A stretch of DNA of 64,000 nucleotides, from positions 1,312,001 to 1,376,000 of the forward strand of contig OY761556.1 in NCBI GenBank assembly GCA_963664705.1, in the 5' to 3' direction. The position numbers and the translations under genes were made by a program. Shown one piece after another: positions 1-64,000 of the stretch (the first letter of the stretch is position 1; every line of letters begins with the position of its first letter). Under the pieces are notes generated by a model, which made no database searches, had not been told where the DNA came from, and was given only the letters and a program-made list of their open reading frames with translations. This stretch comes from Acidobacteriota bacterium (lineage in GTDB: Bacteria; Acidobacteriota; UBA6911).

Positions 1-81
1 CGGTTGATGCTGGCCGCCCGAATCAGTACCGCTACAAGGATGACCCCAATCCCCAGCGCCATGCGCAACGCGAAGTCCGTC
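1..81 (-). CDS. 5' fragment of a hypothetical membrane/exported protein running off the window
   Basis: Minus strand reads VTDFALRMALGIGVILVAVLIRAASIN after an AAGGGAGGA RBS (~91-99); too short to assign. Confidence 0.4.
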
Positions 82-257
82 ACAATATGTGTCCTCCCTT
101 AGTCGTGATCCAGTGGCATCTTACAATGGAATGAAAACCGGCCGGAAAGGAATTCCCATTTTCCCGGTATGGGAAATCAAAGATGAACAATTTAGTAAAA
201 TACAGCATCTAAGTTATTATTGTCATAAAGCTCTGACCGGAATGAGGAACTTCAATC

Positions 258-1169
258 ATGAAACGCAGTCGGACACCCGCCTGTCTGGTCGCGGTATCTC
301 TCTTCTGTGTGCTTCCGTTGCTCCACGGCCAGGACCGCCGGCCGATTCCGTCCTTTCGCGCTGATGTGGTGAATGTGTTTGTGAAGGTCGCGGTCACCGA
401 TCCGTTGAACCGCTATGTCACCGGCCTCGAAAAGGAGCATTTCAGGATTTACGAGGACCGTGTTCTGCAGACCATCACCCACTTTAGCCAGGAATCGGCT
501 CCCATCAGTGTCGGCCTGATTTTCGACGTCAGCAGCAGCATGGGATATCGCAAGAATTTCCGGCTGGCTAAAAAGGATTTTCTCCCTTTCCTGGAATCGC
601 GCAATCCGGATGACGAGTATTTTCTGGTGGCCTTCAACCGGACCGTCCGCCTGATTGAGGCATTTACCGAAGACAGCGCCGAAGTCCAGAACGGCATCGC
701 AGTGCAGAAAAGCGGCGGCACTACCGCCTTATACGATGCCGTGTATATGGCACTGGACCAGATCAAGAGAGGGAAGAACGAAAAGAAAGCGCTGATCCTC
801 ATAACCGACGGCGAAGACAACAGCAGCCGATACAGCGTCAACGAGGTCCGGGAATTCAGCAAAGAGTCCGGCGTCCAGATCTACGCGATCGGGCTGACCG
901 GGCCGGAAGGGTACGGCAGTGGTCTGCTGCGGCAGCTGGTCGGAGTGACCGGAGGACGCGTGTTTTTCCCGAGTGGTTTGAACGATCTGGACTATTACAT
1001 CGATCTGATTCACACGGAATTGCGCAATCAATACCTGCTGGGCTATGTGCCCAACAATCCCGCGCGCGATGGCAAATGGAGGGAGATTACCATCAAGCTG
1101 GACGCGCCCCGCGGATTTCCCAAGCTGTCGATTCGTGCAAAAAAAGGATACTACGCGCCTCCAAACTAA
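258..1169 (+). CDS. VWA domain protein (acidobacterial VWFA-related family)
   Basis: Signal peptide; DVSSSM MIDAS motif, TALYDAV, LITDGEDN, C-terminal RxxKGYYAP. Confidence 0.9.
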   Translation: MKRSRTPACLVAVSLFCVLPLLHGQDRRPIPSFRADVVNVFVKVAVTDPLNRYVTGLEKEHFRIYEDRVLQTITHFSQESAPISVGLIFDVSSSMGYRKNFRLAKKDFLPFLESRNPDDEYFLVAFNRTVRLIEAFTEDSAEVQNGIAVQKSGGTTALYDAVYMALDQIKRGKNEKKALILITDGEDNSSRYSVNEVREFSKESGVQIYAIGLTGPEGYGSGLLRQLVGVTGGRVFFPSGLNDLDYYIDLIHTELRNQYLLGYVPNNPARDGKWREITIKLDAPRGFPKLSIRAKKGYYAPPN

Positions 1170-1228
1170 ACGTCCCACATCCAACATCCAACGTCCAACG
1201 TCCAACGTTTCAACGTTTCAACGTTCCA
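1170..1228. repeat. Degenerate heptamer array (CCAACGT on +)
   Basis: tccaacg/tccaaca/ttcaacg units fill the gap between convergent stop codons. Confidence 0.9.
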
Positions 1229-1565
1229 CAACCTCTCCATTGGCACGGATCAGATAGGTGTGCTTGTTGGGAGCCAGCACGGTGGCTTCAATCATCTTAT
1301 TGTTGGCAAACTTTACCGTGAGCACCGAATCTCTTCCCCCCTGCCAGCGGTATTGAACCGTCGGCGGGTTTCCTTTGGGATCTTCGCCGGTTTTGGCACC
1401 GGGTGCGCCGGCAAGTTTGACCACCTGTTCGTAGGTCATTGACGGCTTGATTGTTGGAATGAACCTTCGATTAAAAACCGTTTCGGTAACCCCCGGCTGT
1501 CCTGCGAAGCAGACCAGCGTCGCCATACAAAGCAGTAATCCCATCCACAGCTTGCATCTATCCAT
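1218..1565 (-). CDS. Small exported hypothetical protein (BLIP/SmpA-like pattern)
   Basis: Start MDRCK chosen because the longer ORF start lies in the repeat array; signal peptide; IKPSMTYEQVVKLAG motif. Confidence 0.7.
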   Translation of the reverse strand: MDRCKLWMGLLLCMATLVCFAGQPGVTETVFNRRFIPTIKPSMTYEQVVKLAGAPGAKTGEDPKGNPPTVQYRWQGGRDSVLTVKFANNKMIEATVLAPNKHTYLIRANGEVVER

Positions 1566-1580
1566 CACGCCGCCCCCTGC

Positions 1581-1891
1581 CACGTCCCCCATCCCCCACG
1601 TCCAACGTCTCAACGTCCCAACGTTCCACGTCCCACGTCCCAACGTCCAACGTCCCAACGTCCCAACGTCCCAACGTCCAACATCCCACGTCTAACGTCC
1701 CAACGTCCAACGTTCATCGTCCCAACGTCCAACGTCCCAACGTCCAACGTCCAACGTCTCAACGTCCCACGTCCCAACGTCCAACGTTCCAACGTCCAAC
1801 GTCCAACGTTCCAACGTCCCAACGTCCAACGTTCACCGTCCCAACGTCCAACGTCCAACGTCCAACGTTCACCGTCCAACGTTCACCGTCC
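1581..1891. repeat. Degenerate 7/8-mer array (CCAACGT/CCCAACGT on +), ~300 bp
   Basis: Directly visible tandem units with local variants (gttcaccgtcc). Confidence 0.95.
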
Positions 1892-3661
1892 CCCACGCTC
1901 TCTCCTCAACAGCCAGACATCTGCTTCCGTGGTAGTCTGGCTGAAGTAAATCAGCCGGTCATCCGCGGAGACCGCGAAACCTCTTTTTGCAACCGACTGC
2001 GGAGCCACCGAAAGGACCGGATGCGTTCTTCCCGTGCGGCTGTCCAGAAGGTCGATCCCGCCATCGTGCGAAAACAGCAATCGCCGATCGTCGCTGAGCC
2101 AAACCGGATCCATTCCGTAGCGGGTGAGGCGTTCGAATTTATTCGAAGCCACGTGGTAAATTCCTATCCCCGCTTCCGATCCATCCGGGTTGATCAGCTG
2201 ACCCGCGATCATACTGCCTGTTTTTGACCAGGACCACGCCTGAAAATAGCCGCCAAACTGATCCAGGTGAATATCGAGCGGCACCTCCACCTTTTTCCTG
2301 AAATCCATCAGGAACGAACGGATGCCATAGATGGATCCGGCAATGCCCTTGCCGTCGGGAGACCAGAAGGGGGAGACCACCATGTGTTCGGGATAGTTCG
2401 TGATCCGCCGCAGCCCGGTCCCTTCGAAGTCAATGGTCCAGGCTTCATATTTGCCGCTGCGATTGGAAAAGAACGCCAGTTTTTTCCCGTCCGGCGACCA
2501 GCGCGGACCGCGATCCTGGTAAACATCGTTGGTCAGTTCCCGCAGCCCGATTCCGTCTGTTCCCACAACAAAGAGGTCTTCCTGTTTAGCCCAGGTGTTG
2601 AAGGCCAGCCACTTTCCATCGGGAGAAAGGGAGGGACGCGTGGCCTGCCTGGATCCGTGGGTGATCGCCAGCGGTTCGCCCCGGGCCAGTTCAGAGACGC
2701 TGTCGAACGGCACTTTATACAGGTTTGCGGTAAACGAGTACTGAACATAGGCGAGCCTGCCGCCGTTGGGGGCCACACTGATGTGCGAGCTGTCCGCGGA
2801 GGGGGTGGAGACCAGTTCCGGCTGCCCGAGCACTTTCCCTGTTTCCTCATCCATCGGAACGCAATACAGATTCATGTTGCCGGACCGGTCGCTGGAGAAG
2901 TAGAGCGCGTCTCCGGTGGCCGACCAGACCGGATTCCAGTTGATTGATCCCGTTGTCACCCGCACTGGCTGCGGGCTGGCTCCTTCCGGAATCTGCGCGG
3001 GGATCGTCCAGACATTCCGGCCGCCGCCGGTATCAATCGCCCAGAACGCAATGCGCTTGCCATGCGGCGACCACTGCGGCTGCACTGCATCCCCTTTATA
3101 GAGAAGCCGTCGTTCGCCCCGGGGATAATCGGCAATCCAGAGGCCGCTGCCGGTGGCCGCGCGGTCTTCGGGGCGTGTAATGCTCTCGCCGGCCAGCAGG
3201 ATTTTTCGCCCATCCGGCGACCATGCGGGATTGTAGCCAAAGTCCGTAACCTGCTGCACCGCATTGGTGGTTGCGTGCATGACAAAAATGCCGCCACCAT
3301 TCCGTTCGGAGCGGAATGCAATCAGCTTTCCATCGGGGGAAAATGCGGGCTGCGTGTCGTCGTCGGGGCAGTCTCGCGTGAGGTTCATTGGGATCCGGCC
3401 CCCGACTTTGGCCAGCATGATATCCCAGTTGCCCTCGGTGCGTGCGCTGTAGACGAATGTATTCTCCGCCGGGGAAAGGCTGGGGAAATACTCCGGTCCC
3501 GGCTGGCTCGTGAGCTGCAGAAAGGAAACAGTTTCATCCGCCCCGTTGCCGAAAAGGGTGCCTTTCAAATACGCGTGGATGATGAATGCCAGCGCAATGA
3601 CCACGCAGAGGCCCGCGATAATCTTGATAAGCTTCCCTGGAATGGATCCTGCGGACGACAT
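1883..3661 (-). CDS. Membrane-anchored TolB-like / PD40 beta-propeller protein
   Basis: N-terminal TM; repeated PxWSPDG / PAFSPDG motifs. Confidence 0.85.
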   Translation of the reverse strand: MSSAGSIPGKLIKIIAGLCVVIALAFIIHAYLKGTLFGNGADETVSFLQLTSQPGPEYFPSLSPAENTFVYSARTEGNWDIMLAKVGGRIPMNLTRDCPDDDTQPAFSPDGKLIAFRSERNGGGIFVMHATTNAVQQVTDFGYNPAWSPDGRKILLAGESITRPEDRAATGSGLWIADYPRGERRLLYKGDAVQPQWSPHGKRIAFWAIDTGGGRNVWTIPAQIPEGASPQPVRVTTGSINWNPVWSATGDALYFSSDRSGNMNLYCVPMDEETGKVLGQPELVSTPSADSSHISVAPNGGRLAYVQYSFTANLYKVPFDSVSELARGEPLAITHGSRQATRPSLSPDGKWLAFNTWAKQEDLFVVGTDGIGLRELTNDVYQDRGPRWSPDGKKLAFFSNRSGKYEAWTIDFEGTGLRRITNYPEHMVVSPFWSPDGKGIAGSIYGIRSFLMDFRKKVEVPLDIHLDQFGGYFQAWSWSKTGSMIAGQLINPDGSEAGIGIYHVASNKFERLTRYGMDPVWLSDDRRLLFSHDGGIDLLDSRTGRTHPVLSVAPQSVAKRGFAVSADDRLIYFSQTTTEADVWLLRRERGGR

Positions 3662-3731
3662 GCACGAGCCTCAAAACACGAGAATGCGGCCACGAAATCG
3701 GCATCTGGATGGAATGCAATTCGTGACGAAT

Positions 3732-5126
3732 TTAGCGGCTGACCACCAGGTCGTGAATCGCTTCCACAGCCTTCCGCGCATCAGCCTGTTCGACCAGCAA
3801 AGAGATGTTCAGCTCCGAGGATCCCTGGGCAATGGCAACGATGTTCACCCCGGCCTGCGCGACCGCGGAAAACGTTCTTCCCGCGATTCCTCGCAGTCCT
3901 TTCATCCCTTCCCCCACAACCGCCACGATCGACATCGGTTCCTGCAGCTTGATATCATCGATCGTCTTCCGGGCGATGTCCATTTCGAATTCCGCGCGCA
4001 GCTCTCTGACGGCCCGGGCGCAATCCTTTTGCGGAATGACCACGCAGATATTGTGCTCCGAGGATGCCTGCGAGATCATCATGACGTTGACCTGCACGCG
4101 GGCGAGTGTGTCGAAAATTCTCGCCGATACACCAGGCACGCCCACCATCCCGTTTCCTTCCACTGCGACAAGTCCCAGGTTGTCGATGGAAGTGACGTTC
4201 TTGACGACGCGCTCCACCGAATTGGAGACAGCGGCGATCAGCGTGCCGGGATGCGAAGGATTGAAAGTGTTCTTGATCCGGATCGGAATCTCATTTTCTA
4301 TCGCGGGGAGCATGGTTTTGGGATGAATCACCTTCGCCCCGAAATAGGACATCTCCGCCGCTTCCCGATAGGATATTTGCGGCAGCACCACCGCTCCCTT
4401 TACATAACGGGGGTCGGCCGTCATCACGCCATCCACATCCGTCCAGATCCAGATTTCCTCGCTCCCGAGCGCAGCTCCCACGATGGAACCGGTATAGTCC
4501 GATCCGCTTCGGCCGAGCGTTGTCGTCAGCCCATCCTCGGTGCTACCGATGAACCCGGTCACGACCGGTACGATTTTCTTCAGCAGCAGCGGCAGAATCC
4601 GCTCCCGGATCCTGTCGTTTGTCACCGAAAAATCAACCCCTGCCTCCCCAAACCTGGAATCGGTGCGCACCAGTTGCCTGGAATCGACAAATTCCGCGGC
4701 AATGCCGCTGTCGCTCAGAATGGCCGCGATCTGCATGCAGGACAGGATTTCTCCAAACGAGGCGATGGCATCCAGGGAACGGATGCTTAATTCCCTCAGC
4801 AGGCTGACGCCGTGATATAGATTTGCCAGTTCCTGAAAATTCCTCGAATGGCCTTCGAGCAGATCCCTTTTGCGATCCGGGTTCTGCACCAGGGCTTCAA
4901 CGATAGAAAAGTGCTTTTCCCGAAGCAGCTCGATATTTTTTTCGACGCGGAGAGCGTCCCGCTGCACGGCGAGCTGGGCGGTTTCGAGCAATATGTTGGT
5001 AACCCCGCCCATGGCTGAGGCGACAACCACGGGGTTGTTGGGCAGATTCGACCGCACGATCGAAGCGACTTCGCGGAGGCGCTGGATATCGCCTACAGAG
5101 GTTCCACCGAATTTCATCGTGATCAT
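3732..5126 (-). CDS. lysC: Aspartate kinase with ACT domains
   Basis: KFGGTSV, TTLGRSGSDYT, WTDVDGVMTADP, FGAKVIHP; start MITMKF follows GGAG. Confidence 0.93.
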   Translation of the reverse strand: MITMKFGGTSVGDIQRLREVASIVRSNLPNNPVVVASAMGGVTNILLETAQLAVQRDALRVEKNIELLREKHFSIVEALVQNPDRKRDLLEGHSRNFQELANLYHGVSLLRELSIRSLDAIASFGEILSCMQIAAILSDSGIAAEFVDSRQLVRTDSRFGEAGVDFSVTNDRIRERILPLLLKKIVPVVTGFIGSTEDGLTTTLGRSGSDYTGSIVGAALGSEEIWIWTDVDGVMTADPRYVKGAVVLPQISYREAAEMSYFGAKVIHPKTMLPAIENEIPIRIKNTFNPSHPGTLIAAVSNSVERVVKNVTSIDNLGLVAVEGNGMVGVPGVSARIFDTLARVQVNVMMISQASSEHNICVVIPQKDCARAVRELRAEFEMDIARKTIDDIKLQEPMSIVAVVGEGMKGLRGIAGRTFSAVAQAGVNIVAIAQGSSELNISLLVEQADARKAVEAIHDLVVSR

Positions 5127-5242
5127 ATTTTCAAACTCCAGGGGATTTTCCCTATTATCTGCTAGTATGGACAATTCGGAAAGAAAAACGCCGCGAATTC
5201 AACCATTATACGAACGGCTGGTCGATTCGTTCCATTCATAGC

Positions 5243-7198
5243 ATGGAGGAGGGCCGCGTGAAGATATTCGTTCCCGGGCGCGTCTGTTTGTTTGGTGAGC
5301 ATTCCGACTGGGCCGGAGGGCATCGCAGAATCAACTCCGAGATTGAAAAGGGGTATACGCTGCTTGCGGGTACGGACCAGGGAATCCATGCCAATGTGGA
5401 ATCGCACCCGAATGCGCTCGTGATCCACTCCACAACGCCCAGGGGAGAAAAGCAGGGCCCCTATGAGATTCCCATGCAGCCGAAAGCGCTGCTCGAAGAG
5501 GCACAGAAGGGAGGCTTCTGGAGCTATATCGCCGGCGTTGCCTACCAGGTGCTTACCCATTACCACGTGCGCGGCCTCGTAATCGATAACTACAAAACCG
5601 ACCTTCCCATGAAGAAGGGATTGTCTTCGAGCGCGGCCGTCTGTGTGTTGACGGCGCGGGCCTTCAATCGCATCTATGATCTGAAAATGACCGTGCGCGG
5701 CGAGATGGAACTTGCCTATCAGGGGGAGATCACAACTCCATCGCGCTGCGGCCGCATGGACCAGGGCTGCGCTTTCGGAAATCGGCCCATTCTGATGACC
5801 TACGACAGCGACCGCCTGGACGTCAAGGAACTGCGCGTGCGCGAAAATATGTACCTGGTGCTCGTGGACCTGGGCGGACAGAAAGATACCCTGGAAATTC
5901 TCGCACGGCTCAATCGCGCCTACCCCTTTGCTAAAAATGAGATGGAAGAGAAGATCCAGGAGCTATTCGGGTCGATCAACAAGCGGGTCGTGCACCAGGC
6001 CATGGACGCGCTGGAAAAGTCAGATGCGCAAAAGCTGGGCGAACTGATGGTCGAGGCGCAGGGTTATTTCGATCGCTATGCCCTGCCGGCCTGCCCGGAG
6101 GAGCTCACCGCTCCGCTGCTCCACAAAATTCTGGATTATGCGCCGCTCAAACCGCACATCTGGGGCGGCAAGGGTGTCGGTTCGCAGGGAGACGGGACCG
6201 CGCAACTGCTGGCGCGCAGCGAGTCGGACCAGAAGTCGGTTGTGGAAATCGTGGAGCGCGACCTGCGAATGTCCTGCCTCCCGCTGACGCTGAAAACAGG
6301 ACAGAAGGTGCGGAAAGCCGTCATCCCCGCGGCCGGGTTCGGCACGCGCCTGTTCCCGGCTTCCAAAGCCACAAAAAAGGAACTGTTTCCGATTGTGGAC
6401 CGCGACGGCATTGCCAAGCCGGTCATCCTGTTGCTCGTAGAGGAGGCACTGAACGCCGGCATCGAAGAAGTGATCCTCATTGTCCAGGAGCATGACCTCG
6501 GCGACTTCCGATCTTTCTTCGAAGAACAGGTGACCATCGAGAACTACAACAAACTTCCTAAGCACTTTCAGGACTATTCCCGGCGGCTCCTGGAAATGGG
6601 GCGACGCGTTTCGTTTGTGACCCAGCGGGCTCAGGAGGGATTCGGTCATGCGGTTTATTGCGCGCGGGAGGCCGTCGGCAATGAGCCCTTCCTTCTGATG
6701 CTGGGAGACCACCTGTACCGATCAAACACGGAAATGTCGTGTGCGCAGCAGTTGATCGCTTCCTTTGAAGAACATGGGATGAGCGCCCTCGGGCTGCGTC
6801 GTACCCCCGAGGCGCAGTTGGCCAACTTCGGAACCGCAACCGGCGTATGGCTGGAGAGTGAGCGGCTGCTGAGCATCAGCGAGTTTGCCGAAAAGCCGAC
6901 GGCGGATTATGCGCGCAATAACCTGAGAGTGCCCGGCCTTGGCGAAAACGAATACCTGACCGTTTTCGGCCAGTATATTATCAAGCCCATGCTCTTTGAC
7001 TATCTCGAGGAACACATCAAAAACAATGTGCGCGACCGCGGCGAATTCCAGCTTACGTCCGCGCTGGACCGGCTGCGGAAGGAGGATGGTTTCCTCGGCC
7101 TGATGATCGACGGCCAGCGCTATGATATCGGGCTGCCGGAATATTATCTGGAAACATTGCAGGCTTTCGCCTCGAATTCCGCGAAGCTCACCCCATGA
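5243..7198 (+). CDS. Bifunctional GHMP sugar kinase (GalK-like) / sugar-1-phosphate nucleotidyltransferase (GalU-like)
   Basis: PGRVCLFGEHSD, PMKKGLSSSAA and GRMDQ in the N-half; KAVIPAAGFGTRLFPASKATKKELFP and GEFQLT in the C-half. Confidence 0.85.
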   Translation: MEEGRVKIFVPGRVCLFGEHSDWAGGHRRINSEIEKGYTLLAGTDQGIHANVESHPNALVIHSTTPRGEKQGPYEIPMQPKALLEEAQKGGFWSYIAGVAYQVLTHYHVRGLVIDNYKTDLPMKKGLSSSAAVCVLTARAFNRIYDLKMTVRGEMELAYQGEITTPSRCGRMDQGCAFGNRPILMTYDSDRLDVKELRVRENMYLVLVDLGGQKDTLEILARLNRAYPFAKNEMEEKIQELFGSINKRVVHQAMDALEKSDAQKLGELMVEAQGYFDRYALPACPEELTAPLLHKILDYAPLKPHIWGGKGVGSQGDGTAQLLARSESDQKSVVEIVERDLRMSCLPLTLKTGQKVRKAVIPAAGFGTRLFPASKATKKELFPIVDRDGIAKPVILLLVEEALNAGIEEVILIVQEHDLGDFRSFFEEQVTIENYNKLPKHFQDYSRRLLEMGRRVSFVTQRAQEGFGHAVYCAREAVGNEPFLLMLGDHLYRSNTEMSCAQQLIASFEEHGMSALGLRRTPEAQLANFGTATGVWLESERLLSISEFAEKPTADYARNNLRVPGLGENEYLTVFGQYIIKPMLFDYLEEHIKNNVRDRGEFQLTSALDRLRKEDGFLGLMIDGQRYDIGLPEYYLETLQAFASNSAKLTP

Positions 7199-7968
7199 CA
7201 TTAATCGAACACATCAACAGAAACGCCGATCTTCATCCCGGGAAACCCGCGGTAATTTGCGGCGACCGCAGAATCACCTGGCAACAGTTTCAAGAGCGAT
7301 CGAACCGCGTTGCCAACCGCCTCACACGGCTCCGCGTGGCCAGGGGAGAGCGTGTTGCGATCGTTGCCGGAAACTGCCTGGAATATCCGGAAATCCTGTT
7401 CGGCGCCCTGAAAGCAGGCACCGTCACGGTCCCTGTCCCGATTGACACGACGCCGGAGGGCGTGGCGAAAGAGCTGCTGAAAGCGGATGCGAAGGCTGTC
7501 TTTGTGGCGCACCCGGCTTTGCCGCTGGCTGCCGGCTTCAGAAAATTATGCACCCGCGTCGTGTTCGAGGGGAGGGAAGAGGGCTGGCTTTCCTACGAAG
7601 GATTTCTGCTGGCCGGATCCGATTCGACCCCGACACAGGTTCCTTCGCCGGAGGATCTCTTCAGCCCCGGGACCACCCATGGCGAACGTCTGCGCTTCGC
7701 CGAGGCGTGCCGCCGTGAATGGCAGATCGAGGAAAATTCGGTCAGCCTGATCGGCACTCCGCTATACGCGGAGGCCACGCAGCGCCTATCCTTGCCGACG
7801 ATCCTGGCCGGGGGGACGCTGGTGCTGATGCGCTCGTTCGATCCTGTTGATTTTGTGGAGCTTGTCCGGCGGGAATCGTGCACCCACGCGATCCTGTTTC
7901 CGGAGCAAAAGGACACGAATTCCGACAATTTTGCAAAAAATGAAATTACCTACGTGGAATTCGTGTAA
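7195..7968 (+). CDS. Truncated AMP-binding (acyl-CoA synthetase-like) protein, possibly a pseudogene
   Basis: The N-terminal ANL-family pattern is present, but the P-loop is reduced to DLFSPGTT and the C-terminal half is missing. Confidence 0.6.
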   Translation: MTLIEHINRNADLHPGKPAVICGDRRITWQQFQERSNRVANRLTRLRVARGERVAIVAGNCLEYPEILFGALKAGTVTVPVPIDTTPEGVAKELLKADAKAVFVAHPALPLAAGFRKLCTRVVFEGREEGWLSYEGFLLAGSDSTPTQVPSPEDLFSPGTTHGERLRFAEACRREWQIEENSVSLIGTPLYAEATQRLSLPTILAGGTLVLMRSFDPVDFVELVRRESCTHAILFPEQKDTNSDNFAKNEITYVEFV

Positions 7969-8004
7969 TTCCCGGTAAATTTTGCTATTATTTCGCGGCA
8001 CTGT

Positions 8005-8078
8005 GGTGAGCGTAGCTCAGCTGGTAGAGCTCTGGATTGTGGCTCCAGCGGTCGCGGGTTCGAATCCCGTCGCTCACC
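8005..8078 (+). tRNA. tRNA-His(GTG)
   Basis: G-1 plus GTGAGCG/CGCTCAC acceptor stem, CTGGA-TTGTGGC-TCCAG anticodon arm, TTCGAAT T-loop; CCA not fully encoded; TATTAT -10 at ~7986. Confidence 0.95.
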
Positions 8079-8091
8079 CTTCCTCAAAAAA

Positions 8092-8583
8092 ATTCCAGAT
8101 TCCAGATTTCAGATTCCAGACGGGGTTCCGGCGGCATCAGCGCCATGCAAGCAGCCAAGCCCTTGCCGGCCAGACGCTGCCTCCTGCCTCCTGACTCCTG
8201 CCCAATTGTGGACACCCATGAATTGAGGATAAAAAACAGTGGGTGTTCACAATTGTGATTCCAGATTTCAGATTTCAGATTCCAGACTGGGTTCCGGCGG
8301 CATCAGCGCCATGCAAACAGCCAAGCCCTTGCCGGCCAGACGCTGCCTCCTGTCTCCTGTCCCCCTAACCACTAACCACTAACCTCTAACCAATTGTGGA
8401 CACCCATGAATTGAGGATAAAAATCGGTGGGTGTCCACAATTGTGCCACAATTGTCGATTCCGGATTCCAGACGGGGTCCCGGCGGCATTAGCGCCATGC
8501 AAGCAGCCCAGCTCCTGCCTGCCAGACGCTGCCTCCTGACTCCTGTCTCCTGACTCCTGCCTCCTGTCTCCTGTCCCCCTAAC
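8092..8583. repeat. Three-unit mosaic repeat (BIME-like): heptamer runs, ~64-bp core and REP hairpin
   Basis: Core GGGTTCCGGCGGCATCAGCGCCATGCAA...CAGACGCTGCCTCCTG at ~8123, ~8289, ~8475; ATTCCAG/ATTTCAG, CTCCTGN and CTAACCA runs; AATTGTGGACACCCA...TGGGTGTCCACAATT hairpins. Confidence 0.9.
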
Positions 8584-8641
8584 GACTTATTTGCATCGAA
8601 GCCCATAAACCAATATTATCTTCGCATAAGGGACCGGATTC

Positions 8642-9574
8642 ATGAGACCTATCATTGACGCGCATGTCCATATTGTGCCCCCGCATCTGTTGGGCAAAGC
8701 CGACGAACGCTTTGGCGTACGCGTGGAGCCTCACGGCATCAAACGATTTGCCGACGGCAGCGTTTACCAGTTCATGCCCGATTACATGGCCGACAGCTGC
8801 TTTCCCGTTGAGAGCCTGGTCCGGGCCATGGACAATCTCGGCGTCGAACGAGCCGTGATCCAGCAGTCTCCCTGTTTCAGCTTCAATGACGATGTAATCC
8901 AGGCCATTCAGAAACACCCGGACCGCCTGGCCGGCTCCATGATCATTGAACCCTGGAGCGAAGCGTGTCTCGATGAGATGGATAACGCCTGTCGATGCGG
9001 GCTGCGCATCATGAAATTTGAGATGTCGGGCGGGCTGGGATTTACGCACCCGAACATGTTTCCCGGTCTGAAGTTTGATTCCGCCCTGTTTGAAAAAATA
9101 TGGGCGAAGGCAGAGGCGCTCGGAATCGCCGTTACAATCGATCCGAGCCCCATCGGCAGCGCGGGATATCAGGTGGAGCGGCTGGAGCGCATGATTCTCC
9201 GGTTCCCGGGGCTGCGCTGGATCCTTTGCCATTTGGGTTTTCCTTTTCCCGGGATGCGAAATGACGTGGACAAATACCGTCGCTGGAGACAAATGATGGA
9301 CCTGGTCCGGCACCCAAATGTTTGGGTCGACATATCGGCGCTGCCGGCTCTCTTCAGCGAAGAGGGATATCCGTTCCCATCCGCGATGGATTTCCTACGG
9401 GAAGTCATTGAGGCGTACGGGGCAGACAAGCCGGTATGGGGATCCGACATCCCTGGTACGCTGTGTTTCGGAACCTACGCGCAATTGGCGGATGCTTTTG
9501 AAAAGTGCGCCTTGTTTACCGAAGAGCAAAAACAACGGATGTTTTACGCGAACGCGCTCCATGCCTATTTCTAG
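8642..9574 (+). CDS. Amidohydrolase_2 family protein
   Basis: IIDAHVH, LCHLG, WGSDIP, MFYANA motifs. Confidence 0.88.
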   Translation: MRPIIDAHVHIVPPHLLGKADERFGVRVEPHGIKRFADGSVYQFMPDYMADSCFPVESLVRAMDNLGVERAVIQQSPCFSFNDDVIQAIQKHPDRLAGSMIIEPWSEACLDEMDNACRCGLRIMKFEMSGGLGFTHPNMFPGLKFDSALFEKIWAKAEALGIAVTIDPSPIGSAGYQVERLERMILRFPGLRWILCHLGFPFPGMRNDVDKYRRWRQMMDLVRHPNVWVDISALPALFSEEGYPFPSAMDFLREVIEAYGADKPVWGSDIPGTLCFGTYAQLADAFEKCALFTEEQKQRMFYANALHAYF

Positions 9575-9630
9575 GTCGGCAGTTTGCCTGCGCGCCACAG
9601 ATTAATCCTGTCCATGGAGGATGAAACACA

Positions 9631-10269
9631 ATGGAAGTTACTGAAGCGATTCAGAAGAGAGTTTCGATACGAAGGTGGAAGCAGCAGCCGGTGGAAAAGG
9701 AAAAGATTCTGCGCGTGCTGGAATCGGGAAGACGCGCCCCGTCCTGGGGAAATACGCAGCCGTGGCGCTTTGTTGTCGTTCAGGACCCGGCGAAAATCCA
9801 GGAGCTTGGCAAGGCGGCGGCCGGGCAGCCGCACGTCGCCACGGCTCCGGTTGTGATCCTCTGCTGCGGGGAAAAGGAGGCGTTTTCCCGGAAATTGCAC
9901 CGGGAGTCGCTGAAGCAATTGATTGCGGCGGGCGTGATGGACTGGCCCGACGAAATGCTCGACAACGTGGTTCTGGATAGCGAGGTGTTTGCTCCCTACA
10001 AGCTCGGCGACCAGGCGATGATTATCAAAGCCAGCGAGCAGCTCATGATATCGATTGCCTACATGACGCTGGAAGCCACGAATCAGGGATTGGGAAGCTG
10101 CTGGGCCGGCGCCATCCTGCCCAAAGATGCGCAGGAAGCCCTGAATCTGCCGGCCAACTGGTTTGTGCACGATTTTCTGCTCCTGGGATATGCGGAGGAA
10201 GCGCCGCAGCCGCGGCCGCGCAAGCCGATGGATGAGATTGTGTTCTGGGAAAATGGCCCGAAGGCTTAA
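9631..10269 (+). CDS. Nitroreductase family protein
   Basis: KRVSIR, APSWGNTQPWRF, GLGSCW, RPRKP motifs. Confidence 0.9.
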   Translation: MEVTEAIQKRVSIRRWKQQPVEKEKILRVLESGRRAPSWGNTQPWRFVVVQDPAKIQELGKAAAGQPHVATAPVVILCCGEKEAFSRKLHRESLKQLIAAGVMDWPDEMLDNVVLDSEVFAPYKLGDQAMIIKASEQLMISIAYMTLEATNQGLGSCWAGAILPKDAQEALNLPANWFVHDFLLLGYAEEAPQPRPRKPMDEIVFWENGPKA

Positions 10270-10328
10270 GGCCACCGCCGAATCGAGACGCCGACATACG
10301 CCGACTTCGCCGACGCATGCGGATAGGA

Positions 10329-13082
10329 TTAAGGCTCAATTAGTGCGCGCAGCTCTCTGCCGATGCGAGAGCCTGTCGTGTACGTGGGCGAACCAGGAAG
10401 AAGAGCCAAGCCTTCCTTTGCCGCCCGGCGAGCCATTTCGGGCTGGCCGGCAGCATGATAGGCGCGGGCCAGCGTGAGAAGAAAGCCCGGTTTCACATGA
10501 TGGCTGCTTTCCACAATGAGCCGGGCGCATTCCAGCGCAAGGTCCGCGTCTCGAAGTTGGCCCGGCTCCACAATCGTCAATCCTGTGGCAACCGCATCAA
10601 GATCCGATGCCTGCGCATCCGCCTGTTTCCCCACGCTCTTCAGTAACGACACGCCGCGCGCGGCTAAATGCTGCGCCTGATCTGTTTGCTGCAGGCGTCT
10701 TTGCTGCAGGCTTATCCGGATCAGCAATAAGCCCATGGTTGATTTCCTCGAAATATTGTCAGGTTGAGCCTGTAGCAGCTTTTCGCTGATCGTCTGAACT
10801 TTCGTCAAAACGCGAAGGACTTCGGCCGCATCTGCGTTACGATCTCTATTCCCCTCCGCAAAAATTCGTTCAGCGCGATCTTCGTAGCACTCCGCTTCAT
10901 TTTCCATGACGGCCTGGAAATCATTGAGCGCGCGGATGTCATTTGGATCCGCCTTGACATAGGGTTCGGTAAGCAGTCTGGATTTTTCCATAAAGGACAA
11001 TGCATCCTGGTACCGGCCGGTCTCCTTGAGTGCCAGTCCTGCCTTACGCAGAATGGAAGCCTCAATGCGGACAATTGAAACGGTTTTCCTTACATCGGGC
11101 GGAAGAGCTTCAATCCCCTTGAGCGCTTCGCGGTAATCTTTGAGTGCGGCTTGCGGGTCGGTTTCGGATTCGATGTTGGCGATCTTCATGCGGTTTACGG
11201 CTGTCCCGCGCAATGCGTGAACAAATGTGGGATTGCTTTGAAGAATACGCGCATCCATTTCCATCGATTTGCGGAATGCAGCCAGGGCGCCCGCGGGATC
11301 TCCCATGCTTGCCACGCCGGCTTGTCCCAGTTCATCGCCGAGTCCTCCATAGGCTGTAGCCGCTTTGAACAGGTCTTCGGTCCGTGTTCCCGGGGCGAGC
11401 GCCAGTTTTTCGTAAATGGATGCGGCGTCGCGCATCATGGTTACGGCTTCCGGCGTTCTGCCTATCCCGAACAGTACTTCGCTTTGTGATTGCTTTGCCC
11501 AGGCAAGCGCCTGCTGCGATGGGGCATGGTCCGGTTGCCCGGAAACGAGAGCGGATGCATGCACGATTGCTTTATTCAGACTGGCGACCGCGCCCTGCGT
11601 GTCCCCGATGTTCTGATCATAAGGATTGCCCTGAATGTTGCCCAGGCGCGTGTAGGCGTTGGCAAGGTCCAGTTTCATTTGCAAGTCGCCGGAGGCGTCT
11701 TTTGCCGCCCGGTCCAGATGCTCGGCAATCGTGCTCACGAGGAGTCGCTGGGCGGCGGTAGATCCTGGAATCTTCTGAATAGCCTCATCAATTTCCGACA
11801 GCAGCTGATTGCTCAGTTTGCGCAAATCCTCCGCGCGCGCCTCCGCAATAGTTCGCTGCCTTTGCGCAATCCGTGACTGCCACAGGATGCCCGCCATTCC
11901 GGTGAGAATACTGGCTCCCAGCAAGGCTGCCGCGATGATGGCTCGTCTGTTCCGGCGCACAAACTTGACGGCGAAATAGCGGAAGCTGCCTTGATGTGCT
12001 ATGACCGGTTGGCCGTCGAGATAGGCCTGAAGATCCGCGATCAGCTGATCGACGCTACTGTAGCGCTGCGGCGGTTCCTTGCGAAGAGCTTTGAGAACAA
12101 TGGCGTCCAGGTCGGCATCTACCGCACCTTTAGCGGCCTTTGTACTGGGCTTGGGTGGCTGTTCCTCACAGATCACGCGGATCATTTCATCGGTCGTGCC
12201 GCTTTTCAATTCGTAGGGCGGAGCGCCTGCCAGTAGCAGATATAAGAGGACCCCCAGAGAATAGATGTCGCTGGCAGTCGAAATTGGAGCGCCCTTCACC
12301 TGCTCGGGGCTTGCATACTGCGGCGTAAATGAATGCATGCCGTGGCGTGTAAGTTCGCTTTCCGCGGTGGAATCCAGCGGCGTAAGCAGCCTGGCCGTGC
12401 CGAAATCGAGAAGCTTTGCCGTTCCATCCTCTTGCACCAGGATGTTATCGGGTTTCAGATCTCTGTGGACGACAAGGTTCTGGTGCGCAAATCGTACCGC
12501 CAAGCAGACCGATAAAAAAAGTTCAATGCGCCCGCGCACCGGCAGAGCATGCTCGGCGCAGTATTTCTGGATGGAAGACCCGTTGATATATTCCATGACC
12601 AGGTAGAGTTCCCCATCCTGGCTGACGCCTCCGTCCAGCATGCGTGCAATGTTCGGATGGCTGAGTGTTGCAAGGATCTGCCGCTCCTGGCGGAATCGTT
12701 CCTGGAAAAGGCTCGTGACAAAAGGCATGTCGATCAATTTCAGGGCAACCTGCTGTTCGAATTGCCCATCCGCCCTGTGCGCAAGGTAGACGGCGCTCAT
12801 GCCTCCATGTCCAATCAGCCGGTCGATTTCATACGGCCCGATGCTCTTTCTGCCGGACCATGTTTCTATACCCCCCTTGCCCGCCTCCAGTTTTGAGGAT
12901 GCCGTGGCCGATTCCTCCTGCGCATGTGCTTTCAGCAGCGATTGGATCTCCCTTAGCAATGCCGTGTTGTCGCCGCAGAGCGTCGCCACCGTTGCGGCGC
13001 GCTGTGCTTCCGGGGACTCAAGCGCTTTCTGAAAGATCTCCTCAGCCTGGTGAAAAAGGGCAGATAAATCAGGCATGGCCAT
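10329..13082 (-). CDS. Hanks-type Ser/Thr kinase with TM and TPR-like extracytoplasmic region
   Basis: GHGGMSAV, VALK, HRDLKPDN, DFG, YASPE; TM segment followed by helical repeats. Confidence 0.92.
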   Translation of the reverse strand: MAMPDLSALFHQAEEIFQKALESPEAQRAATVATLCGDNTALLREIQSLLKAHAQEESATASSKLEAGKGGIETWSGRKSIGPYEIDRLIGHGGMSAVYLAHRADGQFEQQVALKLIDMPFVTSLFQERFRQERQILATLSHPNIARMLDGGVSQDGELYLVMEYINGSSIQKYCAEHALPVRGRIELFLSVCLAVRFAHQNLVVHRDLKPDNILVQEDGTAKLLDFGTARLLTPLDSTAESELTRHGMHSFTPQYASPEQVKGAPISTASDIYSLGVLLYLLLAGAPPYELKSGTTDEMIRVICEEQPPKPSTKAAKGAVDADLDAIVLKALRKEPPQRYSSVDQLIADLQAYLDGQPVIAHQGSFRYFAVKFVRRNRRAIIAAALLGASILTGMAGILWQSRIAQRQRTIAEARAEDLRKLSNQLLSEIDEAIQKIPGSTAAQRLLVSTIAEHLDRAAKDASGDLQMKLDLANAYTRLGNIQGNPYDQNIGDTQGAVASLNKAIVHASALVSGQPDHAPSQQALAWAKQSQSEVLFGIGRTPEAVTMMRDAASIYEKLALAPGTRTEDLFKAATAYGGLGDELGQAGVASMGDPAGALAAFRKSMEMDARILQSNPTFVHALRGTAVNRMKIANIESETDPQAALKDYREALKGIEALPPDVRKTVSIVRIEASILRKAGLALKETGRYQDALSFMEKSRLLTEPYVKADPNDIRALNDFQAVMENEAECYEDRAERIFAEGNRDRNADAAEVLRVLTKVQTISEKLLQAQPDNISRKSTMGLLLIRISLQQRRLQQTDQAQHLAARGVSLLKSVGKQADAQASDLDAVATGLTIVEPGQLRDADLALECARLIVESSHHVKPGFLLTLARAYHAAGQPEMARRAAKEGLALLPGSPTYTTGSRIGRELRALIEP

Positions 13083-13124
13083 GAACGCCTTTCAAATAGA
13101 CGGCAGAACCTCTTTTTGTATGCC

Positions 13125-13150
13125 GCGAAAAAAACGGGAGGATTGGCTCA
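13125..13150 (-). promoter_or_regulatory. Candidate ECF promoter TGAGCC-N17-CGC upstream of the kinase
   Basis: Same architecture as 13858-13883. Confidence 0.5.
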
Positions 13151-13160
13151 ATCCTTGGCG

Positions 13161-13748
13161 CTATGCTTCGGCATTCGGAATTGCATCCGGATAAATGCGC
13201 CGGTAAAGCCAGCTCCGTATGAATTTCAGGTCACGATCCACGGTGGCCTTGGACGTCTGCATGATGGCAGCGGTTTCCTCCGAGGTACACCCGAGAAAAT
13301 AGCGAAGCTCGACGAGTTGCACTTTGTGGGCATCGATCGAATTCAGCTCATCCAGGGCGCTGTTAAGGTCGATCAGAGTTTCGCTTCCGATCCCTATCCA
13401 CGGAATCTGCTCATTGAGGGGCACATGCTGCGCGCCGCTGCCTCGTTTTTGCGCATAGACAGACCGGGCGTGATCCGTGAGAATCATGCGCATTACCTTG
13501 GCTGCGAAAGTATAAAAATGGGCGCGGTCCACCCAGGTGGCTTTTTTCTGGTTGATAAGGCGCAGGCAGAGTTCGTTCACCAGAGTGGTCGCCTGAAGTT
13601 CTCCCGGGTTCTTCTCGCGATTGATGTAGGCGGCGGCGACTTTATGAAGATGCGGATAGACAAGCGGCATCAGATCTTCGAAAGCGGATGACTCTCCGTC
13701 TCTCCATCTTCCCAGAAGCAGCGTCACTTCTCCCTGAACCGGATCCAC
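13161..13748 (-). CDS. ECF sigma factor of the kinase-associated (TIGR02999/EcfK-like) type
   Basis: EVTLLL, LQATTLVNE, RAHFY, MRMILTDHAR, VELRYF motifs; adjacent kinase and no anti-sigma. Confidence 0.9.
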   Translation of the reverse strand: MDPVQGEVTLLLGRWRDGESSAFEDLMPLVYPHLHKVAAAYINREKNPGELQATTLVNELCLRLINQKKATWVDRAHFYTFAAKVMRMILTDHARSVYAQKRGSGAQHVPLNEQIPWIGIGSETLIDLNSALDELNSIDAHKVQLVELRYFLGCTSEETAAIMQTSKATVDRDLKFIRSWLYRRIYPDAIPNAEA

Positions 13749-13857
13749 GCGCAGCCCTCCTTCCGGCTATTAGGTTCGTTGCGGTGCCCCGATCCTACCA
13801 TTATGCGGATAGATCCTCCTACTGATTTTCAGGCTGCCGACCCAACCCCAAAAAAGT

Positions 13858-13883
13858 TGAGGCAATTTCCCGCTGTTTCCCGC
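13858..13883 (+). promoter_or_regulatory. Candidate ECF promoter TGAGGC-N17-CGC upstream of the secreted-protein pair
   Basis: Same architecture as 13125-13150. Confidence 0.5.
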
Positions 13884-13990
13884 TGACTGAATTGAAAGAA
13901 CACGAAATGGTCTGAACTGCAGCCGGGTCCGCGCAGAGGCGAGGCAAAATCTGCCGCACAAAACCCCGCGCGTTCAAGGAGATTGGAATC

Positions 13991-16009
13991 ATGAAGAAGG
14001 CAGCTTTTGTCGTGGCGCTGTTCTCGTTGCTTTCAGGCACCGTCGCCGCCCAGTCGATCGGCAAATCTCTGGCATTTGCGCAAATCGCAAGCGGTGGAAA
14101 CTGGGAGACGGTGATTAATATCGCCAATCGGGGGACAACGACTTATACGGGACTGCTCAATCTGTATACCATGTCTGCTACCGGTACGCCGCTTCAGTGG
14201 AATCCGTCTGTCAACGGGATGAAGATTTCGAACGGCCGGCTGTCCATCCTGATTCCCGCGGGCAGCATGCAAACGCTGACGATTACCGCAGCGGATCTGG
14301 AAACTGGCTTTGCAACAATTTCTCCGGCCGCCCCATCCGATGCTGATCAGACGAGCTTTATCGAGGGCTCATTGACCTACTATTATTTCTCCGGGAAAGA
14401 TGTCGTGGACAGTATTGGAGTTGAGCCGTCAGCGCCAACCTATCTGACGACGATTCCCTTCGACAATTTCTCTGAGATTGCGTTCGCACTTGCGAATACC
14501 AATGCCAAAACGGCATCTGTAAATCTATCCGTGTATGCGGCAAGTTCGCCGGGGCAGGTGTTGGGCACGACAGTGATTTCTTTGGCGCAGAATGCGCATG
14601 TTGCGGAATACCTCAGCCAGGTGTTTGCAGGCATTCAGGATGGGACGCCGGGCAGGCTCGAGATAGAATGCGATATTCCGATATACGGGCTTGCATTGAC
14701 GCAGGCGGGTTCCCAGTTTTCATCGCTTTCATTCCAGCCGGCGGTCAGAGCCTATACGTGGACAGAAAATTTCACGCCCACCGGTACCCTCAAAACAGGG
14801 ACGATGAGCCTCTCGCTAAGCGGATCCCTGCTGCAGTATCAAAAAACAACGATGACCCCATCCCAGGAAGCTCCAAGATTGATTACCGGCATATTCTCCG
14901 GCGGTGATTTTACAACAGTTGACTATGATCAGACTGCCGGGCAGGTCCGGTACTGGCGCTTCAGCGCTTTTTCTCTCTCGATGTCCTCAATCGTCGGCAC
15001 AGTGAAAATCTACAGTCTCACTCCTTCCTACAGCTACCTTGGGCAAGGCACCGTGACGCTGGTCGCCGCATCGACAAGCCCGGCAAATACGCGTATTGTG
15101 CAGCGGGCCTTGGCACAAACCGGATTGGCGATGGGACAGGCTTCCACCGTCATGCAAAGCCAGTACCTGATGGTCCTTGCAAAAATGTCCGGCAGCACGT
15201 CGTGCCAGGCCTTGCCAGGTGGAGGAAGCGTACAGGCGGGCGCCAGCACCCTGTCGGTTTTCTATGATGCCAATTGCACCAGGCCTTACGTCGTAAGCAC
15301 TCCCACGATTCAGGCCAACAATGGCGTCCTCAATGTTTCGGAAACAGCGATCTATTACGGATTGACCGGGAAAAACCTCGGATCCATGGCCATGATAGAA
15401 ACTGCGGATTTCGGTGCTTTCAACGGAACGATTTCTCTGAACGGCATGGCCACGTTTACGCCGGCCGGGGGAGGGCAAACGGCGCAGCTGGGGATGTATT
15501 GCACTCTGAAGAGCACGGGCGTCGGTCAGTGCGGAGGAGGCATCGTTCAGGATTTTACCGATCTGGGAATTTCTATCGGAGCCGTCACTCCACTTACCCT
15601 TACATATGATCCGGAATCCAGTGCGTCTCCAATGACCTTTACCGGCGGCGGAGTGGCTGTTACCGGCCCAATGAAATCCTTAACACTGACGAGTCCATCT
15701 GCAATGTCCCTGGCGATACAGGGCGGAACAGCATTTGGAGTGTCGTCGGCAAGCGGAGGCGCCGCCGGTTTTGAACTTTTCCCTCCGACTCCAACGGGGT
15801 GGACGTTGACAGATCTTGCCCATGATGCGCGATTTGAGATGAATGTGATCGACAATCAAACGCGCAATCTGACTCTGAAAATCACGCAGATCAGCACCGG
15901 CGCCATACTGGCAACCGGTTCCATTGATCAGTCAGGAAGCGGCTCGATTACTTGGTCCGACAGTACCGTTTCCTCCGTCGTTAACTGGCTGGCGGATTCG
16001 ACAAAGTAG
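13991..16009 (+). CDS. Secreted Ser/Thr-rich beta-sandwich hypothetical protein
   Basis: Signal peptide; FAQIASGG module; N-terminal ~360 aa paralogous to 16067-17146. Confidence 0.8.
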   Translation: MKKAAFVVALFSLLSGTVAAQSIGKSLAFAQIASGGNWETVINIANRGTTTYTGLLNLYTMSATGTPLQWNPSVNGMKISNGRLSILIPAGSMQTLTITAADLETGFATISPAAPSDADQTSFIEGSLTYYYFSGKDVVDSIGVEPSAPTYLTTIPFDNFSEIAFALANTNAKTASVNLSVYAASSPGQVLGTTVISLAQNAHVAEYLSQVFAGIQDGTPGRLEIECDIPIYGLALTQAGSQFSSLSFQPAVRAYTWTENFTPTGTLKTGTMSLSLSGSLLQYQKTTMTPSQEAPRLITGIFSGGDFTTVDYDQTAGQVRYWRFSAFSLSMSSIVGTVKIYSLTPSYSYLGQGTVTLVAASTSPANTRIVQRALAQTGLAMGQASTVMQSQYLMVLAKMSGSTSCQALPGGGSVQAGASTLSVFYDANCTRPYVVSTPTIQANNGVLNVSETAIYYGLTGKNLGSMAMIETADFGAFNGTISLNGMATFTPAGGGQTAQLGMYCTLKSTGVGQCGGGIVQDFTDLGISIGAVTPLTLTYDPESSASPMTFTGGGVAVTGPMKSLTLTSPSAMSLAIQGGTAFGVSSASGGAAGFELFPPTPTGWTLTDLAHDARFEMNVIDNQTRNLTLKITQISTGAILATGSIDQSGSGSITWSDSTVSSVVNWLADSTK

Positions 16010-16066
16010 TTCCATGTCTGCAGGCTTTGCGGGCAATGGAGTTGAACAGATTCGGGAAAGGCGGTT

Positions 16067-17146
16067 ATGAAGAAACTCGCAGGTGTTTTCATGTTGTTGG
16101 CATGTCTGTCGGCGTCCGCCAGGGCACAGTCCATTGCCAAAGCGCTGACCTTTGCGCAAATTGCCAGCGGAGAATCCTGGGAAACGGTGATCAATATTAC
16201 AAACCGGGGAGTGACGGCATACACGGGGCAGCTCAATCTCTTTACCATGACTGCCAACGGAGCCGGCTCTTTGCCATGGAATCCGATGGTGAATGGTCAG
16301 TTTGTTACAAATGGACACATCGCGGTTTCGATCCCGGCAGGCAGTACTCAATTGCTGATGATAACGGCTCCGACGCTTCAGGTCGGATTCGGCACTATTA
16401 CGCCGAGTGCGCCATCGGATATGGATCTGACCAGCTTTGTCGAAGGTTCGCTGACCTATTATTACCTTTCGGGCAAAGACGTGGTGGACAGCATCGGAGT
16501 CGAGCCGTCGGGTCGCATCTACAACACAACCATTCCGTTTGACACCTTTTCGGAGATTGCATTTGCTCTTGCGAATACGGACCCCAAGACCGCATCCGTG
16601 AAGCTGACCGTATATTCTGCTTTGACGCCGGCAAGCGTCCTGGGCACGGCGGTGTTATCCCTGGGGCCGAATGCACACATAGCCGAGTATTTGAGCCAGG
16701 TTTTCCCCGGCATTCCCGCGAGCACGGCAGGCAGATTGGATATCGAGTGCGCGATTCCCATTTATGGCCTGGCTTTGACGCAGGCGGGCAGCCAGTTTTC
16801 GTCCTTGCCCTTCCAGCCTGCGGTCAAGACCTATAACTGGACGGTCAATTCTCCGGGTGGCGCCAAAACCGGAACCTTAAGTGCACGACTTAACGGCACG
16901 GTTATGGATTATGTGACCGTTACCCAGACTCCGTCGCTGGAGGCACCTCGATATGTTGCGGGCACCTTCGTAAATGGGGGATGCTCTTTAGTGGATTATG
17001 ACGTGACCAATAACCAGATCAAATACTGGAATTTCGGTGCCTATTCCCCGACGGACGCTGTCGTCAATGGCACCGTTCAGGTATGGACCCTCGACACGTT
17101 TACATATCTCGGCCAGGGGACCGTCACATTGACGGCCACTAACTGA
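16067..17146 (+). CDS. Secreted hypothetical protein, paralogue of 13991-16009
   Basis: Signal peptide; shared SFxEGSLTYYYxSGKDVVDSIGVEPS block. Confidence 0.8.
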   Translation: MKKLAGVFMLLACLSASARAQSIAKALTFAQIASGESWETVINITNRGVTAYTGQLNLFTMTANGAGSLPWNPMVNGQFVTNGHIAVSIPAGSTQLLMITAPTLQVGFGTITPSAPSDMDLTSFVEGSLTYYYLSGKDVVDSIGVEPSGRIYNTTIPFDTFSEIAFALANTDPKTASVKLTVYSALTPASVLGTAVLSLGPNAHIAEYLSQVFPGIPASTAGRLDIECAIPIYGLALTQAGSQFSSLPFQPAVKTYNWTVNSPGGAKTGTLSARLNGTVMDYVTVTQTPSLEAPRYVAGTFVNGGCSLVDYDVTNNQIKYWNFGAYSPTDAVVNGTVQVWTLDTFTYLGQGTVTLTATN

Positions 17147-17324
17147 GCCTCACAAAATGAGAAGAAGCAACTTCCGCCTGCTTTTCAAAATACATCGGCG
17201 CATCGATGGATGAGATTGTGTTCTGGGAAAATGGCCCGAAGGCTTAGTCTGGTTATGGCCGCGAATTGCCCGAGCCTTCAATGGCCGCGGGTAATTCGCG
17301 GCGTTTTTTCGCTGAAATTTTTGC

Positions 17325-18824
17325 TTATGGAGCGGCTTTCCAGTTGATCGTGATGGAAGTGTATTTCTGATTCCCGCTGTACAGGATGATCAGTTTCCAC
17401 CCGTTTGTCGCGTTTGGCAGTTGGCGGATGACGACCTCCTTCGGGTCCACCTCAATCGAAATCGGTCTTCCGGGGAACTGTCCCTCGATAGCTCCGATGG
17501 AAGCCTGTTGATCCTCAAGAATCAATACCGAATTTTTCTGCAGTTCACCTGTCCAGATGATCGTGCCCGAGTTGAGCTGGGCCGGCTGTGCCCTTTTGGG
17601 CGCGGGCTTTGATGGCTTGAGAGCCGCCGCGGATTGAGCAAAACTCACAGGCTGTGTGACGGCTGTACCGGGGCGGTCCGTTTCGTTTCGGAGTTCCTGT
17701 TTTTCGGAAAGGACCGGTTGGACCGGTGCGCTTGCAGTCGTCGTCAGCGGCCGAGCAGCAGGTATGGGTTCGGGCGCAGCCGTTGTGCCGACCGTGCTTG
17801 CCCCTTCTGAAGCTGCGGGCGGTTGCCCTGGAGCCGGAACCTCAGGGTTGTGAATGCTCTTCATTGCGAAGAGGAGGATCCCCAGCAGGACAGCGGCGGC
17901 AATAGTCGCCAGCCACGCGGTTGATGAGATTTTTTTGCGGGCTGCCGGATTTGCCGATGGCTCAATTCTTGGCGGGGCAGTCGGAGATGCTGAAATGCTC
18001 TCCCTGTCTTTGCGCTGGACAAAGGCGATTTCCAGTGCCTGCACGAAATCCAGGCAATTGTCGAACCGATTCTGGGGATCTTTCGAGAGAGCTTTTTTGA
18101 ATACAGCGAGTAGCGACGGGCGGAAGCCCGATTTATCGTAATCCGGCTCCTCCCATAGAATTTTTGCCAGCAGTCCCGTCAGGGTTGAGGCAACGAAGGG
18201 AAGACTTCCGGTCAAAATCCGGTACGCAACGACCGCGAGCGAAAACTGATCCGAGCGGCCATCCACCTCGCGGCCCTGTGCCTGTTCGGGAGACATATAG
18301 CTCGGCGTGCCGAGAACAAATCCCGATTGCGTCATGGAGGCGGATGCCGTGAGCTTCGCAATTCCAAAATCGGCGACCTTCACCCTGCCATCTTCACAAA
18401 TCATGATGTTCGAGGGCTTGACGTCGCGGTGAATGATCCCCTTGCCGTGCGCATAATCGAGAGCATCGGCCGTTTGTCTTAGGATTGGGAAATATTTTTC
18501 GGCGTGCTCCGGTGAATCGGAAGCGAGCAAGTCTTCGAGGGGCCGCCCCGCCACGAACTCCATGACGATGTAGGCGTCTTCGCCCTGTTCGCCAATATCG
18601 TAGATGGTGATGATTCCAGGATGGGACAGGATTCCCGCCGATTGAGCTTCCCGATACAGCCGTTTCGTCAGTTCGTCGTGATTGTCGCCGCTATCCAGCG
18701 AACTGAGGCGGATCGTTTTGATGGCTACCGAACGGCCGATCAGATGGTCCGTCGCAGCGTAAATGACCCCCATCGCACCGCGGCCCAGCTCTTTCGTAAT
18801 CTTGTATCTGCCAATCTGTTCCAA
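17325..18824 (-). CDS. Ser/Thr protein kinase with TM
   Basis: GRGAMG, HRDVKPSN, DFGIAK, GTPSYMSPEQ. Confidence 0.92.
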   Translation of the reverse strand: MEQIGRYKITKELGRGAMGVIYAATDHLIGRSVAIKTIRLSSLDSGDNHDELTKRLYREAQSAGILSHPGIITIYDIGEQGEDAYIVMEFVAGRPLEDLLASDSPEHAEKYFPILRQTADALDYAHGKGIIHRDVKPSNIMICEDGRVKVADFGIAKLTASASMTQSGFVLGTPSYMSPEQAQGREVDGRSDQFSLAVVAYRILTGSLPFVASTLTGLLAKILWEEPDYDKSGFRPSLLAVFKKALSKDPQNRFDNCLDFVQALEIAFVQRKDRESISASPTAPPRIEPSANPAARKKISSTAWLATIAAAVLLGILLFAMKSIHNPEVPAPGQPPAASEGASTVGTTAAPEPIPAARPLTTTASAPVQPVLSEKQELRNETDRPGTAVTQPVSFAQSAAALKPSKPAPKRAQPAQLNSGTIIWTGELQKNSVLILEDQQASIGAIEGQFPGRPISIEVDPKEVVIRQLPNATNGWKLIILYSGNQKYTSITINWKAAP

Positions 18825-18843
18825 GGCGCGTCTCCGCGGTCAA

Positions 18844-19953
18844 CTAATCCGTGACACGAAAGGTAAAAATCTTGCCTGATTTTGTGCTGGATACGTCGGC
18901 GCCGGCCAGCAGAAAACCGTACTCTCCCTCATTCAATCCAGGCAGTTTGATCGAATAGCCGCGGCTAGGCATCTTTGTGCTTTCGTATTTGACCAGATCT
19001 CTCGTAGCTCCACCCGAAGAGCTGAAAATGCCTCCCACAACCGCGAGAAATTCGCGGGCATCCCGCTGCTGCTGTAAATGAATCAGCTGATATTCCGTGA
19101 TCACCACCCCTTCGGGCGGGATCACCAGGAATTCCAGCGGAGATTTCAGGACATTGGCGCTGTGCGCTCCGGTGACTCTGCCGTTCAGGTCGTTCTGGAC
19201 AATGCCGGCGGTTGCCAGGCGCGCAAAGGCTCCGCCCGTGCGATAGGTGACGATTTCGGGTTGCAGATCAACCCATTGTTCGGCTTTTTTTACATACACT
19301 CCCGCCTCCGTGGGGATTTTAACCGGTATCGCGGGAGCGGTGGTTTCGGCGGGTTTCGGCAGAGGTTCTTTGGGCGGGATCGGTTTGACGGAGGCTTCCA
19401 GAAAGGCGTGCGTGGTCGGAGCGGTCTTCACTTCCGGCAGCCTGGTCGGGTTGAGCAGGACTCCCATGAGCCGGTCGCTGACCCCGTTTTCTTTGAGGCT
19501 CACCATTCCGTTGACCGAGAGGTCAAAATTACTTTGACTTTCCAGCACCTTGGAAATGATGACATCTTCATGGATCCCCACCTTCACCAGTTTGATGATG
19601 GATTCATTCGTCAGGACCTCGTCCGACCCCACCATCATCAACACGATGTCGATGCGCATCGTCTGAGATCCGAGGATCGCGGCGCCCGTGCGGATGTAGG
19701 GTTTGAATCCGCGTACCGAGGTGGAGATCTGATAAATGCCGGCCGGCAACTGCGCGGTGTAATTGCCGGAGGCAGTGCTCGATATCTGGTGCGACAACCC
19801 CGAGTCGGTATTCCTTATTTCAATCCGTACTCCCGGCATGAGGGCCCCGGCGGAATCGGTCACCGTGCCCGTGACGGTGCCGAGATCGCCTTGTGCGCAG
19901 ATCGATCCCAGTGCCAGGAGTAGAAAGGTGAATCCAAACCGGATGATAGACAT
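18844..19953 (-). CDS. Secreted carboxypeptidase-regulatory-like domain protein
   Basis: Signal peptide; GTVTGTVTDSAGA motif; LTNESIIKLVKVG helical module. Confidence 0.8.
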   Translation of the reverse strand: MSIIRFGFTFLLLALGSICAQGDLGTVTGTVTDSAGALMPGVRIEIRNTDSGLSHQISSTASGNYTAQLPAGIYQISTSVRGFKPYIRTGAAILGSQTMRIDIVLMMVGSDEVLTNESIIKLVKVGIHEDVIISKVLESQSNFDLSVNGMVSLKENGVSDRLMGVLLNPTRLPEVKTAPTTHAFLEASVKPIPPKEPLPKPAETTAPAIPVKIPTEAGVYVKKAEQWVDLQPEIVTYRTGGAFARLATAGIVQNDLNGRVTGAHSANVLKSPLEFLVIPPEGVVITEYQLIHLQQQRDAREFLAVVGGIFSSSGGATRDLVKYESTKMPSRGYSIKLPGLNEGEYGFLLAGADVSSTKSGKIFTFRVTD

Positions 19954-20196
19954 GGCGCATATCCTCTTGAATGGCGTGGATCCGGTGCTGCCCGAGTTTC
20001 GCTGTTGAGGTAGCCTCGCTCAACAGGTAAAGAATCTACACAGAAAGATAAGGCGTGATGGTAAGACTTTTGATGAGTTAAATATGTTGACGGCAATCCT
20101 TTGATGTCAAGAGAAATATGGCGTGTGGATCGGGACAAAACCGCTAAGAAGCGACTTCCGGACCACCGGCGATTAGTGTATTATTCTGCGGTCAGC

Positions 20197-20273
20197 GCAC
20201 CCGTAGCTCAGTTGGATAGAGCGTCGGACTTCGAATCCGCAGGCCGCCCGTTCGAGTCGGGCCGGGTGCGCCA
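20197..20273 (+). tRNA. tRNA-Arg(TCG), integration target
   Basis: GCACCCG/CGGGTGC acceptor stem, CTTCGAA anticodon loop, TTCGAGT T-loop, CCA end. Confidence 0.93.
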
Positions 20274-20341
20274 GCTTACTTATTGCCGCTGTTGCACTTA
20301 TCTGCCTGCTTCATTGGATCCTCCGTCCCGCCTTTTATTGC

Positions 20342-20361
20342 TTGCAGGATAGTTGCAGGAA
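20342..20361 (+). promoter_or_regulatory. Putative integrase arm-type site (TTGCAGGA x2)
   Basis: TTGCAGGATAGTTGCAGGAA; counterpart at 39049-39068. Confidence 0.6.
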
Positions 20362-20373
20362 TTCGGGTCTTAC

Positions 20374-21498
20374 TTATGCGGTTTGGGACTGCTCCGTTTC
20401 ATTTTGTTCTTTCGGCTGGAGTGCTGCTTCCAGGGCAGCCATAGCAGCCTTTTTGTGAGCCGGGGCAAGATGCGAATAACGCAAAGTCATATCAATCGAT
20501 TTGTGACGCATGATCTCTTTTACGGACACGAGGTCAATTCCAGCCATAACCAAGTGCGATGCGCAGGTGTGTCGAAGTATGTGGAATGTCACTCCCGCCA
20601 ACTTGGCATTCTCCACCGCTTTCTCGAACTGCCTCTTGAGGTCATAAAAGGGCTTGTCTGAGGTCTTTCCTGTAAATACGTATTTGGAATCCAGTCGACG
20701 GGGAATGGAACGTAATGTCTCCAGAGCTGTTGCAGTGAGTGGAATTGTAGACCTTTCTCCATTCTTCTGGTCGGATCCTGTTAGCTCGATGAATTTATCC
20801 CGAAGATTGACGTTATCCCATTTCAAATTGAGGATCTCCCCTCGTCTCATGCCAGTGTGAATGGCCAGAGTAACGACCTGCTTCATTGTTTGGGAAGGGC
20901 AGGCCTCAATAAGCTGTTTGCACTCTTCGGGTGTGAGGTAACGCAAACGACGGTTATTTTCTTTTTTCAGTTTTACTCCCTTAGCAGGACTTTGGCTTAT
21001 CCACTCCCACTCGGTGGCTTTTGTGAACATGTGCTTCAAAAGGGCCATCTCGCGATTGACAGTTGCAGGTTTCAGGACCTCGCCACTTTTTGTTGATAAG
21101 GACGAAAGCCGATCTGCCTGAAAGTTTTCCACCTTCGCTCGGGTTATGGTCGAGAGTTGAGTGTCTTTTTTAAAGATGTCTTCGATAACCTTTGCGCGTT
21201 GTTTCTTGCTCCGGACGTCCTTTTGCCCGATCTTCTCGCACCACTTTAAATATTCGGTCTTGAGGTCACCAAAGGTCTTTTTGCACTCCTTCTTTTTATC
21301 AAGGTATTTGCCTTCATCTATAAGCGATGTGATCTTGTGCAGATTGGCTTCTGCAGATTCGGGAGTCGCGTATGTTTCCCAGATCTTGTGTCCCTTGTAA
21401 GTTGTATCAATGATCCACCTTGTTTGAACCTTTCCATCCTTCTTATGTTTTTTTCCTGCCCGCTCTCTTATTCCTGGCGGCAACTTCTTCTTACTCAT
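20374..21498 (-). CDS. int: Tyrosine recombinase / site-specific integrase
   Basis: TGMRRGE, FHILRHT, MRHKSIDMTLRYSH (R-HxxR-H-Y). Confidence 0.95.
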   Translation of the reverse strand: MSKKKLPPGIRERAGKKHKKDGKVQTRWIIDTTYKGHKIWETYATPESAEANLHKITSLIDEGKYLDKKKECKKTFGDLKTEYLKWCEKIGQKDVRSKKQRAKVIEDIFKKDTQLSTITRAKVENFQADRLSSLSTKSGEVLKPATVNREMALLKHMFTKATEWEWISQSPAKGVKLKKENNRRLRYLTPEECKQLIEACPSQTMKQVVTLAIHTGMRRGEILNLKWDNVNLRDKFIELTGSDQKNGERSTIPLTATALETLRSIPRRLDSKYVFTGKTSDKPFYDLKRQFEKAVENAKLAGVTFHILRHTCASHLVMAGIDLVSVKEIMRHKSIDMTLRYSHLAPAHKKAAMAALEAALQPKEQNETEQSQTA

Positions 21499-21694
21499 GC
21501 TTTATTCCCCTTTCATTTAATGACTCAAGCAAGTGAATAAACTTTGCTGCCATCTGAGAGACCTCACGGCCACCGTTTTCCCAATAACACACCGATGAAC
21601 GATTGACCCCCAGTTGGCGAGCAAACTGACTTTGCGTCAAACCCAACTTCTTTCTAATTTTTTCAACTTGTTTGGCTGTCATGAGTGTTGTCAT
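21491..21694 (-). CDS. XRE/Cro-type HTH regulator overlapping the integrase start
   Basis: IRKKLGLTQSQFARQLGVNRSSVCYWENG. Confidence 0.85.
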   Translation of the reverse strand: MTTLMTAKQVEKIRKKLGLTQSQFARQLGVNRSSVCYWENGGREVSQMAAKFIHLLESLNERGIKHE

Positions 21695-21731
21695 AGACAA
21701 CACAATAAAACTTGCTGCGATTTATTGTCAA
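21685..21731 (-). promoter_or_regulatory. Sigma70-like promoter with overlapping palindromic operators
   Basis: TTGACA(21731-21726)-N18-TATTGT(21707-21702); palindromes GTGTTGTC-N3-GACAACAC and ACAATAAA-N11-TTTATTGT. Confidence 0.65.
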
Positions 21732-21868
21732 GCGGTTTTCGTTTGTGTGAAAATTTTTTCATCAATATTATTTCTGCCGTAATACGGCAGAAATGCAGCA
21801 GCCCAGGCGGAGGCTGATTAGCTTTTTCCCAAACTCAAGTTCATGGGCTTGACCCTGCATTCTCCAGG

Positions 21869-21975
21869 TGCGAAGGTTGCGAAGGGTAAAGAGGGGTCTC
21901 CAGTAAAGTATTTATAGTAATCTCTCGCGATAGATACTTTATAAAAACACCCTCTTGCCCTTCGCAACCTTCGCA
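21869..21975. other. Putative replication origin of the element
   Basis: Perfect 18-bp inverted repeat of paired TGCGAAGG iterons around an AT-rich core, just downstream of the primase. Confidence 0.65.
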
Positions 21976-21992
21976 GGCAACCACCTTCGGGA

Positions 21993-24566
21993 TCACTGCC
22001 CGACTTGAAGATCACGGACGAGGTGCAAATTTTGGTTCGCCGTGTACTCCTCAAGAACTATGTCTTGATGTCGGATTCGTATACCAAAATACACTGCTAG
22101 TCTCGACCGAGGGTGAAGTCCTCGCTCGATTCTAGGGCACGCAGCAACCATTCGACGGAATTGAGTTTTATTGGGTTCTCGATAGCCCCCCAGCCGACAA
22201 TATCCACAAAAGATCTGATACAGATCGTCTGGACGCAGCATTTCAGAACGGGGCGCTTTTTCCGTCCGCTCATCAAGGAACTGGCCGAAAATATCGTTTT
22301 CGTCTCGATACTCCTTGCCAGCTTTGATTACATCAGGAGGCGTGCCAAGCCCGCCGATCCGTTGCCATTCAAGGCAACCTTGTACCGCCCAATTGAGAAT
22401 GCCGGGTGCCTCTTCCTTGAGCTTCTCCAGAAGATTGGCATCAACATCCTCATCGGGAATGCGAACGTCAAAAGGTATTAGGCGGATCCGGTCCCAGATT
22501 GCTTCATCCGTGCCCCTAACGTCTGGTTTGTGATTGCAATCGAGAAAAATATGATGAGTAGGGGCAAATTCGGTATAGCCCTGATACAGCCCCCTCGCCT
22601 TAACAGTGTTTCCTCCAGTGAGCAGCTTGATAGTTGATTCGGCCAAAGCTTGCCCATCCTCGGTTTCCGAGGATGTAACAAACCGCAAGCCCCTCAAATC
22701 CGCGAACTCGGGCGTAGCATTCAGCCCGCCCCCGTTCTTTTGCGACATTAAAGCCCGGATTGGAATCTGACCGGCATAGTCGCCGAGTACAAAGCGGATT
22801 ATCTCCAGTAGAGTTGTCTTCCCATTCCGACCCCCGCCCTGGAGCACAAACAGCACACGCTCGCTTTGCTGCCCGGTAAGGCTGTATCCGATGGCTCTTT
22901 GCACGTAGGAGATAAGATCTTGTTTCCCTGCATAGATCTTGTTCAGAAAAGCATGAAACAACACGCTCTTTGCCTCCCGATCATACACCACAGGCGCAAG
23001 CTTTGTGATCATATCTGCCTGCCTCTGCGGGTAGCAATCGCCGGTCCTAAGATCGATCGTTCCATTTTCACAATTTAATAGCCAGTTGTTGGAATCAAAA
23101 TCTTCTGGCTGTGCTTCTATCTCTGGCTGACTTTCTCCAACCTTCATCATTGCCTTCAGACGTTGCTCCCCCAGAGATTTCAATCCATGTGCAGATTGGC
23201 TCCGCTGGAATGCAGGATCGGCGTTATTAAGCGCATCCTGATACACCCCCTTGGCGACATCCTGACACATGCGGGAAACCGCCTTCTCGGCCTTCGGCTC
23301 CCACCTCTTGCCGGTCCACGCGAGCCAGCCCCAGCCGGTAACATGGCGCACTTCCGCCCCGTGACGCTCAGCAAAAATACGAGCGTTACCCCAATCGGTG
23401 AGTTGTTCTTTCCCCCCAGCCTGGAGGGTTGACCTGTTGTTCAAGTTGATCGGCGATGTAATCCGCCTCCAGTTGGGGCACGCGGAGCAGTAAGGCTCCC
23501 CCCCATTCTGGCGGATATTCACACAGGTTCGCGGGCCGAAACTCCAAATGCGGTCAAGCTCCGCTTCTGTTTCCTTGCGGGTGTACCCCGGATAGGGCTT
23601 GCTCCACTCATGCGCTAATTCTCGCCCGCCCTCGCATCGGCCGACAATCTCAAGCATGATCTTCCATTCGGGGTTAGGAAGGATGGCTGCATCATCCCGG
23701 TAGTGTCGGACACACGCGCACCCCTCAAGTATTGGTTCAATCCGATCAGGAGGACGATTGAATTGGGCGTTTGCATCCCCACCGGATCCCCGTTCCGCCC
23801 GATGCCCCCCCACCGTTTCCGGCGAATTACCCTCCAGGAGAAAGGGCTCAAAGCCGCTCGGGTTGTACCGACACTCAGGATGCCATTCGATAAGCTCCAC
23901 GGGTCTCGGTTGTTCAAGCTTCCGGTTAAACGTTCTCGGCAAACGAAGAACCCTGGCAAGATCTGGGGTACTGTCAATCTCCCATCCAAATGTTGAAGCT
24001 TGAGCTTGAAGGGTAGACTGGAATCTTGACGATAACTTGGCGGCTTCCCGCCATTCATCCTTGCCTTCAAAAATCCACGGTTCTCGAAATAAATAATAGG
24101 CGTGTATGCCGCCACCGGACGAGATAAGGATCGTAGGCTTCAGCGGCAGGGCTTCCAGTATTCTGCGGGCATCTTGCATAGTTGGAGGCAAATTCTCCTT
24201 TGTGTGTCCCGGACCCTTTACGTCAATCTCAATCCAGAGTCCAGGGATTGCTGATACCTTCTCGGCCCCCGCCCTCCCCGTCTGGGGGTGCAGGCCCAGA
24301 CCGAAGTACACATCATGCGTTTGGCTTAATCGCTCCGCTTCCTTCCCGGCTTGCTCCCAGTCCGAAACAGCGAACGTTTTGCCTCGCCAGTCTCGCTCGG
24401 TGCAGATTGCAATGTACCCATGCAAGTCCTCATCGCCGAATAAACAGCGAAGAAACTCACCAGGGGTGTGGGGTGTTGCCGAAGAACCGGCTCCCCCTAC
24501 AGCAGGAGGAGCCGATATTTCAGGAACAGTTTCTACTTCGTCAACTTCGCAAATATTGAAGGCCAT
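21993..24566 (-). CDS. Phage/plasmid primase-helicase, P4 family (primase + Cys-rich domain + D5-like SF3 helicase)
   Basis: WIEID, SGGGIHAY, RVLRLP; CxC...C...CxxC; LTDWGNA; GGGRNGKTT; IWDRIRLIPF. Confidence 0.9.
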   Translation of the reverse strand: MAFNICEVDEVETVPEISAPPAVGGAGSSATPHTPGEFLRCLFGDEDLHGYIAICTERDWRGKTFAVSDWEQAGKEAERLSQTHDVYFGLGLHPQTGRAGAEKVSAIPGLWIEIDVKGPGHTKENLPPTMQDARRILEALPLKPTILISSGGGIHAYYLFREPWIFEGKDEWREAAKLSSRFQSTLQAQASTFGWEIDSTPDLARVLRLPRTFNRKLEQPRPVELIEWHPECRYNPSGFEPFLLEGNSPETVGGHRAERGSGGDANAQFNRPPDRIEPILEGCACVRHYRDDAAILPNPEWKIMLEIVGRCEGGRELAHEWSKPYPGYTRKETEAELDRIWSFGPRTCVNIRQNGGEPYCSACPNWRRITSPINLNNRSTLQAGGKEQLTDWGNARIFAERHGAEVRHVTGWGWLAWTGKRWEPKAEKAVSRMCQDVAKGVYQDALNNADPAFQRSQSAHGLKSLGEQRLKAMMKVGESQPEIEAQPEDFDSNNWLLNCENGTIDLRTGDCYPQRQADMITKLAPVVYDREAKSVLFHAFLNKIYAGKQDLISYVQRAIGYSLTGQQSERVLFVLQGGGRNGKTTLLEIIRFVLGDYAGQIPIRALMSQKNGGGLNATPEFADLRGLRFVTSSETEDGQALAESTIKLLTGGNTVKARGLYQGYTEFAPTHHIFLDCNHKPDVRGTDEAIWDRIRLIPFDVRIPDEDVDANLLEKLKEEAPGILNWAVQGCLEWQRIGGLGTPPDVIKAGKEYRDENDIFGQFLDERTEKAPRSEMLRPDDLYQIFCGYCRLGGYREPNKTQFRRMVAACPRIERGLHPRSRLAVYFGIRIRHQDIVLEEYTANQNLHLVRDLQVGQ

Positions 24567-25181
24567 CTATGCTACCCCCTGACTGAGTCTCTCGATCTCC
24601 TGACTGAGTACCTCATAGGCTCGATGGAATGTTATGGAATCCGCAAGGCGGTGACGCCTGTTCCTGATCTGATAGAAATCTTGCTCCACAATTGCCCTTT
24701 GTACTTCCGTCGCTGTGACGGCCCTTGCAGCCGATATCAACCACCCTCTTGTTTCGCTCCAATCTGGGACTTTATTGGGTTCCACGTAGAGGCCGGAAAT
24801 AAATCTCTGTGCAAAATCGATTTGATCTGTCGGCAGTTGATCCTTGAATTCCACATATCCCGTTCTTGGATCTTCGATGAAGAGCACATAATTCGAATAT
24901 CCGGTAATAGGATCCTGTGTGACCAATAGGTCGGTGATATCAAGGCCGAGGGCAGTGCCAGCTCGTTTTAGCCCCCAAGCGGGCTCCGAAACAAACTCCC
25001 TGCATTTCTGGAGTTCAGGGCCTGGCACCCCCAAATTGACCAGCTCCGGGTACTTTGTTCGCCACCGGGCTAGACCCTCATCCGACATATGGTAGATGAG
25101 GCGTTTCTTCACTGGCTTGGTGGCTGCGATTGAATCCGGCTGGCTGGATTCACCTTGACTCGGATGATTCTGCTCGATCAT
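24567..25181 (-). CDS. Hypothetical protein of the element
   Basis: ORF abutting the primase start; MIEQNH start follows a GAGG RBS. Confidence 0.65.
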   Translation of the reverse strand: MIEQNHPSQGESSQPDSIAATKPVKKRLIYHMSDEGLARWRTKYPELVNLGVPGPELQKCREFVSEPAWGLKRAGTALGLDITDLLVTQDPITGYSNYVLFIEDPRTGYVEFKDQLPTDQIDFAQRFISGLYVEPNKVPDWSETRGWLISAARAVTATEVQRAIVEQDFYQIRNRRHRLADSITFHRAYEVLSQEIERLSQGVA

Positions 25182-25211
25182 AATGTTATCCTCGATAAGT
25201 TGATTGACATT

Positions 25212-25255
25212 GGCCCGGGTCGCTTTACCAGAGCGAGATCGGGCCGTTTCTTTTT
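25212..25255 (+). terminator. GC-rich hairpin with T-tract, antisense to the element's operon
   Basis: GGCCCG..TCGCT..AGCGA..CGGGCC followed by GTTTCTTTTT. Confidence 0.45.
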
Positions 25256-25281
25256 GCTGAGACATTCCCAGACTGTCCGCA

Positions 25282-25500
25282 CTATGCAACCCTGACATTA
25301 CTAACCTCCATGCCCCGTAACCATGCCTCAAACGATTCGGGCCGCACTCTGAAAGTGCGCCTCTCCGCTCCCTCGCAGATAAGCAGGGTGCCGGGTATCT
25401 GGCCCGTAACTAGCATTTCCCAAACTTTGGAGCGAGATATACTTAAGCGACGAACTATGTCGGAAGGCTTCAAAAACTGTTGTTGCTCAGTCATACACAC
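25282..25500 (-). CDS. Excisionase/AlpA-like HTH protein
   Basis: FLKPSDIVRRLSISRSKVWEMLVTGQIP...RVRPESFEAWL. Confidence 0.8.
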   Translation of the reverse strand: MCMTEQQQFLKPSDIVRRLSISRSKVWEMLVTGQIPGTLLICEGAERRTFRVRPESFEAWLRGMEVSNVRVA

Positions 25501-25575
25501 AATTCTCCTTCTCTGCCCATGGGTTTAAGCGAGCGGCAACAGGGCAGATAATGCCTGCTCGCATGAACTCAATTC

Positions 25576-26172
25576 CTAAGATTGTGCGGATTCTCCAGGT
25601 AGACCATCTCCAGCGGGCAAAGAGAGCTTTGCAGGCGTTATATCAATGATCCGGTTTCGTTCATCAAGCCGCCTCTGATCCCGGGCTGTAAGGGTGATCT
25701 CAATCTTTGTGTTTGCCGGGAGTACAAATGCAGGCTGCTGAGTGCTCTGCGTGAAATCAGCCCCTTGCCCGATCTGTCCGGTGAGCCTCGCAACAAATTC
25801 GAGATTGGACCTGATTTCTTTCACGGCTCCAAGACATACCTTGAGGTTCTGGGCTTTCTCGGCCCGCTCCAAGACGCGCAGAGTCCTTTGTGTGAGGTTC
25901 TCCAGCCTTTCAAGCAGTGCGGTCCCGCGCTCAATTTCTGCCTGCTCTCGTTGTTTGGCTATCCCTGCCTTAGCGGCTTTCTCAAGGGAAGTTGAAACGT
26001 GATTTTTAAAATGCGCATGTACCACCGATTTGCTCAAACCATACCGTCCTGCTATGACCCGGACAGACGTCCCGCTTGCTAATAGTAGGTCGATATTTTC
26101 GTGCTCAATATGGGTACATGCTCCGCATGGTCTTGGCAAATCTGTCCTCCCAAAATGAAATTTCCAGGCCAC
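25576..26172 (-). CDS. CxxCxH + HTH protein (terminase-small-subunit-like architecture)
   Basis: PCGACTH followed by an HTH (VRVIAGRYGLSKSVVHAH) and a coiled region. Confidence 0.65.
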   Translation of the reverse strand: MAWKFHFGRTDLPRPCGACTHIEHENIDLLLASGTSVRVIAGRYGLSKSVVHAHFKNHVSTSLEKAAKAGIAKQREQAEIERGTALLERLENLTQRTLRVLERAEKAQNLKVCLGAVKEIRSNLEFVARLTGQIGQGADFTQSTQQPAFVLPANTKIEITLTARDQRRLDERNRIIDITPAKLSLPAGDGLPGESAQS

Positions 26173-26504
26173 TCAGGCACTTATCTTTTAAGCCCCCCCT
26201 GGAGGTATCTCGCTTTCAAATTTCACAAGTAACAAACTTCATTATTTCATGGGTTCCAGACAAAGGGTGGACACCGAACCAAAGCTGAACAGGCATGCTT
26301 TACTAAATCGAAGAACCAACATGAACTCGGCATCCGTCATAACTCTCCTCTTCATACTTAGCCCCCTCGCGTTGGTTTTTGTCGGGGTGCTGTCGCCTAA
26401 ATATTTGCAGGGAAAGTGGATGCAATTATCGCAAAGGTCTCTTCGAGAATTAATGTGAGGGGTGGGGATGCTGTATTGGATTGAAGGGTGAAGCAGTTAA
26501 ATAA

Positions 26505-27029
26505 TTATTCCTTGATCTTTTGCCATTTTTCGCCGGTATCCGTGCTGGCGGATTTCCTTGCTACTCTATGCTTTTCTTTTCTCTGCATATGGGCTGAACG
26601 GTCAATGCGGTCCTTTGCTCTTTTTAGATGTTCAATAACGGTGGTCCTGTGAACTCCCAATTTTCTTGCGATATCAGAGGGGCTCAAACGGTATTCCCAG
26701 CTGAGTGAGGCACATTCTTGCTGCTTCTCTGTAAGCTTTGCGTCGGCAAACATGTTGGAAAGGTCGTGGATTTTAATCAGCCTTTTCTTCAAACTACCCT
26801 TAGGAATCCCCCCTGTGGTGGCCTCCTTTTTTGAAGCATCGCGGAGAATTGCCCTGTACTTCTCCGCGTCAGCCTTGTCTCTCTGCCTTTCAATCTGTTC
26901 CGGGTGAACACCTTGCTGTCTCAGTATGTGTTCGCTTATGGCTTTCACCAATTCGTCCCTTGCATGTTCCTGCTCTGAACGATTGGCCTCTTTCTTCGAG
27001 TTATTCATAAGTCCAACCTGACAATTCAT
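26505..27029 (-). CDS. Sigma70 region-4-like HTH protein
   Basis: LTEKQQEC...SPSDIARKLGVHRTTVIEHLKRA. Confidence 0.7.
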   Translation of the reverse strand: MNCQVGLMNNSKKEANRSEQEHARDELVKAISEHILRQQGVHPEQIERQRDKADAEKYRAILRDASKKEATTGGIPKGSLKKRLIKIHDLSNMFADAKLTEKQQECASLSWEYRLSPSDIARKLGVHRTTVIEHLKRAKDRIDRSAHMQRKEKHRVARKSASTDTGEKWQKIKE

Positions 27030-27337
27030 CCTGAGAATTAGTTGCTGACCGGGTACGCTGCATAGCCTATCAAATTAACCATGTCGAACACACTATTTCA
27101 TTACCGATCGAGCATATTTTTTCATCCAAAAGGCAGCAGGATGTTGTGTGATTTGTTCAGTGGTGCCCCCTTAAAATACAGTTCGATACTGGCCCAGAAG
27201 AAACCAATTTGCCCCTTATAGTTAAAGTTATTAGGAATGGGATTTTTCTTAATAGCAGCACGCCAAAAATGAGCTACAATCGCCGAAACCTAAACAAAGC
27301 TCGCGTTATTGCGGGAAGTGATAGCTCGGAATAGATC

Positions 27338-29788
27338 ATGAACAAAAAGGCACTGAGCGAGCGTGACATCTGCACAAAATTTATTACCCCGGCCATCAGG
27401 AAATCGGGCTGGGATGAGATGTCTCAGATCCGCGAAGAGGTAAGCTTCACAAAAGGCCGCATCATAGTCCGTGGCAAATTGGTCAGCCGGGGAAAGCCAA
27501 AACGTGCAGATTACATCTTGTACTACAAACCCAACATCCCCATTGCTGTGGTGGAGGCAAAAGACAACAATCACAGCGTCGGTGACGGCATTCAGCAGGC
27601 GCTCGATTATGCTACCACCCTAGATGTCCCGTTTGTCTTTTCGTCCAACGGTGATGGCTTTGTATTTCACGATCGCACCGGCACCTTTCCACAAAAAGAG
27701 ACAAACCTAACCCTGGATAAATTCCCATCACCAGAAGAACTCTGGACTCACTATTGCCAATGGAAAGGTCTATCTGCGGAGGCTGAAAAAATCGTCAGTC
27801 AGGAATACTACGATGACGGGAGCGGCAAAGCTCCACGCTATTACCAATGCAATGCCATCAATGCAACAACCGAAGCCATCGTGAAAGGACAAGACCGGAT
27901 TCTTTTGGTAATGGCCACGGGCACCGGCAAAACATATACGGCTTTCCAGATAATTTGGCGGCTATGGAAGGCTGGTATCAAAAAACGCATTTTGTTCCTG
28001 GCCGATCGCAATGTGCTGGTAGATCAAACCATGGTCAACGACTTCAGACCCTTTGGCTCTGCCATGGCAAAGCTCAGCACCGGGACTAAAACAATTGGGC
28101 GGGAGGATGGAACTGAAGTCACACTGACAACGGCTCTAGATAAAAAGCGCCGTATAGACACAGCCTTTGAAATCTACTTGGGACTGTATCAGGCTATTAC
28201 AGGCCCAGAAGAGCGCCAGAAGCTTTATAAGGAATTCTCCCCTGGCTTCTTTGACCTGATCGTTGTGGACGAGTGCCACCGTGGCAGTGCAGCTGAAGAT
28301 GCAGCTTGGCATGAGATCTTGACTCATTTCTCCAGCGCCACTCAAATCGGTCTAACCGCCACGCCCAAAGAGACCAAATACATTTCAAATATCAACTACT
28401 TCAACAAACCCGTTTATTCGTACTCTCTAAAGCAAGGCATTCAAGATGGTTTCCTTGCGCCGTACAAAGTGATTAAGGTCCATATCGATCGAGACATTGA
28501 AGGGTATCGGCCCGAGAAGGGGCAGCTTGATCGAGACGGTTACGAGGTTGAGGACCGGATTTATAACCAGAAGGATTTTGACCGCAATTTGGTCATTGAT
28601 GACCGTACAAAGCTCGTAGCCAAAAAAGTCACAGAATTCCTGAAGGAGAGCGGAGACCGTTTTCAAAAGGCCATATTTTTCTGTGTTGATACGGAACACG
28701 CTGCAAGAATGCGGCAAGCTCTGGTCAATGAGAACTCTGATCTTGTACAGCAGAATTCCAGATACGTGATGCGGATAACGGGGAATGATCCTGATGGATT
28801 GGACGAGATTGGCAACTTCATCGATCCTGAAGCACCGTATCCCGTTCTAGTAACAACTTCTCGCCTACTTTCTACCGGGGTGGATGTACAGACCTGTCGC
28901 CTGATTGTGCTAGATCGGGAAATAGGCTCCATGACCGAGTTCAAACAGATTGTCGGTCGTGGGACGCGCGTCCATGAGGACACAAAGAAGTTTTACTTCA
29001 CTTTGATTGATTTTCGGGGCGCTACCAATCTGTTCGCCGATCCCGAATTCGATGGCGAGCCGGTCCAAATCTACAATCCTGGCAAGGGTGATCCTATTAA
29101 GCCGCCCGATGACGAGCCGCCACCAGAAGGGCAAAAGCCTCCTTACGATTCAGAAGAAGAAGTCATTGTAGATGGCCCCCCACCGGATATAGGGATCGGA
29201 TCTGACGATGGGCAGGAAAGCCGAAAAAAGGTCTACGTTGACGGTATCGGCGCAACGATTGTTGCTGAGCGCATCGAGTACCTTGATGAAAATGGAAAGC
29301 TTGTTACCGAGAGCCTGCGGGATTTTACGAAAAGGGCTTTACGAAAACACTTTGCCAGCCTGAATGAATTTCTAAATCGCTGGAGTGAAACAGATCGCAA
29401 ACAGGCAATCCTTGACGAGCTTGGTGAGGAAGGTTTGCCTCTCCAGCCGCTAACAGAAGAGTTCGGAGATAAGTTCGACCCATTTGATTTGATTTGCCAC
29501 GTGGCTTTTGGCAAGCCGCCTCTCACCCGGCGAGAAAGGGCTGAGAACGTGCGAAAACGAGACGTGTTCACAAAATACGGACCGCAGGCTCGGGCCGTGT
29601 TGGATGCACTCTTGGCAAAGTACCAGGATGAAGGAGTGTTGAACCTGGACGATCCACGCTTGCTCCAAGTCCCTCCCTTTAGTTCAATGGGAACACCAAT
29701 TCAGCTAATAAAACAATTCGGTACCCGCAGCAATTATGAAAACGCAGTCCACGAACTCCAGACCGCGCTTTACCAGGAGGTCGCTTGA
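27338..29788 (+). CDS. hsdR: Type I restriction subunit R (EcoAI/EcoEI-like)
   Basis: AD..VVEAK nuclease motif, MATGTGKT, DECHRG, TATP, QIVGRGTR. Confidence 0.95.
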   Translation: MNKKALSERDICTKFITPAIRKSGWDEMSQIREEVSFTKGRIIVRGKLVSRGKPKRADYILYYKPNIPIAVVEAKDNNHSVGDGIQQALDYATTLDVPFVFSSNGDGFVFHDRTGTFPQKETNLTLDKFPSPEELWTHYCQWKGLSAEAEKIVSQEYYDDGSGKAPRYYQCNAINATTEAIVKGQDRILLVMATGTGKTYTAFQIIWRLWKAGIKKRILFLADRNVLVDQTMVNDFRPFGSAMAKLSTGTKTIGREDGTEVTLTTALDKKRRIDTAFEIYLGLYQAITGPEERQKLYKEFSPGFFDLIVVDECHRGSAAEDAAWHEILTHFSSATQIGLTATPKETKYISNINYFNKPVYSYSLKQGIQDGFLAPYKVIKVHIDRDIEGYRPEKGQLDRDGYEVEDRIYNQKDFDRNLVIDDRTKLVAKKVTEFLKESGDRFQKAIFFCVDTEHAARMRQALVNENSDLVQQNSRYVMRITGNDPDGLDEIGNFIDPEAPYPVLVTTSRLLSTGVDVQTCRLIVLDREIGSMTEFKQIVGRGTRVHEDTKKFYFTLIDFRGATNLFADPEFDGEPVQIYNPGKGDPIKPPDDEPPPEGQKPPYDSEEEVIVDGPPPDIGIGSDDGQESRKKVYVDGIGATIVAERIEYLDENGKLVTESLRDFTKRALRKHFASLNEFLNRWSETDRKQAILDELGEEGLPLQPLTEEFGDKFDPFDLICHVAFGKPPLTRRERAENVRKRDVFTKYGPQARAVLDALLAKYQDEGVLNLDDPRLLQVPPFSSMGTPIQLIKQFGTRSNYENAVHELQTALYQEVA

Positions 29789-29791
29789 TTT

Positions 29792-31246
29792 ATGTCTGTT
29801 CGCAATCTTGTTAAATCCATTCAAGACATCATGCGCCAAGATGTCGGCGTTGATGGAGATGCACAACGAATATCCCAACTGTGTTGGATGTTCTTTCTGA
29901 AAATAATAGATGACCAGGATCAGCAGCTCGAAATAATGCAGGATGGCTATCGTTCTCCGCTTCCATCCGAGTATCAATGGCGCAATTGGGCAGCAAACCC
30001 TGAAGGTATCACTGGGGATGCGCTTCTAACTTTTATTAACTCCGAATTGTTTCCGGCCTTAAAAGAGCTATCTATCTCGGGGAAATCAGGGGACCGTCGG
30101 CGTGTGGTACGGGCGTTGTTTGAAGATGCTTATAACTACATGAAATCTGGGCAGCTAATGCGGCAGGTCATTAACAAAATCAATCAAGTTGATTTCAATG
30201 ACTTGGCCGAGCGTCAGCATTTTGGCGACATATATGAGCAGATCCTGAATGATCTACAAAGTGCCGGGAATGCAGGCGAATATTACACCCCAAGGGCTGT
30301 TACTAGTTTCATGGTGGATCGAATTGACCCCAAGCCTGGCGAGATTTTGCTGGATCCCGCTTGCGGCACTGGTGGTTTCTTGACTTGTGCGTTGCGCCAC
30401 ATGCGTGAACGCTATGTGAAGAAGGTTGAAGACGAACAAAAAATGCAGCAGTCATTGCGAGCAGTCGAAAAGAAGCAGCTCCCCCACATGCTCTGTGTCA
30501 CCAATATGTTGTTGCACGGGATCGAGGATCCCGGTTTCGTCCGTCATGACAATACTCTAGCCCGACCTTACATCAGCTACACTGCAAGCGATCGTGTCGA
30601 CATTATCGTTACAAACCCACCTTTCGGAGGACGCGAGGAAGATGGCATTGAGAATAACTTCCCAAAGCACTTTCAGACTCGTGAAACTGCAGATCTATTT
30701 CTAGCTCTCATAATAAGGCTGCTTAAGCCCGGTGGTCGGGCAGCTGTGGTTTTGCCCGATGGCTCCCTTTTTGGTGAAGGCATCAAATCCAGATTAAAAG
30801 AGCATCTGCTGGAAGAGTGCAACCTGCATACAATAGTTCGCTTACCAAATAGCGTATTCAAACCGTATGCCAGCATTGGGACAAACCTGCTGTTCTTCGA
30901 GAAGGGCGAGCCAACGAAAGAGGTTTGGTTCTACGAGCACCAGATACCCGAGGGGCAAAAGGCCTACTCAATGACAAAACCTATTCGAATCGAACATTTC
31001 AAATCGTGCATTGATTGGTGGGGAGGTGCAAAACGGAAAGGCCGCAAAGAAATAGAATCAGCCTGGAGAATTTCGGCAGAAGAAGTTAAACGCCGTGGCT
31101 ATAATCTTGATTTGAAAAACCCCCGCACAGTTTTAGATAAATACGAAACCTCAGACAATCTTATTGCCAAGCTTATCGAAGCCGAGGGGCAAGTGGCGTC
31201 ATTACGAGAACAGCTGAAGGCCGCATTATCTGAGGCGCTGTTATGA
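29792..31246 (+). CDS. hsdM: Type I methyltransferase subunit M (m6A)
   Basis: GEYYTPR, DPACGTGGFL, NPPF. Confidence 0.95.
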   Translation: MSVRNLVKSIQDIMRQDVGVDGDAQRISQLCWMFFLKIIDDQDQQLEIMQDGYRSPLPSEYQWRNWAANPEGITGDALLTFINSELFPALKELSISGKSGDRRRVVRALFEDAYNYMKSGQLMRQVINKINQVDFNDLAERQHFGDIYEQILNDLQSAGNAGEYYTPRAVTSFMVDRIDPKPGEILLDPACGTGGFLTCALRHMRERYVKKVEDEQKMQQSLRAVEKKQLPHMLCVTNMLLHGIEDPGFVRHDNTLARPYISYTASDRVDIIVTNPPFGGREEDGIENNFPKHFQTRETADLFLALIIRLLKPGGRAAVVLPDGSLFGEGIKSRLKEHLLEECNLHTIVRLPNSVFKPYASIGTNLLFFEKGEPTKEVWFYEHQIPEGQKAYSMTKPIRIEHFKSCIDWWGGAKRKGRKEIESAWRISAEEVKRRGYNLDLKNPRTVLDKYETSDNLIAKLIEAEGQVASLREQLKAALSEALL

Positions 31247-32982
31247 CAAATCCGAATCTACTCCTCAAGCATTTTAGTGGAAATATCGAAGCGCCCGGTG
31301 CAGTTTCACGACTGCGCCAGCTTATCCTAAATCTTGCGGTTCGTGGAAAGCTCGTCGATCAGAACCCAGATGATGAACCGGCGTCAGAGTTTCTGCTTCG
31401 CATTGATGCTGAGAAGACACAACGGGCAATAAAGTATTCTAGAACTGCGGCACCTTCTTTGCCGATTGCCAAACAGGGTATGGATTATGAACTGCCTAGT
31501 GGATGGCAATGGGTCCGAATGGCCGAGATAGCAAAGCTCTGGAATGGCTTTGCTTTTGGTAGTGGAGATTTTACGTCGGATGGCATTCCGGTTGTTCGCA
31601 TTGGAGATCTTCAGAATGGTGCGGTTGTTTTGGACAACGCTGTTTGCGTTTCCGAGAAAATAGCAAATGCATTAAAACCTGAGATTTGGATTCCTCCAGA
31701 TGCACTCCTTATAGCTATGTCTGGCGCTACCACAGGTAAAGTAGCTTTTAACTTTACTGGTCGTCGTCTTTTGCTGAATCAAAGAGTCGGACGAATTGAG
31801 CTTTTTTTAGTAAATGCCAAATTCATCAAGCTTTTTTTCGAAACTATTATAGCTCGAAATCTCAGCATTTCTTCGGGGACAGCGATTCCCAATTTAAGCA
31901 CAGAACAAATTAACAACACTATCGTGCCCCTTGCTCCACTCGCCGAACAACACCGCATTGTTTCCAAAGTAGATGAATTAATGAAACTTTGTGAACGCTT
32001 GGAGGCTGCCCAGGCCGAACGAGAGAACCAGCGAGATAGGCTAGTGTCAGCATCTCTCCAGCGGCTGAGTAAACCCGCTGATGAGAAAGCATTTTGCAAT
32101 GCTGCCCGGTTTTGTATCCGCCATTTTGATCGGCTTACAACTCATCCCGAGCATATTCAACAACTCAAAAAAACTATTCTCGATTTAGCAATCAGAGGCA
32201 GATTAGTTCGGCAGGAATCTACTGACGAACCTGCCGAAAAAATTTTGCTAAGGATACAGGATGAAAAGCTGAATCTCTTAAGGAAAGGAATAATCAAGAA
32301 AAACGATTTTGCCCAGCGTTCACCATCGGAGTCGGAATTTCCTTTTCGTCTACCAGAAGGATGGATGCCCGCAAACCTTCAAGCATTATGCCAGTCGATT
32401 GCGGATGGAGATCACCTTCCGCCGCCAAAGGCTGACGCAGGTATCCCATTCTTGGTCATCGGAAATGTCCGAAACGAAAAAATAGATTTTTCTGGATGTC
32501 GGCATGTACTCGAAGAATATTATAACAACCTTAACCCTATCCGTCGACCTAGGAAGGGTGACGTCTTATACACCTTGGTAGGATCATACGGAATTCCAGT
32601 CCTAGTTGAAGATAATCAACAATTTTGTGTGCAAAGGCATATCGGAATTTTACGCCCGTCCAACGAGATAAATTCCACATTTTTGTACTGGATATTGGGA
32701 AGTCGTTGGGTTTTCGATCAAGCGAGCAAACGCGCTACAGGCATTGCGCAGAAGACGGTGCCGTTAGAAGGATTGAGAAATATCCTTATTCCGCTTCCTC
32801 CGATTGCGGAGCAAAATCGAATTGTCACCAGAGTAAATGAGCTTATCACGTTATGTCACCAAATTGAACTACAGCTTTCGATAAGCCAATCAGAAAAGAG
32901 CCGCTTATTTGATTCTCTTCTTCACAATGCTCTCCTGCCTTATGTAAACCTAAATAACCTGAAGAATGAAAGAGCAGTATGA
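31243..32982 (+). CDS. hsdS: Type I specificity subunit S
   Basis: Two repeats of LAxRGxLV, LPxGW and PLxPxAEQxRIV. Confidence 0.93.
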   Translation: MTNPNLLLKHFSGNIEAPGAVSRLRQLILNLAVRGKLVDQNPDDEPASEFLLRIDAEKTQRAIKYSRTAAPSLPIAKQGMDYELPSGWQWVRMAEIAKLWNGFAFGSGDFTSDGIPVVRIGDLQNGAVVLDNAVCVSEKIANALKPEIWIPPDALLIAMSGATTGKVAFNFTGRRLLLNQRVGRIELFLVNAKFIKLFFETIIARNLSISSGTAIPNLSTEQINNTIVPLAPLAEQHRIVSKVDELMKLCERLEAAQAERENQRDRLVSASLQRLSKPADEKAFCNAARFCIRHFDRLTTHPEHIQQLKKTILDLAIRGRLVRQESTDEPAEKILLRIQDEKLNLLRKGIIKKNDFAQRSPSESEFPFRLPEGWMPANLQALCQSIADGDHLPPPKADAGIPFLVIGNVRNEKIDFSGCRHVLEEYYNNLNPIRRPRKGDVLYTLVGSYGIPVLVEDNQQFCVQRHIGILRPSNEINSTFLYWILGSRWVFDQASKRATGIAQKTVPLEGLRNILIPLPPIAEQNRIVTRVNELITLCHQIELQLSISQSEKSRLFDSLLHNALLPYVNLNNLKNERAV

Positions 32983-33525
32983 GTCCAACACGTAAAATTT
33001 GCGGCGGTTCTCCTTGCAGTACCTGCATCATTAGGCGGATCTACATATATATACCGGTGACATGAGGATGCTTCATATCGGTTGGATCCTTCTCTTTACA
33101 GAGCAGTAACAAATAATAGAATCTTCCCGTTACCTACAGCTGATTATCTTCTTTCGAGAGAGCTTTACTTAGGTTATGAATTCCGTGCCATTTCACCAAA
33201 TCATCTTCCATGCGTAGCGATATAGATTGGTGGCCAATAATGCGTCACTATGGAGTCCCGACACGAATGCTTGATTGGACAGCTTCCAATTTCTGTTGCA
33301 GCATATTTTGCCGTGTCGGGGCAACCGGCAAAAGATGCTGCGATATACGTGGTGCACCTAAATACACTAAATAATGCTATGAAATCTGCCTATTCACAGT
33401 TCCGAATACGAATACGGGCGGAGAGAAAACCGGAATTCACTCGGCAGCTGTGGAACATGAATTTAACTGGCCGCTCTTTATTTCCAGGTTTGGATGGAAT
33501 AGGTAGGCAGGAAGAAATTATTTGA
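32979..33525 (+). pseudogene. FRG domain protein, disrupted
   Basis: YR*HEDASYRLDPSLYR (TGA at 33058 in place of Gly), MRHYGVPTRMLDWT at ~33240, SLFPGLDG near the end; several frameshifts. Confidence 0.75.
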
Positions 33526-33797
33526 TACCACAGAATAAGCGATAACGCGGCGGAAAAAGGGCTTCATATATCAGCGGGATGAGCCTAATAGGTGAAATGA
33601 AGAAATAGGTGCATGGTTCGGAAAAATATTGCAAAGGAGATTTATTGGATTCTGCGCCTCAGCATCCAGCCAAATAGATCGAATCTCTCCAGCCCTGGAT
33701 ATTGCAATTGATAGGAGATGTCACCTTTGCGATTTTTCATCCTTCAGACCGGAGTTCTTCCAGTGCGCTTGCTTTCGTTTCCAATGCCTGTTCAGGC

Positions 33798-34717
33798 TCA
33801 TTCTCGGCAGTATCTTAGATAAATGAGCCACCCATCATGATCTCGAGTGAGCATTGCTGGTTGATCCAGCATTCCCTTTTTTAGCCCTTTTTTAAGCCTA
33901 CGGAATGGATTCACTCCCACAAAACCTGCATAGAACAGAAGATTGGACACGCTATGTTGAAGGCGTATGTCGCTAAGCCAACCCTGATAACTAGACTGAG
34001 ACATGCCGGTTTCTTTCTCAAACCTTGTCATGTTCTCTTTGAGAGGCGTGAACCAATCGATGCCCACAGCTTCGATATGAAGCCGCCCTGTATTTCTCGA
34101 TGCGGTCCAAGACTGCCGAACTTTTCTGGGAAGGGGGCCAAACCTATTATCCCAAGCCTTCATGGTTTCCCTGGCAAACAGATCTGCAACCCGAATTCGT
34201 GAACTCTCAGCCGAAGAAAGAAATGTGAGCTTCGGGGAAATATACTGGCTCCATTCAGAATCTTGCACTAGAGTTTCATAAAATCGGGTTGCATTGTGTT
34301 CATTTTTCCGGCGATTATCGAACGCAAATTGAACCATTTCGCTATTGTTAACAGCGCAATTACGCATTGCCCGAATAAGTTCAAGAAAGCATTTGTAATA
34401 TGCAATATCTGGCGCATTGGGGAAGACCGTGCGTTGAGCCGCCAAATCAATTACGAAACCCCATCCACCAAGTCCGCTTTCAACCAACAATGTAACCAGA
34501 TCACGGTACAAAGCTTTATTTATGGCATGATCATTGGCTTTGTAATCGCCCCTGTCGCTAGCACAATCATTAGCATGATGCCGCTAGTTCTGGCATTCCA
34601 TTTTACTTCCAGCGATTCCCACAGTTCGTCGTTGCCAATTAAACCAGCAACGGCAAACACTCTTTCCTTCCTTTCATCAGAGCTTTCATCTGCATATACG
34701 CTTAACATATCCACCAT
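33798..34717 (-). pseudogene. DUF3800-like protein split by a frameshift near 34577
   Basis: SVYADES..VFAVAG N-terminus; the alternate frame continues HANDCASDRGDY..KALYRDL and RVADLFARE. Confidence 0.7.
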
Positions 34718-34850
34718 TCTGCAATCTTGCCTAAAGATGCCCATTCAGATCAGCAGAAGCGCACTTGCTCTGTAAGAAAATACGCTTTTTATAATCCAAG
34801 CTATGCTGGACCTGCCATCAAGCTTTTGTAGAGGGGCCTTGTCGCCCATG

Positions 34851-35726
34851 TTACTGCGGTTTCGCCCGTTGCTTATCAATCATTCGTGTGCCCGCGTGGA
34901 TAGTAGCCAAGTAAAAGTAGAATATCCAACTTAGCCATATCGTTGGGTCATAGTCGGTCTTCTGTTTGGAATTGTGATGACGAATTCCAAAGTTGTTAGC
35001 AATTTCAAACAGGTCCGATTCGTCTTTGGATAAAAGAACTTTTTTCAATTTTGGCCGCAAAAACTCTAACACATCGGCCAGATCGCGGATGGCATCTCGC
35101 CTGTCTTCGCGAGATGCACCACGTCGGCGAAATTTGTCGACAGCGGTATTAACACGGATCTGTATGTTTCGTTGGTCGTATGTGGGAACTGGGGCCTGAA
35201 GCAGTGGTTCGAGGTTCCCTCCAGGCAGTAAAAGAATTTCGCCGCGTGATGATAGCTCATACCCGGAGCCATAATCTCGCAGCAGGGCATTTATCTCTTC
35301 CCGCCACTCAGCATTTGCCGTTCCCTTTTTGAATTTTTTATAATGATAACCACAATTCCCATAGTCGTGGTAATAGCCTTCTGCAATTGGCTGAGACGCA
35401 TGATCGAAAAGGAACTCAATCAGATCAAAAATCTCGTCTTCGCTCAGATCAGCTTTCCGTTCCCAGATAGGGAACAGTCCCTTTCGACGAATTTTGCGAT
35501 AAGCATAGCCTTCGACGTCCCCAACAAGGCCGGGTTCATAGCCGTCAACGCAATTAATTCCAAGGTATTCCTGGAAGTAGCCTTTAGATTCAAACGCTGT
35601 GTAGGTCACTAGGAAAAAATCGCGGAATTCTTCCAGCGTTAGCCCCTCTGACTTTTTCAGGCGGCCCGTACGCATTGAATAATACGAACGGTTGTTCACT
35701 GATTCTATCTCATCCTTTCTCGGCAA
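34851..35726 (-). CDS. AbiJ-like protein (NTD4-type N-terminus with HEPN-like C-terminus)
   Basis: RSYYSMRTG N-terminus; LADVLEFLR; ANNFGIRHHN putative HEPN motif. Confidence 0.65.
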   Translation of the reverse strand: MPRKDEIESVNNRSYYSMRTGRLKKSEGLTLEEFRDFFLVTYTAFESKGYFQEYLGINCVDGYEPGLVGDVEGYAYRKIRRKGLFPIWERKADLSEDEIFDLIEFLFDHASQPIAEGYYHDYGNCGYHYKKFKKGTANAEWREEINALLRDYGSGYELSSRGEILLLPGGNLEPLLQAPVPTYDQRNIQIRVNTAVDKFRRRGASREDRRDAIRDLADVLEFLRPKLKKVLLSKDESDLFEIANNFGIRHHNSKQKTDYDPTIWLSWIFYFYLATIHAGTRMIDKQRAKPQ

Positions 35727-35968
35727 AACACGAGCCTATAGATTGGTAAAGCATTTGATTTTAGTTGCATTTTATCTCCAGACCCTTGAATTGATAAAGC
35801 CCTTTCAGCTAAGAAGTTAAAGCATAGAATAATAAATCGAGGACCGGTCACGGGTTTTTGCGACCATTTGAGCTAAAATCCTTTAATGATGCGTGCAAAA
35901 TACCAACGCCATGTTATTTTATTAGCAATAAAGAAGATGTCCAGAATCTTCAATAGGAGGAGTGATTT

Positions 35969-38140
35969 TTGGAATCAGGTGTCAAAATAATTCAGGGAAC
36001 TAACTCAAAACCTGCATCAAGCAGAGCGCTTGTTGAATATTTCTCCAACAATTTAGCTGATGCCGGGGAACTGTTCATTGGGTTCCCCATTATCGGAACA
36101 CCAGAGGGACGGCATCCGATCGATGCTATGTGGATCTCTCCAACTAAAGGGATCGTCATTTTCGATCTTGTTGAAGGTGTTGATCCTGGTGAATATTCTG
36201 AACGTCAAGACGATGCTGCCAACAAAATTGAAGCGCGATTGAAGACTCATCGAGAGTTGATGGATCGAAGGAATTTGCTGATACCCATTCACACTATTTC
36301 CTTTGCTCCTGGAATCAGCACTCCTGAAAGGTTTGAGCGACCCGATTACCCGCTGGTTAACCTAAACTCGATTGATTTATGCCTAAGGGCGTTCGCTTGG
36401 GGTGATTCAGATACCTCAGTGTACGGGGCGACGCTGTCTGCACTTCAGAATATCTCTTCGATTCGCAAATCGCGAACTAAGAGGATCACAACAAAAGTGG
36501 ATTCGCGTGGAGCAAAACTGAAGCGCCTGGAGGATTCCATCGCAACTCTAGACAGCTTGCAGAACAAGGCAGTTGTCGAAACTGTTGATGGCGTACAAAG
36601 AATACGGGGCTTGGCTGGATCCGGTAAGACGATCGTACTTGCGCTCAAAGCCGCCTACCTTCACGCGCAACACCCTGACTGGCGTATAGCAGTTACCTTC
36701 AATACGAGATCACTAAAGGGTCAGTTCAAACGTCTTATCAACTCGTTCGTGATAGAACAGACAAAGGAAGAACCCGACTGGGATAATCTTTGTATATTGA
36801 ATGCATGGGGTGCCCCTGGGGGAAAAGATAGAGAAGGAATTTACCATGAGTTTTGTCGGGCGCAGGACATCCCCTATTACGATTATCGGAGTGCAAAGGC
36901 CATTTATGGTCGAGGGGAAGAATTTGCAGGCGTATGTAATGAAGCTCTGAAACAAGCTCAAAAAATTACCCAGTACTATGATGCGATCCTAGTTGATGAA
37001 GCACAGGATTTATCACCAGCATTCCTTCGAATGTGTTACGACATTTTAACCGAACAAAAGAGATTGGTTTATGCATACGATGAGCTTCAAAACCTATCTG
37101 GCAATTCCTTGCCACCTCCAGAAGATATCTTTGGTAAGCATGAAGATGGGTCGTCTCGCGTGACTTTCGACGATTCTCCTGAGACGAGTCCTATACGGGA
37201 CATAATTTTGCCGATGTGCTATCGCAATTCGCGCCCGGTGCTTGTAACCGCGCATTCGCTTGGATTTGGTATATATAGGACTCCTCCCCCAAAGAGCGAT
37301 ATAGGGTTGGTTCAAATGTTCGGAAATGCTCGGCTTTGGGAGGAGATCGGCTATCAGGTTAAAGATGGCATACTTCAGGATAACAGTGACGTTGTTCTGG
37401 CAAGAACCCCCGAGACTAGTCCCAAATTTCTTGAAGACCATTCTCCTATCGACGACCTAATCCAGTTCCATGTTTTCGATACTGTAGATGAACAAGCTGA
37501 ATGGGTCAGTAAGTCCATAGAAAAAAATATTACCGAAGACGAATTAAGGCATGACGATATTGTAGTTATAAATCCCAACCCAATCACTACTCTCGAAGAA
37601 GCTGGCCGTATCCGTGATCGACTTCTCGAAATGAAGATCAATTCCCATCTTGCCGGGGTTGATACCAATCCAGATGTATTTTTCGAATCCGAAAGCCCGT
37701 CAGTTACTTTTACTGGCATTTATCGTGCGAAGGGAAATGAGGCCGGGATGGTCTATATCATCAATGCGCATGATTGTCAGTCGGCATTTTTCAATTTAGC
37801 TAGTATTCGTAATCGTCTGTTCACGGCCATAACGAGAAGTAAAGCTTGGGTTAGAATTTTGGGTGTTGGTCCAAAAATGGAAGCCCTGATCGCTGAATTT
37901 GATGAGCTTAAAAAAAGAAATTTCGAGCTCCAATTTCGATATCCTAGCGAATCAGAACGCCAAAAATTGGGCATTGTGCATAGAGACATGACAGCAGCGG
38001 AGCAGAGAAAGCTAAAATCAACAGAGAAGCAATTGGCGGATCTGGTCAATGATTTGGAGTTTGGAAATGTTTACCCCGATGATCTGGACGATGCTTTGTT
38101 AAAGAGACTTGAAACTCTCCTTAAAAGAAAGCGGGAGTAA
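35969..38140 (+). CDS. Superfamily I (UvrD-like) helicase of a helicase-DUF2290 system
   Basis: GLAGSGKT, DEAQD, YRNS, YRAKGNE, FTAITRS; AGGAGG RBS before TTG. Confidence 0.85.
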   Translation: MESGVKIIQGTNSKPASSRALVEYFSNNLADAGELFIGFPIIGTPEGRHPIDAMWISPTKGIVIFDLVEGVDPGEYSERQDDAANKIEARLKTHRELMDRRNLLIPIHTISFAPGISTPERFERPDYPLVNLNSIDLCLRAFAWGDSDTSVYGATLSALQNISSIRKSRTKRITTKVDSRGAKLKRLEDSIATLDSLQNKAVVETVDGVQRIRGLAGSGKTIVLALKAAYLHAQHPDWRIAVTFNTRSLKGQFKRLINSFVIEQTKEEPDWDNLCILNAWGAPGGKDREGIYHEFCRAQDIPYYDYRSAKAIYGRGEEFAGVCNEALKQAQKITQYYDAILVDEAQDLSPAFLRMCYDILTEQKRLVYAYDELQNLSGNSLPPPEDIFGKHEDGSSRVTFDDSPETSPIRDIILPMCYRNSRPVLVTAHSLGFGIYRTPPPKSDIGLVQMFGNARLWEEIGYQVKDGILQDNSDVVLARTPETSPKFLEDHSPIDDLIQFHVFDTVDEQAEWVSKSIEKNITEDELRHDDIVVINPNPITTLEEAGRIRDRLLEMKINSHLAGVDTNPDVFFESESPSVTFTGIYRAKGNEAGMVYIINAHDCQSAFFNLASIRNRLFTAITRSKAWVRILGVGPKMEALIAEFDELKKRNFELQFRYPSESERQKLGIVHRDMTAAEQRKLKSTEKQLADLVNDLEFGNVYPDDLDDALLKRLETLLKRKRE

Positions 38141-38146
38141 AAGTTT

Positions 38147-38824
38147 GTGCTAAGCGCGACTGATGTACTGAATCAGGTCAATAAGTTGATTCACCATCTT
38201 GTAAAAATAGGACTGGCCACTGATCAAAATCTTGCTTTTCTCAAGTCTGATTCAGCAAATACAGTTGAGATTACATTTCAAAAATCTGGGCTTATTTCAG
38301 CAGCTCTGAAAGATGAGCCTTATACCGAAATTTATAAATATTTTGCAGATGAACGCGCTTTTATGGTCAAGATGATCGATGGCGCCCTAATTCAAATGAG
38401 GTATTTGTTTACAAACGATAAGATTCAACGTCATACATTGAGCTTTTTACCGGCGCCCCATCTTGAGGAATTCCAGAGCAACCCCGAGATCTATCTGCTG
38501 GAAGAAATATACGCAGACATTGTCGCCAGAAGCATCGTTCCTTTCCCATTCAGATTCGATTGTGATTGTCGCGATGAAGTGGCTAAGCCGGTGGAGCATC
38601 CAAAATCTCATTTTACTTTGGGTCAATACATAAATTGCAGGATTCCTGTCTCATCACCAGTAACACCGGCCTGCTTTATTACTTTTGTGTTGCGAAATTT
38701 TTATCATACTGGATACCTTAAATTCGCGGATGATCTGCCAATTTTGAAAGAAGTGTTCTCTGAAACCATTTTTGTTGAGGAGCGTACATTGCCATTCCTT
38801 CAGGTTCCTTGTAGTAACGCATAG
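38147..38824 (+). CDS. DUF2290-like protein
   Basis: DGALIQMRY, PFRFD, HPKSHFTLGQYINCRIPV; immediately behind the helicase. Confidence 0.75.
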   Translation: MLSATDVLNQVNKLIHHLVKIGLATDQNLAFLKSDSANTVEITFQKSGLISAALKDEPYTEIYKYFADERAFMVKMIDGALIQMRYLFTNDKIQRHTLSFLPAPHLEEFQSNPEIYLLEEIYADIVARSIVPFPFRFDCDCRDEVAKPVEHPKSHFTLGQYINCRIPVSSPVTPACFITFVLRNFYHTGYLKFADDLPILKEVFSETIFVEERTLPFLQVPCSNA

Positions 38825-39048
38825 GAATAAAAACTTTCAATATATGCCGACGGCTTGCTCCAGAATAAGATGCATTGGATCAAGAGCGCTCTAATTTATA
38901 GTGAGAAGTGTTCTTCAGATCTTCGGACGTCAAGGAAATTTAGAATGTAGAGAGATCGGCGGAAGGCAGGCGTGCGCATCCTGACATGCCTAGTCGGTGG
39001 AAGAAGGCCACCCCCTTCCGGGGGGGACTACCCGGGGGGTAGAAAAAC

Positions 39049-39068
39049 TTGCAGGAAAGTTGCAGGAA
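39049..39068 (+). promoter_or_regulatory. Putative integrase arm-type site (TTGCAGGA x2)
   Basis: TTGCAGGAAAGTTGCAGGAA matches 20342-20361. Confidence 0.6.
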
Positions 39069-39193
39069 ATGAGGTGAACAAAGTGGACGTTCTTTGGTTT
39101 TGCTTGTTCTTTTTGTTCATGCGGTTAAGCAGTGTTAATGCATGTGTGGCTCTAATGCCTTCATTATCAACATCTCGGAAAAATGGCTAGGCG

Positions 39194-39241
39194 GGACTTC
39201 GAATCCGCAGGCCGCCCGTTCGAGTCGGGCCGGGTGCGCCA
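39194..39241 (+). repeat. att site: duplicated 3' 48 bp of tRNA-Arg
   Basis: Identical to 20226-20273. Confidence 0.95.
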
Positions 39242-39326
39242 TAAGTTCTTCATTCCTCTTGGCTTTCCCATTCCTGAAAATCCGCAATCCCTGCGCATGG
39301 TGTCCTTGGGGGCAATATGGGGGCAG

Positions 39327-39478
39327 TTATGCAGTTTTTGCCTCAGCAGGCGTTGATTCTTCTTTTGGATGAAGTGCTAATTCAAGGGCATCTATCGCCG
39401 CTTTTTTGTGGGCTGGGGCAAGGTGAGCATAGCGCAAAGTCATCTCAATAGTCTTATGGCGCATGATCTCCTTCACGT
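39327..39478 (-). pseudogene. C-terminal remnant of a second tyrosine integrase
   Basis: VKEIMRHKTIEMTLRYAHLAPAHKKAA closely matches the end of 20374-21498. Confidence 0.85.
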
Positions 39479-39759
39479 GACCAGATCCACACCCTCCATT
39501 ACAAGGTGTGAGGCACAGGTATGGCGCAAAATGTGGAAGGTCACTCCCTTCAGTTCGGATTAAGGGTGGCATCCTATCTCTTACGGCGCATTATTCCTGC
39601 CAATTCCAAATGCAATTGTCCTGTAGTCCCGATATGGGAGATTGCGCCAAAATATCAATTCCCGTGTCGAAACTGCATTCTACGCTGATTTACCCGCTCG
39701 GAAGGCCGTTTCGTGGGAACGATACGATATATTTATCGTGGAATATACCGGAGGTGCCT

Positions 39760-41241
39760 ATGCCGGTACGCGAAATCTTTGCATTGATAATTGTGACATT
39801 CTGGGCGCTTGGTTTTACCGCAGTGCCTGCGTATTGCGACAATCTCCAGGCGCAAGAGCAGCAAGTATTTTCAAATGCCGTAAAAATGGCACTTAAAATC
39901 AAACCTTTACCTGCAGATGAGATCATAGACATTTCTTTGCATCTAAGAAAAGACGTATGGAATAAGTCTGAAGCATCGGCCAAAGCATTGTTCAAACACG
40001 CACGCGATACTGCTGCCTGTACAAACTCGGCAGTTCAGTACAGATCTGCCTGCAATGCCGCAAACTATCTCCTGATGTCCCTTGACCGGATCTCGTCCCA
40101 AGAGGCTCAAAAGCTGTTTGAAAGCTGGCCCGCTCCACTGGACTTCGAACAGCAATACAAGGATTTTAGTAATAAATTCGAAGCCGATAAGCAGCGAAAC
40201 CGGCTTTTACAGAACCCGTCGAATTATGTAAACGAATATATTCCACCCGAAAACATGAATACCTGGTCTGCTTTGATAAGCAGGTTTTTCTCCAGACCAG
40301 ATGATGCTCGTAAAGTGTTCGACCGCATGCTCCGCGAATGCGAGGCCCAGTCTGGACGATCATCGTCAACTCCACGAGTTGTCAGCAAGATTATGGATCC
40401 AAATTCCTGGGATGCATCCCTGTTCCGCCACTACATTGATCTTTTAAAGCATGATAGATGGCCATCCCGTTACGAGCTCTCATGTGACGGAAAATCCACC
40501 ATGCTAGATGATTTGGAAGGGGATGCGTTTCAGATACTAATGCGCGTCGCCCAAAGTTACTTTAGCACTGCGACAGAGATGCTCCAGGTGGCTCCCAGCC
40601 TTAAAGAAAAGATGGATCGGGTCGGCGGATTCAACTCGATACTTGATCATGGAGAGTTCCGCGGTGGTCCCCCCTATGTGGGCCGACCGATACTTTACAG
40701 GGGCTATAAGGGTTTGAAAGCAAAAATAGATACATTGTGTGATCAATCCAGGAATGAAGTCCTCCAGACGGTTGCAGCACTAAAATCGGCACGAGATTTT
40801 GATTCCGTATCTTGGGCGGCATCAGCTTCATGTGCGACCGTATCTGAAGTTGCGTCGAATGTAGGGAGGGAAATGGTGCTGAACGAACCCGAGGCAGAAA
40901 CCAGAATTTCCATGGCCTCGCGGCTAGTACCCGGCTATGGCGCCCGGTTGCAACCGGAATGGATCGAGTTTGGCTTCAATGTTCTTCGCGCGACCGACGG
41001 ACGGAGCTCATCGACAAGAAGCGAGTTCGAGAAAAGGTTTGTCGGTCAGGTTGCCTTAATTGATTTCAAACGCGCTATATCTTATATCAATAAAGCAAAG
41101 CAGCCCCTAGACCGCCTTCGAATGCTCATCGCCGTTATGGATGTTCTGGAAAGCGAGTTATGGAGAACTAAGCAGTCAGTGTCCTTCCTCTCTGATAAAT
41201 CGGCTTATGAATCAGTCGTAAAACGGACTCACTTGTCCTGA
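39760..41241 (+). CDS. Secreted helical hypothetical protein
   Basis: ATG after GGAGG; signal peptide; long ORF with no recognisable motif. Confidence 0.7.
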   Translation: MPVREIFALIIVTFWALGFTAVPAYCDNLQAQEQQVFSNAVKMALKIKPLPADEIIDISLHLRKDVWNKSEASAKALFKHARDTAACTNSAVQYRSACNAANYLLMSLDRISSQEAQKLFESWPAPLDFEQQYKDFSNKFEADKQRNRLLQNPSNYVNEYIPPENMNTWSALISRFFSRPDDARKVFDRMLRECEAQSGRSSSTPRVVSKIMDPNSWDASLFRHYIDLLKHDRWPSRYELSCDGKSTMLDDLEGDAFQILMRVAQSYFSTATEMLQVAPSLKEKMDRVGGFNSILDHGEFRGGPPYVGRPILYRGYKGLKAKIDTLCDQSRNEVLQTVAALKSARDFDSVSWAASASCATVSEVASNVGREMVLNEPEAETRISMASRLVPGYGARLQPEWIEFGFNVLRATDGRSSSTRSEFEKRFVGQVALIDFKRAISYINKAKQPLDRLRMLIAVMDVLESELWRTKQSVSFLSDKSAYESVVKRTHLS

Positions 41242-41518
41242 AGTCGCGTCCAAAAAGCCCTGGAACTTTCTGGATCTCATCAAGAATCGACTTATCCGGA
41301 AGACCGTCAATGAAGCCGACAGGATCTGATTCGGCTGCGTTGGAGAGTACCGGATCATCAAAGCTAAAATAGGAATATCCGAGCGGTTCCCCTACAAGCT
41401 TTGCCAGGGTAGTCTTCCCAGTCTGCCGGGGACCGTGAATGAGTACAACCGGAGTGTCCACCAGGGCTTCTTTTAAACGATCGGCAGAGAATCGGGGATA
41501 CAAAGTTAAGGTATTCAT
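41168..41518 (-). pseudogene. Truncated AAA+ ATPase (AAA_14/DUF4143-type N-terminus)
   Basis: GPRQTGKTT and LDEIQK, then an abrupt loss of homology. Confidence 0.75.
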
Positions 41519-41545
41519 CTCGGCTGATCGCGTAACTCTATTGCC

Positions 41546-41606
41546 CGGCTAATTGCAAGGTTTATGCTCGGCTAATTGAAAGGTTATCCTTCGGCCAATT
41601 GAAACC
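41546..41606. repeat. Three direct repeats with 23-bp period upstream of the ATPase
   Basis: CGGCYAATTGMAA at 41546, 41569, 41592. Confidence 0.7.
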
Positions 41607-42194
41607 TTTTTACTTGGGGTCTTATGTCCTGTCATCGGAATAGCTACTTCGTCGTTGATTCCGGATCTTGATCGATTCCTGACGGCCGGCCTCCTGAAAT
41701 CGCGGGCCCGCGTTCGTTTTGGTCCGGCAGTGAAAGAACACCCAAGGGCAAATCACGCCCTGTTATTTCAAAAGATCAATCTTGCTTTGCGGCCCGAAAG
41801 TATCGCATTTAGGTCCGTTGTGATGTTATCGTAACGGTGTCCAAACCATGGCCCAGCTTTATCACTGGGGGTGGATAACTCGTGCAGAAAAGGCCGGTCA
41901 ATACGCCCGCCTCTTTGGACAGTCGAACCAGTTTCGAATGCAATGCAGAATTTGATCAGAACAACAGACTTCCGGTTGTGCATGATGTACAGGTGCGTTT
42001 CGGATTCAGAGTTTCTTGGAATGCTCTTGTACCGCCTATTGTTGGGTAACGCGGCAGCGCTGGCTTTATTCAGTGCAATCGGCGTCATCGGTATATCCAG
42101 CGGTTCAAGCATTGAGTTCATGCTGAGCCTGGTTGCCATTTTCAAAACCTCGGCGCAGGTTTTTCGCCGGGTCCGCCCGGAAAGGATTTGAGAA

Positions 42195-43040
42195 ATGAAG
42201 AAATCGTTTTGGAATCTGCTTGCTCTCCTGTGCGCCTTCGGATGCATTTTCATCGCCACCTCGACTTTCGCCCAGGATTGCGAAGGTTGCAAGGATCCGG
42301 CGCTGTTCAGCCGCATGCCCGGTTTTCATATTTACAATTCGACCAATCTTGAATTTGATCGCATCGAGTTCTGGGTGAGTGCCGGCAAAAAGCAAGCCGT
42401 GGAGGGGCGATATTTTTACTATGATTATTATGCGAATGAAGGGATTAAGCAGCCAAGCGGATTGCAGGTCGCTCGAAATTACACGAATGCCGTCAAAGCT
42501 ATTGGCGGGACGGTAGTCTACGAGTACGAGGATGGTGGCACGCAGTGCGCGGTAATGAAAGTCGTCAAGGACGGGAAGGAAGTCTGGTCGAATGTCGAAG
42601 CAGCAGGCAATGGGATGTACAAGCTGTACATCGTCGAAAAGCAGGCTATGGATCAGGCCGTGGTGGCGGATGCTAAATCTCTTGCGGGGAGTATCAACAC
42701 GACAGGGAAGGCGGCTGTTTACGGCATTTACTTCGATACCAACAAGGCGCTCATTAAGCCCGAATCGGAACCCGCGATTGCGCAAATCGCAAAAATGCTC
42801 CAGGCCGATTCTGCTCTTAAGATCTTTGTAGTTGGCCATACAGATAACGTCGGGGCGTTTGATTACAATGTCAAACTGGCCCAGGATCGTGCCGCGAGTG
42901 TCATTGCAGCCTTGACGAAGATGGGAATCGCGGCTGCGAGAATGACTCCTTTTGGCGCAGGTCCCACTTCTCCCGTTGCTTCCAACAAAGCGGAAGAAGG
43001 ACGCGCCAAGAACCGCCGTGTGGAACTCGTGGCACAGTAA
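42195..43040 (+). CDS. OmpA-family peptidoglycan-binding protein
   Basis: Signal peptide; GIYFDT, GHTDNVG, NRRVELV. Confidence 0.9.
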   Translation: MKKSFWNLLALLCAFGCIFIATSTFAQDCEGCKDPALFSRMPGFHIYNSTNLEFDRIEFWVSAGKKQAVEGRYFYYDYYANEGIKQPSGLQVARNYTNAVKAIGGTVVYEYEDGGTQCAVMKVVKDGKEVWSNVEAAGNGMYKLYIVEKQAMDQAVVADAKSLAGSINTTGKAAVYGIYFDTNKALIKPESEPAIAQIAKMLQADSALKIFVVGHTDNVGAFDYNVKLAQDRAASVIAALTKMGIAAARMTPFGAGPTSPVASNKAEEGRAKNRRVELVAQ

Positions 43041-43538
43041 CAGTCATTAGTTTCAGTTTTCGTTATATTCAAAGTCTTTGTTCCTACTGGCTCGATGGGT
43101 CTGGTTGCACAGGTACTTCCGTTCGCCAACCCCCTAAGCTTACAGACGTGGAAGTACTGGTAGGGTCAATGAACAATGTGCATATCCCATGCATTGTTAT
43201 TGTGCGCAGGAAACTTGATCCAGGTCTTGGTTTCTATCCGTAAGAATTACAGACAGGTGTCGGCTGGAGAATGCATCGGACGCCGGCGGATGTAAGACAT
43301 GCGCATCGACATCGTTTCCAGCATCTTTCAAACCAGGTAACAAATATTGCCAGGTAATGGTCAACCTGGTAATAAATAATACCGGGATGCTCAAGGGCGG
43401 CAAGTAAAAATACAATCCATTTCGCAGTTGGCTGCCTTTGTGTCGGTGCCTTTTATCGTCTATATTGTTTCTCCCGCAGCCTAAGGAATTGTTCATTGCA
43501 ATGGGGTTGCTCCCAACGCAAAAACCGTGGAGACAAAT

Positions 43539-44360
43539 ATGCTCGTTCCCGTGAAAGGTGCCGACCTTTACTGTTCCATGCGTGGCAAAGGGCCCGTATG
43601 TTTGGTATTAAGCAATATCGGTACGCCCCCCTACGAATTTCAGATGCCTGCCTCTTTGTGTGATCACCTTACGCTCGTGTTCGTTGCTTTGCGGGGAAGT
43701 GGAGAGTCCACCGGCGAATTTTCGGACCTCACTTTCGACGTTCTCGCCAGCGATCTGGAGGCCATTCGAAAGCATATCGGAGCGGACCGGGTCTCAGTCC
43801 TGGGCCATTCAATCCTCGGGGTGCTGGCGATCGAATATGGCAGACGTTGTCCGGCGGAGGTTTCGCACGTGATAACGGTAGGGACACCGCCCAAGGCGGA
43901 TATGAGCTGGTTGTCGGCACAATCATGGGCCTATTTCCAAGAGCATGCGCCTGAAGAGCGAAAAAAATTGCTTAGCGAGAATATGTCAAAACTCAGCCCG
44001 GACACGGAGATGTCTCGAGCGATCCTGGCCCAGACGCCCATGCGTTTTTTCAATGCGCAATTTGATGCCTGGCCAACTTTGGCGAATGCCATTGTAAGGC
44101 CCCAGATCTTTCCACATCTGCTAGGGCCTCTCACTGCAGGCTGGGATGTAACGGTCGATTCGGACTCGTTGCGCGCGCCGATATTCATTGGCCAGGGCTT
44201 GCACGATTACGTATCCCCCCACATCCTGTGGGATGGCGTTGTACCATCCCTGCCAACCGCCACGCTGCAGGTTTTTGAACGCAGCGGACATCAGCCGTTC
44301 TTTGAGGAACCGGACTGCTTTACCGAATCGGTTCTGGCCTGGATGAACCGGCATCCATAA
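43539..44360 (+). CDS. Alpha/beta hydrolase (proline iminopeptidase-like)
   Basis: GHSILG nucleophile elbow, HD, SGHQPFFEEP. Confidence 0.85.
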   Translation: MLVPVKGADLYCSMRGKGPVCLVLSNIGTPPYEFQMPASLCDHLTLVFVALRGSGESTGEFSDLTFDVLASDLEAIRKHIGADRVSVLGHSILGVLAIEYGRRCPAEVSHVITVGTPPKADMSWLSAQSWAYFQEHAPEERKKLLSENMSKLSPDTEMSRAILAQTPMRFFNAQFDAWPTLANAIVRPQIFPHLLGPLTAGWDVTVDSDSLRAPIFIGQGLHDYVSPHILWDGVVPSLPTATLQVFERSGHQPFFEEPDCFTESVLAWMNRHP

Positions 44361-44403
44361 TTCCAAAATATACGGTGTCTTTCCTGATCTTTCTATGTGG
44401 CAA

Positions 44404-44778
44404 TCACAATGGGGAGGAGTCGCGAATTACGGGGAGGTTGTTGGTTATCGGAATCCATTTGATTGCAAGAAACAGATTTCCCTCGAGACCCTTATATCCA
44501 TTTTTTGCCAATTCTCCCGATTGATACAGTTCCAGAATGCGGTTATCCGTTTCATTGGCCGGCTGAGGGGCTATTTTGGCGGTCTGGGCCAGGCGGCCAA
44601 CGAGATCGATGATTCCATGCTCCAGGGAACTCTGATCGGAATGTTCTCGCTTTTCACCTGGAAGCTGCAAATTCCTAAGCGCCTCCTGTATCATTCCTGA
44701 GATGGAGACCCCTTGGGGCGAGGCCAATAGCATGGCATTGATGAGTTCACTCAGGTCCTGAAGATTTGCCAATCCCAT
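44404..44778 (-). CDS. Hypothetical protein
   Basis: ORF with GAGGA RBS; no motif. Confidence 0.45.
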   Translation of the reverse strand: MGLANLQDLSELINAMLLASPQGVSISGMIQEALRNLQLPGEKREHSDQSSLEHGIIDLVGRLAQTAKIAPQPANETDNRILELYQSGELAKNGYKGLEGNLFLAIKWIPITNNLPVIRDSSPL

Positions 44779-44909
44779 AAAAATCCTCATTATTGGAAGC
44801 GGGATCCTTCCGGATCGCCTCCCCGCGAGGGAAGCGCGGCATTCGTGAAATTCGTGGCAGATTTGCAGCTTCGCTTCCGCCACGAATTCCTTAAATCCAG
44901 CGCTCCCGC

Positions 44910-47900
44910 CTACTCCCCGAAATCGGCCGGCGTGCCGCTCTCATCATAGAAGCCGATCGATGCGTTCGCCGGCGCCCCGGCGCTGAGAAGAATAATCTCC
45001 GTCGTATACCCGCCGCCGGAAGCAATCTGCGGAAACACCACCGGCTCCGGTGCCGGTCTGTTAACATCGGCGACCGGGAAGGTCGTCATCAACGGATCGC
45101 TCCGCTCATTCTTCAAAGAGCGCACCGTCAGCGCAACAAACTGCGCCGTCGAACTGACATCCAGAATCCCGGTAAACCCGGCCGGCAACCCGGCCACGAA
45201 TTCATCGGCAAACGCGGCAATGTGGCCATTGGCCGGCAGCGGCTCCAGCGGCTTGCCCGTTCCAACCGGCGTCGTTCCATCTTCGCCATAGGCGCTGATC
45301 GCAACGGTGGCCGTTCCCCCGGATACATTTACCAGTGCCAGCCCCGTGTTGTGATTGTCCGAAAGATCGACGTACACGCGAGCATGGGTCGTCGCGGAGG
45401 CAACCGGCACGCCCGATTCCGAAACCAAAATCCCCTCGGTGTTGTATCCGAACACGCCCGAACTGACCGGGGCCGCGTTCATAAAGTTCGGAGTCAACTG
45501 AACCCATCCCACCTTCGTGGCCGCCGGAGATCCATCGGTCTGGAACCGGAATACTCCGTTGGCAGGAATTGCATAGGCAAACGAGGAATCGGACGCGCCC
45601 CCCGCCTGGCTGACCACCAGCGGCTGTCCTTTATTATCCCAGATCCGCAGTGTCCCCCGCTCTATTCCTCCCGTCGTATTGATCAGGAGCAGAGAGGTGG
45701 TATACCCGCCCCCATCCGCCAGCTGCGGGAAATATACCGGCCCGTTTTCAGGATTGCCGGTCAGATCCGCGACCGACGTGGTTGTAATCAGGAATTCATT
45801 CCGCTGATTCATGGTGCCGCGCACGGCTAGAACAGACAGCGGTTCCGTGCTCGTAATATCGAGCGACCCGAACTGGATCGAGGTCCTGAAATTCGCAGGC
45901 AGGCCGAAATCGGGAACCCCTTTGTCCTTGAGCTGGTCCACGAAACACGCGAGATGCCGGCCGGGATCAATGGTTCCATGCCCCGTCGTGAGCGTGGCGC
46001 CGGCCGCATCGCGCAGGGTATAGGTGACGACAGCGGCGGCCGTTCCCTGGTTGACCAGGGCGATGCCCGTGTTTATGTCGACCGTCCCGGATTCACTGTG
46101 GGCCGGCACCGGCGGAACCCCGGTACGATAGTCGATAAATACCCGCGCATTGGTTGTGGGCGGCGATGCCGGAACCCCAACCTCGCTGACCGTGATGCCG
46201 TCCTTCTTGTAGCTGAACACCGCGGTGCCGTAGGGCGTCGTGCCGCTGTTGACGCTCAGACTGACATACCCGACCTTGAGATCGTCGCCCGCGCCGTTGA
46301 CCTTTTGCGTTACCGCGCCGCCCGATGTCAAATCCAGGCTATGGCTGCCAAGCGTCGCAAACTCCGCTACCACTGCTCGAGGTTTGGACATGATCAGTTC
46401 CTGCGGATTTGCGGTCCCGGTCAGATCACCACTCCAGCCGCTGAAGGAATGCCCTGGGCTGGCGGTGGCCAGTACCCGTACCGGCGTCCCAACATCATAG
46501 AAGCCGTCCGCTGCCGCCGGATTCATTGTAATGGTTCCTCCAGCGGCCGGCGACTGGCTTGTGCCCAGGCGATACTGCGTCCCAAAGGCAGCGGTATAGG
46601 TTGTGGCGCTCGACGGCGCCGTGATGATGTGAGATTCCGCGCCTCCATCGCTCCATCCGCCAAACACATAGCGCGTGTCCCCATCCACCTGGCGCGTGGC
46701 GGTCGAAATCCCATGAACGCTGCCGGCCACCCACGTAAAAATCTGCGTCGAGGAGTAGGCCACTCCATCCACCGTGAAATTGCGCCCGGCGGGGTCGGTC
46801 ATGATCGTAATCCCTGTCGCCGCGGAAAAATTTGCCGTCACGCTCCTCGCCGCAATAATGCCCACGGAAACCGGGTTGATGGACCCGCTCACATCTCCGC
46901 TCCAGCCCCAGAAGATATAGCCCGAGTTGGCTATCGCGGACAGCTGCACCGTCGTGCCGCTGTCGTAAAATCCATCGAGAGAGGAGGGCGTGACCGTGAT
47001 ACCTCCCGCCGTGCCGGGTGAAGCGATCGCGGTCAACTGGTACTGCGTCTTGAAAGAGGCCGTATAGGAAGTTGCACTTCCCGGCGTGGTAATCGAGTGG
47101 CTGGCGGCGCCGCTGTCACTCCAACCCGTAAAAACCTGCCGCGCGCCCCCTTGAGCCTGCGGGGTGGAGACGGCAATCGTGTGTGAACTTCCCACCGCCC
47201 AGGAAAAAGTTTGTGGAGCCGTGTAGGTCGTGCCGTCTGCCGTGAAATGAAGGCCGGCGGGATTGGTGGTGAGGGTGATCGAGGATACCGCCTGGATTGT
47301 GTAGGTCTGGCTCACCGTCACCGCCCGGTAGGCATACCGGAGCGGATACGAATACGGCACCAGGCCGCTCGCCGGAGGACCAAGAGATACCGCGATCGTC
47401 CCGGTCGGCGGACTCAGGGGAATGTTCAGTTGCGTGCTGGTGAATGGCAACGTGACATCTATGTGATCCAGCACCGCGGGGTTCTGCCCATTGATGTTGA
47501 TGACAATGGTTCCCGCCGCGATATTGGTCGATGCATCCAGGCTTGCCGTGACGCCGGTCGAAGGACCCAGGACGATCGATTGCCCCGGGTCGAGCTTCAG
47601 CCCGGTCGGAATGCCATCGACATGCATAATCAGTTGAGTCGGAAACCCGGCGTTGGTCGCGAAGGCATAGGCAAATGCTTCGTCAATCCGTATCGTGGTT
47701 GTGGCGGTAGCCGCAGCCCCATCCTGGTGAAAGACAATCGCACCTCCCGGCGTGACGACCAGCGGCTCCGTTGCCACCGCCACAGGAGTTGTGTTTGCCA
47801 CGATGGTCCCTACTCCCGTGCTGCAGGTTGTTGTTTGGCTGACCACTTGGCCAATTGCGGGGCTGAGCGCTGCCATGTTGAGCCGCACTCCCGTTACGCG

Positions 47901-48305
47901 GATAAATTGCGTGGACGGGATCGTGACTAAAGGCGCTCCGGAAAAAGCGAGGGCAAACGAACTGGTTACGAGATTCAGTCCGACCGACACATTTCCCGCA
48001 CCGCAGGATTTGGGTGTTCCGAAATCGGCACTGGTGATCGGGTTGCCGCTATTGCAGCCCATGACGTAGACCCCGATGTCGGCTACGGCGGAAATAGGAG
48101 CCGCATAGGTAAAGGTAATGGATTCGCCCGGTGGAATAGTTCCGGTGATCACGGGGACCAGGTCGACTTCTCCCGCCAGCCCCATTTGGGCATTTGGAGC
48201 CATTGGCACTACGACGAAAGCCGTGATCATGCTTGTCTGGCCAAAGCCGGCGGAGGCGATAGCCAAGATCAGGAATAATGCTGAAGGAAGCATTTGAATT
48301 TTCAC
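44910..48305 (-). CDS. Large secreted protein with InlB-B-like repeats and C-terminal FPQ(L/I)AxGG beta modules
   Basis: Signal peptide; GYxFxGWSGD repeats; C-terminal ~600 aa strongly similar to 48625-50610. Confidence 0.85.
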   Translation of the reverse strand: MKIQMLPSALFLILAIASAGFGQTSMITAFVVVPMAPNAQMGLAGEVDLVPVITGTIPPGESITFTYAAPISAVADIGVYVMGCNSGNPITSADFGTPKSCGAGNVSVGLNLVTSSFALAFSGAPLVTIPSTQFIRVTGVRLNMAALSPAIGQVVSQTTTCSTGVGTIVANTTPVAVATEPLVVTPGGAIVFHQDGAAATATTTIRIDEAFAYAFATNAGFPTQLIMHVDGIPTGLKLDPGQSIVLGPSTGVTASLDASTNIAAGTIVININGQNPAVLDHIDVTLPFTSTQLNIPLSPPTGTIAVSLGPPASGLVPYSYPLRYAYRAVTVSQTYTIQAVSSITLTTNPAGLHFTADGTTYTAPQTFSWAVGSSHTIAVSTPQAQGGARQVFTGWSDSGAASHSITTPGSATSYTASFKTQYQLTAIASPGTAGGITVTPSSLDGFYDSGTTVQLSAIANSGYIFWGWSGDVSGSINPVSVGIIAARSVTANFSAATGITIMTDPAGRNFTVDGVAYSSTQIFTWVAGSVHGISTATRQVDGDTRYVFGGWSDGGAESHIITAPSSATTYTAAFGTQYRLGTSQSPAAGGTITMNPAAADGFYDVGTPVRVLATASPGHSFSGWSGDLTGTANPQELIMSKPRAVVAEFATLGSHSLDLTSGGAVTQKVNGAGDDLKVGYVSLSVNSGTTPYGTAVFSYKKDGITVSEVGVPASPPTTNARVFIDYRTGVPPVPAHSESGTVDINTGIALVNQGTAAAVVTYTLRDAAGATLTTGHGTIDPGRHLACFVDQLKDKGVPDFGLPANFRTSIQFGSLDITSTEPLSVLAVRGTMNQRNEFLITTTSVADLTGNPENGPVYFPQLADGGGYTTSLLLINTTGGIERGTLRIWDNKGQPLVVSQAGGASDSSFAYAIPANGVFRFQTDGSPAATKVGWVQLTPNFMNAAPVSSGVFGYNTEGILVSESGVPVASATTHARVYVDLSDNHNTGLALVNVSGGTATVAISAYGEDGTTPVGTGKPLEPLPANGHIAAFADEFVAGLPAGFTGILDVSSTAQFVALTVRSLKNERSDPLMTTFPVADVNRPAPEPVVFPQIASGGGYTTEIILLSAGAPANASIGFYDESGTPADFGE

Positions 48306-48394
48306 GGTAAATTCTCCTCTAAGCACTATCTCTTGATACGATTTACGCCCGAAATCAATGTCAAATAATCCCAGGAATTAATAGAAATGTGGGA

Positions 48395-48620
48395 AATGTG
48401 GACACCCACGATCCGAGGTTTGTTGCCAAATCGGCGGGCGCCCGGATTCGCCCCTCCAGTTTTCCAGTGGCGCTAAGTCGGTGGGTGTCCAGAATTACAG
48501 TGGGTGTCCACATTTCTGGTCCACATTTCTGGGAGGGAAGCGCGGCATTCGTGAAATTCGTGGAATTCGTGGCAGATTTGCAGCTTCGCTTCTGCCACAA
48601 ATTCCCTAAATCCAACGCTT
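48395..48620. repeat. REP-like GTGGGTGTCC cluster plus ATTCGTGRA 9-mer run
   Basis: GGACACCCAC at ~48400, GTGGGTGTCC at ~48481 and ~48500; ~48531-48625 resembles ~44826-44910. Confidence 0.75.
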
Positions 48621-48624
48621 CCGC

Positions 48625-50610
48625 CTACTCCCCGAAATCGGTCGGCGTGCCGTTCTCGTCATAGAAGCGGATGGTTGCGTTCGCCGCCGCCCCGGCACTG
48701 AGGAGAATAATCTCGGTCGTATACCCGCTGCCGGAAGCAATCTGCGGAAATATCACCGGCTCCGGTGCCGGCCTGTTCGCATCGGCGACCGGGAAGGTCG
48801 TCATCAACGGATCGTTCCGCTCATTTTTCAAAGAGCGCACCGTCAGCGCAACAAAATGCGCCGCCGAACTGACATCCAGTATTCCGGTAAACCCGGCCGG
48901 CAACCCGGCCACGAATTCATCGGCAAACGCGGCAATGTGGCCATTGACCGGCATCGGCTCCAGCGGCTTGCTCGTTCCAACCGGAGTCGTCCCGTTTTTG
49001 CCGTAAGCGCGGACCGTAATCGATGCTGTCGTTCCGGACACATTCACCAAAGCCAACCCGGTATTGTGATTGTCCGAAAGATCCACATATATGCGGGCGT
49101 GCGTCGTCGCCGCGGCAACAGGAACGCCCGATTCCGAAACCAGGACGCCTTCGGTGTTGTATCCGAACACGCCTGAACTGACCGGGGTCGCGTTCACAAA
49201 ATCAGGCGTCAACTGGACCCATCCCACTTTCGTGGTTGCCGGAGATCCATCGGTCTGGAACCGGAATACGCCGTTGGCAGGAATTGCATAGGCAAACGAG
49301 GAATCGGTGGCGCCCCCCGCCTGGCTGACCACCAGCGGCTGTCCTTTATTATCCCAGATCCGCAGGGTCCCCCGCTCTATTCCTCCCGTAGTATTGATCA
49401 GGAGCAGAGAGGTGGTATACCCGCCTCCATCTGCCAGCTGCGGGAAATATACCGGTCCGGTTTCAGGATTGCCGGTCAGATCCGCAACCGGCGTGGTGGT
49501 AATCAGGAATTCATTCCTCTGATTCATGGTGCCGCGCACGGCCAGAACCGACAGCGGTTCCGTGCTCGTGATATCGAGCGACCCAAACTGGATCGCCGTC
49601 TTGAAATTCGAAGGGAGCACAAAATCGGTCGCACTCTTCTCCTTGAGCTGGTCGATGAAACACGCGAGATGCTTGCCGGGATCGAGGGCCCCGTGGCCGA
49701 TCGCAAGCGTGCTGCCGGACGCATCGCGCAGCGTGTACGTGACTATGGCTGCAGACACTCCCGGATTGACCAGGGCAATTCCCGTGTTTATGTCGACCGT
49801 TCCGAATTCGCCGTGGGCCGGCACCGCTGCAACACCCGTGCGATAGTCGATGAAAATACGCGCCCCGGTCGTGGGCGGGGATGCCGGCACTCCCACCTCA
49901 CTGACGGTAATGCCATCCTTTTTATAGCTGAACACCGCGGTGCCATAAGGCGCAGGGCCGCTGTTGACGCTCAGGTTTACATATCCGACCTTGAGATCGT
50001 CCCCCGCGTTGTCTGTCTTTTGCGTGGCCACACCGCTTGATGGCAGAACCAGATTATGGCTGCCGAGAGTCGCAAATTCCGCGGTTACTGCCCGTGGCTG
50101 CGACATGATCAGTTCCTGCGGATTCTCTATCCCCGTCAGAGCGCCGCTCCAGCCGCTGAAAGAATGCCCCGGGTTGGCCGTGGCCAGTACCTGTACGGGC
50201 GTCCCAACATCATAGAAGCCGTCCGCTGCCGCCGGATTCATTGTAATGGTCCCTCCCGTGGTCGGAGACTGGCTCCTGCTCAGGTGGTACTGGGTCCCAT
50301 AGTTGGCCGTATAGGTTGTCTCACTGGCGGGAGCCCCGATGATGTGCGAACCAAAGCCCGCATCGCTCCAATTGGCAAACACATAACGCGTTTCTCCATC
50401 CTCCTGAATCGCGGCGGCCGAGATCCCATGGATGCTGCCGACAACCCAGCTAAAGGTATGCGGCGCAGTGTAGGTGGTTCCATCGGCGGTGATGTGAAGG
50501 CCGGCGGGATTGGTGCTGATGGTGATCGATACCATATCCGCCTGGCCAAAGCCGACGGAGGCGATAACCAACATTAGGATGAATGCGGTCAAAAGTGTTT
50601 GAACTTTCAT
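48625..50610 (-). CDS. Secreted protein, shorter paralogue of 44910-48305
   Basis: Similar signal peptide and near-identical C-terminal region. Confidence 0.85.
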   Translation of the reverse strand: MKVQTLLTAFILMLVIASVGFGQADMVSITISTNPAGLHITADGTTYTAPHTFSWVVGSIHGISAAAIQEDGETRYVFANWSDAGFGSHIIGAPASETTYTANYGTQYHLSRSQSPTTGGTITMNPAAADGFYDVGTPVQVLATANPGHSFSGWSGALTGIENPQELIMSQPRAVTAEFATLGSHNLVLPSSGVATQKTDNAGDDLKVGYVNLSVNSGPAPYGTAVFSYKKDGITVSEVGVPASPPTTGARIFIDYRTGVAAVPAHGEFGTVDINTGIALVNPGVSAAIVTYTLRDASGSTLAIGHGALDPGKHLACFIDQLKEKSATDFVLPSNFKTAIQFGSLDITSTEPLSVLAVRGTMNQRNEFLITTTPVADLTGNPETGPVYFPQLADGGGYTTSLLLINTTGGIERGTLRIWDNKGQPLVVSQAGGATDSSFAYAIPANGVFRFQTDGSPATTKVGWVQLTPDFVNATPVSSGVFGYNTEGVLVSESGVPVAAATTHARIYVDLSDNHNTGLALVNVSGTTASITVRAYGKNGTTPVGTSKPLEPMPVNGHIAAFADEFVAGLPAGFTGILDVSSAAHFVALTVRSLKNERNDPLMTTFPVADANRPAPEPVIFPQIASGSGYTTEIILLSAGAAANATIRFYDENGTPTDFGE

Positions 50611-50715
50611 AATAAGTTCTCCTCTCAGTGCTGCCTATCTATGTATATATGTGATCTGAATCTAAACAACCACAGGAAATAATAGCTTCGATCTGTTGAT
50701 CGGTGTTAGGAAAAA

Positions 50716-51095
50716 TTGGGACGTTTGGACGTTGGACGATGGGACGATGGGACGTTGGACGTTGGACGTTGGACGATGGGACGATGGGACGTTGGACGTT
50801 GGGACGTTGGACGTTGGACGATGGGACGTTGGACGTTGGACGTTGGACGTTGGGACGTTGGGACGATGGACGTTGGCCGATGGGACGATGGGACGATGGG
50901 ACGTTGGGACGTTGGACGTTGGACGATGTAGAAATGTGGACACCCACCCATTGGACGTTGGACGATGGGACGTTGGACGTTGGACGTTGGACGTTTGGAA
51001 ATGTGGACACCCACCAAAAATATGGACACCCACGGTCTGCCACGGTCTGACCCACGGTCTGAGTTTTGTCGCTAAATCGGTGGGTGTCCAGAATT
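50716..51095. repeat. GGACGTT/GGACGATG array interleaved with GGACACCCAC REP-like elements
   Basis: Tandem 7/8-mers 50716-50997; REP copies at ~50935, ~51003, ~51023, ~51079; CCACGGTCTG x3. Confidence 0.93.
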
Positions 51096-51100
51096 GACGA

Positions 51101-51886
51101 TTACACGTCCGCGAGGGTCAGGGGAACCGGCGCCTTTCCGTCAATATCCCGAAAACCGTAATCCCTGGCGACCTGGGCTGCGATCAGCACCCGTCCCGTT
51201 TTTTCCATGATCCCGGGATCCGAGGCGAGAGCAGCAACCGCCCGCCCCACGAACTGCGTCGATTCGGAGTTGCTGAGATCCAGCCATGCGGCCGATTGCA
51301 TAACCTTTTCGGTGCGCACAAGCCCCGGATACAACGACACCACCGCCACCCGATGGTCGCGCAGTTCGTGCGCCATGTCGGAGGTCATCTTGTCCGTGGC
51401 CGCCTTGGCCACCCCGTAGGCCGTATTGCCGATATATTTCTGCGCCGCCCAGAAGGAGATGTTGACGATCAGCCCACTCGCCTGGCGCACCATCCACGGA
51501 GCCGCCAGCTGGGCGGCCACATAGGCCGACCGCACCCCGGCCTGGAACATCGCATCCCACCGCCCGATCGGCTGCTGCCAGAACGGACGCGGCCAGGTGA
51601 ACTCGCCACCCTCCATCATGTTTTCATAGCCGCCCCAGGCATTGTTCACCAGAATGTCCAGCCGCCCGTGCCGGCCCGTGATCCGGTCAAACAGCGAGCG
51701 GACCTGCGCATCCTCCCGGTGATCGCAGCGAATGGCCGTCCCATGGCCATCGACGCTTCCGTCTTCCAGCGACCGGCCCGTGAAATAAACCGTGGCGCCC
51801 GCGCTGAAGAGCTCCTGCGCAATCCCTTTGCCCACGCCATAGCTGCCGCCCGTTACCAGGGCAACCTTTCCATCCAGACTCATCAT
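51101..51886 (-). CDS. SDR family oxidoreductase (DHRS1-like)
   Basis: TGGSYGVG, LVNNA, YGVAK. Confidence 0.9.
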   Translation of the reverse strand: MMSLDGKVALVTGGSYGVGKGIAQELFSAGATVYFTGRSLEDGSVDGHGTAIRCDHREDAQVRSLFDRITGRHGRLDILVNNAWGGYENMMEGGEFTWPRPFWQQPIGRWDAMFQAGVRSAYVAAQLAAPWMVRQASGLIVNISFWAAQKYIGNTAYGVAKAATDKMTSDMAHELRDHRVAVVSLYPGLVRTEKVMQSAAWLDLSNSESTQFVGRAVAALASDPGIMEKTGRVLIAAQVARDYGFRDIDGKAPVPLTLADV

Positions 51887-51948
51887 GTCTCCAATCCTCG
51901 CCGGGCCTGTTGCTGCGCTCGCGTCGCAGCGCTCCCGGTCACGCGCTT

Positions 51949-52998
51949 TTATTTCAACTGCCGGGAAAAGAAGGTCAAGAGGTTGCTCTGAAAACGCGCC
52001 GCCACGCGATTCCCATGATCCCCTTCGTACTGTTCGAACACATGCGCAATTCCAAGGCTCGTGAGTTCCTTGTCCAGTTCGATATTCGTCGATTTGAGCG
52101 TGTCCTTGTCTCCGACATCCATTACGATGGCCCGGTATTGCTTCAGGTTCGGCACATATTGACTGACCATCGCCAGCGGCGAGTTGGCCACCCATTTGGC
52201 GGCAATCAGCGGCTGAACCTGGCCGTCCTTTGTCGGCATATCAAAATATTTGGGAGGATTCGCGGGATTCGGCGACCACGCCGCGGCCTGCGCCGACATC
52301 ACGTTGGCAAATGCGCCCGCCATGCGCTTTTCTTCCGCCGACGGTGCCTTGGCGCTGTTTCCCTGCGCCGGAGCCGGCGGCGGCAGCGCCGGGTTATTCA
52401 TTAGACAGCACGAACTCATCGCATATAAGGCCGAAAACACCTCCGGATGTTTCATCCCCACGCGAATAGTGCCGTACCCGCCCATGGAATGCCCCGACAG
52501 CCCGCGACTGTTGCGGTCGGCAACGGTCCGGTAATGGCTGTCGATATAGGCGACGAGATCGTGCGACAGGAAGCCTTCCCAATTCCCGGTAGTCGGCGAA
52601 TTGGAATACATGCTGCCACTGTAAATGGTGTACGCATCGGGCAGAACCAGGATCATCTCCCGCGCCCCCGCCGCAATGGCATTGTCGGCCATATCCGGGA
52701 GATTCAGCATCTTTACGTAGGCATCCACCCCCACCGAATAGCCGTGGAGAAAGTAGACCGTGGGGAAGCGCCGCTTGGCTTCCTTGGCATAGCTCGGCGG
52801 CAGGTAAACCACGACGTCCCGGTCCGGACTGTCTCCTTCCAGGTTGCCCTCCAGCGCAACTCCGTGCACCTTGATTCGCTCAATACTGCCTTTACCAACA
52901 GTGCCGGCTCCCGGCTGCGTCTGTGCCGCGAGAGCTCCGGCAAAAAGTACGAGGAACAACAGCCAGATGGGAAGGGAACACAAACGAAATAGTTTCAT
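51949..52998 (-). CDS. Secreted esterase (alpha/beta hydrolase)
   Basis: VYLPPSY, YFLHG, GHSMGG, YEGDH. Confidence 0.88.
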   Translation of the reverse strand: MKLFRLCSLPIWLLFLVLFAGALAAQTQPGAGTVGKGSIERIKVHGVALEGNLEGDSPDRDVVVYLPPSYAKEAKRRFPTVYFLHGYSVGVDAYVKMLNLPDMADNAIAAGAREMILVLPDAYTIYSGSMYSNSPTTGNWEGFLSHDLVAYIDSHYRTVADRNSRGLSGHSMGGYGTIRVGMKHPEVFSALYAMSSCCLMNNPALPPPAPAQGNSAKAPSAEEKRMAGAFANVMSAQAAAWSPNPANPPKYFDMPTKDGQVQPLIAAKWVANSPLAMVSQYVPNLKQYRAIVMDVGDKDTLKSTNIELDKELTSLGIAHVFEQYEGDHGNRVAARFQSNLLTFFSRQLK

Positions 52999-53177
52999 GA
53001 TCGACTCCATGCTTATCATTTTTGATTTTCATGACCGGGCGCGCCGACGCTCCCGATGACACTATATTCGTGTAAGTCGGGGCAAATTTACAGCATTTTG
53101 CTGGAGATGGAGACGGTTTGCCTTTACTATATCGCCATTGAAATAGTTCACCCCAACATTCCAAAGAGGGAAGAATA

Positions 53178-54050
53178 ATGAAACGGAATACATTCTCTAT
53201 TGCTGTTGCTGCCATAGGCGCAGTTCTTGCCGTCTCTTTGATGATGTGTGTCGCTCAGAACAAAAGCGCGAAAGCGCCGTTTGTTCCTTCTCCGATTTTC
53301 TCGGCTCCGTATCCGCCGCTTCCTCATCATTTCAGCAACCTGAAGACCATCCAGATCCTGTGCCAGGCCCCCAAGGGCGCTCTCAAAAAGGCGCTGATGC
53401 CGCCCATGGAAACAACGGCCGAAGCCGATACCTTCGTCCTGCTCATGGGCTGGACCGGTGACGTGGAAAAGAAGGGCTTCAATGTTCACGAGATCGCCAT
53501 CAATGCCCCGATGACCTGGAAAGGGAAGTCCGGCAATACCACGCTGATCGAATACATCGACAGCGACATGGGTCTCATCGCCGGCCGCGAAGTCTATGGC
53601 TGGCCGAAAAAGATGGCCGACATCACCTGGACTCAGACCGCGACCGGCTGGACCGTCACGGCAAACAAAATGAAGGACCAGGCCAGCCTTCCCCTGATGA
53701 AGGTGGAATACAAAGTATCGAAGACCCTCCCCCAGGTTACATGGCCGCAGATGGGCCCCACCTACCTGGTACGACGCATCCCGAATGCTTCTCCCACCAC
53801 CCCGTCGCTGAACCAGATGATCTGCGTCGGTTGCAACGCCCCGAAAGCCTCCACCGGCCCGCTCGCCATCCCGGCCGGACCGAAGGATACGAGAGGCACC
53901 GCGACCATAGAGTTCTTCGACGGCCCGCATGATCCGCTGAAATTCCTCGGCCCGATCAAGGTGCTCGATGCCAAAATGACCGTGGTCGACGGAGATATGG
54001 GCGGCGGCGGCCTCGGCTTGGGCGAAGTCCTGTCCCAGTGGGAAGAATAG
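53178..54050 (+). CDS. Acetoacetate decarboxylase-family protein with signal peptide
   Basis: GREVYGWPKK catalytic-Lys motif. Confidence 0.8.
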   Translation: MKRNTFSIAVAAIGAVLAVSLMMCVAQNKSAKAPFVPSPIFSAPYPPLPHHFSNLKTIQILCQAPKGALKKALMPPMETTAEADTFVLLMGWTGDVEKKGFNVHEIAINAPMTWKGKSGNTTLIEYIDSDMGLIAGREVYGWPKKMADITWTQTATGWTVTANKMKDQASLPLMKVEYKVSKTLPQVTWPQMGPTYLVRRIPNASPTTPSLNQMICVGCNAPKASTGPLAIPAGPKDTRGTATIEFFDGPHDPLKFLGPIKVLDAKMTVVDGDMGGGGLGLGEVLSQWEE

Positions 54051-54054
54051 TCCC

Positions 54055-54167
54055 TTAGACGTTAGACGTTGAGACGTTAGACGTTGAGACGTTGGACGTT
54101 GGACGTTGAGACGTTGCACGTTGAACGTTCCAACGTTCCAACGTGTAACGTCCAACGTCCAACGTTC
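54055..54167. repeat. AGACGTT/GGACGTT array switching to AACGTCC (internally inverted)
   Basis: Directly visible. Confidence 0.9.
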
Positions 54168-54178
54168 CGAGAGGCGGT

Positions 54179-55399
54179 ATGACTGAATCGCTACCCATCT
54201 ATGCGGAATTCTTTCCGGCTCTTTCGCAGGACCTGATTTCGAATGGGAGCGTTGCCCTGATGCTCCTCGATGTCTCGGAGTTCGATGTCATCGAGGAACT
54301 GTACGGCTCCCAAATCTATACCCTTGTGCGCAATCGCTTGATCCACATGCTCGTGGAACAGGCCGGAAAAGAATTCCGACGCGAAGACATCCTCGCCCTC
54401 GAACAGCCGGAGGGACTGCAGATCCTGCTCTTCCTCAGCCCCAAACGCCACTCCAAACTGCGATCCTTCAAAGACCTCGACTTCGTACGCACCCGGATGG
54501 CCCAGTCCCTGGTCCCTTCTCTCGTGCGCACCGCCTTCCCCTATCTGAAAAAGCCCCCGCGCATCGATATAGGATTTTCGATCGGCGTGAATAATCCGCT
54601 CCAGGACCCGCATCATATTATTTTGCGCGTCATCCGCGAGGCCGGCGAGCGCGCCCGCTGGCAGCGCGAAACGGATAAATTGTACCGGTTGCAGGAACTG
54701 AAAGAGACCATCGTCAACGAACAGATCACGACCGTTTTTCAGCCGATCGTCGGGATCCATGACCGAAGGCCGATCGGGTTTGAAGCCCTGACCCGCGGCG
54801 GCAAGGATTCCGGCTTCTCCTCCGTGGACGAAATGTTCAACACCGCGATCAAATGCCACCTGCTGGTGGAACTGGATCGCCTGTGCCGCAACCGCGCCCT
54901 GATTGCCGCCAGCCGCCTGCCGGCCGGAACCAAGGTTTTCATCAACACGCTCCCCGCCACGATCCGCGATCCGCAATTCCAGGGGCAGGCTCTGATTCAA
55001 TTGCTGGACCAGGGGAGCCTTACCCCCGACCGCATCGTCATCGAAATCACCGAAAAGCTGTTGATCGACAACCTCAGCATGTTCCAGGAATCGCTGAGCT
55101 ATTTCACCGCGCTCGGCATGGCGCTCGCCGTCGATGATGTCGGCTCGGGTTACTCCGGCCTCGAAACCATCGGCAAGCTTCGCCCCGGGTATCTCAAACT
55201 GGACGCCTCGCTCATTCAGGATCTGCCCCACCGCCCCGTCAGCCAGGAAATGGTCAAGGCGATCCTTACCCTCGCACGCGGCATCGGCTCGAAGGTCATC
55301 GCCGAGGGAATCGAAACAGAAGCGGAATTGGATATTCTCCGAAATATCGGAGTCGACTACGGACAGGGGTATCTTCTGGGCAGGCCGCAGGAACGATGA
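54179..55399 (+). CDS. EAL-domain c-di-GMP phosphodiesterase with degenerate GGDEF-like N-terminus
   Basis: FQPIV, FEALTR, IEITE, DDVGSGYS, AEGIE, GQGYL. Confidence 0.9.
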   Translation: MTESLPIYAEFFPALSQDLISNGSVALMLLDVSEFDVIEELYGSQIYTLVRNRLIHMLVEQAGKEFRREDILALEQPEGLQILLFLSPKRHSKLRSFKDLDFVRTRMAQSLVPSLVRTAFPYLKKPPRIDIGFSIGVNNPLQDPHHIILRVIREAGERARWQRETDKLYRLQELKETIVNEQITTVFQPIVGIHDRRPIGFEALTRGGKDSGFSSVDEMFNTAIKCHLLVELDRLCRNRALIAASRLPAGTKVFINTLPATIRDPQFQGQALIQLLDQGSLTPDRIVIEITEKLLIDNLSMFQESLSYFTALGMALAVDDVGSGYSGLETIGKLRPGYLKLDASLIQDLPHRPVSQEMVKAILTLARGIGSKVIAEGIETEAELDILRNIGVDYGQGYLLGRPQER

Positions 55400-55672
55400 A
55401 ACGTTGCACGTTGGACGTTTGGACGTTGGACGATGGGAACGTTGCACGTTGCGACGTTGGACGTTAGACGTTGGGACGTTGGACGATGGGACGGGAAACG
55501 TTGGACGTTGAACGTTGGGACGTTTGGACGTTGGACGTTTGGACGATGGGAACGTTGGATGTTGGAACGTTGAACGTTTGAAGAAACTGGATCAAGGCCG
55601 AATAATCCGTGTGGGCTCCCGTTCCCACGTCCCTCGTCCAACGTCTAACGTCCAACGTCTAACGTCTAACGT
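55400..55672. repeat. Inverted pair of heptamer arrays (GGACGTT 55400-55579; AACGTCC/AACGTCT 55619-55672)
   Basis: Directly visible between convergent genes. Confidence 0.92.
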
Positions 55673-55673
55673 A

Positions 55674-56705
55674 TTATTCCGCCTTGATCTGATCCCACAT
55701 TTTATTGTATTTCGCCGTATCCGCTCCAAGATCGTCAATCACCTCGCACTTCGCCTTCACCTGCGGTGCCAGGAATACGGCCGGGTTATTGCGCAGTTCC
55801 GCGTTCACCTTCGGATAGCTCGTCTGGTTCGGGCAGACATACGAAAGGAAATTCGTATTCTCCGCCGCCACTTCCGGATCGTGGATAAAATTAATAAACG
55901 CATGCGCGAGCTTCGCTTCTTTCGCGTTCTTCAGAATCACCAGGTCGTCGCACGAAATCGACGTCCCTTCCGCCGGGATCACAAACTGAATATCCGCATT
56001 CTCCTTTTGCACCTGCAAAAGATCGCCGCTGAAGCCGTGGACGAGCAGAAATTCTCCCGACGCGAGTCCGCCCTTGTATTGCTCCGATTCGAACTTCGCC
56101 AGGTTCTTTTTCCACGCGATGACCACGTCGCGCGCCGCGGCGAGCTCCCTGTCGTCCCGCGAATTCAGGCTGTACCCGAGCGATTTCAGCGCGGCACCCA
56201 GCGTCTCGCGCATGTCGTTGAGCATGGTCATCCGCCCTTTCAGCGCCGCCTGGTTGAACATCGTCCACGAAGGCGTGAAGTTCTGCACCTTCGACTTCAA
56301 ATAGGCGATCCCGGTATTGGTCAGCATGTACGGGACGCTGTGCTCCATCTTCGGATCCATCGCGATCTTCAGGTAGTCGGTGTCGACATGCTTCAGGTTC
56401 GGCAGCTGGCTGTGGTCCATCACCTGAAGATACCCCTGATTGTTCATTATTTTGACGAAATAGCTGCTGGGGGTCAGCAGATCGTACCCGGTCGCGCCCG
56501 CCTTGATCTTGGCGTACATCGATTCATTCGATTCAAAGGTGTCGATGACGATCTTGCAGCCGTGCTCTTTTTCAAAACGCTGCAGCAGCTCCGGCTTGAA
56601 ATAGTCCGCCCAGGTGTAGATCTTCAATTCAGGCGTCTGGCGCCGGCAGCCCATGGGCATACAGCACAGGATGAGGGACAGAAGAATCAAAGACCGGAAT
56701 TTCAT
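55674..56705 (-). CDS. potD: Spermidine/putrescine ABC transporter substrate-binding lipoprotein
   Basis: YTWADY, FESNE, GYDL, GYSLNS motifs; operon context. Confidence 0.9.
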   Translation of the reverse strand: MKFRSLILLSLILCCMPMGCRRQTPELKIYTWADYFKPELLQRFEKEHGCKIVIDTFESNESMYAKIKAGATGYDLLTPSSYFVKIMNNQGYLQVMDHSQLPNLKHVDTDYLKIAMDPKMEHSVPYMLTNTGIAYLKSKVQNFTPSWTMFNQAALKGRMTMLNDMRETLGAALKSLGYSLNSRDDRELAAARDVVIAWKKNLAKFESEQYKGGLASGEFLLVHGFSGDLLQVQKENADIQFVIPAEGTSISCDDLVILKNAKEAKLAHAFINFIHDPEVAAENTNFLSYVCPNQTSYPKVNAELRNNPAVFLAPQVKAKCEVIDDLGADTAKYNKMWDQIKAE

Positions 56706-57472
56706 ACGACCTCCTTGGTTAAGCGCTGGCTGAAAAAGACCGTCAGAAAAGTGATCAGCAGCAGGATAGACGAGAGCGCGTTGATCAGCGGCGGCGACCC
56801 GTACTTGATCATGCTGTAAATGCGTATCGGCAGCGTGGTGGAGCCGGGTCCGGCCACGAAGAACGTGATGACGAAATCATCGATGGACAGCGTGAAGGCG
56901 AGCAGCCCTCCCGCGACAATCCCGGGCATCAGCAGCGGCAGCAGCACGCGCCACAGCGTCGTCCACCAGTCCGCGCCCAGGTCCTGTGCCGCTTCCACGA
57001 TCGCATAATCGAAATCCTGCAGCCGCCCCAGCACCACCATCGCCACGTAGCTGATGCAGAACGTCACGTGCGCCAGGAAAATGGTGAAGAGCCCCAGCTC
57101 GATGTGCAGCGCGACAAAGAACAGCAGCAGGCTGATCCCCATCAGGATTTCCGGCACCACCAGCGGCGTGTAGATCAGGGCGTAATGGAATTTCTGCAGC
57201 CGCGAGGAGTAGCGGTGCAGCGCAATCGCCGCGGTAGTCCCAAGGATCACGGACACAATGGTGGCGCTCATTGCAATCAGCAGACTGTTGGTCAGCGCGT
57301 GCCAGATTTCCCGCTCCCGGTACAGCTGCCGGTACCAGTGCAGCGACCAGCCCTGCCACGAACCGCCGAAGCGCGAGCCGTTGAACGAATACAGGACCAG
57401 CACGAAGATCGGCAGGTAGAAGAAAATCAGCAGCCCCCACGTGATGATCAGCGGAAAACGGCTCCGTTTCAT
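56702..57472 (-). CDS. potC: Spermidine/putrescine ABC transporter permease
   Basis: EAAQDLGA, FTLSIDDF; start MKRSRF overlaps the potB stop. Confidence 0.9.
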   Translation of the reverse strand: MKRSRFPLIITWGLLIFFYLPIFVLVLYSFNGSRFGGSWQGWSLHWYRQLYREREIWHALTNSLLIAMSATIVSVILGTTAAIALHRYSSRLQKFHYALIYTPLVVPEILMGISLLLFFVALHIELGLFTIFLAHVTFCISYVAMVVLGRLQDFDYAIVEAAQDLGADWWTTLWRVLLPLLMPGIVAGGLLAFTLSIDDFVITFFVAGPGSTTLPIRIYSMIKYGSPPLINALSSILLLITFLTVFFSQRLTKEVV

Positions 57473-58347
57473 GCGTCCTCCTCGATCAGCGGCGCGGCTT
57501 TTCCCTTTTTTTTCTGCAGCACCATGACCGCCAGCAGCGGCAGCAGCACCGCCAGGATCAACAGCGCCGACAGCCCGCTCGCGTGCGGCAGGTTGCGGTC
57601 GACGAAAACGCGCTGGGCGATCTTGTTCCCCAGCATCTCTCCGCCGGGCCCTCCCACGATATCCGGGATGACATACGAGCCGAGCGCCGGGATGAAGACC
57701 ACCAGGATGGACGTCCAGAGCCCGCGGCGAATTCCCGGCAGGAACACGTATATAAAGGACTGCCAGCGCCGCGCGCCCAGGTCCTGCGCCGCTTCCATCA
57801 ACCGGAAGTCGAATTTTTCCGCGGCCGCGTAAATCGGGAGGATGGCGAAAGGCAGAAATGTATACACCATCACCAGCCAGACCGCCCACGCGTTGTACAG
57901 CAGAGAGGCCTGCGGGCTCAGGAGGTGCAGGAACACCAGCGTCTTCTTGATCATCCCCTCCGGATGGAGCAGCGTTTTCCAGGCAAAGATGCGGATCAGG
58001 AAACTGGTCCAGAAAGGGATGATGACGAGCAGCAGCAGGATCTGCCGCCAGCGCTGGCTCGCGCGCGCCAGGCAGTAACCGGCGGGCGTTGCCAGGAAGA
58101 TGCAGGCCGCCGTCGTCAGCAGGCTGAGATAGATCGTGCGCCAGATGATGATCGGGTAGTTCGGGTTGCCCAGGCTGCGCAGCGTCGCCAGCGTCCAGCC
58201 TGCACCGATCCCGCCATACAGGTCGGTCGGTTTGAAGGTGATGGCAAAGACGATGAGCGTGGGGATCAGGAAGAGCAGCACCAGCCAGAGCAGCGACGGC
58301 GCCGTGATCAGCCATTCCTGGATCTTTTTGTTGCGAGCCATATTCAT
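57469..58347 (-). CDS. potB: Spermidine/putrescine ABC transporter permease
   Basis: IPFWTSFLIR, LPFAILPIY, EAAQDLGA. Confidence 0.9.
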   Translation of the reverse strand: MNMARNKKIQEWLITAPSLLWLVLLFLIPTLIVFAITFKPTDLYGGIGAGWTLATLRSLGNPNYPIIIWRTIYLSLLTTAACIFLATPAGYCLARASQRWRQILLLLVIIPFWTSFLIRIFAWKTLLHPEGMIKKTLVFLHLLSPQASLLYNAWAVWLVMVYTFLPFAILPIYAAAEKFDFRLMEAAQDLGARRWQSFIYVFLPGIRRGLWTSILVVFIPALGSYVIPDIVGGPGGEMLGNKIAQRVFVDRNLPHASGLSALLILAVLLPLLAVMVLQKKKGKAAPLIEEDA

Positions 58348-58432
58348 CACCTGCTGCGCATTGGAAGCGCCGGCGTCTCGACGAATTCCGCCTATTATTT
58401 GTTCTAAGCCCTGCGACGCGAGCGAAGCCATA

Positions 58433-58631
58433 GGCCCGGAGGGCCGAAAGAGCGTAGCCGGGGGTGAGCGCTTTTTGCGAACCCCCGGTTGGAGAGAAGC
58501 CTAGTAAGAGCCCTGGAGGGGCGAAAGATCGGCATTCTGCCGCCCCTTCAGGGCTTGTTACCAGCCTAATCCAATCCGGGGGTTCGCTTCGCTTCACCCC
58601 CGGCTACGTTCTGGCCGCCCCTCCGGGGCTA
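58433..58631. repeat. Nested palindromic REP/MITE-like element between potA and potB
   Basis: GCCCGGAGGG..TAGCCGGGGGTG ... CACCCCCGGCTA..CCCTCCGGGGC; inner GCCCTGGAGGGGCG/CGCCCCTTCAGGGC. Confidence 0.8.
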
Positions 58632-58665
58632 GGCCTTCATGATGCCTTCACGATTGTGTCACACG

Positions 58666-59823
<1,158 letters not shown>

Positions 59824-59879
59824 CCCCTAGCCCTTCCATCCGAGGTGTTGTCGCCAGCCGTTCCCGCGCCGTTTTCGCG

Positions 59880-60614
59880 CTAATCGAGATTAAAGGTGAG
59901 CGTCGCGCCGCCGTACAACGTCTGTCCGCGGGGAGTCACGCTGTTGTTCCGGATCGCTTGCCGCGCATTCTCGCTGAGCGCGGTCGAGTAGCCGAGCATC
60001 GGTTCGAACGTCACGCGCTTGCCCAGCGGCAGCGTCAGCGATGTCTGGAAATCGGCGCTGTAGAAATTCGAGAAATCCTTTCCCTCATCGTTCGTTCCCA
60101 TGTAGGAATTCTTCAGCACGTAGCCGGCATGCGCCTTGATGTTTAACGCTGCCTTCTTGCCGAGAGGGATGGCGGGCTCCAGCCCTACCTGTATGTAGGA
60201 TCCCTTCCCGTAATTTACGTCGCGATAAATGTAGAGGGAAGGTTTGAGCGCATCGTCGTGGCTCATGCCGGTGTAAATCTCGTCGCTGTCAGGCCCTTCG
60301 TTGACGCCGTAGTGGATATAGCCGATCTCGTAGCTGTATTTGTCCTTCTCCTTGGTGTACGAGGCGGTGATATCGGCTTCAGACCAGCGGCGCGGGTCGA
60401 ATTGATAATTCGCCCACAGGTTCAGGGCAAAGCCGTTATTGCCGACCGTCACGGAAGGCTGGAAAACTCCACCCTCGCTCAACCGCATGCCGCGCCACAT
60501 ATAATGAGAGAAAACCGCGCCGGAGACTTCGAATTGCTTGTCCTGGGCAGGAAGAACCTCGGGAATGATTGTAAGCAAGATCAGGAGCAGTCCGCAGAGC
60601 TTGAGATTTTTCAT
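59880..60614 (-). CDS. Putative outer-membrane beta-barrel (TorF/TIGR02001-like)
   Basis: Signal peptide; SHYMWRG; alternating beta pattern. Confidence 0.7.
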   Translation of the reverse strand: MKNLKLCGLLLILLTIIPEVLPAQDKQFEVSGAVFSHYMWRGMRLSEGGVFQPSVTVGNNGFALNLWANYQFDPRRWSEADITASYTKEKDKYSYEIGYIHYGVNEGPDSDEIYTGMSHDDALKPSLYIYRDVNYGKGSYIQVGLEPAIPLGKKAALNIKAHAGYVLKNSYMGTNDEGKDFSNFYSADFQTSLTLPLGKRVTFEPMLGYSTALSENARQAIRNNSVTPRGQTLYGGATLTFNLD

Positions 60615-60699
60615 CGAAGACCTCGACGTGGGAAAAGGAACATTGATTCCATTAAAAGTGCGGAGTGTATGAGGTATGGGGGGGGATGTCAAGGGGGAG

Positions 60700-60877
60700 G
60701 TTGGACGTTGGGACGTTGGGACGTTGGACGTTGGGAACGTTGGACGTTGGGACGTTGGACGTCGGGACGTTGGACGTTGGGACGTTGGAACGTTGGGGAC
60801 GTTGGGAACGTTGGACGTTGGACGGTGGGGCGTTGGAGGTTGGACGTTGGGACGTTGGACGTTGGGACGTTGGACGC
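60700..60877. repeat. GGACGTT/GGGACGTT array
   Basis: Directly visible. Confidence 0.93.
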
Positions 60878-60890
60878 GGGAGGGGGGAGG

Positions 60891-61649
60891 TTAGCGACGG
60901 GAGGAGGGAGATTGCAAAGGCGGCCAGTCGTTCAGGCCGATGACGGCTTCGGCCGGGATTTCGTGCCCGCCATCAAAAGGGACAAACGTAACCTGCAGGC
61001 CTGCCTTTACCATGTCCATCCGCAGACGCTCCGCGAGGTCGTACGGCAGGATGTTGTCGCCGCGCCCGTGGGCCATGAAGACCGGAAGCCCTTTGCGCCG
61101 CGCCATGCCGGCCCGCCAAGCTGCTTCATTGACTGGCGTCCCCGAAAAGATAATCAGCGCCGACAGAGGTTCGTCCGACATAAAAGCGATCTGGCAGGCG
61201 ACCATGGCTCCCTGCGAAAAGCCGCCCAGGAGGAACGGGTGTTTGGCCGAATTCCCTTCGGCCGACATCACGGCGCGCACCTCCTGCGCGGCCGATTCCA
61301 GTCCGCCGGGCGCGTCGAGCGACAGGTCGATGCCGTTCTGGTGGATGCGCAGGTGCGCCGCGAGATCCAGGTCCCACCACGCAAGCCCTCCCGTGGACCC
61401 GTCGGTGCGCAGCGCCGGCACCGTGGCCTCCGGAAACAGGAAGCGCCCGTTGCCGGGGAGCGCGATACTTTCCGAAAAGGGAAGCCAGTGCTCGGCGGAA
61501 GAGCCATAGCCGTGCAGCAGCAGAAGCGTCGGCGGCCCCTCTCCCCCGCGCTGAATCACGCGCAGCGGCATTTTGGGCGAAAGCATCAGCACCACTGCCG
61601 TCACCGCCACCGCAACCAAAATAACAATCAGTATGTATTTCCCGCGCAT
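60891..61649 (-). CDS. Phospholipase/carboxylesterase
   Basis: LLHGYG, GFSQG, HGRGD, GGHEI. Confidence 0.9.
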   Translation of the reverse strand: MRGKYILIVILVAVAVTAVVLMLSPKMPLRVIQRGGEGPPTLLLLHGYGSSAEHWLPFSESIALPGNGRFLFPEATVPALRTDGSTGGLAWWDLDLAAHLRIHQNGIDLSLDAPGGLESAAQEVRAVMSAEGNSAKHPFLLGGFSQGAMVACQIAFMSDEPLSALIIFSGTPVNEAAWRAGMARRKGLPVFMAHGRGDNILPYDLAERLRMDMVKAGLQVTFVPFDGGHEIPAEAVIGLNDWPPLQSPSSRR

Positions 61650-61653
61650 AGCT

Positions 61654-61773
61654 CACGTTCCACGTTCCCACGTTCCACGTTCCAACGTTCAACGTTCAAC
61701 GTTCAAACGTCCAACGTCCAACGTCCCAACGTCCCAACGTCCAACGTCCAACGTCCAACGTCCAACGTCCAAC
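61654..61773. repeat. CCAACGT array
   Basis: Directly visible. Confidence 0.92.
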
Positions 61774-61779
61774 CTCTTT

Positions 61780-63681
61780 TCACCATCCCCCACCGCCGCC
61801 GCCGCCGGAATGTCCGCCACCTCCGCCGCCGCTGCTTCCGCTGGAACTGGGCGCCGCAACGCCCGCCGCCATCGTTCCGGCCACGGCCGCCCACGACGCG
61901 CTGGCTCCGGCGCCTCCGAACGCGCCGCCTCCACCGCTCCACGACCGGCTTCCGCCGCCGCTTCCCGTGAAGCTTCCGGTCGAGCCAATCGTGTGCGCGA
62001 TCTCCGTCTCTTGTCCGCCAAAGGAATGAAACCACTCATCCACCGAATCGCCAAGCCCGAACGCCAGCAGGTAGGGATACCACGCGTCCTGCAGCTCCGG
62101 GTTCGCCTGCGCCAGCTGCAGCCGGAAGTATTCGCGCGCGGCGGCAAATTTCTGGCGAAAGAGGATCTGGACCTGGTTTTCGCGCGACATAGCTGCGTTC
62201 AGCACGCTGTTGAAAGCTGCGATCAGCAGGACCATCACCCCCGCCGCTACCCAGGCGCTGATGGGCAGTGGCCCCAGAAGCATCGCCACCGTGAAAACCC
62301 CCGTCATGATGGTCATCGGTATCATCATCATGATGAAGTGCAGACGCAGCCTGACCAGCCGCTTGCGATAGAGGCAGGCCAGGACGATGGCGGGAATATA
62401 CGGCACGAACACCGAGGCCGCGCCGATGATCCCTGCCGCCAGGTCCGGCAGCCCGGCAATGCGGTCCGTCATGGCCGAAAGAACTCCAATCACAATCAGC
62501 GCGACTCCCGCGGCCACCAGCGCGAAGGTTTTTTTCCACGACGGCTTGCTGCCGGTGCCGGAGGTTGCCAGCAGATCCTGCATCTGGATCTCGAGCGGCT
62601 TCCTGATTTTCGACGCCGGGTCGAACCCGGAGCTCTCGTAATGCGCTTTGACGCGCTCGGTGTTGGTTTCGTTGCCTCCGTCGTAGAACAGCGCGTTCAC
62701 GAGATCGACCTCGTACCCTTCAAAGCCGCCTCCCTGTTTCCAGAGGTGAAGCACTCCGGAATGCTTGGATTTCCCCCGCACCTCGCTCCTCAGCTTTCCT
62801 TCGAGAACCAGGCGTGCGAGCACCGCCGCGACTTCGGCCGAGCCGACGCTTTCATCCCAGATCGTGCCGACCAGTTCCGGCGGGTATTGCAGGATGTTGG
62901 TTTCAATCCACCCGCGGTTGATGGAGGACGCGGGAAGGAGCGGGGCAAACCGGCCCAGCGCTTTTTCCCGTTGATAGAAGCGGGAGATCAGTACGGGAAT
63001 CGCCACGAACAGGATGATCAGGAGCGTTCCGCGCACGCCGAACGAAAGCCCGGCACGCGCAGCCGCAGGCTTGCCCGATCCCTCGTAGCGCAGCGGAATC
63101 GTCACGAGATACCCGCGGCCGGGCGGGATCGGCCCGAATCCGGTCGGCCCTTCGAATGCCTGCATCGGCTTCCAGACCGGGTCCAGTGTGAGCGACAGCG
63201 AAAATTTTTCAATCATGCCGGACCGGTCCGGGAAAGCGAAATCATGGTCCAGCAGGTAACGGCTATCCTCCGGAACCAGGATATTCGAGAGCGTGTACCG
63301 GAGCACATAGGTGATTTCCTTGTTGTCGAAAGCGGGATCCGTGGGAAGCCGGCTTCTCCAGCGCAGATGGCTGGTGTCGATCCATTTATATTCGTCGATT
63401 TCCGAGAGGCTGCCGCGGCTCAGCTCTATTTCCTGGCCGGTGGCAGAATCAACGCGCATGAGGCTTTCAAGGTGGAGACTCTGGCCCAGCCGAAGGTTGA
63501 AGGTGCGTGCGCCGCCGTTCCAGTTTCCGTTGAAGACCATGGACTGCCGTTCTTCAACGTGCAGTCTGCCGTCGGCATCGAGCTGCGCGGTGACCGTCAT
63601 GTCGCGCCAGTAGAGAGTTTGTTCCGCTGCCGCGGCGAAGGGGCTCGATAAAACCAATATTATGAGAAGCCTTCCGATCAT
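61780..63681 (-). CDS. DUF2207-like membrane protein
   Basis: Signal peptide, DGRLHVEE, several TMs, PYLLAFGL, Gly-rich tail ending GGGGGGGW. Confidence 0.85.
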   Translation of the reverse strand: MIGRLLIILVLSSPFAAAAEQTLYWRDMTVTAQLDADGRLHVEERQSMVFNGNWNGGARTFNLRLGQSLHLESLMRVDSATGQEIELSRGSLSEIDEYKWIDTSHLRWRSRLPTDPAFDNKEITYVLRYTLSNILVPEDSRYLLDHDFAFPDRSGMIEKFSLSLTLDPVWKPMQAFEGPTGFGPIPPGRGYLVTIPLRYEGSGKPAAARAGLSFGVRGTLLIILFVAIPVLISRFYQREKALGRFAPLLPASSINRGWIETNILQYPPELVGTIWDESVGSAEVAAVLARLVLEGKLRSEVRGKSKHSGVLHLWKQGGGFEGYEVDLVNALFYDGGNETNTERVKAHYESSGFDPASKIRKPLEIQMQDLLATSGTGSKPSWKKTFALVAAGVALIVIGVLSAMTDRIAGLPDLAAGIIGAASVFVPYIPAIVLACLYRKRLVRLRLHFIMMMIPMTIMTGVFTVAMLLGPLPISAWVAAGVMVLLIAAFNSVLNAAMSRENQVQILFRQKFAAAREYFRLQLAQANPELQDAWYPYLLAFGLGDSVDEWFHSFGGQETEIAHTIGSTGSFTGSGGGSRSWSGGGGAFGGAGASASWAAVAGTMAAGVAAPSSSGSSGGGGGGHSGGGGGGGW

Positions 63682-63726
63682 AATGCCTCCCGGGTTTGAT
63701 GAAATGAGGCCCCACTTTACCGCGAT

Positions 63727-63877
63727 AACGTGAAACGTTGCAACGTTAGACGTTAGACGTTGGGACGTTGGACGAGAAAACCGTTGGACGAAAAAACGTT
63801 GGACGTTGAACGTTGGGACGTTGGACGATTGGACGTTGGACGAGAAAACGTTGGACGATCGGACGTTGGACGATGGG
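63727..63877. repeat. GGACGTT array with GGACGAGAAAACGTT variants
   Basis: Directly visible. Confidence 0.9.
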
Positions 63878-63886
63878 AGGGGGAGG

Positions 63887-64000
63887 CTATGGGTGGGATT
63901 GAAGGTATTTGATGAAATTTGAGAGCTGGGCAGCGAGCTTTCTGGCTTTGTCCATGACTACATCGAATTTTTCGGAATTAATGTAGGCTTGATCCAAAGC
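63887..64000 (-). CDS. C-terminus of a four-helix-bundle protein (23S rRNA-IVP / Avd-like), cut by the window edge
   Basis: Reads ALDQAYINSEKFDVVMDKARKLAAQLSNFIKYLQSHP*, matching the ALDxxYI...L.xFIKYL end of this family; not in the ORF track. Confidence 0.7.
   Translation of the reverse strand, partial: ALDQAYINSEKFDVVMDKARKLAAQLSNFIKYLQSHP

Follow-up and report, generated by a model that had tools for sequence, protein, structure and literature searches.

How does one short and degenerate DNA word come to occupy gap after gap between the genes of a bacterium? The question was raised by a stretch of 64,000 nucleotides, here called the window (G000:1312001-1376000), from the genome under study, G000, an Acidobacteriota bacterium assembled as a single 6.89-Mb contig, whose acidobacterial identity TIGR03436 also indicates. 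A preliminary description had listed nine intergenic arrays of GGACGTT and related units, and direct inspection of the sequence found all nine in place with the units described. By a strict rule, 12 array segments were delimited in the window against a maximum of 1 (mean 0.005) in 200 shuffles, and 54 ACGT arrays in the whole genome against 1 in one shuffle. Unit length across 530 units of the ACGTT arrays is 7 nt in 312 cases and 8 nt in 203. That each array carries private variants was borne out by an array-by-unit G of 1149 versus 884 +/- 22, with 0/500 permutations equally high. The arrays at 1170-1228 and 54055-54167 are each spanned with 0 differences by Logan contigs, which excludes a consensus artefact at these two arrays, although the contigs were assembled separately from public runs probably of the source sample and are no independent check. 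Array indels of -7, +14 and +8 nt are also present in such contigs and may stem from other arrays.

Arrays at gene ends

The array at 1170-1228 (minus strand, G-type on that strand) begins directly after the stop of a VWA gene and supplies the stop of a predicted 124-aa gene (1218-1592), while the long array at 1581-1891 (minus strand) follows and contains the stop codon of a TolB-like gene (1883-3661). The G-type array at 50716-50997 (plus strand) is rich in the private unit GGACGAT and is broken by a GGACACCC motif. At 54055-54167, between the stop of an ADC-family gene and the start of an EAL gene, a G-arm is followed directly by a C-arm, an empty hairpin to which no strand is assigned. A G-arm at 55400-55579 (plus strand) begins at the stop of the EAL gene and pairs with a C-arm at 55619-55672 (minus strand) that begins at the potD stop; orthologues of potD in four congeners end without an array. 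The G-arm at 60700-60877 (plus strand) and the C-arm at 61654-61773 (minus strand, after the stop of a DUF2207 gene) bracket an esterase gene (60891-61649), and the array at 63727-63877 (plus strand) is the downstream arm of a four-helix-bundle gene, P0001.

The earlier statement that arrays never interrupt a gene needs amending: arrays do sit at stop codons, but they frequently extend into the final codons and provide the stop. With gene calls from our own dicodon caller, the first ACGT core lies inside the predicted CDS at 14/42 array-bearing gene ends, including the predicted gene ending at 1218, and the array-supplied stop typically reads CGT-TGA. Likewise, arrays are truly absent from the 20-44 kb island of the window (0/11 junctions), but this is not special to the island, since junctions are also empty at 1.9-20.2 kb (0/12 filled) and at 43.5-50.6 kb (0/3). 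At 50.6-64 kb, 6/12 junctions are filled.

Polarity is pronounced. Beyond the stop, the sense strand carries the G-type word at 30/42 gene ends. G000 has 17 array groups of mixed orientation; a G-arm opens every one of them and a C-arm closes 15, and between the arms lies a passenger gene, a short loop or nothing at all. The suggestion that the arrays are methylation sites at ACGT leaves this polarity unexplained; the observed/expected ratio of ACGT outside arrays, 0.83, is uninformative on methylation. Three-unit words recur within arrays (62 versus 47; 1/500 shuffles), rare four-unit words common to different arrays number 0 versus 0.4 expected, a comparison of low power, and no flank or loop sequence common to the G000 arrays was found. 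Given the private unit mixes, the within-array word repeats and the absence of shared four-unit words or flanks, it is likely that each array expanded where it lies, starting from a short seed. A dependence of unit similarity on the distance between arrays was considered and set aside (rho -0.09; 41/1000). Mirror-copying of arms was considered and is weak at best (longest common stretch 19.1 versus 17.0, 121/5000; shared variants 653/5000), and pairing between cognate arms is not superior to that between swapped ones (duplex energy 1670/5000). In G061-G063, arms of like kind enclose two conserved loop families, so whole elements were probably copied there.

Confinement to one neighbourhood

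The arrays had been taken to lie at many unlinked loci. This did not hold: 47/54 ACGTT arrays fall within 1.313-1.479 Mb, about 170 kb. Counted as loci, 23/30 lie in 1.30-1.49 Mb against 0.83 expected, and 21/29 within 100 kb of P0001 against 0.84 expected. With increasing distance from P0001 the filled junctions number 13/19 (up to 10 kb), 4/17, 7/28, 3/29 and 7/51 out to 110 kb, then 0/141, 2/424 and, beyond 500 kb, 4/3454. Once the cassette's own arms were removed, the array centre was fitted at 1390-1394 kb (interval 1382-1418). This is the position of a gmd/fcl/wzc/wza exopolysaccharide island, its genes named from sequence and Pfam, 14-18 kb from P0001; a centre placed at P0001 lowers the log-likelihood by 4.3 to 7.6. 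Other repeats gather there as well, namely a REP family unrelated to the ACGTT arrays (8/71 versus 1.96 expected) and CTCCTGA arrays (3/17 versus 0.47 expected).

Several candidates for a local cause were set aside. Replication position does not fit, the skew extremes lying at 2.005 and 5.293 Mb, away from the cluster. An ORF6N gene at the fitted centre (G000:1389608-1390129) is bracketed by arms, but its four best orthologues lack ACGT arms, which makes it a passenger. A wza-like gene stands beside the closest homologue of P0001 (locus L239), but its G000 orthologue is at 3.73 Mb, outside the island.

Locality around the cassette is not universal. In G061, the cassette has 8/30 loci no more than 100 kb away, against 0.69 expected; in G062 locality is weak (2/17 within 100 kb, p 0.056). 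The other four heptamer families of G000 are not local to their own PF05635 genes, nor is the AGGTT family of G017 to its gene, by a pattern suited only to G017, G029 and G071.

The four-helix-bundle gene P0001 and heptamer words

The 3' end of P0001 closes the window (63887-64000, minus strand). The full gene (G000:1375887-1376255) encodes 122 aa and matches PF05635 as its sole Pfam family, with 105 bits against a cut-off of 33.8 (E 3e-30); its product also matches the Xcc0516 structure 2GSC (E 1.5e-13). We know of no catalytic activity for this fold. Two further ACGTT arms follow past the window end, at G000:1376267-1376351 and G000:1376403-1376507. The gene is not inside a 23S rRNA gene, its neighbours being DUF2207 and LPG-synthase genes. 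[quoted passage not shown] Homo-oligomer prediction gave P0001 a score of 0.35 against 0.00 for the best control, though likeness to 2GSC may account for this pass; 21/30 solved pairs and 0/23 single chains attained the mark, and at least 84% of contacts agreed between runs at a pLDDT of at least 84.

G000 has five PF05635 genes, every one with a flanking heptamer array whose family differs from gene to gene; the other four families (GATTCCA, ATTCGTC, CTCCTGA and TACTGAC) are spread over the chromosome. GTDB yielded 77 homologue loci with sufficient flank; 64 of them, versus 168/1259 control windows, have a periodic array no farther than 160 nt away, and 34 have inverted arms. A quick tree of 97 proteins, from which four rows with stops and the frameshifted G000 gene were left out, placed P0001 in a 13-row clade (SH-aLRT 93) containing 11 ACGT-armed genes from Acidobacteriota and Chloroflexota, the rest being two rows of one AGGTT-armed gene. 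Arm labels, which are automatic and crude, require 24 changes on this tree versus 52 when shuffled; they indicate clustering, not co-evolution, since kin share labels. ACGTT arrays lie on either side of the closest metagenome homologue (66%), and the closest homologues of P0001 in other phyla mostly share the ACGTT word. Among 80 metagenome matches, ACGT arms occur in 4 of the best 6 and in just 8 of the best 40, so the word follows the sub-clade only. In all, the ACGTT arrays are very probably arms of P0001's cassette.

The GC3 peak and sites empty here but filled in congeners

Over the same region GC3 climbs from about 0.60 to 0.70-0.76 and then returns, smoothly, across about 300 kb, with a fitted centre at 1389.6 +/- 3.4 kb. 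Of all 40-kb windows in the genome, the three with the highest GC3 fall in the array region; a second high at 2.56 Mb is prophage-like by eye. Flank genes are uniformly intermediate (sd 0.037 versus 0.039), and the gradient reaches flanks without arrays (rho -0.47, 122 genes). Genes adjacent to arrays show a residual GC3 no higher than other genes (p 0.53). Intergenic GC is flat, at 0.46-0.51 versus 0.49, whereas biased conversion predicts a rise. No GC3 peak was found around the cassette of G061, despite the local array enrichment.

The exact GGACGTT trimer occurs in 1/60 relatives and the wider ACGTT family in 9/29 congeners. Two of these, G006 and G028, have clusters of their own, with 310/478 matches within 161 kb and 154/307 within 207 kb, respectively, and much of that cluster DNA is orthologous to G000 2.28-2.63 Mb, where there are 0 matches. 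The comparison of empty and filled sites could be made directly: 14/40 arrays of G006 and G028 were mapped by both flanks, and 14/14 junctions are empty in G000, two of them being counted twice. This result upholds the earlier proposal of a spreading element that local slippage alone could not seed. G006 and G028, about 90% alike, have many filled junctions in common, with differing unit order.

The polysaccharide island lies inside both of these clusters, beside other neighbours than in G000. GC3 of the cluster genes is 0.73-0.78, versus 0.56-0.63 for their G000 orthologues; outside the cluster G028 shows 0.63-0.67 versus 0.57-0.62 in G000 (five bins), and the pot genes reverse the relation, with 0.84 in G000 and 0.73 in G028. 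Because G006 and G028 are sisters, this reciprocal test amounts to one contrast. In G021 and G022 the island occupies other places, where arrays number 0-3 per 20 kb and GC3 is 0.63-0.68; since these genomes carry the island without the cluster, the island is not sufficient for the cluster or the GC3 peak. An ABC transporter of the island, present in 6/7 array-rich genomes and 0/23 others, was rejected as the determinant, as kin are not independent and G021 and G022 have no cluster there. An ACGT-armed four-helix-bundle gene was not found in the array-rich but fragmented assemblies of G006, G028, G021 and G023; the one PF05635 match of G022 belongs to the ACGT group and has arrays at a distance of about 130 nt.

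Origin of the arrays and of their confinement

On balance, we favour an explanation in which gene-less cassette arms are seeded at gene ends and expanded by slippage, while their confinement and the GC3 peak come from a recombination hot region at the island. The P0001 protein, a predicted oligomer like the Avd and Xcc0516 pentamers, may recognise its own word in the hairpin and would help a short seed to insert, using host repair enzymes. Seeds would land at gene ends and then lengthen by slippage, leaving gene-less arms. Frequent strain exchange around the island would supply recombination intermediates and spread new arrays, and the same recombination may raise GC3, whether through biased conversion or because selection becomes more effective. 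We consider it likely that a persistent recombination hot region exists at this island; the indirect signs of it are GC3 and repeat enrichment in one genome per species.

The main rival, rather unlikely in our judgement, makes the cassette primary: it would seed arrays in cis within about 100 kb, and its inverted arms would provoke breaks and repair, creating both the recombination domain and the GC3 peak. It is favoured by the 13/19 filled junctions within 10 kb of P0001 and the 21/29 loci within 100 kb, by G061, in which local enrichment without a GC3 peak means that locality is possible without the peak, and by a report that break-induced mutation falls off with distance from the break, with '60 kb' mentioned (PMC3607216). 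However, the fitted centre is 14-18 kb off the gene, G006 and G028 yielded no cognate gene, array-adjacent genes lack a higher residual GC3 while the gradient extends into array-free flanks, and G062 gives only 2/17 (p 0.056). In a bolder form, the small four-helix-bundle protein and a co-evolving heptamer word would together define a bacterial recombination domain as a cis-acting, motif-directed hot spot, to which PRDM9 would be loosely analogous. Acting in cis, the protein would plant hairpin arrays at stop codons up to about 100 kb away; breaks or strand exchange driven by the arrays would over time build up an isochore-like peak of GC3 that travels with the locus. We regard this as doubtful. 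A foreign origin of the 170-kb block, from an array-rich donor of higher GC through a single import or many, or else an assembly chimera, would suit the GC of the region (0.56-0.58 versus 0.53), an assembly contamination figure of 6.18% and the existence of G010, which has a GC3 of 0.85, the island and ACGTT arrays. It is nevertheless quite improbable, as GC3 changes smoothly with flank genes uniformly intermediate, paralogues are not in excess (6/96 versus 29/300), and trees of four pot proteins and aspartate kinase group G000 with G028 and G024, away from G010; the trees cover six genomes only, and eight backbone genes give the same grouping. The two window gene sets tested look native. As these trees match the backbone and there is no paralogue excess, the GC3 change likely arose in place.

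Mobile or templating machinery was also looked for. The sole PF01797 (Y1 transposase) match of the genome, at G000:1439920-1440261, does lie inside the cluster, which takes up some 2.5% of the genome. The repeat that flanks it is a different one, however, a REP family of its own with 71 loci genome-wide. An array centre at the transposase is rejected (log-likelihood 9.6 to 17 lower), and the G006 and G028 cluster DNA examined has no homologue, so that mobilisation of the arrays by this enzyme is most unlikely. No more credence goes to an RT adding units from a short RNA template in the telomerase-like manner first suggested, a scheme in which the four-helix-bundle protein might serve as a cofactor resembling Avd. 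In its favour, the DGR RT depends on the related Avd for making cDNA (PMC6182149, PMC10053308), and rare four-unit words common to arrays number 0 versus 0.4 expected, at low power. Against it, the sole RT is group-II-intron-like and stands beside an IS3-type element at least 2.5 Mb away; Rfam matches in the window are tRNAs only, giving no ncRNA template; unit order shows within-array duplication, with multi-unit words recurring as slippage gives; and one template would not yield array-specific unit mixes. Integron cassettes were rejected too: GTTGGAC, GTTGAAC and GTTAGAC fit the attC core consensus GTTRRRY, but no integrase in the genome passes the cut-off (0/4 TIGR02249 matches; best 87.6 of 265 bits).

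Relation to known systems and significance

Intergenic heptamer repeats include the STRR of cyanobacteria. Stop-proximal, paired heptamers were described in Xanthomonas (GGGAATC) and in Nostoc (GGGGA(C/T)T; PMC4692102), and TAACTGA heptamers lie between genes in Beggiatoaceae (PMC4679880). The ACGTT arrays share with them 7-nt tandem units between genes, a G-rich sense strand near or over the stop, and convergent pairs. They differ in their degenerate 7/8-nt mix, in their cognate four-helix-bundle gene, and in occupying one 170-kb domain with a GC3 peak, not the whole chromosome; these three features are absent from the portions of the published heptamer-repeat accounts that were compared. A PF05635 protein inside an inverted-repeat stem is also found in the ORF-bearing 23S rRNA intervening sequence with S23p, where variable GACAGAT heptamers precede the ORF and RNase III cleaves (PMC4990558), but the P0001 cassette lies between protein-coding genes, with dozens of gene-less arms nearby. 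By analogy, the cassette may work like REPIN-RAYT, in which a gene has its own repeat family, several families exist per genome, and gene-less inverted doublets lie between genes (PMC3116915); here, in contrast, the gene is not an HUH transposase, and the arms are variable tandem arrays with no common loop in G000. REPs in SBW25 showed no non-random spacing above 200 bp (PMC3116915). PF05635 resembles Avd, whose pentamer is needed by the RT (PMC10053308, PMC6182149).

The array region resembles the E. coli rfb recombination hot region of more than 100 kb (PMC4866539) in size and in centring on a polysaccharide locus. A GC3 peak of 0.15 together with a repeat family was not found in the literature searched, and the hot region here is a candidate, derived from GC3 and repeats. 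Yahara et al. found a strong correlation between GC and recombination in 1/10 species (PMC4866539), and recombination and GC were positively related in 82% of species in another study, which ascribed this to selection (PMC11879095). Searches of main texts, with most subscription papers outside their reach, found no publication linking PF05635 genes with dispersed heptamer arrays and none on a repeat family confined to a GC3 peak.

The ACGTT arrays thus belong to a known repeat class, with a gene partner unpublished in the literature searched, to the extent of its text consulted; the confinement to one neighbourhood and the GC3 peak that moves with it are new here. For abundant 7-nt intergenic repeats in bacteria it was stated that 'no mechanism is evident' (PMC4679880). 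This locus offers a candidate protein that has a specific word, orthologous sites both empty and filled, and a gradient with distance, through which binding and cis action become testable. The GC3 peak that follows the island to new neighbours may serve as a natural experiment on whether recombination raises bacterial GC, and whether by conversion or by selection (PMC11879095).

Neighbouring elements of the ACGTT arrays

Other repeats occur among the ACGTT arrays, the degenerate GGACGTT-type tandem repeats of the studied genome (G000). A motif, GGACACCCAC, is repeated, with an inverted copy, at window 50935-51115, where it is interleaved with an ACGTT array; the motif is present too at G000:1304229. 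CTCCTG-family arrays lie within the domain that holds most ACGTT arrays, at window 8512-8574 and at G000:1462994, and one of the two directly adjoins an ACGTT array. Two outlying arrays (G000:2206.9 kb and 6554.3 kb) are surrounded by genes with raised GC3 (0.63-0.73), and these arrays are possibly blocks transferred out of the domain.

A REP-family copy at window 58364-58640 belongs to the family on the flanks of the sole Y1 transposase of the genome (G000:1439920-1440261); this family occupies 71 loci, 9 of which lie within 100 kb of the transposase versus 2.1 expected.

Genomic islands

The low-GC, tRNA-adjacent island at window 20197-43500 carries an integrase, a D5 primase, type I restriction-modification genes and an AbiJ-NTD4 protein, as well as a helicase and DUF2290 pair with strong PADLOC matches. 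The polysaccharide island (G000:1381-1415 kb) includes genes for an ABC transporter, PqqD, an O-antigen ligase, a TPR protein and a dual-specificity phosphatase; among 30 genomes from the genus, 6 have the transporter. The high-GC3 block at G000:2558-2583 kb encodes proteins that, assessed by eye, resemble the terminase, portal and capsid proteins of phages.

Related cassettes

The four-helix-bundle gene with GATTCCA arms (G000:361642-361990) is frameshifted past about 85 codons, and despite this frameshift its family is the most numerous. Three other genomes (G061-G063) carry short elements (loci L220-L238), roughly 130-150 nt long and with arms of the ACGTC type, whose loops fall into two conserved families; these elements are copied as whole units and occupy shared orthologous sites. 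GxxExxY (PF13366) gene sites were found at G000:4472310, 2163578 and 3800606, and at G028:C7:765000 in another genome; inverted repeats of 9-10 nt, a separate set for each, flank 3/3 genes, and tandem partial gene copies occur at 2/3. GxxExxY genes with their own inverted repeats are a cassette type parallel to the four-helix-bundle cassette.

Follow-up and report, generated by a model that had tools for sequence, protein, structure and literature searches.

A four-helix-bundle gene enclosed by inverted 7-8-base repeat arrays: a candidate selfish cassette in an Acidobacteriota genome

The four-helix-bundle gene and its arms

The window (the whole stretch of 64,000 nt analysed here, i.e., G000:C1:1312001-1376000, where G000 is this genome, a 6.89-Mb single contig) breaks off inside a gene of the PF05635 family; G-numbers denote genomes, L-numbers denote loci, and coordinates called window-equivalent continue past position 64000. 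The PF05635 family is widespread and structures have been solved for it, but we know of no function. The unlisted minus-strand ORF end near a repeat array, noticed in the preliminary description, is real: the frame (ALDQAYI...FIKYLQSHP) closes with a TAG at 63889-63887, its stop lying 9-12 bp from the array, and the complete ORF obtained by extending the contig (window-equivalent 64255-63887, 122 aa) is intact. In profile searches, the 122-aa protein scored 105 bits with PF05635 (cut-off 33.8) and 100 bits with TIGR02436 (cut-off 24), both models matching over their full length, and the suspected membership of the family was thus borne out. The cassette comprises, in gene-strand order, a distal F arm, a spacer, a proximal R array, the ORF, a linker and a downstream R arm:

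64398-64507 (window-equivalent): distal upstream F arm (GTTGGAC)n, 110 nt with GGAGG at its end, inverted relative to the other two arrays
64352-64397 (window-equivalent): AT-rich spacer, ~47 nt
64260-64351 (window-equivalent): proximal R array (CCAACGT)n, oriented as the downstream arm, directly upstream of the ATG
63887..64000, minus strand: 3' part of the four-helix-bundle gene (PF05635/TIGR02436), continuing to window-equivalent 64255 (G000:C1:1376255)
63875..63886, minus strand: linker CCTCCCCCTCCC, 12 nt, between the four-helix stop and the downstream arm
63725..63874, minus strand: downstream R arm, (CCAACGT)n on the gene strand, 150 nt, ~17 units of 7-8 nt

The protein is basic (pI 9.6), and the Pfam/NCBIfam scan returned PF05635 and TIGR02436/PRK12275 only, without a transposase or nuclease domain. 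Its predicted structure (pLDDT 96) has four long helices and is most similar to Xcc0516 (2GSC; TM 0.87, E 6e-7), followed by BT_0352 (TM 0.79) and Avd (TM 0.75, E 0.03, sequence identity 7%); in the PDB, its sequence relatives were Xcc0516 and, weakly, 2RLD, with no others. The structural homology with Avd asserted in the preliminary description is matched by this likeness of fold and by nothing beyond it, the single reverse transcriptase of the genome being that of a group II intron. In the family motif GxxRxxxSxxxNxxE, as given in the available part of PMC3936711, R44, S48, N52 and E55 are invariant or nearly so (alignment of 47 sequences, with 17 invariant columns), and the leading G is substituted in this protein (QIRRAAVSAMSNIAE). 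The locus is tiled by contigs from two runs of a single sample, the long pieces of which agree letter for letter; the contig joints are all short and lie within repeats, and one raw-read run gave zero reads on the stretch. No Shine-Dalgarno-like word was found upstream of the ATG (69/101 homologues have one), and the search for a consensus promoter and terminator at the locus found neither; because both the Shine-Dalgarno-like word and a consensus promoter are missing, this copy may be silent.

The oppositely oriented array that had been considered upstream of the gene is present, 47 bp beyond the same-orientation proximal array, and the downstream array overlaps the TRF rows 63728-63779 and 63796-63878. 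Within the ACGTT family, to which these arrays belong, the variant AAAACCGTTGG is confined to the distal and the downstream arm (10 hits genome-wide, of which these two fall in arrays); because of this restriction the two arms are read, from their sequence, as a matched pair. The CCTCC of the linker is complementary to the terminal GGAGG of the distal arm. The whole unit is predicted to fold at -295 kcal/mol (z -8.8 against 20 shuffles), with ~69 bp of predicted pairing between the distal and the downstream arm and ~30 bp between the distal arm and the proximal array. The ORF would then lie in the loop of a long terminal stem, and co-transcription of the outer arms needs a start outside the distal arm. 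At the outer ends no target-site duplication is visible, and the filled and empty sites of congeners are too diverged for base-level alignment. An origin of the proximal array by local inversion was rejected, as its variants show no special match to the downstream arm; it is also disfavoured by the closest homologue (L224), which has an R-type array before its ATG too.

ACGTT arrays in the window, at stop codons and around the gene

The neighbours of the four-helix gene are a DUF2207 and an LPG synthase gene. Other arrays of the ACGTT family, with or without an enclosed gene, occur in the same window:

61652..61773, minus strand: F arm, running from 9 nt past the DUF2207 stop codon (gene at 63681-61780) to the esterase start
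60891..61649, minus strand: esterase gene (Abhydrolase_2), in the canonical layout of host stop, F arm, gene, linker and R arm
60878..60890, minus strand: linker CCTCCCCCCTCCC, after the esterase stop
60695..60873, minus strand: R arm 3' of the esterase gene
55398..55675, between convergent genes: gene-less F-R hairpin pair, loop of ~45-50 nt, each arm starting at a stop codon
54056..54168, plus strand: gene-less, loopless F-R hairpin, starting 6 nt past a stop codon
50719..50997, plus strand: solo ACGTT-family array, ~37 copies
1579..1891, minus strand: solo F array, ~40 copies, starting at a stop codon

The esterase cassette lies ~3 kb downstream of the four-helix gene. As had been described from the window, the linker also joins the esterase stop (60893-60891) to its array, with CCTCCCCCCTCCC at 60890-60878 and the array at 60873-60695; the 12-mer CCTCCCCCTCCC occurs twice in 6.89 Mb (here and at one other site, for which no array is listed) and the 13-mer CCTCCCCCCTCCC once. 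The canonical layout and the same linker at the esterase suggest that arm and linker were copied together. In the ACGTT family, an R arm after a gene's own stop alone was found for the esterase, an FHA gene and the four-helix gene only. The idea that arrays act as brackets capturing or inverting genes was not upheld: 10 of the 18 ACGTT F-R pairs enclose other sequence, and many of these are explained otherwise, namely as two convergent genes each with its own after-stop array. Arrays also occur within a coding region: the O-antigen ligase gene at L001:14574-15770 (G000:C1:1386574-1387770, minus strand) contains three in-frame ACGTT arrays in loops and at the C-terminus, the first of which adds 23 residues absent from 7/8 aligned homologues; in one homologue of 68% identity, shorter stretches coded by arrays occupy these three sites as well. 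Two toxin-antitoxin pairs, of the HicA type (L001:7014-7749) and the BrnA type (L096:9903-10760), each lie between ACGTT arrays, as does an ORF6N gene (L095:1608-2126); ORF6N also occurs in five metagenomic four-helix loci.

Genome-wide, 264 period-7 TRF rows were obtained and 252 arrays were called, almost all of them intergenic (1/252 called inside a gene), with F-then-R pairs dominant. With anchoring defined as an array end within 25 nt of a co-oriented stop, 93 of the 252 arrays have their F 5' end only at such a stop, 28 the other end only, 13 both and 118 neither; the polarity (93 vs 28) is significant at p 2e-9 and amounts to 72 vs 23 without the ACGTT family. Homologous cassettes likewise start within 25 nt of an upstream stop in 34/56 cases, and the gene-less arrays have the same unit, polarity and anchoring at stop codons as the cassette arms.

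The ACGTT arrays are crowded around the four-helix gene, 45 of the 53 lying within 170 kb (uniform simulations reach at most 9), and the position of the gene is in the richest 1% for these arrays. Spacers are occupied in 8/10 cases within 5 kb of the gene, 9/15 at 5-15 kb, 4/36 at 90-110 kb and 0/56 beyond 110 kb, with both distance (p 0.015, given GC3) and GC3 (p 0.007) contributing to occupancy. The left edge of this territory is formed by a short array at 1169-1227 and the solo F array at 1579-1891, its best-fitting centre is ~14 kb from the gene, and 13/37 candidate centres fit better than the gene itself. Local copying between neighbouring arrays was rejected, because variant similarity shows no decay with distance (44 arrays, r 0.02, 3426/5000 permutations as low). 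In G266, one of three other genomes examined for locality (with G017 and G238), 7/30 sites of a related family are no more than 100 kb from its gene (a position in the richest 1.7%) without a GC3 shift, and four 20-kb stretches at the gene, picked with knowledge of the sites, gave 16 array hits vs none in seven arbitrary stretches of similar GC3. Locality around the gene was absent in G017, in G238 and at the four G000 paralogues; G238 was discarded as a second local cluster since the nearby gene has another unit and the family concerned is dispersed.

The territory, taken by itself, might also be DNA imported from a higher-GC relative and already full of ACGTT arrays; the gene would have arrived with it, and the crowding would be uninformative on action in cis. 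We place this reading, which is compatible with the explanation preferred below, slightly short of an even chance, and regard import from such a relative and spread in place as about equally likely. In its favour, the median GC3 reaches 0.78 in the 10 kb around the gene, compared with 0.61 for the genome as a whole, and the 50-kb windows here are the highest of the genome. The 68%-identical O-antigen ligase with array-coded insertions at the same three sites comes from elsewhere, the high-GC congener G010 has related arrays, and arrays of resident families number 0 vs 4.5 expected in 1.321-1.462 Mb (18% of 105-kb windows are equally empty). However, GC3 declines gradually and the borders are not sharp; the territory mixes genus-typical genes (folD, potABCD), a G014-syntenic block into which it runs, and array-free low-GC islands; its single folD is 83-91% identical to those of 21/29 congeners; the potABCD proteins show no greater similarity to G010 than to G037 or G032; the genes around outlying arrays are mostly host-like in GC3; and the local enrichment in G266 comes without a GC3 shift. 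That the gene itself caused the GC3 rise was rejected, the rise being absent at the four paralogues and in G266. A donor was not found: the exact ACGTTGR pattern occurs in 3/400 other genomes of the phylum with at most 8 matches, and a similar pattern in 2/29 congeners.

Several further features of this region were recorded. GC3 forms a broad, smooth peak with gradual fall-off over G000:C1:1.26-1.53 Mb, and third-position GC skew is mostly negative left of ~1.42 Mb and strongly positive right of it, like a former origin or an inverted segment. The single folD (G000:C1:1462003-1462926, L099:2006-2926) has its counterpart in several congeners beside homologues of the G000 genes at ~957 kb, and its neighbours are different again in G005, G010 and G032. 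A low-GC island after a tRNA gene (window 20197-~44000), with a tyrosine integrase, a P4-type primase, type I restriction-modification genes and a helicase, is phage-satellite-like and array-free. Just after a tRNA gene, window 8092-8575 holds a 186-bp tandem duplication along with several short arrays belonging to other heptamer families. Between potA and potB lies a ~200-bp palindromic, REP/MITE-like repeat (window 58431-58631), with dozens of 70-79% identical copies in G014 and few in G018. An S1/P1 nuclease gene (G000:C1:1478041-1478868) and a gene for 177 aa (1474729-1475262) are array-flanked and inverted relative to the G014 block; array-driven inversion was not accepted for them, there being one comparator and different array families, so that polarity is not assignable.

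Homologous cassettes and their repeat units

G000 has five PF05635 genes, each with arrays on both flanks (5/5) and each with a family of its own (ACGTT, CAGGAG, CAGTAG, GATTCCA and ACGAAT); in the other four paralogues the arms are directly inverted. Altogether six heptamer families coexist in this genome, five of them tied to one gene each and one regionally confined. The gene of the GATTCCA family (G000:C1:361642-361990) is frameshifted, yet its repeat family is the largest; it is intact at the same site in G010. Four ACGAAT-family hairpins stand in tandem at G000:C1:3262349-3263227 with a spacing of ~260 bp.

Homologues were collected from 78 genomic and 80 metagenomic loci (158 in total), of which 107 were non-redundant with both flanks, and the other ORFs of the same loci served as controls (n=169). 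The enrichment of heptamer arrays beside such genes, which the preliminary description had held to be decisive, is present across genomes: by arm-to-arm alignment, inverted similarity between the arms exceeded the control 95th percentile at 92/107 loci vs 6/169 control ORFs. Direct arm similarity, which is inflated by palindromic cores, did so at 47/107 loci vs 10/169 controls. The 92/107 figure is independent of the stricter chain detector, which under-calls degenerate 8-mers and found both arms in 28/75 and 16/64 loci. The homologue tree was a quick version used qualitatively only, and a search of the viral collection for relatives (phage carriage) found none.

The unit follows the protein, as had been anticipated. 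Unit and protein similarity are correlated (Mantel r 0.54, 0/2000 permutations, for the 62/114 proteins with callable arrays, 59 of these 62 having inverted arrays), and unit similarity rises from 0.07 at <30% protein identity to 0.75 at >80%. Across phyla the tracking is weak, the nearest protein beating the mean in 36/58. The closest homologue found, L224 (66%), has ACGTT arrays too, as do Chloroflexota and Bacteroidota homologues of this protein; the top-ranked homologue in the Mantel set, L039, has a different unit. Within the genus, protein clades map on related units, and because of this the 'orphan' GATTGAC family was assigned to the ACGAAT clade. Since kin share units, the co-variation falls short of proving recognition.

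Presence of the gene and presence of arrays were compared in congeners. GATTCCA-pattern matches number 157-738 in the 5/30 genomes whose clade gene has GATTCCA arms (G000, G005, G010, G017 and G037) and 0-16 in the other 25, e.g., 0 in G032, whose clade gene has a variant unit; among the 13 closest genomes, chosen by RNA-polymerase-subunit identity, this co-occurrence has a Fisher p of 0.005, kin not being independent. For ACGAAT, a matching gene was found in 7/12 array-rich and 0/18 array-poor genomes, a distribution that follows kinship (p 0.46, 13 closest), and in 5 of the 12 ACGAAT-rich congeners no matching gene was found. The 7/30 congeners without a PF05635 match have 0-1 matches per repeat pattern. 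A counter-example is G010, in which ACGTT 8-mer arrays are on many contigs and no gene of the ACGTT clade was found (310-contig assembly). The view of the gene-less arrays as non-autonomous derivatives, put forward from the window, fits their shared unit, polarity and stop anchoring and the occurrence of GATTCCA arrays in bulk only with a matching gene, but it falls short of proof. Congeners have cassettes at four sites without such a gene in G000, and the GATTCCA gene occupies different junctions of one operon in G005 vs G010/G000; sites filled in one genome and empty in relatives may reflect either movement or differential loss.

Proposed mechanism, competing readings and related systems

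The mirror-image arms, the crowded gene ends and the matching repeat that each gene has of its own suggest that the protein likely seeds or maintains the repeats. We propose, giving it an even chance, a selfish cassette: its protein would recognise the repeat that goes with it and favour the formation of arrays at gene ends, to be used as landing pads. The four-helix gene is enclosed by inverted arms of a 7-8-base repeat, and its basic product, presumably a pentamer like Xcc0516 and Avd, would bind the repeat as single-stranded nucleic acid, by analogy with Avd most likely RNA. In the transcript the arms may pair into a long stem and be cut by RNase III as in rRNA intervening sequences. The protein would seed or maintain repeat copies at host gene ends, mostly nearby at first; the gene-less arrays and F-R hairpins would be products or remnants, serving as landing pads into which the four-helix gene, and occasionally another (the esterase), may enter by recombination between repeat arms. 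The DNA-writing enzyme would lie outside the cassette's coding capacity. What is observed comprises the layout, the pairing of one protein with one repeat, the stop polarity, the crowding and the presence/absence sites. Counting against the proposal are the ACGTT arrays of G010, the five ACGAAT-rich congeners in which no matching gene was found and the kinship pattern of that family, the weak tracking across phyla and the different unit of L039, the absent locality at the four paralogues and in G017 and G238, the off-centre position of the gene in its territory, the unit variants that show no decay with distance, and the possible silence of this copy. The suggestion of a selfish or RNA-processing unit, made at the outset, is partly supported by the layout, the inverted arms and the protein-unit pairing; its RNA processing and its mobility are predicted.

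The main rival, which we consider rather unlikely, is that the repeats spread by themselves (host slippage, gene conversion) and that the gene is a passenger, bringing the seed and surviving in a cleavable hairpin, while its protein has no action on the repeats. Joint arrival would explain both the co-variation and the co-occurrence, arrays persist where no matching gene was found (G010 and five ACGAAT-rich genomes), one of the five G000 genes is frameshifted while its family is the largest, and the S23p protein of Coxiella is, according to the available part of PMC4990558, probably not made in vivo. A passenger, however, gives no reason for a conserved basic protein with an invariant motif to keep its matching unit across phyla, nor for copies to start mostly at stops with one polarity.

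Host regulation, by an RNA-binding regulator of transcripts with after-stop repeats that is autoregulated via its own arms, we regard as improbable. The arrays are indeed nearly all intergenic and strand-polarised at stops, and a post-transcriptional role has been proposed for the heptamers of Beggiatoaceae (PMC4679880, in the part available); but the array-marked genes share no function, families and sites turn over between congeners, of which 7/30 are without the protein family, and a regulon limited to one chromosomal stretch is hard to motivate. That the gene is a DGR accessory gene or an rRNA intervening sequence is very improbable: the fold matches Avd (TM 0.75, E 0.03) and S23p-family structures, but the only reverse transcriptase belongs to a group II intron at 5.756 Mb, 4.4 Mb away with a group II RNA domain nearby, and no rRNA gene is present in the 142 kb scanned around the four-helix gene, the neighbours of which are protein genes.

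Beyond the selfish cassette as proposed, a transposase-less selfish class may be envisaged, and we consider it unlikely, in which the protein reads one 7-8-base word and directs its writing at the stops of nearby transcribed genes. Under such word-writing, landing pads would be built outward from the gene and would be the source of bacterial heptamer repeats, and the ACGTT territory would be an invasion in mid-spread, dense within 15 kb, gone by 110 kb and entering protein loops in frame.

[quoted passage not shown] It is alike in the protein family, in an ORF in the stem loop of terminal inverted repeats, in tandem heptamers upstream of the ORF and in its sporadic distribution; the present cassette differs in lying between protein genes, in repeat arms of 110-150 nt, in a third array nested upstream and in the ~50 gene-less arrays of the same unit around the gene. 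Heptamers have been described in Xanthomonas (GGGAATC) and Nostoc (PMC4692102) and in Beggiatoaceae (TAACTGA; PMC4679880), and, as far as the available parts of these papers go, they share with ours intergenic 7-base arrays, inverted pairs and a strand bias at stop codons; for Xanthomonas, a sense-strand preference within 50 bp of the stop codon was already published (PMC4692102). Unlike these, the six families here include five that are gene-tied and one that is regionally confined. In the portions covered of PMC4692102 and PMC4679880 there is no link to a four-helix bundle ('four helix' and 'helix bundle' occur 0 times in the latter), and those of PMC8700078 and PMC6749651 hold nothing on a link between heptamers and four-helix proteins. 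Avd is a pentameric barrel gripping RNA stem-loops (bioRxiv 10.1101/2023.10.23.563531; PMC10053308; PDB 4DWL; sources available in part); the present protein shares its four-helix fold and basic character, but has 7% sequence identity with it and no linked reverse transcriptase. The resemblance of PF05635 to Avd is noted in PMC10053308, and PMC3936711 describes PF05635 genes that lie between cas genes (both available in part).

The logic of the locus also resembles REP/REPIN elements with their RAYT transposase, and MITEs, in which one protein gene is flanked by cognate repeats and many gene-less copies occur in the genome. The cassette differs from REPIN and MITE elements in having no nuclease or transposase domain, and in tandem heptamers of variable number instead of fixed palindromes. 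The open-access literature (most subscription journals lie outside it) gave the parts, namely heptamers in one IVS, polar heptamer arrays and the Avd-like PF05635; neither a class of such cassettes nor a repeat territory centred on a gene was found described there.

Many bacteria have an excess of heptamer repeats, which have received little study (PMC4692102, available part), and the locus ties them to PF05635, from which specific predictions follow. One genome with five proteins and five matching repeat families provides a ready specificity matrix for binding, and the young-looking, regionally confined ACGTT family a system for probing action in cis. If the protein seeds repeats, they would have a testable origin, long missing for bacterial 7-base repeats; if it directs their formation, this would be a new mode of spread for a selfish gene, and would provide an Avd-related module for 7-base recognition that is reprogrammable.

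Two minor observations concern other repeated elements of this genome. Acido-Lenti-1 RNA has four matches, 350-400 bp apart, at L001:12764-13913; matches to this RNA point to Acidobacteriota as the likely phylum. Three GxxExxY (PF13366) genes (G000:C1:4472310, 2163578 and 3800606) are flanked by 9-base repeats, and in two of the three partial duplications of their own flanks were seen.
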